Source: Cyanophyceae cyanobacterium (GTDB lineage: Bacteria > Cyanobacteriota > Cyanobacteriia > Cyanobacteriales > JBHJGN01). Taken from it: a DNA stretch of 49,647 nucleotides. Positions 1 to 49,647 of the stretch are shown here, piece after piece. The stretch lies in NCBI GenBank assembly GCA_050331735.1, contig JBHJGN010000027.1, positions 1 to 49,647 on the forward strand, given 5' to 3'. A program made the position numbers and the translations under genes. Positions within the stretch are counted from its first letter, which is position 1. Every line of letters starts with the position of its first letter. The notes below the pieces were generated by a model, which worked only from the letters and a program-made list of their open reading frames with translations, was not told the DNA's origin and ran no database searches.

Positions 1-1
1 G

Positions 2-250
2 AAAGTACAGTCTCAAAATGCGGCGGCCAACCACTCCATCGCGGTTACCGATACGGACCTGCGCAACCAGCAAGTGCAGTTTGAAAACGATGGCTTCTAT
101 GACTTTGACAGTCAAGAGCAGCTTTCTATTCAAGATGCGGCTACCAGCAATGCCGGTGTTAATGGTTCTGCGGCCATCACCGACACTGACCTCGACAATC
201 AGCAGTTGCAAGTTGACTACGATTACTCTCAGCCTTTCTTAGCTTACTAA
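2..250 (+). CDS. 3' part of a small Gln/Asn/Asp-rich repeat protein, paralog-like to 328..759 (5' end outside window)
   Basis: Frame 2 is open from the window start to TAA 248-250: KVQSQNAAANHSIAVTDTDLRNQQVQ...SQEQLSIQDAATSNAGVNGSAAITDTDLDNQQLQVDYDYSQPFLAY. It has two imperfect repeats resembling those of the next gene. Absent from the ORF track because the start is missing. Confidence 0.75.
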   Translation, partial: KVQSQNAAANHSIAVTDTDLRNQQVQFENDGFYDFDSQEQLSIQDAATSNAGVNGSAAITDTDLDNQQLQVDYDYSQPFLAY

Positions 251-327
251 ACAAAAGTAATTGAAGGTTTTGCCGATTTCCTGACAACTTATAAAAAAAT
301 CGGCTTAAACTATTCAAGATTACAACA

Positions 328-759
328 ATGTTGCCAAAAACCTGCTCTTTCAGTTTTGTCACTGCTGTCGCCGTTATCTCTCCCTCTATTGTTTTTGCTC
401 AGCCTGTGCAGGTCAATTCACAAAGAGTTAATACTAGCACTCTAGCAGCGGGGGAAGGAGCCACTGCTGTTAATCAAATTCATCAATCTAGTTATCAAAG
501 CCAGTGGAATCACGGCTCAGCACCTCAATCTCAAATTTCAGTTCAACAGGTTGATACTAACACCACCGCAGTAGGCAACCACGCCACTGCGATTAGCAAT
601 ATTCATCAAGCTAGTCATCAAAGCCAGTGGGGCCAAGGCTCAGCACCGCATTCTCAATCAGTCCAACAAATTGATGCTAACACGGCTGCTGTTGGTGACT
701 GGAGTACGGCAATTAGCAATCTTGAACAACACAACGTTCAAATTCAGTTTGGCTTTTGA
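328..759 (+). CDS. Secreted small protein with three ~41-aa Q/N/S-rich repeats
   Basis: Sec-type signal peptide ending VFA|QP. Repeats of the form QxQxSxQxVxTxxxAxGxxATAxxxIxQxxxQxQ. DNA repeat tcaaagccagtgg...ggctcagcacc recurs at a 123-bp period. Confidence 0.85.
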   Translation: MLPKTCSFSFVTAVAVISPSIVFAQPVQVNSQRVNTSTLAAGEGATAVNQIHQSSYQSQWNHGSAPQSQISVQQVDTNTTAVGNHATAISNIHQASHQSQWGQGSAPHSQSVQQIDANTAAVGDWSTAISNLEQHNVQIQFGF

Positions 760-847
760 CAAATAAGCGTCAAGTCTCGTCGAGATTTGGCAGCCTTGCC
801 CGGATCTAGAGTCAAATTAGCCTCTCTCGTATAGAAGGAGTCAACCC

Positions 848-1192
848 ATGCTTATTAAAAAGTCGCTTCCATTACTGGTCATTCCCGCTCTACTTACGCT
901 CCCGGCTGGAATTGCTAGAGCCGATAATATTGATGTGCAAACTGGCGATCAGAAAGTCACAATCGACCGCAACAACGGAATCAGAATTGAATCCGGTTCC
1001 AGAGAAATTATTGTTCCTCAGCGATCGCCTCGGTCGTCTCATTTATCGTCTCGTTTACGGATTCTTGGTCTTCCTCAACTCAAAAAACCTTTACGGTGTC
1101 AGGGAAGAGAGAGCCACCAAGATACTCACACTCACCATTCTGGAGGAGTATCGCGTACGCAGAGTTCCATATCCACCAGAGTATGTCAATAG
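848..1192 (+). CDS. Small secreted hypothetical protein with C-terminal Cys pair
   Basis: AAGGAG RBS; signal peptide ending ARA|DN; C-terminal C...VCQ segment. Confidence 0.8.
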   Translation: MLIKKSLPLLVIPALLTLPAGIARADNIDVQTGDQKVTIDRNNGIRIESGSREIIVPQRSPRSSHLSSRLRILGLPQLKKPLRCQGRESHQDTHTHHSGGVSRTQSSISTRVCQ

Positions 1193-1229
1193 CTAACGCT
1201 TCGTAGAAATTTTAGAATTGGAGATCGCA

Positions 1230-1667
1230 ATGAAGTTTAATATACTATCGCTCGGATTATTTTCTCTTTCCAGCCTACTTCCTCTAGCCCCTGTCGTCAC
1301 TTCTCAAGCCAGTGCAGCCTGTGTAATGGTTGACGTTGCTACTCAAGTAGCGATTCGTGGCTCTCACACTCCTGCCGCCCAAAGTAATGATGTCGGGATG
1401 AATCACGACGAAAATTGCTTCGGCAATGTCACAGTAGACACAGGTACTCAGGTTTCTAGCAGTCCCGGAGACGTGGAACAAAGCCGCAACAGTAGTCATT
1501 ACGTTGGTGGCGGCAGCGAAGATCATTATGGGCTGAGGGGACCAGTCATTGGCGTTCCTGTAGAAACCCAAGTAGATGTTTATAGCCCAGCTCACGATCC
1601 GAGCATAGTCAACTCCTATGGAGAATTTGAAGATACTGGTTACGCAGAAGACAGTTTCGCTTATTGA
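1230..1667 (+). CDS. Small secreted beta-rich hypothetical protein with Cys pair
   Basis: GGAG RBS before ATG 1230; signal peptide ending ASA|AC; alternating V/T/Q strand pattern; two Cys. Confidence 0.8.
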   Translation: MKFNILSLGLFSLSSLLPLAPVVTSQASAACVMVDVATQVAIRGSHTPAAQSNDVGMNHDENCFGNVTVDTGTQVSSSPGDVEQSRNSSHYVGGGSEDHYGLRGPVIGVPVETQVDVYSPAHDPSIVNSYGEFEDTGYAEDSFAY

Positions 1668-1690
1668 TACCACCAGAAACTAAGTAAGAG

Positions 1691-1720
1691 ATCCCCCAAG
1701 CGCTTGTGCGCTTGGGGGAT
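1691..1720. terminator. Perfect 13-bp stem hairpin after the secreted-protein cluster (terminator or IS200/605-end-like remnant)
   Basis: ATCCCCCAAGCGC-ttgt-GCGCTTGGGGGAT between convergent genes. Confidence 0.55.
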
Positions 1721-2000
1721 GATAGCGAGCAGACAAATTGATATTCAACGCTGTATTTTTAGAAAGTTTTTGATTGGGGAGGTGGCTAATACCAATTAGA
1801 AAAAGTAATGAGATTGGTTGGTTGGGGAAAATAATTCGGTGTCGGAACGGGTCAAGGGTCAGGGGAAAAGGGCACCAGGTTTTCCCAGTTAACTGCCAAC
1901 TCTTTGATAGTTTGGGGAACTCTCTGACTACTTTTGATAAATGGTATAACTTTTGATTTCAAGAGTTAGCGATCGCAATTTTGTTACACAATAAGTAAAT

Positions 2001-2846
2001 TTATGAAGCAAAAAAATTTCTTCGCAGCCCAGATAAAAGACCAACTCCGACAAAGCCTAATAAAGCCCAGATGCTGGACTGTTCTGGAACCTTCACGCAG
2101 GCATCCTCGGCTTGAGGAGCCTGAGCGCAAGTCTTATTCATTGTGCTTGCTGTTAATCTCAGTTGGGTTGGTTGCTCAAAACGCTGTTGGAAAGTCCCGG
2201 AAAAGGTAATCGAAACAGACTCTTGATTGGCTTGCTCTGTAATCAGCGGAGTGGGAGAGTTCGTAAAGACGATATTGCCATTGCGGTCAACGTCTAGAAA
2301 ATCATCATCTTCATTTAGCAGATTCGTTTCTAGATTGCCCAAAAGTTGGAAGTTGCCAATGTTTTGAGCGAATGTATCTACCAAAGAAAAAGACAGATTG
2401 CTGATTGTCGTTACGCTGTCTGTCAGAGAATCGCTGACGGTATTGCTAAGCGTTAGGTTTGCCAGGAAATCAAAGGAAAATACCTGATCGGCCTCAATAA
2501 AAAATTCGCCAACTGATTGTCCTGAAGCCTGAGACAAGCCAAAATAGCGATCGCCTTCTCCAGCTACTTGATTTTGAAACCTGATTTGGGTAAAAGTCTG
2601 CGCTTCATCGACGACAAAATCTACCCCACCGCTTACTCGGGGGTTAACCTGCGAAATCTCCGATCCGGAAACCGCTATTTGAGTAATATTGTCTGTCGTC
2701 TCATTAGAGAGGGGAGACTGATTGAAGCTAAGACCTAAAAAGGTTTGGGAAAGGGAGAGGGTAGCCGCTTGAGCGGGAAAGGCGAAGATGGCTGCGCTGC
2801 TCCAAAGAGGCGTTGCCAGTAACAGTAGCTGTGAAGATCGATTCAT
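2001..2846 (-). CDS. PEP-CTERM exosortase-sorted surface protein
   Basis: Signal peptide ending AQA|AT. C-terminus VPEQSS + hydrophobic helix + RR. ATG 2846 preferred over TTG 2864. Confidence 0.85.
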   Translation of the reverse strand: MNRSSQLLLLATPLWSSAAIFAFPAQAATLSLSQTFLGLSFNQSPLSNETTDNITQIAVSGSEISQVNPRVSGGVDFVVDEAQTFTQIRFQNQVAGEGDRYFGLSQASGQSVGEFFIEADQVFSFDFLANLTLSNTVSDSLTDSVTTISNLSFSLVDTFAQNIGNFQLLGNLETNLLNEDDDFLDVDRNGNIVFTNSPTPLITEQANQESVSITFSGTFQQRFEQPTQLRLTASTMNKTCAQAPQAEDACVKVPEQSSIWALLGFVGVGLLSGLRRNFFAS

Positions 2847-2919
2847 AAAACTATTCTCTTGCAAGACTAGATGTGATTAGAAAAGACAAGGAGCGGAAGT
2901 TGGGAAAGTGGTTGCTGAG

Positions 2920-4074
2920 TCAGAACCGAAGAATTTCGCGATCATAATTGGCTGGGGTCGGTTCTACTTCCCAGACCAACCCCTCGCCAGGTGCGAGGGC
3001 TACTTCCAGGCCAAGCTGATCGACGGCTGTAGTCGCAGTCACTTCATTGCCGGGGAAAGGCTCTAATGCTTCTGAGAGCAGCCTGAGCTTAAATCCTGCC
3101 GGAATCCGTCCTCCCGGCGCTAAGCTGCGGAGTTCGATGCGCCAGGCCGAGGAATCTAAATTACTCAGCGGAAAAATGCGGAGCTGATAGGATTGATTGG
3201 CGATCGCAAGCTGCCGAACCAGGGCCGGGATGAGCTGCGAGGCTGCTCCTCTCGCAGAGGCGAGGCTAGGCTGAAAGTCTACCCGCTGCCACCCGCTCTG
3301 CTGCGCTAGCCTCGAAACGCCTGTTTGCAACCATTGCAGGACAGAGTACTGTTCTGGCAGTCCCCGTCGTCTGTCGGCTAATTGCTGTCTCCAGCCGCCA
3401 TGCTTGAGTAACGCGCCCCAGGTCGTAAAGGGAACGGCGAGACGAGGCACCAAAACGGCAGGATCGCCTAAGCGCTGCAACAGGTTATTGGCCTGCGTTG
3501 CTGAGAGCGAGGGCAGTGGGGTGAGGGCCGCTCGCGTCGGTTCGTTTGGGCACAGTCTTCTGGCGACCCAAAGGGCGTTGATATCTGCAATCAGCTCGTC
3601 GCCGTCAAGGACGTAGGTGCGAGACCCAGCATCATACTCTGCCGCTTTGAGCTGCTGATGAGTGCTATATCCCCACACCCGGAGCAACTGTTCGTCTGGG
3701 TTAACCTGCACCGCCAGATAGTAGTCGGCGGCCCACTCGGGCAGATCGATCCACTCTTGAGGAACTCGCAATTCGTCTAAGTCCACTGCTTCTGTCGGCA
3801 TGAGGACGAGGCGAGCACCGAGAGCGGCGATCGCTACTCCATTGACCACTTCCCAGAAACTAGCCAAAGCTGAGGGATGGGGCCACGGTCGCGCTTGGGA
3901 GTCCTGTTCTTCTCTGAACCAGGGCAACAAGGTTTGCAGGCAGAGCTGGTTTAGATAAGCATTCCAGCGACTTGCCTCCGTCGCTCCTGACTGGTTCTGC
4001 CAGGCAGAGGACTGAACATCGGCAGAAATGGCTAAAGTTAGCTCGGTTGGGTTAGATAAACTTGAATCTATCAT
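2920..4074 (-). CDS. DUF1822 family protein
   Basis: Characteristic motifs AYLNQLCL, FWEVVNG, ELRVPQEWIDLPEWAADYYLAVQV, VWGY; C-terminal beta domain (LPxGFKLRLL-type). Confidence 0.85.
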   Translation of the reverse strand: MIDSSLSNPTELTLAISADVQSSAWQNQSGATEASRWNAYLNQLCLQTLLPWFREEQDSQARPWPHPSALASFWEVVNGVAIAALGARLVLMPTEAVDLDELRVPQEWIDLPEWAADYYLAVQVNPDEQLLRVWGYSTHQQLKAAEYDAGSRTYVLDGDELIADINALWVARRLCPNEPTRAALTPLPSLSATQANNLLQRLGDPAVLVPRLAVPFTTWGALLKHGGWRQQLADRRRGLPEQYSVLQWLQTGVSRLAQQSGWQRVDFQPSLASARGAASQLIPALVRQLAIANQSYQLRIFPLSNLDSSAWRIELRSLAPGGRIPAGFKLRLLSEALEPFPGNEVTATTAVDQLGLEVALAPGEGLVWEVEPTPANYDREILRF

Positions 4075-4087
4075 CAGAGATACTCCG

Positions 4088-5281
4088 TTAAGTTGGCAGC
4101 TCGTGACGGCGATAGTAGCCTACTAGCCATTCATCTAATACTGCGCTGATAGATTTCAGTACGTCTGATGTCAGAGAAACATGCAGGGCTTCTTGGCTCC
4201 ACTGAGCGAGAGTTTGCAGCAGCGACTCTCTGATTCGGGTTAAGCGGCGGGAAACAGTATATTGTTTGGTCTTTAGTCGCTGAGCAATTTCTTTTTGGGG
4301 GAGTTGCTCGCTGTAGTACAGCTCCAAAAGCTGTTGGTTGTCTGGCGCTAACTCTGCGAGCGCTGCCGTCAAGACTTGATGAACTTGAGCTTGCTGAGTT
4401 GTCCGTTGCTGAACTTCTTCCTCGATGATTAAGTTGGTCAACAAGGAGTCATGTCCCTCTCTCACTAAATCGTCACCGACCTCGCCAGTTTGCCCCGGCT
4501 TCGGCGCGTTGATTGAGGTGACGGTGGGATACAGATAGGCCCGAGCCGCTCGCGCACAGGTCAGCAGCCACTGCTCTATTTGCTCAGAACTCCCTTCCGG
4601 TCCGGGGGGCTGAAGCTGGCTATAGCGCTCGCGGTTGTAGAGCGCGGCGATCGCCTGCCAGTTTTTTTTGTCTGGTTTTGGCAGCTTACGAGTGGTATTC
4701 GCTGGAGAGGGAACGTAGAGAGTCTTTAAGCAGTTCCAGGCGAGGATATAGTGACTCCTTGCGGCAGACAGTCCTGCCTGAGTCAGCGCCTCTGCGAGAC
4801 GCTTTTGGCTAATTTTTCGCAGCAATCCCCAGTCCGAGCAGATATCGACCTCTTGCCGCTGTCGGAGAAATACGCGCACTTGGTTGTGAAAAACCATGCT
4901 GGCGTAGTTTTTGAGCCTGAAACCTTGGTTGGGGTCAAAACCTTTAAGAATTTTATCTGTACTGGCGATCGCCGCTTGAAACCGATCCGAGAGAGAATAC
5001 TGGGTGCTCGCAAAGTCAGCCGCCGTTTTTTGAGCCGCCCAATAGCAGACCTCCTGGAGGTAGGCGCTCAGATGCCCTTTCACTAATGGCGTCGGCTGAG
5101 TTTGCCAGAGTTTGTACCAGTAGAGCGTCCAAAAATTTTCAGTGGTTTTTTCAGAGGCTCCTTGAGAGAGGCGAGTCATACTCTGGCGCAGACGGACATC
5201 GGTTGCCCAACGACTGAAGCGATCGCAGTCAAATTGCACAAAAGTTGAAAAAATTTCGACAATTCCTTGGCGAGGAAGCAT
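4088..5281 (-). CDS. Atypical cyanobacterial sigma-70-family / HetZ-like transcription factor
   Basis: N-terminal PRQxIVEIFSTF..W, HLSAYLQEVCYW and a region-2-like segment (FDPNQGFRLKNYA). C-terminal region-4 HTH LLELYYSEQLPQKEIAQRLKTKQYTVSRRL. Sits 13 bp upstream of DUF1822. Confidence 0.8.
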   Translation of the reverse strand: MLPRQGIVEIFSTFVQFDCDRFSRWATDVRLRQSMTRLSQGASEKTTENFWTLYWYKLWQTQPTPLVKGHLSAYLQEVCYWAAQKTAADFASTQYSLSDRFQAAIASTDKILKGFDPNQGFRLKNYASMVFHNQVRVFLRQRQEVDICSDWGLLRKISQKRLAEALTQAGLSAARSHYILAWNCLKTLYVPSPANTTRKLPKPDKKNWQAIAALYNRERYSQLQPPGPEGSSEQIEQWLLTCARAARAYLYPTVTSINAPKPGQTGEVGDDLVREGHDSLLTNLIIEEEVQQRTTQQAQVHQVLTAALAELAPDNQQLLELYYSEQLPQKEIAQRLKTKQYTVSRRLTRIRESLLQTLAQWSQEALHVSLTSDVLKSISAVLDEWLVGYYRRHELPT

Positions 5282-5449
5282 AAAAATGTCAACTACGTAC
5301 TATAAAACTATGTAAACCATCGTTAAGTAGGTGTTTAACTAATCTTCATTACAAAGAATAGTATACTATGGCACACTTTTTAAGTAGATAGATTTTAAAG
5401 TTTGGCAAAAACAATCATGAAAACAATGGAATAATAAGCGATTTTGGCT

Positions 5450-6379
5450 ATGTTTAAACACCTAAAGCTGAGACAAAAGTTGACTTTTTTACTACTGCTG
5501 ATTCTTGTCGGTGGTTTATCAATTATTGGTGTCGCTTTGCATGCTGTTTTACAGCGCAATGCTGAAAATGAAATTGCTTCAAAGGGACTCATCCTGATGG
5601 AAACGATGAACTCAGTGCGGGACTATACGAGTAATCAAGTCCAGCCAGAGTTAGTTCACAGATTAGAAGAAAGATTCTTGCCCGAAACGATTCCTGCCTA
5701 TTCAGCCCGAGAAGTTTTTGAATCGCTGCGGCAAAATTCCGAGTATCGGGACTTCTTCTATAAAGAAGCCACTCTCAATCCCTCTAATCTGCGCGATAAA
5801 GCGGATAGTTTTGAGACTACCCTCGTTGAAGATTTCCGAGATAATGAAAACATCAAAGAGCTGCGGGGATTTCGTTCCGCTCCGAGCGGAGAGCTGTTTT
5901 ACATTGCCCGCCCGCTCAAAGTTACTGAGGCGAGCTGTCTTGAATGTCACAGTACCCCAAGTGCTGCCCCACGCAGTGTGGTTGAGCGTTACGGAACCAC
6001 CAATGGCTACGGATGGAAGCTTAATGAAATCGTTGCGGCTCAAATGATTTCCGTTCCGGCTGATACAGTGATTACCCAAGCTCGACGCTCGTTTTTGCTA
6101 ATCATGGGCATTATTTCGGCGGTTTTCGTCACGATCATTTTGTTACTGAATCTGTTTCTCAATCGAACCGTGACTCGTCCTCTCAAGCGCATGGCACGAG
6201 TAGCCGATCAGGTAAGCATTGGTAATATGGCCATCGAGTTTGAGCAGTTGACCAATGATGAGGTGGGGGATCTGGCCAAAGCTTTTCAGCGCATGAAAGT
6301 GAGTTTAGAAATGGCCATGAAAAGACTCAATCGCTCCCACGGGAGTAGAGCAAAGCGGGAATCCAGGTCAACTGATTGA
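5450..6379 (+). CDS. DUF3365 (Tll0287-like) c-type heme sensor with TM-sensor-TM-HAMP and no output domain
   Basis: Two TM helices, YKEATLNPSNLRDKAD motif, CLECH heme-c motif and HAMP (RPLKRMA...DEVGDLAKAFQRM), then stop. Confidence 0.85.
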   Translation: MFKHLKLRQKLTFLLLLILVGGLSIIGVALHAVLQRNAENEIASKGLILMETMNSVRDYTSNQVQPELVHRLEERFLPETIPAYSAREVFESLRQNSEYRDFFYKEATLNPSNLRDKADSFETTLVEDFRDNENIKELRGFRSAPSGELFYIARPLKVTEASCLECHSTPSAAPRSVVERYGTTNGYGWKLNEIVAAQMISVPADTVITQARRSFLLIMGIISAVFVTIILLLNLFLNRTVTRPLKRMARVADQVSIGNMAIEFEQLTNDEVGDLAKAFQRMKVSLEMAMKRLNRSHGSRAKRESRSTD

Positions 6380-6397
6380 AGGTTTTTCTCCTCTTCA

Positions 6398-7723
6398 TTA
6401 AAAAGAATTGAAAAGACGATGCTTGAATTCGTGAGCTGTCTGTACGTCGGGGATTTCTGCTGCTAGAGCTTCGGCTAGCTGTTGCGGAGACCCCGGAGAA
6501 TATTCCTCAATAACCTCTTCAACAATAAAACTGGCGATCGGTCCAATGCAGGCTGCCAGCTCTCTTTGGCAGCGCTCTACAAATTGAGGGTTTAGGGAAC
6601 TTGGCGGTGGTAGTTCAACTTCTGCTAGCTCCTCTTCCCGTTCAAAATTTTCTGAAGGAGATGAACTGATGACGGTTGCTTCTGCTACGGGTCTAGGCTG
6701 GTCTCTTTCCTCTAGGAACTGAGGTTCAGCCGGTAATGGAGGAGTCGGATGACTGATCATCGTTTCCCCAGGCTGTTCTAACCGCTGCAAATCGGCTATA
6801 ACATCTTGGGCTAGCTGATAGCGATGTCTCGGCTGGTCGGCTAGCAGCTTATCGAGGATTTGGGCAAAGACCGCGCTGACCTCACAGTAGGAACGCCAGC
6901 GCCATTCTAAAGAATACTGATTGACCAGGAGAGTCGGATTTCTGCCCGTCAGCAAAACGGCGGCAGTCACGCCCAGCGCATACAGATCGCAACTGGGCGA
7001 ACAGTATCCCATGCTAATTTGCTCGCGGGGCGCATAGCCAATTTTACCGACAAAAGACATCTTGCCCACAAAGGAGCCTCCCTCTGGCGGCTCGTCCCCA
7101 TTAGAGTCTGGTTGCTCGGAGTCAATCACCTGCTTACCGACCCCAAAATCAATCAGCATCGGCAAGTTGTGGTCGTTGGGCAGCATCACATTGTCGGGAG
7201 AAATATCGCGGTGAATAATGCCGCGTTCGTGGATGTATGCCAGAATCGGCAGCAAACTTTTGAGCCACTGAATAATTTCAGCTTCAGTGAATGTTTGACC
7301 GTGCTGCTGACGTTCCTGAAGCAGCGTCGAATACGTTTTCCCATTAACGTACTCCTGCACTAAAAACAAGCGCTCTGGCCCTTCAAAGCAAGCTAAGAAT
7401 TTGGGAATTTGCGGATGTTCGATTTGATGCAGAATTTTGGCTTCTCTTTTGAATAAATCGCGAGATTTATGCAGCTCGTATTCCCCAGTGCCGCTAGGGG
7501 CAAATTCCTTGAGAACGCAAGGTTCGTTAAAACGATGAGTGTCAAGCGTCAAGTACGTCCGACCCAACCCGCCCTGACCCAGAACTTTCTGGACCAAATA
7601 GCGATTATTAATTAAAGTCCCGAATGGGATTTCGTCGCTTCTTACTATCGGTTGTGACATCTCATCAAAGCTCCTGACTGAGCAATCAGCAAATTCTGAT
7701 TTGTCTTTGGTATAATTTTCCAA
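6398..7723 (-). CDS. Cytoplasmic Ser/Thr protein kinase with Pro/Glu linker and C-terminal helical domain
   Basis: GQGGLG, VLKE, HRDISPDN, DFG and GYAPREQ motifs; no TM. The start may be ATG 7660. Confidence 0.92.
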   Translation of the reverse strand: MENYTKDKSEFADCSVRSFDEMSQPIVRSDEIPFGTLINNRYLVQKVLGQGGLGRTYLTLDTHRFNEPCVLKEFAPSGTGEYELHKSRDLFKREAKILHQIEHPQIPKFLACFEGPERLFLVQEYVNGKTYSTLLQERQQHGQTFTEAEIIQWLKSLLPILAYIHERGIIHRDISPDNVMLPNDHNLPMLIDFGVGKQVIDSEQPDSNGDEPPEGGSFVGKMSFVGKIGYAPREQISMGYCSPSCDLYALGVTAAVLLTGRNPTLLVNQYSLEWRWRSYCEVSAVFAQILDKLLADQPRHRYQLAQDVIADLQRLEQPGETMISHPTPPLPAEPQFLEERDQPRPVAEATVISSSPSENFEREEELAEVELPPPSSLNPQFVERCQRELAACIGPIASFIVEEVIEEYSPGSPQQLAEALAAEIPDVQTAHEFKHRLFNSF

Positions 7724-8072
7724 GCATTGAGGAACTTTCTGAATTTGAGCAACTGCTGCGTTTTGGTCGGTTCTTTAGGCAACGAAGCAGCCAGCAAGTG
7801 CTGCTAACAATTTTGTTAGCTTCCTCTGTTATCTTTGGCTCGCGGGAAGCAAAAAATGCAACTTTAGTTCCGCATTCATCCCATAGATTCAGGAGCAGCT
7901 CGACATCGATGCTTAAGAGTTGTTTGCGGGAAGGGGATTACAGCCCCATAGCTTTTTAGCAGAGATTCCCTAGTTCAGTCGCTTTGCTAATATTTACTTG
8001 ACGCTCATATAAAATATTTTCAAACTTTGCCAAGCTTTGTCAAGTCATAGTAAGCAAAAGTAAAATTGCGGC

Positions 8073-8939
8073 TCACTCCGCGTCGCTGGTTAGTACGGCT
8101 GGGGTTTCTCGAACTTGCTCTTCTAGGGGGCGGACTTTTTCGACTAATTGAATAAATTGTTCGTAGTCGGGGACTGTCGTAGTCGGAACGTAGCCAGCAT
8201 CGCCAATCACACTCGAAGGGGCTTCTTTCATTACGTTAACCAGATGCTCTTGACGATTTCGTTCTACCGTCGGTCCCAGGAGGACAACTCCCGGAGGAAT
8301 CCAGCGGCTTTTGTGTAGAATGCGAAACGGCGTTGACTCAAATTCCTGGCGGTAGCGTTCAAAATCTTCTTCAGACAGGGCTCCAGCGGCTACTTCCTGC
8401 TGGCTCAGCCACTGCAAAATTGTTTTTGGAGTCGGAGCAAAGCGCACTTCGGCTAGCGTCAGGCCATAGAGATCGTAGAGAGGCAGGTAATAACCAGCCG
8501 CCGAGCCGGGTTCGCCAAGGGCAACGACTTGATTAGACAAATCGGCTAAACCTTGAGCCGGACTTTCCTCGCGAACAACAATCACAGAGCGCTCGATGTT
8601 GCTAATTCCTTCCAAAGAAAAGATCGGGACGTACAGTTCCTGACCAATGGCGATCGCCGCTAAACCAGGAGGGGCAAACACAAGCGACCAGTTCTGGCGC
8701 TGAATTTGCTCTAGAGCCTGTAGTTCGTTGTAGGCCGGTTCTAGTTCAATAACGTCGTTGGTCTGTTCTGCTAAATACTGCTGGAGGGGTTTAAAGCGAG
8801 CTACCGAGACGGTTCCTTCTTCATAGCTAACCACACCGATTGTGAGCCTCTCTGAGTTAATGGACTCTCCCCGGCACCCAACCCACAGGAGGCCTGCGAG
8901 GAAAACAGCAGGGGCGAGGAGAAAACGGTGGCGAATCAT
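8073..8939 (-). CDS. PhnD-like (phosphate/phosphonate-type) substrate-binding lipoprotein
   Basis: Lipobox LWVG|C; SVIVVREESP and VALGEPGSAAGYYLP motifs. Confidence 0.8.
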   Translation of the reverse strand: MIRHRFLLAPAVFLAGLLWVGCRGESINSERLTIGVVSYEEGTVSVARFKPLQQYLAEQTNDVIELEPAYNELQALEQIQRQNWSLVFAPPGLAAIAIGQELYVPIFSLEGISNIERSVIVVREESPAQGLADLSNQVVALGEPGSAAGYYLPLYDLYGLTLAEVRFAPTPKTILQWLSQQEVAAGALSEEDFERYRQEFESTPFRILHKSRWIPPGVVLLGPTVERNRQEHLVNVMKEAPSSVIGDAGYVPTTTVPDYEQFIQLVEKVRPLEEQVRETPAVLTSDAE

Positions 8940-8951
8940 AGAGTCAATTGG

Positions 8952-11372
8952 CTAAAAAATATCCTTGCGTCTTTGCAACCACAGGGTGACTAATAAGTAG
9001 ATTACCGTATGCAGGCCGAGAATTCCCCAGTTTAAGCTCAGATTTTCCCAGGTGGCATCGTAGGTAGCAGAGGCTTCAAACACTTGAGCCAGAGCGTCAC
9101 CGGTGGGGGGAACTAGGGCGTTAATATCGGCCAGCGCTCCATAGGCTCCTACCGACCAGCGACTCAGCATCAGCCACGAAAGCTGACGGGAGACTCCTTC
9201 TAAGTCGAACAGCACTCCAGAAAAAATAATTTGGGGAATCATGACGAGGGGGAGAATACCGTTGGCTTCATTTTCGTTACTGACTAGAGCCGAGAGCATC
9301 AGGCTGAGACTGGTACTGGCTAGTAAAGTCGCAAAAGTCGTGATGCCGAGACCCAGGAACCAAGGAATCAGGTCAGACTCAGGAGCTGCAAAACCAACGA
9401 GAATCGCGAGGACAATTAGAAGAGTTTGGAGCAGAACTACTCCGGCCCGAATCAGCAGCTTAGATCCCAAGTAGGAAAGAATGCCGAGGTTAATCAGGCG
9501 CTCTCTGCGGTAGATGGCTGATTCTTTGACAATTTCGCGGACGGAGTTAGAGAGTCCGAGCCAAATCGCGATACAGCTAAAAATAAATAATAACCGGAGA
9601 GCCAGCGGAGCCTGGGTTACTGTCGGGGAGTCGAGGCGGCTAAGAGGGGTTTCGCCCTGGAGACAGAGAGCCGTCAGCGCAATGGTAATCGGTCCAGAGA
9701 GCAGCGTAAAGGCAAGACTAGCGCGATCGCGCCCCACTAGCTGGCAATAGCGCTGGCTGAGCAGCAGCAGTTGCTTGAGAGGAGATTCGGTATGGAGAGC
9801 TGAATCGGTGGCTAACTGCTGTTCTTTGCCGGGGCTGAGGGAGGTTTTAATATAGGTTTGGTATTGAACAGAATTGTGGTATCGTTGGGCCCATTCCTCC
9901 GCCACGGCTCGGCTGTCTGCTTCAGTGCTGCCCTGCTCTAGCTTGAGGTAAATATCGGAAAAATACTTGAAATCTATCGAAGGCATGTCGAAAAATTCGA
10001 GGGCTTCTTGAGGCGGGCCGAAGTAGCAAAGCTTCCCACCTCTAGCGAGAAACACAATGCGATCGCACACCTCAATATTGGCGGTAGCGTGGGTGACTAA
10101 AATAATCGTTCGCTCTTGGTCGGCTAAATCTCTGAGTAACCTCATCATTTCTTTATCCAGTCCCGGATCGAGACCGGATGTGGGTTCATCGAGAAAAAAC
10201 AGTTTGGGATCGGCCAGGAGTTCTACGCCGATACTGACGCGCTTGCGTTGGCCGCCGCTGAGGTAGCGCACAAAGCTGCTTCTGACATGAACGAGCTTAA
10301 CCTGCTCCAGCGTAGCATCGACGACCTGCTGAATATCGGTATCTGGCGGCAAGCGCAGCCGACAAGCATAGGTGAGGACTTCCTCCACCGTCAGATCGAG
10401 ATGCACAATATCATCTTGAGGGACATAGCCAATCTGCGAGCGATACATGCCCCAGTGCTGCCGCAGATCGTCCCCGTTCAGAAATACTTTGCCGGAGTTG
10501 GTTGGCTCAATGCCGAGCAGAGCTTTCATCAGCGTCGATTTTCCGGCTCCGCTCCCTCCTACTAGAGCAACAAGCTGTCCTGGTTCGATGACCAGGGAGA
10601 TATCGCTGAGGATGATCTTTTCTCCCGTCTGTTTGTCTGGTACTCGGCGACGCAGGCGGTGGGCATCGAGGCGGATCTGATGTCCGGAGTTAATCAGCTC
10701 GAGGGCTTCTCTCTGGTAGAGGAGCGTAAAGGGACCAATCTGAATCGTATTGCCGTTGCTGAGGGAGAGCCGCTTTTCTAGTCGTTTGCCATTGACGAAA
10801 GTACCATTGGTGCTGAGATCCTGGAGGATATGTCCCCCCTGATTGTCGGGATAAATGGTGGCGTGAAGGCGCGAAACCGTGGGGGAATCTAGCTGCATCG
10901 AGGCATAGCGGTCTGGGCTAGGAGAGCGACCCAGTTCTACCGGCCAATCCTTCAGCCCTCGTAACACCAGACGGCGCTTGCTGGGCAGTACGGGGTGACT
11001 ACTGAGGGGATTGAAGTAGGTTAAAAGAATTTGGTTGCGAGGATCTTGCCCAATCTCGAGCTGGGCTCCGTGAGTCAGCAAGTAGCCCTCAGAAATGTTG
11101 ATCCGCGTACGGTCGATAAAGAGACCGTTGCGACTGGGATGGGTGCGATCGCCGTCATAGATTCGATAGTTGTCGGCTTCTTTTTGCAGCACGGCTTGCC
11201 GGCGGGAGAGAACTTTCCAGCCTGTTTCGGGAATTTCTAAATCTGACCACTGCGGATCTCGTCCGAGTCGATGAACCTCTTGATGAAGAGGCAGTCGCAG
11301 GGTTTGTCCTTGATTTTTGAGTTCCAAAAAGGGCTGAGTGCCCACAATGGTCGCTTGAGCCAAACTATTCAT
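8952..11372 (-). CDS. FHA-FHA-ABC(G-type) exporter, Rv1747-like architecture
   Basis: Two FHA domains (GR..SRRQA..SRNG; GR..SRLHA..STNG), Walker A GGSGAGKS, LSGGQ, FFLDEP, and a C-terminal ABC2 membrane domain. ATG 11372 chosen over TTG 11399. Confidence 0.92.
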   Translation of the reverse strand: MNSLAQATIVGTQPFLELKNQGQTLRLPLHQEVHRLGRDPQWSDLEIPETGWKVLSRRQAVLQKEADNYRIYDGDRTHPSRNGLFIDRTRINISEGYLLTHGAQLEIGQDPRNQILLTYFNPLSSHPVLPSKRRLVLRGLKDWPVELGRSPSPDRYASMQLDSPTVSRLHATIYPDNQGGHILQDLSTNGTFVNGKRLEKRLSLSNGNTIQIGPFTLLYQREALELINSGHQIRLDAHRLRRRVPDKQTGEKIILSDISLVIEPGQLVALVGGSGAGKSTLMKALLGIEPTNSGKVFLNGDDLRQHWGMYRSQIGYVPQDDIVHLDLTVEEVLTYACRLRLPPDTDIQQVVDATLEQVKLVHVRSSFVRYLSGGQRKRVSIGVELLADPKLFFLDEPTSGLDPGLDKEMMRLLRDLADQERTIILVTHATANIEVCDRIVFLARGGKLCYFGPPQEALEFFDMPSIDFKYFSDIYLKLEQGSTEADSRAVAEEWAQRYHNSVQYQTYIKTSLSPGKEQQLATDSALHTESPLKQLLLLSQRYCQLVGRDRASLAFTLLSGPITIALTALCLQGETPLSRLDSPTVTQAPLALRLLFIFSCIAIWLGLSNSVREIVKESAIYRRERLINLGILSYLGSKLLIRAGVVLLQTLLIVLAILVGFAAPESDLIPWFLGLGITTFATLLASTSLSLMLSALVSNENEANGILPLVMIPQIIFSGVLFDLEGVSRQLSWLMLSRWSVGAYGALADINALVPPTGDALAQVFEASATYDATWENLSLNWGILGLHTVIYLLVTLWLQRRKDIF

Positions 11373-11777
11373 AGAAGAGGATGCGTATTTAAAGAGCAAC
11401 GAATGCGATCGCGGCCTGTCTCAGGAAATGCTTTCTACATGGCCCTGTGCTAGTGGCAGGCAGTTTTTTGGCTAAGGCAGACTTCCGTCGAGCAATGAAA
11501 AGATGACAGCAACGACAATCACCCCCTGCTGCCGTTAAAATCTCCCCACACACCTAAACGACTACCGTTCGAGAGCTGTTAAGAATGCGCTCTCTGCCGC
11601 CGTTTTCTCGGGCAGTTTGAAAATGATAATAATCTGTTTTTTCTCCAAAAGCTAGCGCTTTACAGGAGCTTTACAGAAAGTGGGGCTCATCTTGGGACGA
11701 CAGAGTGCATAAATTGACATCACCGAACCTATTAAGTCTATGAAGCCAATCAACCACGACTCCAAGAGGTACTCACA

Positions 11778-12188
11778 ATGTTTTGGACTAACACAACGCC
11801 CCGGATTGTTCTCGGCATTCTGCTCGGCTCTGTAACCGTCAGTCTGGCCCCACACCCCGCTGCGGCACTCACGCCCCTCGACTTGATTCAAATTCCTCTG
11901 AATGCCGTTAGCGGTGGCACTCCCGAACCGCTGCCCAATCGCAATATCGATGTGTTTAAAGAGAACCTCAACGGCAATCAGCTCAATCTGTGCATAGCGC
12001 CAGCGCCCTGTAGCACACCGAGTGCGCCGCGTCCCTCGGCTCCCAGACCTACTGGGGTTGCTCCAGTCCGTGGTCCGATTGCTCCCCCGAGGGCTGTCAC
12101 CCCAACACCACCCCGGACTGTCCCCCAGACGGCTGCTCCTCCGTCATCGGGTCCGGTCCTGACTGTCCCGCCCATCAAGTTGTTTTAA
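11778..12188 (+). CDS. Small secreted Pro-rich hypothetical protein
   Basis: GAGG RBS; signal peptide ending AAA|LT; Cys pair; P/T/A-rich tail. Divergent from the ABC exporter. Confidence 0.75.
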   Translation: MFWTNTTPRIVLGILLGSVTVSLAPHPAAALTPLDLIQIPLNAVSGGTPEPLPNRNIDVFKENLNGNQLNLCIAPAPCSTPSAPRPSAPRPTGVAPVRGPIAPPRAVTPTPPRTVPQTAAPPSSGPVLTVPPIKLF

Positions 12189-12496
12189 TGCAAGGAGCGT
12201 CTTTCGTCTAGCCTGTTTCGGCAACCGTGAAGAAATTACAAAGAGAACGACTTGTCAAGCCTTGAGCAGAAAACCCTTCCCTCTGGGGAGGGGACAGCCG
12301 CGATCACGACGGCATTGGCTAGATGAAGCCGAATTTATAGATTCAAAGCAGCACGTCTTTAAATCTCTTCAAGGAGGCGGGGATGGAAAACACTGTGGTA
12401 AACAAATATTACGAGAACAGATTTTGTTTGCATACCCGAAGCACCGCTACCTAAAAACACTGGTAACTGCATATATAAAAAAGGAGACTTCAGTTC

Positions 12497-13738
12497 ATGA
12501 GTGCAATTGACGGGACTACCTCGGACGATATTCTAAACGGAACCACTAGCGATGATTATCTGTACGCTAAGTCGGGTAACGACAAACTGTATGGCAATTT
12601 AGGTCAAGATACTCTAGAAGGGCATGAAGGAAACGATACTCTATACGGCGACAACGATAGCGACCTCCTCAGAGGAGGGGTAGGCAACGACTCTCTCCAC
12701 GGCGGTGATGGGAACGATACAATGTATGGCGGACAGAGAGGCAGCCAGATTGAAGTTGACTCCTTAACTGGTGAGGTCGGTCAAGATCTGTTCGTCTTGG
12801 GAACTTATCACGGCAATTTTTATTCTCAAGGCGGCAATAGCGACTATGCCATCATTACAGATTTTGAAAAAGGACAAGATCGAGTTTTATTGGATGAAGG
12901 CAGCTATCGCCTGGAAACTTCTCCTATTGCTGGCAGATCGGGAACCGCGATCTATAGCGGTAGCGAACTTATCGGTATCCTCGAAGGGGTAGATAGTTCT
13001 GGTCTGGCGTTTGGCGACAACGGCTTTACTACGATATTGTCTTTGCATGGGGAAACCAGCATTAGTAATGACGTCGTTGTTGAAGCTGAATCTTTAGAAC
13101 TCGATGGAGACCAAGTAGAAGACTATGGCGCAGGAGAACAGCTCATCCGGTTAGGAGGTAGAGCAGCCTCTGGTACGGCTTCTTTGACTGCGGATAGTTA
13201 TGATTTATCCGGTGCCTACGATTTATCTATTGATTATTTTGACGAAAGCGATGGTCAAGCAAACCTGGAAGTTTTCATTAACGGCAGTTCTGTCGGGACT
13301 TGGATACTCGATGAAGATTCGGAGGGTCGTCTTGCTAGCGAAAGTAATCGCCGCACTCATACCCTTGAAGGGTTAGCAATTAATTCGGGTGATACGATCG
13401 AGATTGTCGGCACTTCAGACGGCACCGAGTGGGCGAGAATTGATAACCTCGTGTTTTCCCCGGTCACGGTCGAAAACAGGATTGGCTCTCTCACGGCGGG
13501 AGTAACAGAGACTGGCTCGTTGAATGCCGATAATACCGTTGATACCTATAGTTTTCAGCTCAGCGCTGCGGGCAACCTCGATTTAGACCTGTCAGCCACC
13601 AGTGGAAGTTACGAGGTACTTAATATGCCAAATTGTTCTGGAAATTCTACTCGGCGCAGTCACCATCAGCACATCCTCAAACCAAGCTGCTGCCAGCACG
13701 TCCCTCGACTGGATGCAAATTCCCCGCCAGGGTTTTAA
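12497..13738 (+). CDS. RTX/hemolysin-type Ca-binding surface protein with a carbohydrate-binding-like domain; probably C-terminally truncated
   Basis: GxxGND nonamers, DYAIITDF motif and a VEAE...RIDNL beta-sandwich. A PPC-like domain starts (DTYSFQL) and then breaks into an atypical tail after ~13615. Confidence 0.75.
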   Translation: MSAIDGTTSDDILNGTTSDDYLYAKSGNDKLYGNLGQDTLEGHEGNDTLYGDNDSDLLRGGVGNDSLHGGDGNDTMYGGQRGSQIEVDSLTGEVGQDLFVLGTYHGNFYSQGGNSDYAIITDFEKGQDRVLLDEGSYRLETSPIAGRSGTAIYSGSELIGILEGVDSSGLAFGDNGFTTILSLHGETSISNDVVVEAESLELDGDQVEDYGAGEQLIRLGGRAASGTASLTADSYDLSGAYDLSIDYFDESDGQANLEVFINGSSVGTWILDEDSEGRLASESNRRTHTLEGLAINSGDTIEIVGTSDGTEWARIDNLVFSPVTVENRIGSLTAGVTETGSLNADNTVDTYSFQLSAAGNLDLDLSATSGSYEVLNMPNCSGNSTRRSHHQHILKPSCCQHVPRLDANSPPGF

Positions 13739-13783
13739 CATGCAATTAAAGACCAGGCAACGAGCAGGCTGAAGCAGTCGAAC

Positions 13784-14590
13784 ATGAGAAAGACCGTCCG
13801 GCGAACGATCGCCCGCCTTTTAATTGCTATCTTCGGAACCATCCTATTAATTGGACTCATCCTTGCTATTGAAGCGGTTTTCGGCAGCCAGCAGAGCTGT
13901 CCGCCTCCAGAAGCCTGGTTACTTTGTCGCATCCGAGACTCTGTTCTGTTGAGCGTTGTCGAGGGCTTCAGTATTTTTGTTGCCTTAATTCTCTTTTTTC
14001 TAGAAGCTCCAGAACGAGCCAAGCAAGCCCATTACGAAGCTTGGAAAGTGATCGATACGGCTCATGGAGTCGAGACAAGCTATGCGCGTTTTCAAGCTCT
14101 ACAAGATCTCAACGAAGATCGGGTTAGCCTAAAAAGACTAGATGCCTCTGGTGCTGATCTGAAGGGAATTAATCTCAAGGCAGCGGATCTGAGCTACGCC
14201 AAGCTAGTGGGGGCGGATCTGAGTCATGCCAACCTTAGCAATGCGGATCTCAGACACGCTCATCTTGTTAGAGCCAACCTCAGCAACGCAGATTTAAGCA
14301 ATGCTCGCCTTGTTGATGTCAACTTCAGTCATGCCAAGCTCATCGACGCTGATCTAGTTAGTGCTGAGATGATTGGCGCTAATCTTAGCGATGCGCATCT
14401 TGTCGGGACTAATTTAAGCAAAGCTTATCTCGGCGATGCCGACTTGAGCAATGCTCGCCTTGACGATGCCAATCTGAGTCAAACCAAACTGTTTGGAGCT
14501 AGAAACTTAACTCCAGAACAAGTAAAAGCCGCTAAAAGCTGGCAAAAAGCCATTTATGACGAAGGTTTTCGACAGAAGCTTGGTTTGTAA
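13784..14590 (+). CDS. Membrane-anchored pentapeptide-repeat protein
   Basis: Two TM segments, HYEAWKVID..ARFQALQDL motif, A(D/N)Lxx repeats. Confidence 0.9.
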   Translation: MRKTVRRTIARLLIAIFGTILLIGLILAIEAVFGSQQSCPPPEAWLLCRIRDSVLLSVVEGFSIFVALILFFLEAPERAKQAHYEAWKVIDTAHGVETSYARFQALQDLNEDRVSLKRLDASGADLKGINLKAADLSYAKLVGADLSHANLSNADLRHAHLVRANLSNADLSNARLVDVNFSHAKLIDADLVSAEMIGANLSDAHLVGTNLSKAYLGDADLSNARLDDANLSQTKLFGARNLTPEQVKAAKSWQKAIYDEGFRQKLGL

Positions 14591-14636
14591 ACAATTTTTT
14601 GAATTCAAAATTACATTTAAACATGAGGTATTTCTG

Positions 14637-15239
14637 ATGCAATTTTCCCAAGGGAAGCGACTGATAAAATTGACAGCGCTGGGGGCGGCAGTCACAGCAG
14701 CAGTCCTATCTACTGCGACAGCATCCTTCTCTCTATCCGCTTTGGCAAACTTGATGCCCTCTCTTCAGGCTCTGACTCCGGCTGAAATTGGTTATGCTGT
14801 AATTGAAGGCACTTCAGATCCAGAGCTGTCAGGAGAAGTGTTACTGTACGAAACCAGCGCCGGTCTGCGGGTTATCGGTAATTTGATTAATACCCCTCCG
14901 GGAGTTCACGGGTTTCATATTCATGAGTTTGGGAGCTGTGCAGACCAGGGAAAAGCTGCTGGGGGTCACTACAACCCCGATGGAGTTGAGCATGGCGATT
15001 TGCTCGCTGACGGCTTTGAGCATGCCCATGCCGGGGATCTAGGCAATGTGGAGGTCTCTGAAGACGGAACGGCTGTTTGGGAGCAACTATTTCCTGGACT
15101 CACCCTCCGCAGCGGCAACTATCCTGTCGCTGGTCGCTCATTTATCCTCCATGCCGCTCCAGACGATTTGAGCCAGCCAACAGGAAACGCCGGCGCGCGA
15201 ATCGGGTGCGGTACGATTAGAGCGACCGTTTCGCCGTAG
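14637..15239 (+). CDS. sodC: Cu/Zn superoxide dismutase, exported
   Basis: HGFHIH, GGHYNP, HAGDLGN, ILHA and GNAGARIGCG motifs; GAGG RBS and signal peptide from ATG 14637. Confidence 0.9.
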   Translation: MQFSQGKRLIKLTALGAAVTAAVLSTATASFSLSALANLMPSLQALTPAEIGYAVIEGTSDPELSGEVLLYETSAGLRVIGNLINTPPGVHGFHIHEFGSCADQGKAAGGHYNPDGVEHGDLLADGFEHAHAGDLGNVEVSEDGTAVWEQLFPGLTLRSGNYPVAGRSFILHAAPDDLSQPTGNAGARIGCGTIRATVSP

Positions 15240-15281
15240 CTGGAGCGATTTACCTAAAATTGCTGTTTATCGGTTAAATCC

Positions 15282-18200
15282 ATGTGTCCAGTTGCTCTCA
15301 GTCCGGCGCCCAGTTCTCTCGAGGAGGGAATTGCCAAACTATGGTTGTTGTTAGTCGGTGTCAATCACTATCAAGATGCCAGCCTACCATCGTTGCAGTA
15401 TTCTGCGTTAGATTGTCAAGGCTTAGGCGAGGCCATTACTGAGGCTACTCAGGTTTTTCCGCAAAAATCCGTCCTGATTCATCACGATTTTGCGGCTCAC
15501 CCCCCGAAGCTAGCAACTGTTAAAAGCAGCTTAGAGCAGATTGCAGCAGCGGCTCAACCCCAGGATACGGTACTGTTTTACTTTTCGGGACACGGCATAT
15601 TGGAGCCGGACAGTCACCAGGCGGTTCTGTGCTTAGCGGATACCTCTGAGCAGGAGCTATTAAAAACGGGGCTACCACTCCACGAACTTCTCCAATGCTT
15701 AGGAGAGTGCGCCGCTCGCCAGCAGTTAGTGTGGCTCGATGCTTGTCATAGCGGTGGCATGACGCTGCGGGGAGCTCGGGGAGAGAGAACGAGGTTTGAC
15801 CCCACATCTCAACTGGTAGCCGTTCTGCGGCAGCGAGCCGCTCAAAGTCAAGGGTTTTATGCTCTCCTCTCTTGCGATCACCATCAGCAGTCTTGGGAGT
15901 TTCCAGAATTAGGTCACGGGGTCTTTACCTATTACCTGATGCGAGGCTTGCGAGGCGAGGCAGCCGATGCTCAAGGCGTTATTGAGGCAGATGCCCTATA
16001 TCAGTACGTTTACCATCAAACTCTGCGGTATATCGATACAACAAATCAGCAAATCCGCCTTATCAATCAGCAGAAAAGCAGTCGCGGGGAAAGCCAGCTT
16101 CAGTCTGAGTATCCTCTGCAAACCCCCAAACGGATTGTCGAAGGCGTTGGTCAAGTCATTCTCGGGGTGCGATCGCCCACTGATAATTTTCAGTCTCCGC
16201 GACGGGCCCTCGTTGTCGAGGGGCTGCCGAGCCAGCATACTCTCGCCTTGAGTAAAACCCTGCGCAGAGCGGGCCGCTTTGCACTGGAATACTGGCCTCG
16301 CCCCGGTCGCGAGTGGTCAGAGGTTCGAGAAGCGATTGTAGACTGTTTAGGAGCGCACCGTGATTCCTCTGCTCAGTGTCAAACTACCAAGACGATGACT
16401 GGGGAGACAACCACGGTGTTGCTCTACCTCCGAGGACACATTGAAGAGACAGCCACTGGAGAAGCCTGGCTCATTTGTGGAGACGGCACGAGATTAAGCC
16501 GTTCCTGGCTTAGACAAGCACTCCGCCGCTCGAGTATCTCACAGCAAATTGTGATTTTAGACTGTCCAGAAGGTCGGGCCCTCGATGACTGGGTAGAAGA
16601 CCTCCGGCTGAACTCCGAACAAGGTCAGTGTTTAATGGCTGGAGCTACCCCGGTAGCCGCCCCGGAACAATTTGCTCAGGCCCTATTACAGTCATTACAA
16701 GCAGCAGAGCCGCAAGCGGGACTTCCCGTTGCTGCCTGGATTGCTCAACTACAGATAGAGCTGGCAGGAACCAACCTCTCTCCGCACATTTGGCTCTCCG
16801 GAACCCAAGGAGTCATTGAAGTTTTGCCTAGCAGCACGGCTAAAGGCGAGGTTGGGGAGATAGTCGATCTCGGAATTTGCCCCTACATGGGTTTGCGAGC
16901 TTTTAGCGAAGAAGATACGGCATACTTTTACGGGCGCAAAGCATTGACTCAACGGCTAATTGCCGAATTTCACCATGCTGCTTTGGCGGTGGTGGGTGCT
17001 TCTGGGAGCGGCAAGTCTTCAGTCGTGCAGGCAGGTCTGATCGCTCAGTTACGCCAGGGGAAGCAGCTACCGGGTAGCGAACAGTGGTGGATTCGGGCTG
17101 TTCGTCCCGGCAGTAAACCAATAGCCGCCTTGAGTCGTCGCTTAGTCGATCCAGGGACAGACAAAGAGCAAGCCTATCAACAGCTACAAATCGAGGGCTT
17201 GCTCTACCAAGGAGTCGAAGGATTTGTCCGCTGGCTGCGCGTCCGGCCAGAGCCAATGGTTGTTCTGGTCGTGGACCAGTTTGAAGAGCTGTTTACTCTC
17301 AGTGCTCCCCCAGACCGCCAGCGCTTCCTAGAGCTGGTGCTCGGGGCAGTCACCCACGCCGGGGATCGGTTCAAGCTGGTGCTGTGTTTACGAGCTGATT
17401 TCGTGGCCCCCTGTTTAGAAGTGCCTGAGTTGGCCGCAATATTGCAGCACTCCAGCGTCCTAGTTCCCCCCTATTTAATCAAGGAGGATTATCGTCAAGC
17501 AATTATTAAACCAGCCGAACAGGTTGGTCTTCAGGTGGAGCCGGGGTTAGTTGAAGTCTTACTCTCAGAGCTGAATCATTCTGCTGGAGACTTACCGTTG
17601 CTTCAGTTTATCCTAGAGCAGCTCTGGGAACGTCGGCAGTCCGGGCAGCTCACGCTGTCTGCTTATCAGCAGCTTGGGGGACTCAAAGGAGCTTTAGAGC
17701 GACAGGCCCAGGCAGTCTACGAGAGCTTAGACTCAGAGGCCCAAGCCTGTGCCCGCTGGATTTTTCTGGCTTTAACGCACCTTGGAGAGGGGACAGAAGA
17801 TACTCGTCGCCGGGTTCCCAAGTCCGAATTGGCCGTCACTAAATATCCGGCTCCGCTCGTCGAAAGAACTTTGCAAAACCTCACTGCCGCAAAACTCGTG
17901 ATTGTGAACTGGGAGGAGAAAGCTGTCGGCCAAAGCCGCAGTGTCGAGTCTGAGTCGGAACCGCCACTAGAGTTGTCGCCGCAGGTAACGGTGGAGGTTG
18001 TTCACGAAATCCTGATTCGCCACTGGTCAACGCTGCGCTGGTGGTTAGAAGAGAATCGGGCGCGTCTGCGCCTCCAGCGACAGCTAGAGCAGTCTGCTCG
18101 GCTCTGGAGTCAAAGCGGTCAACAAGCCGATTTTCTCCTGCGCGGAGTCCGTCTTGCTGAGGCAGAGGAGCTGTATATTAAATATACAGACGAGCTATCT

Positions 18201-20489
18201 GGGGCGGTCCAGCAATTTATTGAAGCCGGTTTAGAAGCTCAACAGCAGGAGCAGCGTCAAGCTCAGCAACGTTTGCGCCGCGCTCAAGCTACCGCCGTGC
18301 TGATCGGTTTTTTAGGACTAACCTCCCTTGGCCTTGGTGGTTTGGCCTATCGCCAAAAAGTGAGCGCCCAAATCGAGAAAATTGAGGCGCTTAATGCTTC
18401 CTCTGAGGCGCTGCTGTCCGGCCAGCAGCTTGAATCCCTGACCGCTAGCGTCAAAGCAGGACAGCAGCTCAACTCGATGAATGGATGGGCCCAAACACTG
18501 CTGGGTCGGAGCTGGACTCAAACGCAACTGAGAACAGCCAGTACGCTCCAGCAGGCCATTGATAGGACTCAAGAACTAAATCGTCTCGAGCGACATCACC
18601 AATCGGTTAATGCCGTCAGCTTCAGCCCAGACAGTCAGCTACTCGCCTCGGCCAGCGACGATCGTACAGTTCGTCTCTGGCGACGGGACGGGACTTTACT
18701 GGCCACCCTCACTCACGGTGAGACTGATGCTTCTGCTGTGGATGCTCGCGTGACCGGCGTTGCCTTTAGCCCCGATGGTCGCCTCCTCGCCGCTGCCAGT
18801 ACCGACCGAACGATCGCCCTTTGGCAGCTCGATCGTCAAGACCCGACAAAAGTCGTTCTTCTACAAACCTTCACTGGACACCGGGATTGGGTAACGAGCA
18901 TCCATTTCAGCCCCGACGCTCGGCTGCTAGCGACAACCAGTCGAGACGAAACCGTTAAGCTATGGAGTTTGAAGGGAACGCTCATCGATACCCTGACTGG
19001 GCATGAGGGCTGGGTGAATAGCGCAAGCTTCAGTGCAGACGGACAGACGTTAGCCTCCGCAGGAGAGGACAGCACCATCAAACTTTGGCAGCTCGATTCT
19101 GAGAAGCCGGCGAGTTTATTGAAAACCCTTGAGGGGCATCGCGATCGCATCACCAGCGTGGCCTTTAGCCCTGACCAGCATCTCGTCTCTGCCAGTGGCG
19201 ATGGCACGGTCAAAGTTTGGAATCTGGCGGCGGGAACGGCTCAGGTGTTCGTCGGAGATGAGGAAGGTCGCCCCCTCCGCGCCCAGGTGAACAGCGTCAG
19301 GTTTAGCCCAGATGGTCAGATAGTCGTTTCTGCCAGTGCCGACGGTCGCCTCAGTTGGTGGAATCGCGATGGGATTTTAATGAATACTCTAGCCGGACAT
19401 GGTGCGGAGATTCTGGATGTTGATTTTAGTCCAGACAGTACGATGCTCGCTTCCGCTAGTGCGGATAAAACAGTAAAACTCTGGGATGCGGCAATCCCTC
19501 TACCCAAGCAAGATAGCGGCACTAATAGCGTTCAGTTTAGCCCCGCCAATTCAGCCTTCGCCTCCGGAGACTGGCACGGGACCGTTAAGCTCTGGCATCC
19601 AAACGATGCGGGCACTTTAAAGTCTCTCAAAGGTCATCAGTCGGTCATCTCGGAGATCGCCTTTAGTCCGAAGGGCGATGTTTTGGCTTCTGCTAGCTGG
19701 GATCGCAGTATCAAACTCTGGCGAGTCGAAGATGGCACTCTCCTCACCACGCTCAGCGGACATGGCGATGGAGTGACTAGCGTTGCTCTGGCTGCGGCCA
19801 ATCCTCTAGATGGTTCCCTGCTGGCTTCCGGCAGTGATGATCGCACCATCAAGCTTTGGCAGGCTGTTGATGGTCAAGCCGAACTGTTACAGACTCTGGA
19901 AGGTCATGACGATGGCGTGGCTAGCGTCGCCTTAAGTCCTGACGGTCGCCTGGTGGCTTCTGGTAGCTACGATCGCACGATCAAGCTGTGGCGATTGGAT
20001 GGCACTCTTCTAAAAACGCTCAATCAACATGGACTGGCGATCGCTGACGTTAAATTTAGCCCAGATGGAGAAACCCTCGTTTCTGCTAGCTGGGACAACA
20101 CCCTCCGCATCTGGCAGATAGCTCAACACCAAAACAGTGTCCGAGTGCGGCTACGGCAGACGCTTTCAGGACACCAAGGCGGCGTTACCAGCATCGATTT
20201 TAGTCCCAGCGGGCAATTTTTAGTATCGAGTAGTGCAGACACCACCATCAAACTCTGGGATTTACAGACGGGTTTGCTGCTCAAGACCTTACGAGGACAT
20301 CGCGCCCCCGTTAAGAGCGTTAGTTTTAGTTCAGATGGTCAAGCCTTAGTCAGTGGAGATGAACACCAAGGAGTCAAGCTGTGGAATTTAGAGCTAGACG
20401 CTCTGTTACAGCGTGGCTGCGAACGGCTGACTTACTATCTCCGCACCAATCCAAATCTAGCAGAGCAAGAGCGCCAGTTATGTCAATAA
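15282..20489 (+). CDS. Caspase-family (C14) protease + degenerate caspase-like domain + STAND (nSTAND1-type) NTPase + TM + WD40 repeats
   Basis: FSGHG and DACHSG catalytic dyad; CPYMGLRAF..FYGR; Walker A GASGSGKSS; LVVDQFEELF; LPLLQF; hydrophobic helix near aa 1010-1025; many GH...FSPDG...SAS.D.T.KLW repeats. Confidence 0.92.
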   Translation: MCPVALSPAPSSLEEGIAKLWLLLVGVNHYQDASLPSLQYSALDCQGLGEAITEATQVFPQKSVLIHHDFAAHPPKLATVKSSLEQIAAAAQPQDTVLFYFSGHGILEPDSHQAVLCLADTSEQELLKTGLPLHELLQCLGECAARQQLVWLDACHSGGMTLRGARGERTRFDPTSQLVAVLRQRAAQSQGFYALLSCDHHQQSWEFPELGHGVFTYYLMRGLRGEAADAQGVIEADALYQYVYHQTLRYIDTTNQQIRLINQQKSSRGESQLQSEYPLQTPKRIVEGVGQVILGVRSPTDNFQSPRRALVVEGLPSQHTLALSKTLRRAGRFALEYWPRPGREWSEVREAIVDCLGAHRDSSAQCQTTKTMTGETTTVLLYLRGHIEETATGEAWLICGDGTRLSRSWLRQALRRSSISQQIVILDCPEGRALDDWVEDLRLNSEQGQCLMAGATPVAAPEQFAQALLQSLQAAEPQAGLPVAAWIAQLQIELAGTNLSPHIWLSGTQGVIEVLPSSTAKGEVGEIVDLGICPYMGLRAFSEEDTAYFYGRKALTQRLIAEFHHAALAVVGASGSGKSSVVQAGLIAQLRQGKQLPGSEQWWIRAVRPGSKPIAALSRRLVDPGTDKEQAYQQLQIEGLLYQGVEGFVRWLRVRPEPMVVLVVDQFEELFTLSAPPDRQRFLELVLGAVTHAGDRFKLVLCLRADFVAPCLEVPELAAILQHSSVLVPPYLIKEDYRQAIIKPAEQVGLQVEPGLVEVLLSELNHSAGDLPLLQFILEQLWERRQSGQLTLSAYQQLGGLKGALERQAQAVYESLDSEAQACARWIFLALTHLGEGTEDTRRRVPKSELAVTKYPAPLVERTLQNLTAAKLVIVNWEEKAVGQSRSVESESEPPLELSPQVTVEVVHEILIRHWSTLRWWLEENRARLRLQRQLEQSARLWSQSGQQADFLLRGVRLAEAEELYIKYTDELSGAVQQFIEAGLEAQQQEQRQAQQRLRRAQATAVLIGFLGLTSLGLGGLAYRQKVSAQIEKIEALNASSEALLSGQQLESLTASVKAGQQLNSMNGWAQTLLGRSWTQTQLRTASTLQQAIDRTQELNRLERHHQSVNAVSFSPDSQLLASASDDRTVRLWRRDGTLLATLTHGETDASAVDARVTGVAFSPDGRLLAAASTDRTIALWQLDRQDPTKVVLLQTFTGHRDWVTSIHFSPDARLLATTSRDETVKLWSLKGTLIDTLTGHEGWVNSASFSADGQTLASAGEDSTIKLWQLDSEKPASLLKTLEGHRDRITSVAFSPDQHLVSASGDGTVKVWNLAAGTAQVFVGDEEGRPLRAQVNSVRFSPDGQIVVSASADGRLSWWNRDGILMNTLAGHGAEILDVDFSPDSTMLASASADKTVKLWDAAIPLPKQDSGTNSVQFSPANSAFASGDWHGTVKLWHPNDAGTLKSLKGHQSVISEIAFSPKGDVLASASWDRSIKLWRVEDGTLLTTLSGHGDGVTSVALAAANPLDGSLLASGSDDRTIKLWQAVDGQAELLQTLEGHDDGVASVALSPDGRLVASGSYDRTIKLWRLDGTLLKTLNQHGLAIADVKFSPDGETLVSASWDNTLRIWQIAQHQNSVRVRLRQTLSGHQGGVTSIDFSPSGQFLVSSSADTTIKLWDLQTGLLLKTLRGHRAPVKSVSFSSDGQALVSGDEHQGVKLWNLELDALLQRGCERLTYYLRTNPNLAEQERQLCQ

Positions 20490-20553
20490 AGAGCTGAACA
20501 ACTCTTGTTCATCCAGTTGTTGATGATAGTTTGATATCAATCGCGAGCGTTTA

Positions 20554-20663
20554 ATACCAAATCCGGTTTAAATACCCCACTTAAAAATTAGGTAAGGCAG
20601 GAGGCAGACGGCAGAAGGGTTTGCAAAGGAAGGAAACAGGGGTTTGAGATGCGGATTTGGTAT
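20554..20663. mobile_element. MITE-like element with 12-bp terminal inverted repeats
   Basis: ATACCAAATCCG ... CGGATTTGGTAT; non-coding interior with GGCAG(A/G) short repeats. Confidence 0.55.
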
Positions 20664-20690
20664 AAGTCACCATGCACTCAGGGTGGAAAA

Positions 20691-20733
20691 CGTTTAGCTT
20701 GCTAAACGCAGCACCCGGAACTTCTTCCGGGTG
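20691..20733. terminator. Tandem hairpins just after the FecR-gene stop
   Basis: CGTTTAGC-tt-GCTAAACG and CACCCGGAA-cttc-TTCCGGGTG between convergent genes. Confidence 0.5.
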
Positions 20734-20738
20734 AACGT

Positions 20739-21692
20739 TTAGCGAGTATGCTCTATGCTCAAGTCCGGGTTACTCTGACAATAGTTACCGAGCCACAATA
20801 ATCCCGTCAAGGAGCGAAACGGAGTGACAAAAATATCGCTTTCTGGTAAACGGAGAATAATTTCCTCGGCTGGAACAGTTGCAGGCCACAGCCATTGCAG
20901 TAACGGAGATGCCTGAATCGCGCTCAAATTCAGACCACAAAACCCGCTCAGCCACGCGACTTGATTGCTTAAAGGAGCCAAGGCTTCATCCCGAACGGCA
21001 TTAATAGTGGCCTGCACTTCAGGGGATTCTTGAGCGACCAAATTCTCTTGTCCAGTCCCTAGCCCAGCGGCCAGTTCAATACTGTCGTAAAACATCGGCA
21101 GGATGAAGTATTCTACCAGTCCGACGATGCCGTTAGCAATCGAGACAAATTGACCCGCCCTGAGTTCAACGACAACTTCCCCTGCTTGATTAGTGACCGT
21201 CACCGGACCCATCGGACTATTCGTTAACACGCCCACTAGTGAGGCATTGCGACTCGCATCATGTTGAATAAACAGGGCTGTTCCCTGAGAAACGATGGTG
21301 GCTTGGGGAGTCGTAATGGTACTGGTTCCGATTCCCGGACGAATCATGACCAGCGCAGCACCGCTGACCAGTTCAAAGCGACGTTTCCCGGGGGGAAAGC
21401 GGAAAACGCTTCCTTCTCCAGTTCGCAGCAGTGTCCCTTCATTGAACAGTAATTCTGCCCGCGAACGAGCAGCCGTTCGGAGGGCATCCCCAGGAACCAT
21501 CGCATCACCAACGGCGGCGGCATTCCAAACTCCTTGGTTTTGTCGTTCTAACTCCACTTGATTTTCCTTTTTATAAATCTCGGCCCGAGTCAGCACCGAT
21601 TGAGCAACAGCGGGGGACAACCAGAAAGTCAATAAGATTCCGGTTGCTAATCCGTGAGATAAACCATTCTTTAAGCAGGTGAGCTGGTTCAT
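20739..21692 (-). CDS. FecR-domain secreted protein
   Basis: Signal peptide ending AVA|QS; GDALRTAARSRAELLFNEGTLLR.GEGSVF and ITTPQATIVSQGT match the FecR beta-domain pattern. Confidence 0.8.
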   Translation of the reverse strand: MNQLTCLKNGLSHGLATGILLTFWLSPAVAQSVLTRAEIYKKENQVELERQNQGVWNAAAVGDAMVPGDALRTAARSRAELLFNEGTLLRTGEGSVFRFPPGKRRFELVSGAALVMIRPGIGTSTITTPQATIVSQGTALFIQHDASRNASLVGVLTNSPMGPVTVTNQAGEVVVELRAGQFVSIANGIVGLVEYFILPMFYDSIELAAGLGTGQENLVAQESPEVQATINAVRDEALAPLSNQVAWLSGFCGLNLSAIQASPLLQWLWPATVPAEEIILRLPESDIFVTPFRSLTGLLWLGNYCQSNPDLSIEHTR

Positions 21693-21855
21693 TTGTCTTT
21701 TCCCTAGGTCTAAATTTACTGATTCAAGTACGACGGGGCTTCTTTTCAAGTCGCATCTCGACAGACTTTTAGCTTACTAGCGAAGGAGGGAGGGAGAAAA
21801 GCGATCGCTCTCCAACAGCTTCCTAGATCGTGTTGCCTAATGGCGCTCAGCTTCT

Positions 21856-22430
21856 CTATGTTGTTAAGCTAGCGCTGCCTCTCCACTCGTCTCCTGGGAA
21901 AGCCTCTGTCAGCGAAGCGGTTCCAACTAAGGGGATAGTTTCTAAAAAGCTGATTCGTCCTCGGTTATCACCGCGCAACGAGATATCGCCCCCAATCGCC
22001 GCATCAACATCCCCATCCCCATCAACATCGGCCAAACTGGGGGCGGCATAGAACCCTACGTCAACTCTATCAAAGGAGGTGTTGCCGCTTTGTTCAATCA
22101 ATTGTCCATTTTCGTTGCGATAATACTGCACTTTTCCAAATACTTCTCCAATGAGAGCATCGACCTTGCCATCCCCGTCTACATCGGAAAAGCTGGGGAA
22201 GCTGAAGTATCCCACATCAACGCCATTCAGCGGATTAAGAGTGCCGCCCCTCGCCGTAAAGCTGCCGTCGTTTTGATAGTAAGCCACGGTTCCGTCTGCT
22301 AGTCCAAGGAACGCATCCATGTCTTCATCTCGTTGCCGCTGATGGTGCTGTTGGCAAGGGTAAGAGAACTCAAATTATCAACACCATCGCCGCTGACGGT
22401 ACTGTTGGTCAGGGTCAAAATTCTGCATTT
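21856..22430 (-). pseudogene. Remnant of a large adhesin: FG-GAP/VCBS repeats plus LTLxNSTISGN beta-helix repeats
   Basis: DVDGDGKVDALIG and DVDGDGDVDAAIG repeats. The upstream out-of-frame fragment reads ILTLTNSTVSG...LTLANSTISGN. No signal peptide or proper start. Confidence 0.65.
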
Positions 22431-22710
22431 TGCTGAAAGCAGCGTACAGTAGTGGGTTTATGAAAAGCACCAAGACATCTCGATCCGCTCCCGATTACCT
22501 CAGCTAAATTTAGGCTTCAGTTTTACTAACTTTTTTAGAACCCGCAATCGCTCCGGCTGCAATTAATAAATCAAAGGTTTCTATGGCTAGCAGTTGAAAT
22601 ATTCCACCGGGAGGAATTCTATGTAGAATCACGTCTTGAATGTCATTCCTGCGGTGCGTCATATGCAGAATGTGGGGTTCAGCCCTACACTGATTGATTA
22701 CCCGCAAAGA

Positions 22711-22729
22711 TTTAACCTCAGCTTTAACT
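22711..22729 (+). promoter_or_regulatory. Possible Pho (SphR) box upstream of phoX
   Basis: TTTAACCT-cag-CTTTAACT resembles the cyanobacterial PyTTAAPyPy repeat; only two units are visible. Confidence 0.45.
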
Positions 22730-22786
22730 CCCTATGATAAGAAGCATTATCAAATGACAAATATGTAGAGAGAGCAGAACACTAGT

Positions 22787-25174
22787 ATGTCCAAGTTGAC
22801 TCGCAGAGAACTGCTGGCGTTTTTTGGCAGTTCCGCCGCCGCTACTTTATTGGCTCCGACCTTAAAAAGGCTGAGCGTTGCTCAAGCGGCTGAGGATGCA
22901 GTGCAGTTTACACCTGTACGCCTGCCCCACCCTCTGCCGATTTACACAGAACGAACCAGCTTTTTGGCAACAGGTATTGACCAAACAACGCTGCTAGAGC
23001 CTGCTGCTGATTTAAAATTGGAGAGCTATACCGTCATTGATGATGTGGTAGTGCCGCCAGAATACGATCGCTACGTGATTATTAGCTGGGGCGATCGCGT
23101 TTTCCCGAACGAAGAAGACTACTTTGGCTACAATAACGACTATACGGCGTTTGTGCCCCTGGGCGATCGCAGCGATGACGGCTATCTGTGGGTCAATCAC
23201 GAATACGTCTCCTACCCGATTTCTGCCCTCGCTCCAGGCGCTGCCACAGAATTGGCGGCTTTGCCCATAACCTATCCCCTGGCAATTGGGCGCGAACTCC
23301 CAAATACTAAAAATCTCGGACTCTTGGGCGAGTTTCTCTACAATTTGGGCGGTTCTGTAGTGCGGCTACGGCGGGATGAAAGCGGACGCTATCAAGTTCA
23401 GTCAGATTCTCAAAACCGTCGCCTTCACGGGCTTTCCGGGTTAGGAATTAATCGAGAGCGTACCGACGGCTACCAAAACGTGACGAGTTGGGGGTCTTTA
23501 AATTACCAGCAAGGAGACGACAACTATTTAACCAGTACCGGACCAGCCGCTCAAGATGTTTTCTCCCTAAGTAGTGATGGACTCGGCGACAGAATTATCG
23601 GGACAGCCTATAACTGTTCGGGGGGAACCACTCCGTGGGGAACGGTGCTGTCGGCAGAGGAAAACTTTCAGGCCAGTGAAGAGGCGTTTGTCGGCGTGAC
23701 CGAGGCAGTACAGCCCAACGGAACGCAGGTAGACTACATTGCCGGAACCACTGGCGCGACGTTTGGCTTGGTGGGCGAAAAATACGGCTGGATGGTGGAG
23801 CTAGCTCCGGCAGAACCCGGTTTCCGTCCTCGCAAGCATACTGCTTTAGGTCGCTTTCGCCATGAAAATGTTGCTTTGCGAGTCGAAGCCGGTCGTCCGC
23901 TGATTGCATACATGGGAGACGACAGACGCGGCGGACATACCTACAAGTTTGTCAGTACTGGAACCATCTCTTCCCCCACCGATAAAGATAATAGTCGCCT
24001 GTTTGAAGCGGGCACTCTGTATGCTGCTCGTTATCGTCCCGATGGAACCGGGGAATGGATTCCGCTGCTGTTGGAGACCCAGACAAACCCCATTGCCCCA
24101 ACAGTTCTTGCTTCCGTCGAACTAGATAGACTCGGTGCGGCGACCAAAAACGGTCTGCTCTTTCTCCCCAGTCGCGCTGAAATTACTGGGGAGACTGAAG
24201 GCGGTTTTGTTGCGGGAGGCGGTCCCTTTGAAGTTACTATCGAGAACGAAGACCAGTTGCTCCCTCAATACCAAGGAAAGACTCTTGGAGATTTCTACAC
24301 CACTCAGGGAGCTATATTAGTGGATGCTTTCCTGGCGGCCAATCTGATTGGGGCGACTCCGACTGCTCGTCCTGAAGATCTAGAAGTACATCCCCGTACT
24401 CAAGAAGTCTTAATTGCCTATACCGATGGCGCACCCGGAAGCGATGGCTATCCTGATTCCCGCATCTTTGTGGTTTCTAAATACAGCGAAGCTATTAACG
24501 AAGCTCAGCCTTCGGGAGCGATGTTTAAGATCGTTGAAGATAGCTCAGACGGCACCGGGACGACTTTCCGGTGGGAGCAACTTGCTAAAGGAGGAGAAGC
24601 TGGAACTGAAATTGGTCAGGGCTTTGCTAACGTTGATAATTTAGCTTTCGATGACCAATTGAATGTGTGGGGAGTTACTGATATGTCTACCAGCGCTCAC
24701 AATGGTTTCGATGTCGGCGTAGCGGGGGAAATTCTGCCGATTGAACATACCGTCGTTGGTGCTGAGTCCGCCAGCCGCATTACTTCCGACCTCAACGTGA
24801 AGACTTCTAATTTAGTCGGCGTGTTCGGCAACAATTTTCTCTTTGTTATCCCCACTCAGGGCGGAGATGCCGGTAAGATTGTGCCCTTTGCCTACGGACC
24901 GATGCGCTGTGAAATGACCGGACCAACTTTTGTTGGCGATACGCTGATTATTTCAGTGCAGCATCCCGGGGAAGATGTTCCCTTTACTCCGGCAGAAAAT
25001 CTCAGTCGAGAGCTGGAAATTCTCGATTTAGATGGCCGAAGCGTGTTTGTCCAACAGCGAACGATCTCTCGCGGCAGTAATTGGCCCAGTAATATTCAAG
25101 GCGATCGCCAAGGTCCACCCAAACCCTCGGTGATTGGCATTACTCGCAAGCAGTCGAACGGTCGTTTCATTTGA
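22787..25174 (+). CDS. phoX: PhoX-family alkaline phosphatase, Tat-exported
   Basis: Tat motif TRRELL; GYNND, NHEY, NCSGGTTPWGT.LSAEEN, GRFRHE, RPED, DN, EMTGP and QHPGE motifs. Confidence 0.92.
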   Translation: MSKLTRRELLAFFGSSAAATLLAPTLKRLSVAQAAEDAVQFTPVRLPHPLPIYTERTSFLATGIDQTTLLEPAADLKLESYTVIDDVVVPPEYDRYVIISWGDRVFPNEEDYFGYNNDYTAFVPLGDRSDDGYLWVNHEYVSYPISALAPGAATELAALPITYPLAIGRELPNTKNLGLLGEFLYNLGGSVVRLRRDESGRYQVQSDSQNRRLHGLSGLGINRERTDGYQNVTSWGSLNYQQGDDNYLTSTGPAAQDVFSLSSDGLGDRIIGTAYNCSGGTTPWGTVLSAEENFQASEEAFVGVTEAVQPNGTQVDYIAGTTGATFGLVGEKYGWMVELAPAEPGFRPRKHTALGRFRHENVALRVEAGRPLIAYMGDDRRGGHTYKFVSTGTISSPTDKDNSRLFEAGTLYAARYRPDGTGEWIPLLLETQTNPIAPTVLASVELDRLGAATKNGLLFLPSRAEITGETEGGFVAGGGPFEVTIENEDQLLPQYQGKTLGDFYTTQGAILVDAFLAANLIGATPTARPEDLEVHPRTQEVLIAYTDGAPGSDGYPDSRIFVVSKYSEAINEAQPSGAMFKIVEDSSDGTGTTFRWEQLAKGGEAGTEIGQGFANVDNLAFDDQLNVWGVTDMSTSAHNGFDVGVAGEILPIEHTVVGAESASRITSDLNVKTSNLVGVFGNNFLFVIPTQGGDAGKIVPFAYGPMRCEMTGPTFVGDTLIISVQHPGEDVPFTPAENLSRELEILDLDGRSVFVQQRTISRGSNWPSNIQGDRQGPPKPSVIGITRKQSNGRFI

Positions 25175-25327
25175 GGCCCAGCAGCGATCGCTCTTGCAGT
25201 TCATTGTGGGGCGATCGCTTGATTGCAATTCCGGCCAGTGGAGCTACAGATGTACTGTGTGGGGAAAAGGTTAACGGCCTGTTCAAACGACCAATTATTC
25301 TGAAGGAGAATATTTCGGCACTGACGT

Positions 25328-25939
25328 TCATTGCTCGTCCCAGGCTAAGACGAGTAAAGCATTCAAAATAGCTGCGGCGACTGACGATCCTCCTTTTCGT
25401 CCTTCTACCCGAATCTGCGCGACGGGCGTTTGAGCCAGCACCTGTTTTGATTCGACTACCGAGACAAATCCCACCGGTGCGCCAACGATCAATCCCGGCT
25501 TTGCCCCAGAATTAGCCACTTGGGTACACAGAGCAAGTAGGGCTGTCGGAGCATTCCCAATCACGTAAATTCCGTGAGGATAGCGCTCAAAGCATTGCAG
25601 CATCCCTGTTTCGGTGCGCGTTTTGCCGGGAAGGGCGGCTGATACCTGTTCAACAGCGGCAATTAGAGGGTTATCAAAGGTTCTAGCGACGAGGGACGCG
25701 ACTCCCTGCTTAACCATGCCGACATCGGTGATGATCGGCACTTGGCGGCGCAGGCAGGCTACTCCAGAAGCGATCGCCCCTGGACTAAACCGCAGTAGGC
25801 TCGCAAACTCGAAATCGGCAGTGGCATGAATGACTCGGCGAGCGATCGCATATTCCGCCGGACTAAAATGATGTTCGTCCAACTCCCGAGCGATAATGGC
25901 AAAACTTTCTTCTAGGATCGGATGATTTAGCTTACTCAC
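25328..25939 (-). CDS. cobH: Precorrin-8X / cobalt-precorrin-8 methylmutase
   Basis: RRVIHATADF, IGNAPTAL, PVGFV, GRKGGS motifs. Confidence 0.92.
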   Translation of the reverse strand: MSKLNHPILEESFAIIARELDEHHFSPAEYAIARRVIHATADFEFASLLRFSPGAIASGVACLRRQVPIITDVGMVKQGVASLVARTFDNPLIAAVEQVSAALPGKTRTETGMLQCFERYPHGIYVIGNAPTALLALCTQVANSGAKPGLIVGAPVGFVSVVESKQVLAQTPVAQIRVEGRKGGSSVAAAILNALLVLAWDEQ

Positions 25940-25966
25940 GCTCCCAAGATTGCTGATTGTTCATAA

Positions 25967-26734
25967 TTAATTTCCTTGGAGATTCACCTCTGGCCAATGG
26001 GGGTCTCGATAGTAGCGCATCATATCGTCAAACTTCCGCAGTTGAGCTTGATGAACCGCGAGTATCTGGGGCTCAGTTCCAAGCCATTGCTCGTTGAAGC
26101 TGAGGATAGTTTCTAGGAGGCGATCGCCTGTTCCATCGGCAGCTTCGCTAAAGTAGCCTAGCGTAATATGCGCTGTAAAATGGTACTGTTGCTCAATTCC
26201 TAAACCGATTAGCTCGGCGTTTTGGTAGATAGAGCGACGGATCTGCAAGATCTCCTCGTAGCTGCGTTCGTCTTTCGGCACCAGATAAACGGCCACGGAA
26301 CGGGGTCTTACCATTAATCCCAGTAACTGCCAGTCCACTGAACCTGCTGAAGACTGATAGGAACGAAAACTTTTCTCAATCTGTTGACGGAGCTGTGCTT
26401 CAAACCCGCTATTTTCTCGCACTGCCGCTTGGTAATCGCTGTTCCAGATTAAATCGGCGATGGTGAAATGAAAGCTGCCTGGTGGTACGGGAACGATTAC
26501 TCGCTGAAGCTGCTGTACGAGTTGCTGCTGAGTGGCTTCTAAGGCACTGTAGAAGGCAGAGTTTTTAGAATCGTCACGCCACGGAGGAGTAATTACGCTG
26601 TAGCCGGGGAAAGCGACGGCTTGGCCATCTTTAAATTTAGGAGACGATTGAATGCTTTGCAGTTGGGTTCTGTAGCTCTCTGGTAGCGTTAGCCTCGCCA
26701 CTCGATTGACATAAGCCTGATAAGTTTCGTCCAA
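25967..26734 (-). CDS. DUF1868 / 2H phosphoesterase family protein
   Basis: FPGYSVI motif; two HxT motifs (FHFTI, AHITLGY). Confidence 0.8.
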   Translation of the reverse strand: MDETYQAYVNRVARLTLPESYRTQLQSIQSSPKFKDGQAVAFPGYSVITPPWRDDSKNSAFYSALEATQQQLVQQLQRVIVPVPPGSFHFTIADLIWNSDYQAAVRENSGFEAQLRQQIEKSFRSYQSSAGSVDWQLLGLMVRPRSVAVYLVPKDERSYEEILQIRRSIYQNAELIGLGIEQQYHFTAHITLGYFSEAADGTGDRLLETILSFNEQWLGTEPQILAVHQAQLRKFDDMMRYYRDPHWPEVNLQGN

Positions 26735-26802
26735 ACTATTGCCTCCCGCGTCTAAAAAACATCTACGATAGATTTTTGGTGGTTCGTCCCTGATCCGTTC
26801 TT

Positions 26803-27780
26803 ATGCCAATATATCTTTTCTGGGGAGAAGATGACTTTGCGATCGCCTCTGCTGTTGGGCAACTTCGGCAGGAGATCCTCGCTCCTTCTTGGCAGCAGTT
26901 TAACTACCATCAGTTTCCTGCTGCTGATACGAATGCAGCAATTGAGGCGCTCAATCAAGCAATGACTCCGGCTTTTGGCCTGGGGGGACGATTGGTTTGG
27001 CTGGTGGATACCTCGATTTGCCAGCAATGTTCTGAAACGTTACTGGCCGAATTAGAGCGAACTTTACCCGCCATCCCTGATTCATCCTGTCTCCTGCTTA
27101 CTACCAGCAAAAAACCAGATCGGCGGCTGAAATCGACGAAGCTGCTGCAAAAATACGCCACCGTTGAGGAATTTTCCCTGATTCCGCCGTGGAAAACCGA
27201 AGCTCTTGAAGCTAGAGTTCAGCAAGTCGCAAAAACGGTTGGGGTGACTCTAACGGCAGATGCGGTCAAGCTGCTAGCCGAAGCCGTGGGCAACAACACC
27301 AGGCAGTTATGGAACGAACTCGAAAAGCTCAGGCTTTACGGAAGTGAACTGGATGCCGCTATTGTTGCGACTCTGGTTCACGCTAATACCCAAAATAGTT
27401 TACAGCTAGCGGCGGCGCTTCGCACAGGGAATCGTGAGGAGGCTTTGCGGCTGGCAACGGAACTCATTGACCGCAACGAACCAGCGCTGAGGATTGTAGC
27501 AACCCTGGTGGGGCAGTTTCGGACGTGGCTGATGATTAAGCTAGCGATTGAGTCTGGGGAAAGTAATGAAAAAGCGATCGCCCAAGCGGCAGAGGTGAGC
27601 AACCCGAAACGGGTTTACTTTCTGCGTAAAGAAGTGAGTACGCTCTCTTCACAGCAGCTTGTGGCGGCTCTCCCCGTTCTGTTGGAGTTAGAATTGAGTC
27701 TTAAGCAGGGAGCCGAGCCTTTGTCTACTCTTCAGACGAAAACGATTGAGCTATGTCGAATTTTTGGGCGATCACGCTAG
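26803..27780 (+). CDS. holA: DNA polymerase III delta subunit
   Basis: MPIYLFWGEDDF, TPAFGLGGRLVW, NELEKL, NEPALRIVATL motifs. Confidence 0.92.
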   Translation: MPIYLFWGEDDFAIASAVGQLRQEILAPSWQQFNYHQFPAADTNAAIEALNQAMTPAFGLGGRLVWLVDTSICQQCSETLLAELERTLPAIPDSSCLLLTTSKKPDRRLKSTKLLQKYATVEEFSLIPPWKTEALEARVQQVAKTVGVTLTADAVKLLAEAVGNNTRQLWNELEKLRLYGSELDAAIVATLVHANTQNSLQLAAALRTGNREEALRLATELIDRNEPALRIVATLVGQFRTWLMIKLAIESGESNEKAIAQAAEVSNPKRVYFLRKEVSTLSSQQLVAALPVLLELELSLKQGAEPLSTLQTKTIELCRIFGRSR

Positions 27781-27789
27781 GAATAAACA

Positions 27790-28008
27790 ATGATGGCTCG
27801 AGACCTATTGGCAGCGGTAGATCGCTACATTAGTACTCTTCTGGCACAGCAAGATGATATGCTGCTGGAGAGTGAGCCGTCGCTGGATGCGGCTAATCTG
27901 CCCCAGATTAGCGTATCTCCAAATCAAGGAAAACTTTTGCATCCCCTGGCGCTCCTCGGCAAGGCCCGCAATATTCTAGAGCTTGAAACCCTCTGTTGGT
28001 GTCAGTGA
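27790..28008 (+). pseudogene. N-terminal fragment of a caffeoyl-CoA-type O-methyltransferase
   Basis: AVDRYI...LPQISVSPNQGKLL...ARNILELET, then truncates before the SAM-binding core. Confidence 0.7.
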
Positions 28009-28216
28009 TGACGGCATAGCGTTAGCAGTTGTCAATCGGAGCTGAGAAACGGCGATTTCTCCCGATTCTTTTCCTAGAAACTATCTCTCTTCTATCACTC
28101 TAGGCCGTTGCTCGATGGCAACTATCTCGAAAATCAGGGGTCAAATCACGAGGAGTCAAGCGCAGTTGCGTTGCCCGGTCTCTTTAAATCAGGGAGGAAT
28201 ACAAGTGAGCGTCTCT

Positions 28217-29296
28217 CTAACTAGGAAACTGGCCGGGTTGCACCGTAATTGTCAACCGACGACCATTGCGATTGATCTGTACTGCTAGCTCCTCGCCAAT
28301 GGTACTATCTGACACCGCTTGCTGAACCTGCGCCGCCGTTTGCACACTCTGACCCCCAACCTGTTCAATGACATCTCCAGACTGTAGGCCAGCTCTCAGG
28401 GCAGGAGAAGAACTAGCGACATCAACAATGACAACGCCTTCATCAGTTTGAAGGTTCAAATCGCGGTTGAGTTCTTCTCGGACGGCAGGCGTAAGCGTCA
28501 CCATTTGAACACCAAGATAGGGATGCTCCACCTCTCCTTGAGCAATTAACTGGTCAGCAATCTCCCTGGCTCTATCAATCGGAATCGCAAATCCTAGCCC
28601 CTGAGCGCGGCCAATAATCGCTGTGTTGATGCCAATAACCTGTCCCTGCTGATTGAGCAGCGGACCGCCAGAGTTCCCCGGATTGATCGCCGCATCGGTT
28701 TGGATAAAGCTCACCCGAGTGTTCGGTGAACCAATCGCTCCTCCAGAGCGACCGGTCCCGCTGATAATACCAGCCGTGACTGTGTTATCTAGCCCTAAAG
28801 GATTGCCGATGGCGATCGCCCATTCCCCAATCTGAAGTGACTCGGAGTTGCCCAAAGATACCGCAGGCAAATCGTTAGCTGCCACTTGAACAACAGCAAC
28901 GTCTGTGAGGGAATCCTGACCCAAGACCTCGCCCGTCAAGCTACGACCATCCCCCAAAGTTACCGTTACCTGCTCAGCACCGTTAACGACGTGAGCATTG
29001 GTGAGGATCGTCCCGTCAGCGCTAACGATGAAGCCGGACCCGGTTCCTTGTGATGGTCTCGAAGAATTACGAGAGATGCGATTAGAGTTAATTCTGACGA
29101 CAGAGGGCCCCGTTCTCTGAACGGCAGCCGCAATAAAATTTTGGTTATTGCTGCCCGATGGCAAGGGCCGCTGAGCGGCAGGCTGCGGAATCTGTGCTTC
29201 TGTAGACAGAAGCTGCATAGCGGGAACGCTGACCATCGCGCCGCCGACAAAGAAGGCTACATAAGCTGCCGATTTTATAGAAAGTTTGCCAGACAT
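28217..29296 (-). CDS. HhoA/HhoB/HtrA-family serine protease with PDZ domain
   Basis: GSGFI, TNAHVV, DVAV, IQTDAAINPGNSGGPL and a C-terminal PDZ. Confidence 0.95.
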   Translation of the reverse strand: MSGKLSIKSAAYVAFFVGGAMVSVPAMQLLSTEAQIPQPAAQRPLPSGSNNQNFIAAAVQRTGPSVVRINSNRISRNSSRPSQGTGSGFIVSADGTILTNAHVVNGAEQVTVTLGDGRSLTGEVLGQDSLTDVAVVQVAANDLPAVSLGNSESLQIGEWAIAIGNPLGLDNTVTAGIISGTGRSGGAIGSPNTRVSFIQTDAAINPGNSGGPLLNQQGQVIGINTAIIGRAQGLGFAIPIDRAREIADQLIAQGEVEHPYLGVQMVTLTPAVREELNRDLNLQTDEGVVIVDVASSSPALRAGLQSGDVIEQVGGQSVQTAAQVQQAVSDSTIGEELAVQINRNGRRLTITVQPGQFPS

Positions 29297-30009
29297 AAGT
29301 CGCTCACTGAGATAGAAAGAATGCGGAACAAAAAGACCAGTAATTGAGTTAAGATGAACGGCAACGCTTTGCCTCTGTAATTTCTAGCATTTCCAGCTCT
29401 AGCCAAAGAAAAGAGAGAGCAAATTAGTGTTGTCTAACTCTTAGGGCTGTCACTGTGTTAGCACAGGGGTTGGATTTTGATTTGGGTCATATCAAGCGAT
29501 GACGTTGAACAAGCTTTGTCTGAGCAATAAAATCTCCAATAGATTTTTCCTGTTTCATCTAGAAGTTGTCAGGTAGGTTTGTGATTACTTGAATGTGGCA
29601 GGAGAATATGACATCAAAGTGTCAAGCTGCGCCGTAAAAATCTGTAGAATTAAATAGTCTTGAACTTAGAGAGTATCGGCAAGATAGAGCGGCGATCGCC
29701 TAGCAACAGTTTCAAAAGGTGAGGCTGGGGATGCTAGTCACTTCTCTTTCATGAAATCTTGTCGCTCTGCTTGTTGACTCGTAATAGAACCACAATAGGA
29801 ACGATCTTGCTGAATATCCTTTTTTTTAGCTCTTGGCATAGTCGGGAACCGCAATTGCAAGCACAGATGGCAGGTCTGACCTGTGTCAGCAGTAGGAATA
29901 GCAGTCACCCCAATTCCTGCTTTTACTGCCTTGAACTCAGTTTAGAAGGCATTCATATCCTATCTATAAATTACAACGACATAAATTGCTATTATCTCAA
30001 CAATCGATT

Positions 30010-30885
30010 ATGAAAACTCAGTTCAAAAAAGCTTTCAAAAACGGGATGAGCCAGCTATTGGATCGCAACTACTTCCTGTCTATGCAGTGGAGAGTGTTCC
30101 TCGTTCGGAGACTGGTCAACGACAAGCTTTTTATTGTCTATTCCGATGGAAAAGTTGGTTCTACTACCCTAACCGTTTCTCTGAGAAAGAATTTTCCAGG
30201 GCAGTTTGTATTCCATATCCATCGCCTGACTCAGGAATCGATCGCTCAAGCAGAGAGTTACTACAAAAATCGGTGTAAGCCGAGTATGATTCCCGATAAC
30301 GTTATTCAGAGTAAATTTCTTCAGATATACTTAAAGACAATCTCGAAAAATTGCGAAGTTTATTTTTTTTCGCTCGTGCGAGATCCAGTCTCCGCCCTGA
30401 TATCTGGATATTGTCAGAGCTATTTCTATTCCCGAAAAAAAACATCCCAATCAGAGGATGAAATAGTCGGTAGCATTATTCAAAACATCCTAGAGCGTTT
30501 TCAATCTAAGAAAATACAGGAGAGGCTTGACTGGATTGATCAAGAATTAAACCAAGCATTAGACTACAATATCTATGCCGAAGAATTTAACAAAGAAAAA
30601 GGCTATAAAATCTATAGGAGTAAAAGTTTGTTGGTTATAAAGCTTGAAAGTTTTAATTCCCAATGCGCTGATGCAATGAAAGAATTTTTAGGCTGTCATG
30701 AATTTGCAATCAAGGAGAATAATAAAGCGGAACAGTCAAGCTACTATCCTGTTTATCAGAAAGTTAAACGCTCTATCAAGCTTCCCAGAGAAACTCTCGA
30801 TAAAATTTATACTTCAAAATATGTAGAATACTTTTATACAGATAAAGAGATTAGGCAGTTTAAAGAGCGGTGGTCGCTGACTTAG
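30010..30885 (+). CDS. Sulfotransferase-fold protein, putative capsular polysaccharide synthesis family
   Basis: GKVGSTT (5'-PSB-like loop), SLVRDP (3'-PB-like), YFYTDKEI..F..RW C-terminus; visibly AT-rich. Confidence 0.7.
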   Translation: MKTQFKKAFKNGMSQLLDRNYFLSMQWRVFLVRRLVNDKLFIVYSDGKVGSTTLTVSLRKNFPGQFVFHIHRLTQESIAQAESYYKNRCKPSMIPDNVIQSKFLQIYLKTISKNCEVYFFSLVRDPVSALISGYCQSYFYSRKKTSQSEDEIVGSIIQNILERFQSKKIQERLDWIDQELNQALDYNIYAEEFNKEKGYKIYRSKSLLVIKLESFNSQCADAMKEFLGCHEFAIKENNKAEQSSYYPVYQKVKRSIKLPRETLDKIYTSKYVEYFYTDKEIRQFKERWSLT

Positions 30886-30919
30886 CTAGTGGTCAGTCAA
30901 TAAATACTCATCCTTTCTG

Positions 30920-31235
30920 CTACAGAATTGACAGCAGCTTCGCTTGTACTAATACTCTGGCTACTTCCTTTTTTGTTACTCAAAAGCCGGGTGAGAGCAT
31001 CCCTGCTGAGGCTGGGGCGTTGACCAGTATGGACGGTCAACTAACAATGACGACTCAATTCTCAGGAGGATTCTTTCCAGCCCTTCTGCGTCAACTTTTT
31101 GGCGGAGAGTCTCTGTTTGTCAACGTCTTCAAAAACAAGACCGACTCTCCGCTCACCCTGGTCCTGAGCCAAAGCATAGTTGGGGATATTGAACGCATTG
31201 ATTTGACTCAGGGCTCTATCTGTTTTCAGCTTTGA
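30920..31235 (+). pseudogene. Truncated TIGR00266/AIM24-family gene
   Basis: PGESIPAEAGA...FGGESLFVNVF...GDI motif; stops at about half of the family length and has no clear start. Confidence 0.7.
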
Positions 31236-31450
31236 CATCCGGCGAAAGACCGGTGAACCGTCTGCGGGGAAACGGCAAAATCTATTTACAGTCGCGCAGC
31301 GTGAGCGGATTAGTAGATTATCCGCTGAGAAGGCGATCGCCTCTTTCAATTAAAATTGTTGAACCTTAATCGCGAATCTAAACAGCGCTCAGAGTCTGCT
31401 CATGAGGGGTCTTTGCCTCCGCTAACAGAAGCAGAGCGTATCGTTGCTGC

Positions 31451-32194
31451 TTATGCGCCCCAGCCGCCATCAACCCGCAGAGTGGCACCAGTAATGTAGC
31501 TGGCTTCTGGTGAAGCAACAAAGGCCACCAGCGCCGCCACTTCCTCTGGCTTACCGTAGCGCCCTAGGGCTGTCAACTGCTTCTGAGCGTCTGCTTGCTC
31601 ACCCTCAGCCGGATTGGCCTCGGTATCGATGGGTCCAGGTTCGATGCAGTTGACGGTGATGTTCTGAGGCCCTAATTCTCGCGCCCAACTACGGGTAAAT
31701 CCGGCAATAGCAAATTTAGTGGCGCAATAAACCGACATGCCGGGAATGGGGACTGCCTCACCAAGAGCACTGCCGATGTTAATGATACGCCCACCCTGAT
31801 CCATACGGCGCGCCGCTTCACGACTGGCAACAAACACGCCCCTCACGTTTAGATTCATTTGGCGATCAAAGGCTTCATCGGTGATTTCGTTGAGAAAGCC
31901 GTAGTCAGCGCTTCCGGCATTGTTGACTAAAATATTAACTTTGCCCAATTTGCTTTCGGTGTGGTCAAAAAGAGCGACTACCTGGGAAGAGTCGGACATA
32001 TCACCCTGTAGCGCGATCGCTTTTCCGTCATCAGCCTGAATCTGCTCAACGAGTTGATTGGCTGCCTCAGCGCTGCTAGCATAGTTAATCGCCACCTGTG
32101 CTCCATGAGCAGCGAGTTTGCGAGCAATGGCGGCTCCAATGCCTCGCGAACCACCAGTGACGAGGACAACTTTATTAGCGAGCGGTAAGTTCAT
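31451..32194 (-). CDS. SDR oxidoreductase (FabG-like)
   Basis: TGGSRGIG, NNAG, YCATK, VDGG motifs. Confidence 0.93.
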   Translation of the reverse strand: MNLPLANKVVLVTGGSRGIGAAIARKLAAHGAQVAINYASSAEAANQLVEQIQADDGKAIALQGDMSDSSQVVALFDHTESKLGKVNILVNNAGSADYGFLNEITDEAFDRQMNLNVRGVFVASREAARRMDQGGRIINIGSALGEAVPIPGMSVYCATKFAIAGFTRSWARELGPQNITVNCIEPGPIDTEANPAEGEQADAQKQLTALGRYGKPEEVAALVAFVASPEASYITGATLRVDGGWGA

Positions 32195-32546
32195 ATCTTT
32201 TGCTGAGGTTTCTGATTTAACTACTTTAAGATTAATAAAAATGGGGAAGAAGCAGTGGCAGTGATTTGTAGAGTTTTAGATTTAGATCCCGAAGAAATTG
32301 TTGCTGATTGATATGCAGTGGATATTGCTCCGCCTATTTTAAATGAACAAGAGCTGGTAGTCGAAGACGTAGACAATGCCGTGTTTCGTGCCTGCGGGAC
32401 GTTGACGCCGGCGAAGCAGTCATTGGCCCAGACCGATGGGCCGCGCGGCTGTGGAAGGAAGACGACGTAGACCTTGATATAGCGATATAGCCGCCGCGTT
32501 GGTCGCCGGACCAGGGGAGCACCGGCAGACCGCGACCCGTCTGGGA

Positions 32547-33713
32547 TTAGCTGCCCATCAGCGCCTGGGCGAGCCCGATGAAGAGCGGTATTCCAATGGC
32601 AAGCGCAATCGGTGTGCCGACGGCTGTGGACGCGCCGATGTAAGCGGAGGGATTAGCCTTGGGAATACCGCCTCGTAAAGTGGGCGGTCCTGAGATGTCT
32701 GAACTGGAGGCGGCGATGACGGACAGGAGCACGACGCCGCCAGGGCTGAATCCCGTGGTGACGTGGGCAATCCAGCCGAAACCGAAGCCAATGAGCCCAT
32801 GCAGCAGAGGTGCCACCAAAGCATATACGGCGTACCACTGGGCCACCTTGCGCAGCTCGCCGATCCTTGCCCAGGCCTCCATCCCCAGGATCAGCATCAG
32901 GATCGAAAGCAGGCCGCGGAAGAGGGGATCGTAAAAGCTCTCATAGACACTTTCCGGCTGGGTGAGTATGCCTAGAGCGAGACCGAGCAGCAGTGCCGAT
33001 AGGGCAGATCCCTGGAGGCTGTCCTTCACGATGGGCCATATCTTGACCCGCTTGCTTGCGGTCCCGTCCGACTCGCTGGGATACCCGCTTGCAGTAATGC
33101 GCTGCTGGCTGCGATACTCCTGCCTGCTGGTGGGATACTCCGGCTCGCTGGGATACCCGCCTGCGGTAACGCGCTGCTGGCTGCGATACTCCTGCTTGCT
33201 GATAGACTCCTGCTTGCTGATAGACTTTTGCTTGCCCGTATAAATGCTGGCCAAGACGATTGCAGTCACGAGCGCTGGGATGTCCATAAAGGGATAGAGT
33301 GCGGCGGCCCAGGGCTCGTATTGCATCCCTTCCGATTCCAGCATCGTGATGCCGGCGGCGAGGGTAGAGCCACTCACGGCACCAAACAAGCCCCCGGTCG
33401 CGATGGCATCCACAGTTTTGACGTTCGGCAGTATGCCCAACGTGTAGCGCCCGATGAATACGATCAGGATCCCGATCACCGCAGCGAACACCGCGGGCAG
33501 CAGCATCTCCGCCAAATTGGCATTGCGAATCGCAATGCCGCCGCTCAGACCGACTTTAATGAGCAGCATGAAGACGATAAATTTATAGATCGCATCTGGA
33601 ATTTGCAGTCGGCTATTGACGGCGGCAATGACCATACCACCAATTAGAAAGCCGAGTGTCGGGGACTGCAACTTGTCCACGAAGCGTGTCAAGAAATCGG
33701 ACAAAAAATCCAC
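32547..33713 (-). CDS. sbtA: Na+-dependent bicarbonate transporter SbtA with a repeat-expanded central loop
   Basis: LQSPTLGFLIGG, GAVSGST, YPFMDIPALV, SDISGPPTLR and GTPIA motifs; GGAGG RBS before GTG. Confidence 0.93.
   Translation of the reverse strand: MDFLSDFLTRFVDKLQSPTLGFLIGGMVIAAVNSRLQIPDAIYKFIVFMLLIKVGLSGGIAIRNANLAEMLLPAVFAAVIGILIVFIGRYTLGILPNVKTVDAIATGGLFGAVSGSTLAAGITMLESEGMQYEPWAAALYPFMDIPALVTAIVLASIYTGKQKSISKQESISKQEYRSQQRVTAGGYPSEPEYPTSRQEYRSQQRITASGYPSESDGTASKRVKIWPIVKDSLQGSALSALLLGLALGILTQPESVYESFYDPLFRGLLSILMLILGMEAWARIGELRKVAQWYAVYALVAPLLHGLIGFGFGWIAHVTTGFSPGGVVLLSVIAASSSDISGPPTLRGGIPKANPSAYIGASTAVGTPIALAIGIPLFIGLAQALMGS
33072..33235. repeat. In-frame tandem duplications within sbtA (72-bp period x2; 18-bp x2-3)
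   Basis: ctcgctgggatacccgc...gcgatactcctgc at 33072 and 33144; actcctgcttgctgatag at 33188 and 33206. Confidence 0.85.
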
Positions 33714-33901
33714 TTTGTAATACCTCCTTTCGCCTCCTCTAACGAGGAGCGATTATTGTGATAAGTGAGCTTTAAAAAATAACGGTGAAGCGCTTTACTC
33801 CTACAGCACAGGCGTTACGCGGTCACCTGTTGACAAAGTATTCGGAGATAGCTGCTCTCCGAACGAGGCTGTAAGGTGCTAGCTATCCTGCACCACCTCC
33901 C

Positions 33902-33917
33902 ATAGATATTGGTCTAT
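33902..33917. promoter_or_regulatory. ATAG-N8-CTAT LysR box (NdhR/CcmR type) upstream of sbtA
   Basis: ATAG-atattggt-CTAT, followed by the perfect palindrome AAGACTTAAGTCTT (33919-33932). Confidence 0.7.
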
Positions 33918-34168
33918 TAAGACTTAAGTCTTTATGTGTTTAAGTCTATCCTATAATGCACCGATTTTTGCACTCCACAACATGGATTTTAAATACAATG
34001 TCAAATTTAAATCATAAGTTTTGCTTGTGTTTGACGATCCCCGCCTCTGGTTAGAAAGACCCTGCCGTGAAACGACAGGGCTTCCTCTAATTTTGTTAAT
34101 GTGGATGGCGATCGCTCTTCTTGGACAACAATCCCATTGAAGACATTTAGGATCACCGATGGGTCGTC

Positions 34169-34423
34169 TCAATCCACTTGCAATGCCGGTGACTTTGCGG
34201 ATGACTCTGTTGGTGGGGTCGGCTCTAAGGAGGGACTGTAGCGAGCGGCGTTAATCCAAATTACTGAAAGCAGTAAACCAACACCGCAACCAATCAAGAA
34301 GATCCAACCGTGGGAGGGTTCTAAAACACAGAGCAAGCGGCGATTACTGCCATACACCTGCACGACCCACCCCTCATCCGTATTCAACTTTGGCTGTGAC
34401 TGCTTCGATTCAAACTTATTCAT
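34169..34423 (-). CDS. Small (84 aa) single-TM hypothetical protein between sbtA and sbtB
   Basis: ATG 34423; GWVVQVYGSNRRLLCVLEPSHGW followed by a TM helix and a Pro/Ser tail. Confidence 0.7.
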   Translation of the reverse strand: MNKFESKQSQPKLNTDEGWVVQVYGSNRRLLCVLEPSHGWIFLIGCGVGLLLSVIWINAARYSPSLEPTPPTESSAKSPALQVD

Positions 34424-34565
34424 GGTTTTCGCTCTATGCTGGTTGTGTGTATCGCTTACAGGCAGCGGCCTGTATCGCATGGACACCTGCCGAAAATTCA
34501 CCTGTGTGATGTGTGTAGCAGCTTCAGAACAGTGATTGTGTCTTTGAGCTGCTTGCGCTGAGTTT

Positions 34566-34581
34566 ATAGAGATGAGTCTAT
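34566..34581. promoter_or_regulatory. Second ATAG-N8-CTAT LysR box (NdhR/CcmR type)
   Basis: ATAG-agatgagt-CTAT, extending to TATAG...CTATA, in the small-ORF/sbtB divergent region. Confidence 0.65.
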
Positions 34582-35056
34582 ATTTCAAGCAAACATCATA
34601 CCTTTAAGTGTATGCAAGATCTAACTCACAAGCAGCATTTTTTACAGAATCTTGCCTCAAACTTGCTGAATCTTTTGATAACCAAAATTTATGATTTGAA
34701 CTTGCTCAGCTATTCTGCACCTAGTTCCCATAAAACACTTGCGGTGAGGGCGGTGATATTCAAGAGCTGCTTCGCTGTTGAATGGTGAATCGAAGTTTGA
34801 CTATTTTACCAGGGGACGGTACCGAAAATGGCAGAACCTTCCTAGTGACCCCTGCAATCTGATGTTGAATGGTGGTCATAGCGCCACAAGGATAAGTGTT
34901 TTTTATAAAATGCTTCCGCTAATCTGAGTCAATCTTTCTCAACAGAGGGTAGTGAATTCGCTGCTCTTTGGCATAAACTTAAAGATATGGTTCAAGGTAA
35001 AACCATAGAGTCTTGTCTTGAATTGTCGTAACAGAATGCGTTAAGAGGTAACCCAC

Positions 35057-35371
35057 ATGACCCAGCAAGCCAGCAAGCTCGTCATCGTCACGGAAAAGTT
35101 GCTGCTGAAACAGATTATCAAGATCATCTACGAAGCCGGGGCTACCGGTTATACAGTGGTGGACGTTGGCGGTAAAGGCACTCGCGACGTGCGCTCGTCG
35201 GGACAACCCATCGTTTCCGACACCTACTCGGATATAAAGATCGAGGTGCTCACCGCCAATCGGGATATGGCCCTGAAGATTTCGGATGAGATCGCAGCGC
35301 AGTTTTTCGACGATTATTCGGGCTTCGCCTATCTCTGTGATGCGGAGGTACTGCACGCGCATATGTTCTGA
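35057..35371 (+). CDS. sbtB: PII-like SbtB
   Basis: KLVIVTEKLLL, GATGYTVV..GGKG.R.VRS.GQP, KIEVLT and FFDDYSG motifs; GAGG RBS. Confidence 0.92.
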   Translation: MTQQASKLVIVTEKLLLKQIIKIIYEAGATGYTVVDVGGKGTRDVRSSGQPIVSDTYSDIKIEVLTANRDMALKISDEIAAQFFDDYSGFAYLCDAEVLHAHMF

Positions 35372-35628
35372 CTTAAAACTCCCTAGTGGTGCAGAAAACT
35401 CTATCGTCTACAGCAATAGCCAGGAAGATTTAGGCCCCTGAAGGGCAGTTAAGTAGGAGGTTTTACTTCTGATTCCTACTATCCTCTCTCTGCCCTTTTG
35501 TCTGGGCGGTATCTGCAAAAACTAGGATTGAGGACCATACTTCATTAAAGTGAGAATTGGTATAGTCAGCATAATAAGCTTGCTCGTTGCTAACTGATAA
35601 GCCAGAGCAATCAAAGCTCGAGGAAAAC

Positions 35629-36000
35629 CTATTTCTTAGTCGCCAAGCGATCGAGCCTGCGCCTGGCTAGCGTGGCTGTGCCGCCGTGAATCAGCAGCGA
35701 GGCTAATCCCCCCAGAGTTATTACCTGCCAGAGAACGTCGATGTCGGCAAACGTGCCGTGGTTTTGAGCGTAAGCTAAGGAGTAAAACGAGCCAAAGCCG
35801 CGAATGCCTAAAAAGGCGATCGCCCATTTCTCACTTCTGTGGAGTCTTAGCGAATTCAGGGACAGAATGCCCGTCTGGGTCTCGTCCGAAACACAAAAGT
35901 AGCGGCTTAACACCCAGCCCACTCCAATACTGACCAAGGTTCCCATCACCACGCGGTACAGTAAATCTACCGCCAGCCAGCCTACCAGCCAGCCCCAGCG
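35629..36000 (-). pseudogene. Internally deleted CPA1 Na+/H+ antiporter fragment
   Basis: WLAVDLLYR, FLGIRGFGSFY.LAYA and SLLIHGGTA motifs; most helices are missing. Confidence 0.7.
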
Positions 36001-36244
36001 CTAGATATACACGGAGAAAAGGATTTTAGGTTTCATCTGGCTCCGTTATGCCCGTTGTCAAGATTAGGAATCGGTTTTTCCATATCATCATACGCAGGGC
36101 TGCGAGCGAAGTAAAACGACTGTAAAAGTAGCGATCGCTGTTTACCCAACCTTAAGACTCGGCCTGTATGCTCGGCGTGTTCAAAAATTTTGTTTTGGCA
36201 ACGCTAATCAACCCGATTTCCAACAACAGTGTCGAGCAAACATT

Positions 36245-36985
36245 ATGGTTGAAGTTACTTTTTCGTTATGGTCGGCAGATCCCATTGAGGCTGATAACAA
36301 TACCTACGTCATTACGCACGGCTACATGAGCAGCAGTTCTCAAGACTGGGTTGGAGACCTGGCTCAAGAGATCGATCAGCGAGATCCGCTGAGCAATATT
36401 ATCCTCACAGACTGGTCTGAGGAGGCTGATACTCTAAACTACTTCAACGCGGTAGCAGATACCGAAGCGGTTGGCAATCAACTGGCTCTTTGGCTAAATG
36501 ATTCTGGAGTGAATCCCGATACTACTCAGCTCATCGGTCATAGTTTAGGAGCGCACGTCAGCGGGATTGCTGGAGATGTGTATGATGACATTACGGGCCG
36601 CTCGATTGAAACCATTGTGGGCTTAGACCCAGCCGGTCCTGCCTACGAGGATACTTTCTTTTCTTCTGGGAAGCCTCTCTCTGAGCGACTGGATGCCTCG
36701 GATGCTGACCGCGTTGTGGCGCTTCACACTAGCGAAACCTTTGGGTATGATGACCCGTTAGGAATTTTAGACCTCTACATCAACCCCGACGATTGGTTTC
36801 AACCGGGGGAATGGAATGCTCTCGGCAATCATGGCTACGCTCACGATCTTTATGCCGACCTCGTTGGGGGAGAAAAGTATCGACAAAGCAGTAGCCAATC
36901 CCTAGGAGATGGCCTCTTTGACTACGGAGACATCTTTACGTTCAGTGGCAGCATTGATGTCGATACGACCGAGCCGTTTGGCTAG
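36245..36985 (+). CDS. Pancreatic-lipase-like alpha/beta hydrolase
   Basis: ITHGY oxyanion motif, LIGHSLGAHVSG nucleophile, GLDPAGP acid, LDASDADRVVALHT, and C-terminal His (NHGYA). Confidence 0.82.
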   Translation: MVEVTFSLWSADPIEADNNTYVITHGYMSSSSQDWVGDLAQEIDQRDPLSNIILTDWSEEADTLNYFNAVADTEAVGNQLALWLNDSGVNPDTTQLIGHSLGAHVSGIAGDVYDDITGRSIETIVGLDPAGPAYEDTFFSSGKPLSERLDASDADRVVALHTSETFGYDDPLGILDLYINPDDWFQPGEWNALGNHGYAHDLYADLVGGEKYRQSSSQSLGDGLFDYGDIFTFSGSIDVDTTEPFG

Positions 36986-37041
36986 CCCACACGGCCTTGA
37001 GCATCACATAGGGAGCGATCGCTCTCTCAAGGGGCCAGAGG

Positions 37042-37292
37042 GCGATCGCCTGGGGATGCAGTTTATGGTCGCTGCCGACTACTCACCGCAAGGACTGGTG
37101 GAGCTGATGGAAATTTTAGCGTCGGCGCTTTCCGGCGGGCAACCTCCAGAGTTTTTGAGCACCCATTCCTACCCCGACAACCGCATTGCCGAACTCGAAG
37201 CGCTGATTGCCGAATCTTTCCCGACTGGCATTCCTCCTGAGTTGGAGGAAGCCGGGAGCTTTGCTCAAGTTGTTCAACCCCGCCTGCCCTAG
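37042..37292 (+). pseudogene. C-terminal fragment of an M48 metallopeptidase
   Basis: DRLGMQFM..ADYSPQG...PPEFLSTHS.P.NRI; the HExxH part is missing. Confidence 0.72.
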
Positions 37293-37307
37293 TGTTAAGG
37301 TAAACCG

Positions 37308-37848
37308 ATGAATTTAACCGTTCTCTACTGGATTTTAGTGGCGATCATGTTTGCCGGGGCCATCGGCGAACTGATTCCGGGCATGCCGGGGGCTAGCCTG
37401 ATCCTCTTCTGCATTTTAGTCTGGGCCGTGGTGACGCAGTTCACCGGCATTGGCTGGCCGATTATCGTCGTCTTTGCTCTATTGGTGCTGAGTGCCGCCA
37501 TTGAGTTGCTGGCGACCTACTGGGGGGCCAGACGTTTTGGGGCGAGTCGGTGGGGGCAAATCGGGGCCATCGTGGGACTGGTCTTGGGAATTGTGGGTCT
37601 GCTGCCAGCGCTGCCCTTTGGCGGACCCATTCTCGGTATTTTGTTGGGTCCGTTCGTGGGGGCGTTTGTTGGAGAGTATCTGTCTCGACAACCCCGTTCC
37701 AGGAGGGTCAAGAGTGCGCGTGGCGCTTCAGGCTAGCATCGGTACAGTCGTTGGTACGGTGATTGGCAACCTGATTGATAGCATGTTAGCAATTGTAGCC
37801 GTGATTTTGTTTGTCTTTACGACTTGGCCTCTGGTGCAGTTGCCGTAG
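37308..37848 (+). pseudogene. DUF456 membrane protein with a single frameshift near 37695 (pseudogene or sequencing error)
   Basis: PGMPG, GARRFGASRWG and GPFVGAFVGEY in one frame. The C-terminal helix ALQASIGTVVG...FVFTTWP is in another frame, after a CCCC run. Confidence 0.75.
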
Positions 37849-37958
37849 GGCAAATCTGCTTAATTCATGGTTGCTCACAGCGATAACCACGGGTTAAACT
37901 TCTCTATCTCAACTGGAGAACCAGAAAAGCTTAATAGATAATAAAAGCGTACCTCGCA

Positions 37959-39200
37959 GTGGATACGGGCGATCACGTGACCAACCAGCACCCTTCATTA
38001 CCTCTTCCTCCACCTCTGCTTGTCTCGGAGGCAGATTCCTTTGCCCGCTACACCTTTACTCAACGCCTCCCTTCGATTGCTAAGCGGGTGGTGGCTGAAA
38101 ATAACTACCCGCCCGCTGTCGTTGAGAATATAGAGAACTTAACTCAGGATTTGCTCGCTGGACCAGTCCGCCTCCTCAAAGACGATGGCGGACCGGATAT
38201 CGCCTCCTGGGAACGCTATCTCGAACCGTTCTTGAACCATTCCTGGAACGAAACGCCGTTTTACTTGGCAGAAGCGTATTTCTACCGTCGCCTGCTTGAG
38301 GCGACCCGCTACTTTCAGTCTGAACCAGGGCAGAGAGTAGACCCGTTTGCCCGACAAAAATCTCAGAGCTTGCAGTCAGCAATAGACTTTATCCGGGCAC
38401 TCAGTAAACGAGCCAATCTGGCGCAGAGAACACCTAATCAGACAGACTTAATCAGGCTGCTGTATCTGTCGCTGTGGGGGAATCGAGTAGACTTAAGCCT
38501 GTGGCCTGCTGGCGAGGAGGCTCGCCGTCTGATGAAGTCTAATCAGAAAAATATTTTAGTAGACGATACGGCTTTGCTGGTGGAGCTAATCAGCGAAGGA
38601 ATGTGGATTGACTTCATTATCGATAATGCTGGCTACGAGCTAGTGTGCGATCTGAGCTTGATAGACTTTCTGCTGACTGCTGGAGTGGCTCAAGTCGTGC
38701 ATCTGCACCTCAAACCTCATCCCCTCTTTGTCTCTGATGCCACCATCGAGGATGTCTACCGCACCTTAGAAGTGCTTGCTGCTGATAGCGAAAAATCAGT
38801 GCAATCCCTGGCGCAGCGTCTGCAAGGTCAACTTAGCAGCGGTCGACTATGTTTGCATGATAATTTTTTCTGGACCTCCCCCTTGGCTTTCTGGGAGATG
38901 CCAGACCTCCTCCGCCAGGAGTTAGCAGAAGCCGCTCTTGTCTTTATCAAAGGAGATGCTAACTATCGCCGTTTGCTAGGCGACCGGCACTGGCCGTTGA
39001 CGACCGCTGTTGCAGAGATCGCGGGTTACTTCCCGGCTCCGTTGGCAGCGCTACGCACCCTCAAATCGGAAGTAGCAGCAGGTCTTCAACCGGCGCAGGT
39101 AGAGTCCCTCAACCGCAAAGACCCAGAGTGGTTAACCAACGGGCAGTGGGGCGTGATTCAGGTAGTGAAGCCATCGTCTCCTTCAGGAGGCAGGAGTTAA
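37959..39200 (+). CDS. DUF89 / ARMT1-like damage-control phosphatase
   Basis: SLWGNRVDLS, IDNAGYEL, FVSDAT, KGDANYRRL, LRTLKS motifs. Confidence 0.9.
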   Translation: MDTGDHVTNQHPSLPLPPPLLVSEADSFARYTFTQRLPSIAKRVVAENNYPPAVVENIENLTQDLLAGPVRLLKDDGGPDIASWERYLEPFLNHSWNETPFYLAEAYFYRRLLEATRYFQSEPGQRVDPFARQKSQSLQSAIDFIRALSKRANLAQRTPNQTDLIRLLYLSLWGNRVDLSLWPAGEEARRLMKSNQKNILVDDTALLVELISEGMWIDFIIDNAGYELVCDLSLIDFLLTAGVAQVVHLHLKPHPLFVSDATIEDVYRTLEVLAADSEKSVQSLAQRLQGQLSSGRLCLHDNFFWTSPLAFWEMPDLLRQELAEAALVFIKGDANYRRLLGDRHWPLTTAVAEIAGYFPAPLAALRTLKSEVAAGLQPAQVESLNRKDPEWLTNGQWGVIQVVKPSSPSGGRS

Positions 39201-39402
39201 AAATCAGTTTTGCTAGAGGAACCCATGCGGTATTCGTCTAGAATTGAAGCAAAGCTTTATAGTTTCGCCTGCCCGTAGCATTGGTTAACCCCTCATCTTT
39301 TGACGGATGCTATGAATGCTAGTTGGGCATTCAAATTGTTGTCGTGAATAACTTGATTCAGACAAGCCTCAAATGCGGACATTAATATAGTTGAAGAAGA
39401 AT

Positions 39403-42120
39403 ATGATGCCGGTTCCATTGCAATCCCCTGCTGACAAGCAACCCTTTTATCATCAGTCCGAACAAGAAGTCATTGAATGCTTCAGTAGCGATGCCGAGGT
39501 AGGCTTATCCGCAGAAGCAGTGGCCAGTCGCTACGAGAAATATGGCTGGAATGAGCTGCACTTTAAGCCAGGGAAACCAGCATGGCTAAGATTTCTGCTG
39601 CAATTTCATCAACCGTTGCTTTACATTCTGTTGGTGGCAGGAGCGATTAAAGCCGCGTTAGGGTCGTGGACAAACGCCGCCGTGATTTGGGGCGTGACGG
39701 TGATCAATGCGGTGATTGGCTACGTACAGGAAGCTCAAGCAGAAGGAGCGATCGCTTCTTTGGCGAAAACGGTTACGACAGAAGTCAACGTGCTCAGAGA
39801 AGGGCAAACTCTGCGGATTCCCTCGCGGGACTTAGTGCCAGGAGATATTGTCTTGCTCGCATCGGGAGATAAAGTGCCCGCAGATTTAAGACTGCTGAAG
39901 ATGCGCAATTTGCAGGTTGATGAGTCTGCCCTTACCGGGGAATCTGTGCCTGTCAATAAATCGCTTCAGCCCTTACCACCCGATACTCCTTTGGCGGAAA
40001 GAACGAATATGGCCTATGCAGGGAGTTTCATCACCTTTGGGCAAGGGAAAGGAATAGTTGTTGCCACCGCCAATAATACTGAAGTGGGGCAAATTTCTCA
40101 GGCGATGGAAAAACGAGTCAGTTTGAGTACGCCCTTAACTCGGAAATTTGCTAAATTCAGCCGCACTCTCCTCTATACCGTTTTAGCCTTAGCCGCCCTC
40201 ACGTTTGCTATCGGATTAGGCCAAGGGGAATCGTGGTTCTATATGTTTGAAGCTACCGTCGCTTTAGCAGTGAGCGCCATTCCCGAAGGGCTACCCGCCG
40301 TCGTTACCATCACGTTAGCCATTGGAGTCAATCGCATGGCCAACCGCCATGCCATTATTCGGAAACTACCAGCCGTGGAAGCATTGGGCAGTGCGACCGT
40401 GATTTGTTCTGATAAAACGGGAACGCTGACAGAGAACCAAATGACGGTACAGACGATCTACGCCGGAGAAGACTATTACGCCGTGAGTGGAAGCGGCTAT
40501 AGTCCTAAAGGAGAAATTAGCCATAGCCAGTCTGGAACAGCCTTTGAAGATGGCTTGCCCCCGGCTTTGGAAGAATGTTTAGTGGCGGGAATACTGTGTA
40601 ATGACTCGCAACTCAAACACGCCGGAGAAGAGTGGTCGGTGGTTGGAGATCCCACAGAAGGCGCTCTCATTACGGCAGCCGCTAAAGCCAGCTTGAGTCA
40701 ATCGGGTCAGAATGCCGCCAGACCGCGATTGGACTCGATTCCTTTTGAATCTCAGTATCAGTATATGGCCACCCTGCACGATACGGCTGCTCCTGTGATT
40801 TACGTGAAAGGCTCGGTGGAGGCGCTGCTTGGTCGTTGTGCTCAGATGATGGATGGCCACGGTCAGAGGATTGCGCTGAACTTCCAACAGATCGAACAAG
40901 CTGTAGAAACGCTCGCAGAACAGGGGCTACGGGTGCTCGCCTTTGCTAAAAAAGAACCGCCGACCCATCAACATTCTCTCGATCACGAAGATATTGAAGA
41001 CCTCGTTTTTCTGGGGTTACAGGGGATGATCGATCCGCCTCGCCCAGAGGCGATCGCAGCGGTTCATGCCTGTCAAGCGGCGGGAATCAACGTGAAAATG
41101 ATTACCGGCGATCATATTACCACTGCCCAGGCGATCGCCAAACGGATGGGAATTCAAAAATCCGGGCAGGTGTTAGGTTTTGAAGGGCAACAGTTAGCCC
41201 AGATGGACGAGCGGGAATTGGCTCAGGTGATTGAAGATGGCGCGGTCTTCGCCCGAGTGGCCCCGGCTCAAAAACTTCAGCTCGTGGAAGCTCTCCAGTC
41301 GCGGGGAGAAATCGTGGCCATGACTGGAGATGGAGTCAACGATGCTCCGGCTCTTAAGCAAGCCGATATTGGCATTGCGATGGGGAAAGGAGGCACAGAA
41401 GTGGCCCGAGAATCGGCGGATATGCTGCTCACCGACGACAATTTTGCGTCCATCGAAGCAGCGGTCGAAGAAGGGCGCACCGTCTATCAAAATCTGCGCA
41501 AGGCGATCGCCTTTCTCTTACCCGTTAACGGCGGTGAATCGATGACCATTCTTATTAGTGCATTACTAGCACGGGATTTACCGATTCTGTCTCTACAGGT
41601 ACTGTGGCTCAACATGATCAACTCAATCACCATGACTGTCCCCCTCGCTTTTGAACCTAAATCTCCAGGGGTGATGCAGCAGCCACCGAGCAATCCCCAG
41701 GAACCCTTGCTCAACCGCCGCTTACTGCTGCGGATTTTAGCTGTATCCATCTTCAACTGGATTTTGATTTTTGGGATGTTTGAGTGGGCGAAAGCCACTA
41801 CGGGAGACGTTACCGTGGCTCGTACTATGGCTATTCAAGCCCTGGTCGCCGCACGGATTATCTACCTGCTCAGTATTAGTCAATTAGGGCTTAGTTTGGC
41901 GGCTTATCTGCGCCGGAGAACCACATCTATTGTTAAAGCCCCAATATTAATTAGCGGTATTTTGGCAGCGGTGATTCTCCAAATTGTGTTTAGCCAGTGG
42001 GGAGTGATGAACACCCTCTTTGAAACTGCACCTCTAACATTTAACCAGTGGCTTGTCTGTTTACTTCCGATGCTCCCGATGATACCAATGGCAATTGTGG
42101 CGCACTTACTTGATCCATAA
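39403..42120 (+). CDS. P-type IIA-like cation-transporting ATPase
   Basis: TGES, IPEGLP, DKTGT, KGS.E, DPPR, MITGD and TGDGVND motifs. Confidence 0.95.
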
Positions 42121-42191
42121 CCGAATAGCGTCGCTCATCGGTCTTGATAAGATTACGGAGTATATTGAACCGGACAGCATATTGAAAATAT

Positions 42192-42740
42192 ATGACTTCA
42201 ACTACATACAAATGGTCAATCGAAGACTGGCATAAATTAGTTGAATCTGGGCTGCTAGAAGGAAAGTCAGTAGAACTCCTAGAAGGAGAAATCGTTAACA
42301 TGAGTCCCGAAGGGATTTCTCATAGTTATACAAATCGTTCTGTAGCTAATCATTTGCGAGCTCTTCTAACAAATAAAGCCATCATTAGCGAAGCCCATCC
42401 GATTACCTTAGACAATTCCGAACCCGAACCAGATATTGCAGTAGTTCGTTTACCAGAGACGATTTATCGCCATCACCATCCTTACCCAGAAGATATTTAT
42501 TGGCTAGTCGAAATTTCATACAAAACCCTAAAAATAGACCTGGAGCAAAAGCCTCAAACTTATGCGCGTAACGGCATATCTGAATATTGGGTTATTGACT
42601 TAATTAACAAAAAACTCATCGTCCACACGCAACCGAATAACAACGGTTACAATCAAGTTCAAGAATTTACCAGGGGAACTGTTACTTCTCAATCTTTTCC
42701 AAAGATTGCTATAGCATTGGAAAAAATTTTATTGTTTTAG
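42192..42740 (+). CDS. Uma2-family endonuclease-fold protein
   Basis: VELLEGEIV.MSP, EPEPDIAV, LVEIS, YARNGISEYWVIDL motifs. Confidence 0.92.
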   Translation: MTSTTYKWSIEDWHKLVESGLLEGKSVELLEGEIVNMSPEGISHSYTNRSVANHLRALLTNKAIISEAHPITLDNSEPEPDIAVVRLPETIYRHHHPYPEDIYWLVEISYKTLKIDLEQKPQTYARNGISEYWVIDLINKKLIVHTQPNNNGYNQVQEFTRGTVTSQSFPKIAIALEKILLF

Positions 42741-42814
42741 CCTCAACTGGGGCAAGAACTTTGTGATTTCTAGTCAGAAGAGCGATCGCGATCGCACTGA
42801 GACAAAAAATAAAT

Positions 42815-42844
42815 TGCCAGAATCAGCAAACGTTGATTCTGGCA
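42815..42844. terminator. Hairpin between convergent Uma2 and nifJ
   Basis: TGCCAGAATCA-gcaaacgt-TGATTCTGGCA. Confidence 0.65.
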
Positions 42845-42863
42845 GTCAGTTAAATCCTGAACG

Positions 42864-45800
42864 CTATTGCGCTGCTAAATATTGATACATTTGCCACCGA
42901 GAGGTAACATCGTCTTGATACTCTTGCAGTAGCTCTTTAGCGTGGTCTGGGTCAGCTTTAGCCAGCATCTTGAACCGATTCTCAGCGTAGACTGATTTAT
43001 CTACCTGCGCTTTTGGCTCAGGGCTATCGAGTCGTAAAGGATTCTTCCCTGATTCTTTGAGGTCAGGATTGTAGCGATAGAGCAACCAGCGACCGCTATC
43101 TACGAGAGTTTTCTGATGACTCATAGCGGTACTCATATTGATGCCGTGAGCGATACAGTGGCTGTAGGCAATAATCAGGGAGGGACCGTCGTAGGCTTCT
43201 GCTTCTAAGAAGGTTTTGAGGGTTTGTTCGGGTTTCGCCCCCATCGCTACACTCGCTACATAAACGTTTCCATAGGTCATGGCAATGAGCCCCAAATCTT
43301 TCTTCGCTGCTGGCTTACCGCTGGCGGCAAACTTAGCCACTGCGCCTCTAGGAGTTGCTTTGGAGGATTGACCGCCCGTATTGGAGTACACTTCTGTATC
43401 CATCACCAGAATGTTGACATTCCGTCCGCTAGCAATGACGTGATCTAAACCGCCGTAACCGATATCGTAAGCCCAGCCATCCCCGCCGATAATCCAAACA
43501 CTCTTCTTAACCAGGTAGTCTGCGAGGCTGAATAGCTGTTCTTTGGCTGATTGCTGATTGATAGTTAATTGCTGGAGTTTTTGTTTAAGGTGCGCAACGC
43601 CTTCTCGTTGAGCGTAAATATCGGCTTCTGATTTTTGCGGATTGTGGAGGAGGGCGGTTACTAAATTGTCTCCGAGTTCTCCGGCTAGGGATTGAAGGAG
43701 TTCTGAGGCAAAGCGGGTGTGTTTATCGATGGAGACGCGGAAGCCTAAACCAAATTCGGCGTTGTCTTCAAACAGGCTGTTTGCCCAGGCTGGTCCTTGT
43801 CCTTGAGCATTTTGTGTCCAGGGAGTGGTGGGCAGATTGCCCCCGTAGATGGAAGAACAGCCCGTGGCATTGGCAACCACCATGCGATCGCCAAAGAGCT
43901 GAGTGACCATTTTGAGATAGGGGGTTTCGCCACAGCCAGCACAAGCGCCAGAAAACTCAAACAGGGGTTCTTCGAGCTGTTGCTGACGAATTTGGTTCAG
44001 TTTGAGGTCGCGGCGATCGCTCAGAGGTAACTGGAGGAAGAAGTCCCAGTTGGCGCGTTCTGGCTCCCGGAGAGGAAGCTGAGGAGCGAGATTGATTGCT
44101 CGGCGCTCAGGATTGGCTCGGTCTTTCGCCGGACAAACATCGATACACACAGCGCACCCCGTACAGTCTTCTGGGGCTACCTGAAGGGTGAAGTTCTGTC
44201 CTTTGAAATCCTTATCCCTGGCGGCGATCGCCTTGAAGGCTGCGGGGGCTGATTCTAAGTGGTTGGGTTCGTAGACTTTACTGCGAATCGCACTGTGGGG
44301 GCATACCGTCACGCATTTATTGCACTGAACGCAGCTATCTGGCTCCCAAACCGGAATAAACTGGGCTACATTGCGTTTTTCCCATTTCGATGTCCCGGAG
44401 GGGTATGTGCCGTCGCAGGGGAGGGCGCTGACGGGCAGTTCGTCGCCGCGATGGGAGATCATTTTGCCGATGACATCGCGGACGAAGGGGGGAGCCGTGT
44501 TGGGAAGCGGGGAAGGGTTGGAGCAATCGCGACCAAGCACTACCTGGGGAATTTCCACTCGATGGAGGTTCTCTAAGGTGGCATCGACGGCTTGCAGATT
44601 CTTTTGAACCACCTTTTCTCCTTTTTTGCCGTAGGTTTTCTGAATGGCTTGTTTAATTTTGGCGATCGCTTCGGCTTGGGGCAATACATCTGCCAGGGCA
44701 AAGAAACAGGTTTGCAGAATGGTGTTGATTCTGCCTGCCATGCCGCACTTTCGAGCCACGCGATCGGCGTTGATGGTGTAGAGGTGAATCCCCTGGCGAA
44801 CGATTTGCTCCTGAACCTGGAGCGGAAGCTGATCCCAAACTTCCTCGGGTTCGTAGGGACTGTTGAGCAGGAAGGTGGCTCCCGCCGCCGCCGCTTCCAG
44901 CACATCTAGCTTCTCCAAAAACGTCCACTGGTGACAGCCGACGAAGTTGGCTTCCTCGATGAGATAGGGGGAACGAATCGGTTCGGGTCCAAAACGCAGG
45001 TGAGAAACCGTCACCGCCCCAGATTTCTTAGAGTCGTAGACGAAGTAGCCCTGGGCGTAGTTATCGGTTTCGGTGCCGATAATTTTGATGGTGTTTTTGT
45101 TTGCCCCTACTGTACCATCAGACCCCAAGCCGTAGAACATCGCTCGGAACACCGTATCGGGTTCGATCGAGAGGGTATCAAAGGCTAAAGACGTGTGGCT
45201 GAGGTCGTCGTTGATGCCGATGGTGAATCTGTTTTGGGGCTGCGATCTCTTGAGGTTGTTGAAAATTCCCGCGATCATGCCAGGATTAAATTCTTTAGAA
45301 GAGAGCCCGTAACGACCGCCAACGACTTTAGGGAAAACGGGTAAATACTGCTCCCAACATTGAGATAGGGCCGTAACAACATCTAAATAAAGGGGTTCTC
45401 CAGTACTGCCAGGTTCCTTGGTGCGATCCAAGACAGCAATGCGCTTCACTGTTTTAGGCAGCGCAGCGACAAATCTTGACGCATCAAAAGGACGATAGAG
45501 GCGTACTTTGAGAACCCCCACCTTTTCCGTTGTTGTTTGTGTGAGGAAATCTACCGTTTCTTGCACCGCTTCACAGCCTGACCCCATTAACACAATCACT
45601 CGTTCGGCGTCTTCGGCTCCGTAATATTCATAGAGCTGATAGTATCGTCCTGTCCGTTCTCCGAGTCGGTCCATCGCCTGCTGTACCGCATCAGCACAGC
45701 TAGCGTAGAACGGATTGACGCTTTCACGAGCCTGGAAATACACGTCGGGGTTTTGGGCGGTGCCTCTCACTATCGGGTGATCGGGAGTGAGGGCGCGATC

Positions 45801-46412
45801 GCGGTGGGCAAAGACTAGTTTATTATCGATTAAGGCTTGCAGATCTTCTTGTTCGAGTAGCTCAATCTTTTGAATTTCGTGGGAGGTGCGAAACCCGTCA
45901 AAGAAGTGTAGAAACGGAACTCGCGCCTCTAGAGTCGCCGCCTGAGCAATGAGGGCAAAATCATGGGCTTCCTGGACTGAAGCCGAACACAGCAGGGCAA
46001 ACCCCGTCGCGCGAGCCGCCATCACGTCGCTGTGGTCGCCGAAGATGGAGAGTGCCTGAGCCGCGAGCGAGCGCGCGGCGACATGAATCACGGCACTGGT
46101 TAACTCCCCAGCAATTTTGTAGAGGTTGGGGAGCATGAGTAACAGTCCTTGAGAGGCTGTAAAGGTCGTCGTTAAAGAGCCTGTTTGCAGAGCCCCGTGG
46201 ACGGCTCCGGCAGCTCCTCCTTCCGACTGCATCTCGACGATACTCGGTACAGTGCCCCAGAGATTAGGACGACCTTCTGCTGACCAAGCATCTGCCCATT
46301 CTCCCATCGGGGAAGAAGGGGTAATCGGATAAATCGCAATGACTTCGTTGAGTTGATAGGCAACGCGGGCAACGGCCTCATTCCCGTCGATTGTGGCAAA
46401 TTTGGTATTCAT
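42864..46412 (-). CDS. nifJ: Pyruvate:ferredoxin/flavodoxin oxidoreductase
   Basis: YPITPSS, EMQSEGGA, two CxxCxxCxxxCP clusters, FSGACAGCGETPY, GGDGWAYDIG motifs. Confidence 0.97.
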   Translation of the reverse strand: MNTKFATIDGNEAVARVAYQLNEVIAIYPITPSSPMGEWADAWSAEGRPNLWGTVPSIVEMQSEGGAAGAVHGALQTGSLTTTFTASQGLLLMLPNLYKIAGELTSAVIHVAARSLAAQALSIFGDHSDVMAARATGFALLCSASVQEAHDFALIAQAATLEARVPFLHFFDGFRTSHEIQKIELLEQEDLQALIDNKLVFAHRDRALTPDHPIVRGTAQNPDVYFQARESVNPFYASCADAVQQAMDRLGERTGRYYQLYEYYGAEDAERVIVLMGSGCEAVQETVDFLTQTTTEKVGVLKVRLYRPFDASRFVAALPKTVKRIAVLDRTKEPGSTGEPLYLDVVTALSQCWEQYLPVFPKVVGGRYGLSSKEFNPGMIAGIFNNLKRSQPQNRFTIGINDDLSHTSLAFDTLSIEPDTVFRAMFYGLGSDGTVGANKNTIKIIGTETDNYAQGYFVYDSKKSGAVTVSHLRFGPEPIRSPYLIEEANFVGCHQWTFLEKLDVLEAAAAGATFLLNSPYEPEEVWDQLPLQVQEQIVRQGIHLYTINADRVARKCGMAGRINTILQTCFFALADVLPQAEAIAKIKQAIQKTYGKKGEKVVQKNLQAVDATLENLHRVEIPQVVLGRDCSNPSPLPNTAPPFVRDVIGKMISHRGDELPVSALPCDGTYPSGTSKWEKRNVAQFIPVWEPDSCVQCNKCVTVCPHSAIRSKVYEPNHLESAPAAFKAIAARDKDFKGQNFTLQVAPEDCTGCAVCIDVCPAKDRANPERRAINLAPQLPLREPERANWDFFLQLPLSDRRDLKLNQIRQQQLEEPLFEFSGACAGCGETPYLKMVTQLFGDRMVVANATGCSSIYGGNLPTTPWTQNAQGQGPAWANSLFEDNAEFGLGFRVSIDKHTRFASELLQSLAGELGDNLVTALLHNPQKSEADIYAQREGVAHLKQKLQQLTINQQSAKEQLFSLADYLVKKSVWIIGGDGWAYDIGYGGLDHVIASGRNVNILVMDTEVYSNTGGQSSKATPRGAVAKFAASGKPAAKKDLGLIAMTYGNVYVASVAMGAKPEQTLKTFLEAEAYDGPSLIIAYSHCIAHGINMSTAMSHQKTLVDSGRWLLYRYNPDLKESGKNPLRLDSPEPKAQVDKSVYAENRFKMLAKADPDHAKELLQEYQDDVTSRWQMYQYLAAQ

Positions 46413-47028
46413 GATGTTCTCCCAATGCTCTCCTCCCTAGCGACGGCAGTTAAGTCCAACGTTTAGGGGAGAGCCGTATTCCGTGATAATGTGTTCAATG
46501 GATGCGATCGCCTGAGCTTTGGTTTGAGAGGTGGGCGCTGAATAGGTCATCAGCAATGGGTCTAATGTTAGTCATTGGCCTAGTTTGGTCTAGGCTGTCA
46601 TGACGATAAGCAGCAATGCCAATACAACTGTTATCGGTGCTGCGCCTGACCATTTAACAATTGCACATTTAACAACCAGTAGGGTAATACCCCTAGACTA
46701 ATGAAGCTTAAGCCGCAAATTAGAGTGAGCATCAGTTTTACCTCTCTCGAAATCGCTTTAATATTTTGTTTATACCAGAGGCCTTCAGCTCTTCTGTTCT
46801 TAGCATGGCGAGTTTAGATTGCTTATAGTTAGTTAAATCTGTACTCAAGCCGAGCGAGTCTTTGAGGCAGCGTCGTTCTGAATTTTTTGCCGGGTCGGGA
46901 TGTGAGTGTTTTTGCCGGGTCGAGAGGTATTTTTCGGTCAAGTTACGAGTCTTTATGCACTCATGGGGCTAAATATTAATAGGCGCTCTGCCCGCATCCT
47001 CACTCAACAGTTTAACCAGCCTACTTCT

Positions 47029-47274
47029 TTAATTAATGACATTGTCCAAGCTAAAACTGCTTCTGGGCGATCGCCACAAACGATCAGGTTCTTTTCTATC
47101 TAAAATCGTCGGTTGTAAACGCTCTACAGTTGATGGAGAGAAAAACTGTTCGCCTGTTTCTTCATTTACACGGGCAGGCACGTTCTCAATTAGAACAACT
47201 TCACCGTTCAGATTTAACGCGTATGTTACCGGCTTCTCAACCAATGTCTCTTGCCAATCAGTTATCATCGTCAT
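47029..47274 (-). CDS. YgiT-type / MqsA-like small protein (antitoxin-like, Cys-less); no cognate toxin seen
   Basis: VTY.L..NG.V.LIENVPARV..ETGEQFFSP.TVERLQ motif. Confidence 0.7.
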   Translation of the reverse strand: MTMITDWQETLVEKPVTYALNLNGEVVLIENVPARVNEETGEQFFSPSTVERLQPTILDRKEPDRLWRSPRSSFSLDNVIN

Positions 47275-47297
47275 TTAACTATTTTGTGCTGAGAAGT

Positions 47298-47321
47298 TCC
47301 GGTGCAGCGCGATTGTTAGAC
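47298..47321 (-). repeat. Half attC-like site
   Basis: Minus strand reads GTCTAAC-aatcgcgctgcaccgga (RYYYAAC plus L-box-like arm); the matching right arm is absent. Confidence 0.45.
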
Positions 47322-47508
47322 CGCGCTGCATCATCACTGAGCTCTGCCCTCCCACGGCTTTGATTTTAGTAGGCTTTCGATAACTAACCAAGAATTGGAG
47401 GTTCAAGGGCAAAGAGCTGCTGTGCTTGCCTTTCCCCCAACTCATCAAGTCTCCTATTACTTCTAATTGGTATAATCTTCTGGTTACGTCCTCACCGAAG
47501 ACTCAGCG

Positions 47509-47592
47509 GCATAACGTTGCCCATCACCTGCCGCAGCTCACCTTTGTAGCATACGATTAACTCTCAACGGTCGGTGTGCATGAGCGTTTAGT
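47509..47592 (-). mobile_element. Integron attC-like site overlapping the SnoaL stop codon
   Basis: Minus strand: GACTAAAC-gctcatgcacaccgaccg...gcggcaggtgatgggcaac-GTTATGC. It is an imperfect palindrome with R''/R'-like ends. Confidence 0.6.
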
Positions 47593-47971
47593 CATCAAAA
47601 CTGGACGATGGAAGTGGACAGACTTCCATTGCTTGAATCAATCCATTCTCCATAGTAAAACGGTGACCGACGTGCTGATCGGCAAGCACGGCTCCAGCCA
47701 GATCGCGCACGACCTGATGCACCTCAACCAGGATCTGCCCATTGCCCTCTGGGTGAAAGGCTACCGGATCGTTGTGTGCGTCGATCTCGCTCCACTGCTC
47801 CATCCAGTAAGCACGGACTTCTTCAGGCCCGCGGACAAAACCGCCTTTGAATGCTCTCGGCCAATGCACGTTAGGAGTCATAAGGGCGAGGACGGCATCA
47901 ATGTCACGGGTGTTGAAAGCCGTATACGCGGCGTGTAGTAGCTCGATTTCTGTTGCAGGTTGATTTGGCAT
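47588..47971 (-). CDS. SnoaL/NTF2-like protein
   Basis: AYTAFNTRDIDAVLALM.P.V.WP...G.EEVRAYW..QW...VEVHQVVRDL.G motif. Confidence 0.88.
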   Translation of the reverse strand: MPNQPATEIELLHAAYTAFNTRDIDAVLALMTPNVHWPRAFKGGFVRGPEEVRAYWMEQWSEIDAHNDPVAFHPEGNGQILVEVHQVVRDLAGAVLADQHVGHRFTMENGLIQAMEVCPLPSSSFDD

Positions 47972-48117
47972 AGGAGATACGGGAAAGGAAATGGAACAGC
48001 GTCTCTTGTAGACGCCCCTACAATAGTCTGAGCCTCGACCTGCTGTCTCATCCAATTCTGCTAAAGTTATCCTAATCCTGCTTGAGATGTGAGCTCTTGA
48101 GTCGGTTAAAGCCTATC

Positions 48118-49020
48118 ATGAATCATGCAGCCTCCCCTCTCGATCTTACAAACCCGCAGGAAGCACTCGCGCTGCTTCCACAAACACCCCTAGTCGCTAG
48201 CTATCATACGGGATGGAAAGGGTTAACCTTCACCCACTACTGCCATCCTCCCCACAAAACGGTAGAGCATTGCCTTCTGCAACATTCACTGGCGATCACA
48301 GACCCCAAAAGTTGCTTTCAGGTAGAGCGTCGTTTGGACGGCAAATTGAAACACTACGCCCACGGCAACGGTCGCGTAGATGTTATCCCCGCATTTCTAA
48401 ATCATTGGACAAACTGGGATCAGGAAATCGAATTTTCGGTGATTGCGATTTGTCCAACCTTGCTGACTCAAACCACTCAGGAATTGATGCAGCGTGAAAT
48501 AGAACTGATTCCACAGTTTTCGATTGATGATCCGGTAATCGGGCAATTAGCCCTCGCGCTCAAGACGGAAATCCAAACGGGTTGTCTGTCTGGCAGGTTG
48601 TACGGCGAGTCATTGGGAACAGCGCTTGCTGCTCGTTTGGTGCAGAACTATGCAGTCAGCAAACCTTCGCTTGAGTTCAAAGCCAACGGTTTACCCCAGT
48701 CACAGTTGGAGCGAGTCATTGATTACATAAAGGCACATTTGACACAAGATGTATCGATTTTAGATTTGGCGACCCTGACCAGCATGAGCGAATCCCACTT
48801 TAGCCGCTCCTTCAAGCAATCAGTGGGAATTGCGCCCTATCAGTATTTAATGCAACAACGTGTCGAACGAGCCAAGCAATTACTGAAACAGCAAGCAATT
48901 TCAATTAGCACCGTTGCCCTAGATTGCGGCTTTGCCAATCAAACTCATCTCACAAAAGTCTTCCGTAAGATGACAGGGGTAACACCCAAAGCTTATCAAA
49001 AGCAAAGAGGCAAACAGTAA
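48118..49020 (+). CDS. AraC-family transcriptional regulator
   Basis: C-terminal double HTH (HFSRSFKQSVG..PYQYL...RAKQLL...CGFANQTHL..VFRK.TG.TP); divergent from SnoaL. Confidence 0.93.
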   Translation: MNHAASPLDLTNPQEALALLPQTPLVASYHTGWKGLTFTHYCHPPHKTVEHCLLQHSLAITDPKSCFQVERRLDGKLKHYAHGNGRVDVIPAFLNHWTNWDQEIEFSVIAICPTLLTQTTQELMQREIELIPQFSIDDPVIGQLALALKTEIQTGCLSGRLYGESLGTALAARLVQNYAVSKPSLEFKANGLPQSQLERVIDYIKAHLTQDVSILDLATLTSMSESHFSRSFKQSVGIAPYQYLMQQRVERAKQLLKQQAISISTVALDCGFANQTHLTKVFRKMTGVTPKAYQKQRGKQ

Positions 49021-49044
49021 TTGAGCCGATTGCGCTAGTTTTGA

Positions 49045-49647
49045 TTAGTCCCATTGGTGTTGTCGAGCTTCATCGACTATCACTTGAGCCTCTTCAAGTG
49101 AAATATCATAGCGAGCGCTTAAAAGTTGGGGAATGCGATCGCAGTCGCGGTTGGGATCTACATCTGGCTGTATGGAATAAGAAGGCAGTGCAACATTACA
49201 TAAAAAAGGCGAAGGTTTCGCCTCTAGTTGAAGCGGTTCAAGATTTAGCACTTCTCGTGAATTTATAAAAAATAGCAAGGCACCGCTGAGATTGGCATCA
49301 CTGAGGTTGGCACCGCCGAGGAAGGCACAGTTAAGGTCGGCACCGCTAAGGTTGGCATGTCTGAGGTCGGCACCGCTGAGGTTGGCATGTCTGAGGTCGG
49401 CATCGCTGAGGTTGGTATATCTGAGGTTAGCACAGATGAGGATGGCAACGCTGAGGTAAGAACAGAAGATGTACGAAACGATGAGGTAAGCAACAAAGAG
49501 GTAAGCACCGATGAGGCTGGCACCGCTGAGGTTAGCACAGATGATGTAGGAAACGCTGAGGTAGGCATCGCTGAGGTTGCAACAGATGAGGCGTTCATAG
49601 ATCACATAAGACCCGCTAAGATCGACACAGAGGAGGTTGTAATAGAA
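49045..49647 (-). CDS. Pentapeptide-repeat protein, 5'-partial (frame open to the window end)
   Basis: [10 protein letters not shown] repeats with 15-bp DNA periodicity. Repeats become degenerate beyond ~49430. Confidence 0.75.

Follow-up and report, generated by a model that had tools for sequence, protein, structure and literature searches.

Three signalling cassettes and a conserved DNA element among secreted-protein genes of a cyanobacterium

Closest described systems

Gene neighbourhoods in which caspase or CHAT proteases with sensor domains accompany an 'ECF sigma factor' along with a DUF1822 protein were described computationally by Kaur, Iyer, Burroughs, and Aravind (eLife 2021, PMC8195603). 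In the portions of that study dealing with these neighbourhoods, sigma factor and DUF1822 form a constant pair, and the adjoining caspase-superfamily protease is fused to variable sensor parts (CHASE2, STAND, and kinase). An output from proteolysis to transcription is proposed there for a system that is predicted only. The locus analysed here has the same pair and a protease of this kind. Unlike in the published neighbourhoods, 10 kb and two other cassettes separate the protease gene from the pair. In addition, the caspase domain of the protease begins at residue 22 of a 1735-aa protein, which leaves no space for an N-terminal EACC2, and it matches the EACC1-associated model.

EACC1-caspase systems consist of two genes (Kaur et al. 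2020, PMC7159879; Evans et al., bioRxiv 10.1101/2025.11.14.688446). As in the systems presented in those accounts, the EACC1-associated caspase is fused to STAND-type sensors including nSTAND1. Upstream of the caspase gene at this locus, the small EACC1 membrane gene that defines them was not found, and the sigma/DUF1822 pair is linked in its place.

In Pseudomonas azotoformans, a CHH receptor carries a docked Ser/Thr kinase, which binds the HAMP domain via C-terminal helical bundles; its ligand is NO (Deshpande et al., bioRxiv 10.64898/2026.05.25.727664). As far as this pair is described in the preprint, the cyanobacterial locus shares the receptor layout (periplasmic CXXCH heme Cache, TM segment, and HAMP, without an output domain) and the adjacent cytoplasmic PknB-like kinase, which lacks TM and PASTA parts and has a C-terminal helical module. 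The kinase here has one such module in place of two, and the docking modules are alike in description. The cyanobacterial sets further differ in including a PhnD-like binding protein, which is absent from the account given of the Pseudomonas pair, and in that a cyclase may replace the kinase, and a PP2C phosphatase is not seen at this locus.

The FHA-ABC exporter Rv1747 is reported to be regulated by the kinase PknF (PMC3138270, PMC3908365). In the features given for it, the exporter at this locus is similar: two N-terminal FHA domains, an ABC-2 type membrane part, and a Ser/Thr kinase whose gene shares the transcription unit or adjoins it. It belongs to another phylum, and the kinase is of a different, receptor-docked type. 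Finally, protease-gated sigma release is reported for CRISPR-linked systems, i.e., Csx29 (TPR-CHAT)/Csx30/sigma and CalpL/CalpT/CalpS, where cleavage of the sigma-bound partner starts a transcriptional response (PMC10028731, bioRxiv 10.1101/2024.05.08.593097). Here too, as those systems are outlined, a sigma factor and a partner come with a sensor-activated protease (in type III-E, the caspase-like CHAT). The analogy is one of logic only: the locus has no CRISPR part, and none of the searches made brought out a similarity of DUF1822 to Csx30 or CalpT.

The first-pass annotation had stated that no named system is known to have this composition. Two of its associations were already known, namely sigma/DUF1822/caspase (2021, computational; PMC8195603) and the receptor-kinase pair (the 2026 preprint). 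What is new is a conserved element of about 45 bp, which in the host genome has its single best match between the exporter operon and a gene string running from a Pro-rich protein through an RTX protein to the caspase.

Genes and cassettes of the region

The window (the whole 49,647-nt stretch analysed) starts at the end of a contig from a 5.6-Mb genome. Another contig, C45 (5837 bp), joins it, with 21 nt of exact overlap and a reading frame that continues across the junction; the region and C45 together span about 27 kb. C45 contributes the fifth of the tandem repeat proteins as well as a 905-aa choice-of-anchor-Q/FG-GAP protein. It also carries a transposase-like gene, and Uma2 and transposase-like genes occur in the vicinity of the locus. 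In Pfam and NCBIfam profile searches, almost all genes named in the first-pass annotation are genuine, including the four small secreted proteins in tandem (2-250, 328-759, 848-1192, and 1218-1667, with signal peptides), the sigma-like factor with DUF1822, the heme-c HAMP sensor, the Ser/Thr kinase, the FHA-ABCG exporter, the Pro-rich secreted protein, the caspase-STAND-WD40 receptor, and the FecR protein.

Cassette M1 comprises the sigma factor and DUF1822, often with a caspase/CHAT sensor. The divergent sigma70-family factor (4088..5281, minus strand, 397 aa) matches TIGR02937 over aa 73-357 with 100.7 bits (cut-off 42.9); Pfam sees region 4 only. Its AF2 model matches sigma70-family chains only, and the best Foldseek matches are all sigma factors (300-365 columns). 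Against the type III-E sigma model it has a sub-threshold 23.7 bits. The DUF1822 protein (2920..4074, minus strand, Pfam 369 bits) is its constant partner. In each of the loci that include upstream DNA (38 of 38), the sigma gene directly precedes DUF1822, and the two are inseparable. DUF1822 is called a TPR protein in the neighbourhood descriptions of PMC8195603, whereas the AF2 model here has a mixed alpha/beta, nuclease-like N-domain followed by a beta-sandwich. The top nine matches in structure comparison (VIA) are all PD-(D/E)xK nucleases (Z 5.0-6.8).

The third M1 member (15282..20489, plus strand) is a sensor protease combining caspase, nSTAND1 NTPase, and WD40. Its caspase domain is assigned to NF047832, 'caspase, EACC1-associated type' (150.7 bits, cut-off 140), and the translation has the SGHG and DACHSG dyad and a P-loop. 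Among the 23 loci whose flanks both reach at least 5 kb, 17 have a caspase/CHAT protein within 10 kb of the sigma pair. Conversely, 12 of 20 full-length caspase-STAND-WD40 orthologs have a sigma gene within the 20 kb fetched, and in genomes G001-G040 a DUF1822 match is no more than 12 kb from 11 of the 16 caspase N-terminal matches (coordinates compared by eye). The orthologs are long, mostly single copy, and 50-68% identical across families. The genes flanking the sigma pair differ between loci. Downstream, a FecR-domain secreted or membrane protein (20739..21749, minus strand, Pfam 31.8 bits) is convergent with the caspase gene, as it also is in one of 20 caspase loci.

Cassette M2 is a conserved trio of receptor, kinase, and binding protein. 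The receptor (5444..6379, plus strand) is of CHH type, i.e., Cache_heme (Tll0287-like)-TM-HAMP by Pfam without an output domain. It has a CLECH heme motif, and a PDB search matched Tll0287 and HAMP chains. The cytoplasmic Ser/Thr kinase (6398..7723, minus strand; Pfam) contains HRD and DFG and, at its C-terminus, a single helical module about 65 aa long. The PhnD-like substrate-binding lipoprotein (8073..8939, minus strand; Pfam, lipobox-like LWVGC) had been taken for an orphan. A binding protein it is, not an orphan but a conserved neighbour of the heme receptor, within two genes of it in 17/20 loci. The kinase directly adjoins the receptor in 9/20 loci. In three loci a cyclase substitutes for it, and the C-terminal module of the kinase is matched on two of these cyclases as well as on a 161-aa protein in a further locus.

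Cassette M3 is the FHA-FHA-ABC-ABC2 exporter (8952..11399, minus strand), assigned by Pfam and by Walker A and signature motifs in the translation. Its stop codon is 12 nt ahead of the binding-protein start on the same strand. FHA-ABC orthologs occur in 79 of 151 genomes, and a Ser/Thr kinase is immediately beside the gene in 9 of 40 ortholog loci.

Secreted-protein genes surround these cassettes. A small secreted Q/N-rich repeat protein spans the contig junction: its 3' part is at 2..250 (plus strand), its start is on C45, and the frame continues that of the last ORF there; a paralog is found at C45:5165-5623. The same strand carries a 143-aa protein of the same repeat family (328..759; signal peptide and repeats in the translation), a 114-aa protein (848..1192; signal peptide) without a Pfam or NCBIfam family, and a member of a cyanobacterial family of about 130-150 aa (1218..1667; homologs in 27/151 genomes). 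The last gene of the sigma-DUF1822 string (2001..2864, minus strand) is, judging from its translation, a secreted protein with an anchor-like hydrophobic/basic C-terminal tail (VPEQ...RR). It had been labelled a PEP-CTERM protein; no such model matches even at E<=10, and there is solely a sub-threshold MYXO-CTERM match (14.3 bits). The plus-strand string begins with the Pro-rich secreted protein (11778..12188), recognized from its translation and without a Pfam or NCBIfam family. The earlier remark that no housekeeping genes lie among the listed ones overlooked three genes of this string: an RTX calcium-binding repeat protein (12497..13738, Pfam HemolysinCabind 87.7 bits), a membrane pentapeptide-repeat protein (13784..14590; Pfam and translation), and a periplasmic Cu/Zn superoxide dismutase (14556..15239, Pfam Sod_Cu 125 bits). 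RTX genes adjoin the sigma gene repeatedly (seven loci). For the repeat and anchor-tail proteins as well as the Pro-rich protein and the dismutase, all 41 sigma/DUF1822 loci lack homologs.

The first-pass annotation had read the listed genes as one module of an uncharacterised surface-fibre/matrix system; taken strictly, this reading would make the repeat proteins the fibre subunits and all listed genes obligatory parts of one dedicated, unnamed system. Five small secreted proteins in tandem, three of them Q/N-rich repeats, would suit such a system, and the Atlas model of the 328..759 product resembles beta-solenoid proteins, although these are leads only. The exporter and a private sigma factor adjoin the tandem genes, and in one other genome a member of the 1218..1667 family, a DUF1822 paralog, and a CHAT-nSTAND1 protein share one gene string. 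However, homologs of the 328..759 repeat protein are found in just 2/151 genomes, the host included, and neither curlin nor other fibre models in Pfam and NCBIfam match the small secreted proteins.

The region is not one fixed new system. M3 is away from M1 in 38/40 ortholog loci and from M2 in 40/40; M2 is away from M3 in 20/20 loci and from M1 in 19/20. Among 151 genomes, the exporter is distributed independently of the other two cassettes (caspase and FHA-ABC together in 19 genomes, 19.9 expected; CHH and FHA-ABC in 29, 28.8 expected), and caspase and CHH are mildly associated (20 versus 13.8 expected, p=0.02, kinship ignored). Fusions do recur, with M1 joined to M2 or an FHA transporter in a few genera only. 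M1 and M2 are joined in loci L003 (partially), L018/L021 (with two MFS-FHA transporters), L036, and L147, and M1 and FHA-ABC in L001, L072, and L074. Of the proposed single module, the sigma-DUF1822 pair and the heme trio hold as blocks in other cyanobacteria, and the exporter and repeat proteins separate from them. The sigma factor, CHH receptor, binding protein, FHA-ABC exporter, and caspase N-terminus are each single copy in the host genome, so that repeated chance adjacency is unlikely.

The DNA element, a possible mechanism, and other readings

The element of about 45 bp is conserved beside M1 genes in other genomes. Its strongest copy, CTTCA..TAATAGGTT-N15-TTTATGCA, is at 11702..11751 (minus strand), where the exporter operon and the Pro-rich/RTX/caspase string diverge from a shared intergenic region. 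A two-block PWM trained on sigma-upstream regions of other genomes gives this site the best score in the genome (23.3), and its top two host-genome matches both fall in this locus. The second is at C45:5006-5044, between the gene of the 905-aa adhesin-like protein and the tandem secreted-protein genes. The CTTCA extension is outside the first model yet present at both sites. With a 50-nt PWM trained on other genomes only, the first site scores 33.6, versus 16.1 for the next real match and at most 17.1 in five shuffled genomes. At a score of at least 17.5, there are 70 matches in 1.09 Mb of M1 loci versus 8 in 1.02 Mb of other loci. Note that the two-block model is not rare genome-wide, with 3-7 matches of at least 20 in shuffled genomes. 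Within the window, neither the sigma operon nor the CHH gene nor any single small secreted gene has the element upstream (all <=6.5), and a strong element is absent from the three other loci where FHA-ABC abuts the sigma gene.

The region directly offers its genes and domains, the conservation of each cassette, a recurrent yet optional clustering of cassettes, and the DNA element. We give a probability of about 0.5 to the reading that three signalling cassettes, each conserved alone, have fused here in a lineage-specific way, ringed by secreted-protein genes and coupled in function. In such a composite, the lipoprotein and the periplasmic heme-c Cache receptor would sense an envelope signal. 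The receptor's HAMP domain may hold the kinase via its C-terminal helical module, as in the Pseudomonas pair. Phospho-threonines made by the kinase could be read by the two FHA domains of the exporter and gate export, as with PknF and Rv1747, assuming that the exporter is encoded in the transcription unit of the kinase. Independently, the caspase-nSTAND1-WD40 protein would sense a cytoplasmic cue and cleave DUF1822 or the sigma factor itself. This cleavage might free the sigma factor, on the model of Craspase/Csx30/sigma and CalpL/CalpT/CalpS; the role of DUF1822 as protease substrate or anti-sigma factor is proposed by pure analogy. The freed sigma factor would read the private element, which occurs in the host genome only in two divergent intergenic regions. 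One would serve the exporter operon and the Pro-rich-RTX-pentapeptide-SOD-caspase string, and the other the adhesin-like protein and the five tandem secreted proteins. In the outcome, the export machinery and the exported proteins would be transcribed in coordination, the latter with candidate roles in matrix, adhesion, or antagonism.

It is rather unlikely that the region is a conflict or programmed-cell-death defence island. In that case, the caspase-STAND-WD40 protein would sense an invader and trigger the sigma factor, the secreted, RTX, adhesin-like, and repeat proteins would be effectors, and the receptor trio and exporter would be bystanders. The caspase passes the EACC1-associated model, nSTAND1 and WD40 are typical sensor parts, and Kaur et al. 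(PMC7159879, PMC8195603) class such architectures, where they treat them, as conflict systems. EACC1-caspase pairs act in phage defence according to the account in the 2025 preprint (bioRxiv 10.1101/2025.11.14.688446). The varying neighbours of the sigma pair and the nearby Uma2 and transposase-like genes are also consistent with an island. However, the position directly 5' of the caspase gene is occupied by the dismutase rather than an EACC1-type small membrane gene, and none is present among the recurrent neighbour families scanned (the 106-aa neighbour b34 is an SMR transporter). The length, conservation, and mostly single-copy state of the caspase orthologs are closer to a housekeeping regulator than to a fast-changing defence gene. 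Nor is the exporter a mere bystander, because the best element site is at its operon.

Chance juxtaposition of the three cassettes and the secreted-protein genes in a variable region, with no coupling, is improbable. Each cassette is usually found alone, the exporter comes and goes independently, C45 has its transposase-like gene, and shuffled genomes reach equally high two-block scores. Against this, similar fusions recur in several genera though the parts are single copy per genome, 12 nt separate the exporter gene from the binding-protein gene on the same strand, and the extended element, unique in the genome, is located exactly at this locus. The fibre system is very improbable, even with an element copy ahead of the tandem array, since its parts are separable in most genomes, the repeat family is in 0/41 sigma/DUF1822 loci, and an ABCG-type exporter without an outer-membrane partner would be an unlikely route for Sec-signal proteins; a matrix or fibre role of the region is a guess.

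Orientation and other matches of the element

TATGCA is found in 25 of 52 sigma upstream regions. Of 31 intergenic element sites, 14 fit both directions, 11 fit only reading away from TATGCA, and three only the opposite. On the other side, TATGCA is at a fixed 21-27 nt before the sigma start in eight loci. About 16 matches fall on the antisense strand within the sigma coding sequence, probably as a coincidence of coding. A weak element-like site (score 11.7) is present upstream of the FecR gene.

Gene content of the locus

All gene calls are taken from an ORF listing and from Pfam/NCBIfam profile searches of the window. They uphold most of the gene list in the first-pass annotation, and that observation is judged largely right. 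Four small proteins with signal peptides are encoded in tandem at the window start (2-250, 328-759, 848-1192, and 1218-1667, forward strand). They are followed by a 287-aa secreted protein (2001-2864, reverse), DUF1822 (2920-4074, reverse), a sigma factor (4088-5281, reverse), a Tll0287-like (Cache_heme)-HAMP receptor with a CLECH motif (5444-6379, forward), a Ser/Thr kinase (6398-7723, reverse), a PhnD-like binding lipoprotein (8073-8939, reverse), and a 2xFHA-ABC-ABC2 exporter (8952-11399, reverse). Further along are a Pro-rich secreted protein (11778-12188, forward), a caspase-nSTAND1-WD40 protein of 1735 aa (15282-20489, forward), and a FecR protein (20739-21749, reverse). Three genes had been missed: 12497-13738 encodes an RTX protein, 13784-14590 a membrane protein with pentapeptide repeats, and 14556-15239 a Cu/Zn superoxide dismutase. 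The 287-aa protein had been labeled PEP-CTERM, which no model backs: neither the whole protein nor its last 49 residues match TIGR02595 or a Pfam PEP-CTERM sorting domain at E ≤ 10, and its sole CTERM-type match is MYXO-CTERM (14.3 bits, under the cut-off of 20).

The window starts at a contig end. Because the last 21 nt of another contig of the same genome (C45) are exactly the first 21 nt of the window, with an uninterrupted reading frame across the junction, the locus extends 5.8 kb leftward. C45 adds a fifth tandem repeat protein (C45:5165-5623), a choice-of-anchor-Q/FG-GAP protein of 905 aa (C45:2108-4825) on the reverse strand, opposite to the tandem repeat proteins, and transposase-like ORFs. 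One of the latter (C45:946-2061) has both a Cas12f1-like TNB domain and a beta-lactamase-family match. Beyond the region of interest, window 21856-25174 encodes an FG-GAP repeat protein and, after it, a PhoX alkaline phosphatase. The genome has many paralogs of the FG-GAP protein; one example is the C-terminal part of the 905-aa protein, at 66% identity.

None of 41 sigma loci has a homolog of the repeat proteins, of the 287-aa or Pro-rich protein, or of the superoxide dismutase, and the repeat-protein family is found in 2 of 151 genomes. Structural look-alikes of the repeat proteins in the Atlas are unnamed, and a SufBD-like match (TM 0.56-0.60) is a lead only. A curlin-like identity was dropped, as they have no Pfam/NCBIfam match. 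The family of the 1218-1667 protein is found in 27 of 151 genomes, and in one other genus its gene belongs to a string that also encodes a DUF1822 paralog and CHAT-nSTAND1. This locus (L163, genome G030, 4568-13645, forward strand) is a more distant variant: it begins with 562-aa, 159-aa, sp3-family, and 137-aa proteins, then has a 482-aa protein without a family match in the place of sigma, the DUF1822 paralog, and CHAT-nSTAND1.

Three separately conserved cassettes

Neighborhood searches were seeded from four genes (DUF1822, the caspase N-terminus, the heme-HAMP receptor, and the FHA-ABC exporter). Judged by these gene neighborhoods, the region is made up of three cassettes, each conserved alone: sigma, DUF1822, and a caspase/CHAT sensor (M1); the binding protein, the receptor, and the kinase (M2); and the exporter (M3).

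In M1, the sigma and DUF1822 genes are separated by 13 nt. The sigma protein genuinely belongs to the sigma70 family (TIGR02937, 100.7 bits, aa 73-357), and its AF2 model (pLDDT 75) matches exclusively sigma factors over 300-365 columns. The DUF1822 seed gives 41 cyanobacterial loci; all 38 that have upstream DNA show a sigma gene immediately upstream, and the other 3 start inside DUF1822. A caspase/CHAT protein is present in 17 of the 23 loci having at least 5 kb on each side. Full or near-full orthologs of the window's caspase protein are found in two DUF1822 loci (L002 and L024), and in five others (L003, L018, L020, L021, and L036) the encoded protein shares 50-56% identity with it over the first 520 residues. 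CHAT-CHASE2 is the neighbor type in ten loci, often with DUF928, TPS exoproteins, TPR-CHAT, and RTX proteins. Seeded from the other side, the caspase N-terminus has matches in 38 of 151 genomes of the order. Among 20 full-length ortholog loci (20 kb fetched), 12 have a sigma gene at 1.5-10 kb with variable intervening genes, and 11 of 16 caspase matches in genomes G001-G040 are within 12 kb of a DUF1822 match, coordinates being compared by eye.

This cassette is already in print as a computed association, as the available text of Kaur et al. 2021 (PMC8195603) indicates. The adjoining sigma-type HTH and DUF1822 genes described there are also found here, as is the caspase-superfamily protein with a variable sensor C-terminus, which in the window (15282-20489) is 10 kb away. 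In that system an EACC2 alpha+beta domain precedes the caspase domain. In a search run without an EACC2 model, the caspase domain of the window protein begins at residue 22 and leaves no space for a preceding domain; behind it lies a conserved stretch at aa ~290-520. The protein is also of the EACC1-associated caspase type (NF047832, 150.7 bits, cut-off 140). In that two-gene system a small single-TM EACC1 gene is directly 5' of the caspase gene; here the 5' neighbor is the Cu/Zn superoxide dismutase. The recurrent small neighbors of caspase orthologs give no EACC1 match in a scan run without a model of that name. DUF1822 is termed a TPR protein in the literature (PMC8195603, available text), but its AF2 model (pLDDT 79.8) is not a TPR array and has an N-terminal domain followed by a beta-sandwich. 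The top nine VIA matches of the N-terminal domain are all PD-(D/E)xK nucleases (DpnI, Hjc, I-Ssp6803I). As their Z scores of 5.0-6.8 are below the caution line of 8, the predicted nuclease-like fold is kept as a hint. The model has no Foldseek match at E ≤ 0.001, and the profile has 0 matches at E ≤ 1 among PDB sequences.

The M2 receptor (Pfam Tll0287-like 148.5 bits, HAMP 41.3 bits) stops after HAMP. A CXXCH Cache_heme domain with TM and HAMP and without output domain is also what the available part of a 2026 preprint (bioRxiv 10.64898/2026.05.25.727664) describes for a receptor-kinase pair; this pair of M2 is already on record there. The preprint kinase is PknB-like, lacks TM and PASTA, and carries C-terminal helical HAMP-docking modules. 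The window kinase adjoins the receptor gene convergently, likewise lacks TM and PASTA, and carries one conserved C-terminal module of ~65 aa. This module has 0 matches at E ≤ 10 among PDB sequences. The receptor seed has matches in 55 of 151 genomes, from which 20 loci were fetched. The binding protein is within two genes of the receptor in 17 of the 20 (directly adjacent and divergent in 15), and a kinase of the window type directly adjoins the receptor in nine. In three loci (L132, L139, and L145) an adenylate/guanylate cyclase takes the kinase's place, and the ~65-aa module is matched at the latter two. A 161-aa protein consisting of little beyond this module lies beside another receptor (L135:8946-9431). 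Since the tail occurs on kinases, cyclases, and the 161-aa protein beside these receptors, it appears to behave as a portable HAMP-docking module. Only 1 of the 20 receptor loci (L147) also contains the sigma pair together with a caspase protein, and none contains an FHA-ABC gene.

A mycobacterial analogue of M3 has been studied in depth. Exporters of this Rv1747/PknF type carry two FHA domains ahead of an ABC ATPase and an ABC-2 membrane domain, and the window protein has the same layout (Pfam FHA in two stretches, ABC_tran, ABC2_membrane). A Ser/Thr kinase is in the operon or adjacent in that type; here it is two genes downstream on the same strand. The FHA-ABC seed has matches in 79 of 151 genomes, mostly as one copy, and 40 loci were fetched. 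A Ser/Thr kinase directly adjoins the exporter in nine, often with peptidoglycan peptidase-like or polysaccharide genes. Sigma/DUF1822 adjoins it in only two (L072 and L074, one genus), and the receptor and binding protein in none. Dependence of the exporter on the binding protein is rejected, the latter being beside 0 of 40 FHA-ABC genes versus 17 of 20 receptors.

Across 151 genomes, the exporter occurs independently of the other two cassettes: it is found together with the caspase protein in 19 genomes (19.9 expected) and with the receptor in 29 (28.8 expected). Between caspase and receptor there is a mild association (20 genomes in common, 13.8 expected, p = 0.02, without kinship correction). 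Fusions of cassettes nevertheless recur: M1 with M2 in L036, L147, L018/L021, and partly L003, and M1 with M3 in L001, L072, and L074. L036 comes from a Brunnivagina strain. In the Mastigocoleus loci, two tandem MFS transporters with a C-terminal FHA domain follow the sigma/DUF1822/kinase/receptor set (L018 14708-17941 and L021 15356-18719). Because each cassette gene is single copy in the genome of the window, chance is an unlikely cause of their recurring adjacency across genera. The fusions are optional, and the full set of the window is in no other locus found. The earlier proposal of one uncharacterized system, with a putative fiber or matrix role, thus appears only partly right: cassettes do recur and fuse, but the parts are separable elsewhere and the complete set is found only here.

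A DNA element of sigma loci

TATGCA is found in 25 of 52 regions upstream of sigma orthologs, as part of a bipartite motif, TA(C/G)(G/A)N-N14-16-TTATGCA. A two-block model built exclusively from sigma-upstream regions of other genomes has one outstanding match in the window (11702-11751, reverse strand; score 23.3), between the exporter and Pro-rich genes. In the whole 5.57-Mb genome only two sites score at least 20, the window site and C45:5006-5044, the latter in the intergenic stretch that separates the 905-aa gene from the tandem secreted genes. Shuffled genomes give 3-7 matches of at least 20, so that this score by itself is not rare. Both real sites also have an upstream CTTCA extension, which lies outside the two-block model. 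With a 50-nt model trained on 21 other-genome sites of 15-nt spacing, the window site scores 33.6, the next real match 16.1, and the best match per shuffled genome 10.3-17.1 (n = 5). Matches of at least 17.5 number 70 in 1.09 Mb of M1-containing loci versus 8 in 1.02 Mb of others.

About 16 of the 70 matches are antisense within the sigma coding sequence. The sequence there encodes a conserved peptide, LHISL..DVL, and these matches are set aside as a likely coding by-product; they are probably a coding coincidence, and may instead mark an internal antisense promoter. The window has such a motif-like stretch at 4150-4190 (forward strand), TACGTC-N15-ATATGCAG, and the same is seen at the 3' ends of sigma orthologs in ~16 loci. 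Other genes of the region, including the sigma operon, have no site above 6.5 in the window motif scan except a weak one (11.7) before FecR. The remainder of the window (25175-49647) has one middling site (46959, forward strand, 14.6). The other loci in which an exporter abuts sigma (L001, L072, and L074) have no strong element (best scores 5.2, 5.0, and 10.0). In Mastigocoleus, each MFS-FHA gene has a copy in front, oriented opposite to the gene.

Which genes the element would serve depends on its direction. Among 31 intergenic sites, 14 fit both directions, 11 only that away from TATGCA, 3 only the other, and 3 are without assignment. In favor of the forward direction, TATGCA precedes the start of sigma by 21-27 nt in 8 loci; no consistent small forward-direction ORF is found behind the 11 'reverse-only' copies. 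Read forward, its candidate targets are the exporter-binding protein-kinase string and the 905-aa gene; read in reverse, they are the Pro-rich-RTX-pentapeptide-SOD-caspase string together with the five secreted genes in tandem. The locus offers useful handles: a DNA element that is unique and flanked on each side by candidate target genes, and a kinase and FHA exporter in one transcription unit. Its chief value is that the sigma/caspase module and its link with Ser/Thr signaling become directly testable.

A candidate envelope-to-surface circuit

In cyanobacteria the three cassettes are not known to have a physiological output, and the sigma/DUF1822/caspase set is so far a computational prediction. 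By analogy, M2 would most likely work like the receptor-kinase pair of Pseudomonas azotoformans, whose kinase docks on HAMP via C-terminal helical bundles and phosphorylates HAMP more once NO binds heme (bioRxiv 10.64898/2026.05.25.727664, available part). M3 would most likely work like Rv1747 with PknF, as far as the accessible text of PMC3138270 and PMC3908365 describes them. Since only 12 nt separate the end of the exporter gene from the binding-protein gene, with the kinase next on the same strand, this kinase would be the obvious writer of the marks read by FHA. In M1, sigma would most likely be set free by protease-gated release. Such release is proposed for M1-type sets by Kaur et al. 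(PMC8195603, available text) and demonstrated in Csx29/Csx30/sigma and CalpL/CalpT/CalpS, which are unrelated to M1 (PMC10028731 and bioRxiv 10.1101/2024.05.08.593097, available parts).

Joined together, these parts would form a three-tier circuit without published description. A periplasmic heme/binding-protein receptor would set the activity of the docked Ser/Thr kinase, and the phospho-marks would gate the FHA-ABC exporter (FHA-MFS in Mastigocoleus). The caspase-STAND-WD40 sensor would release the private sigma, which would turn on the exporter operon and the flanking secreted-protein genes. The whole circuit is unlikely, with a probability of roughly 0.15. If it is true, eukaryote-like kinase signaling and an apoptosis-type protease converge on one export program in multicellular cyanobacteria. 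If the couplings hold, the locus would reveal how a caspase-type sensor and a receptor-docked Ser/Thr kinase feed transcription and export, and the receptor-kinase mechanism of Pseudomonas would also apply in cyanobacteria, where a binding protein joins as partner. If they fail, annotation should treat the region as three separate cassettes, each catalogued before, and not as a new system.

The consulted literature on DUF1822, Tll0287, DUF3365, and EACC1 has no mention of a binding protein that constantly accompanies the receptor-kinase pair in cyanobacterial M2, of a cyclase variant with the kinase's tail, or of a sigma-associated element at an exporter operon; supplementary tables may list some. 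Nor does this consulted literature mention recurrent fusion of M1 with M2 and FHA transporters, where supplementary tables may list receptor/kinase or FHA-transporter variants.

The genes around exporters elsewhere bear on what is transported. In the FHA-ABC loci L076-L107, the commonest neighbors besides the kinase are beta-lactamase-like/PBP, VanY, and S13 peptidase genes. Such envelope-type neighbors hint that the substrate may be cell-envelope material. In one genus among these loci, the exporter neighbors are Wzz/sugar-transferase/Wzy genes.
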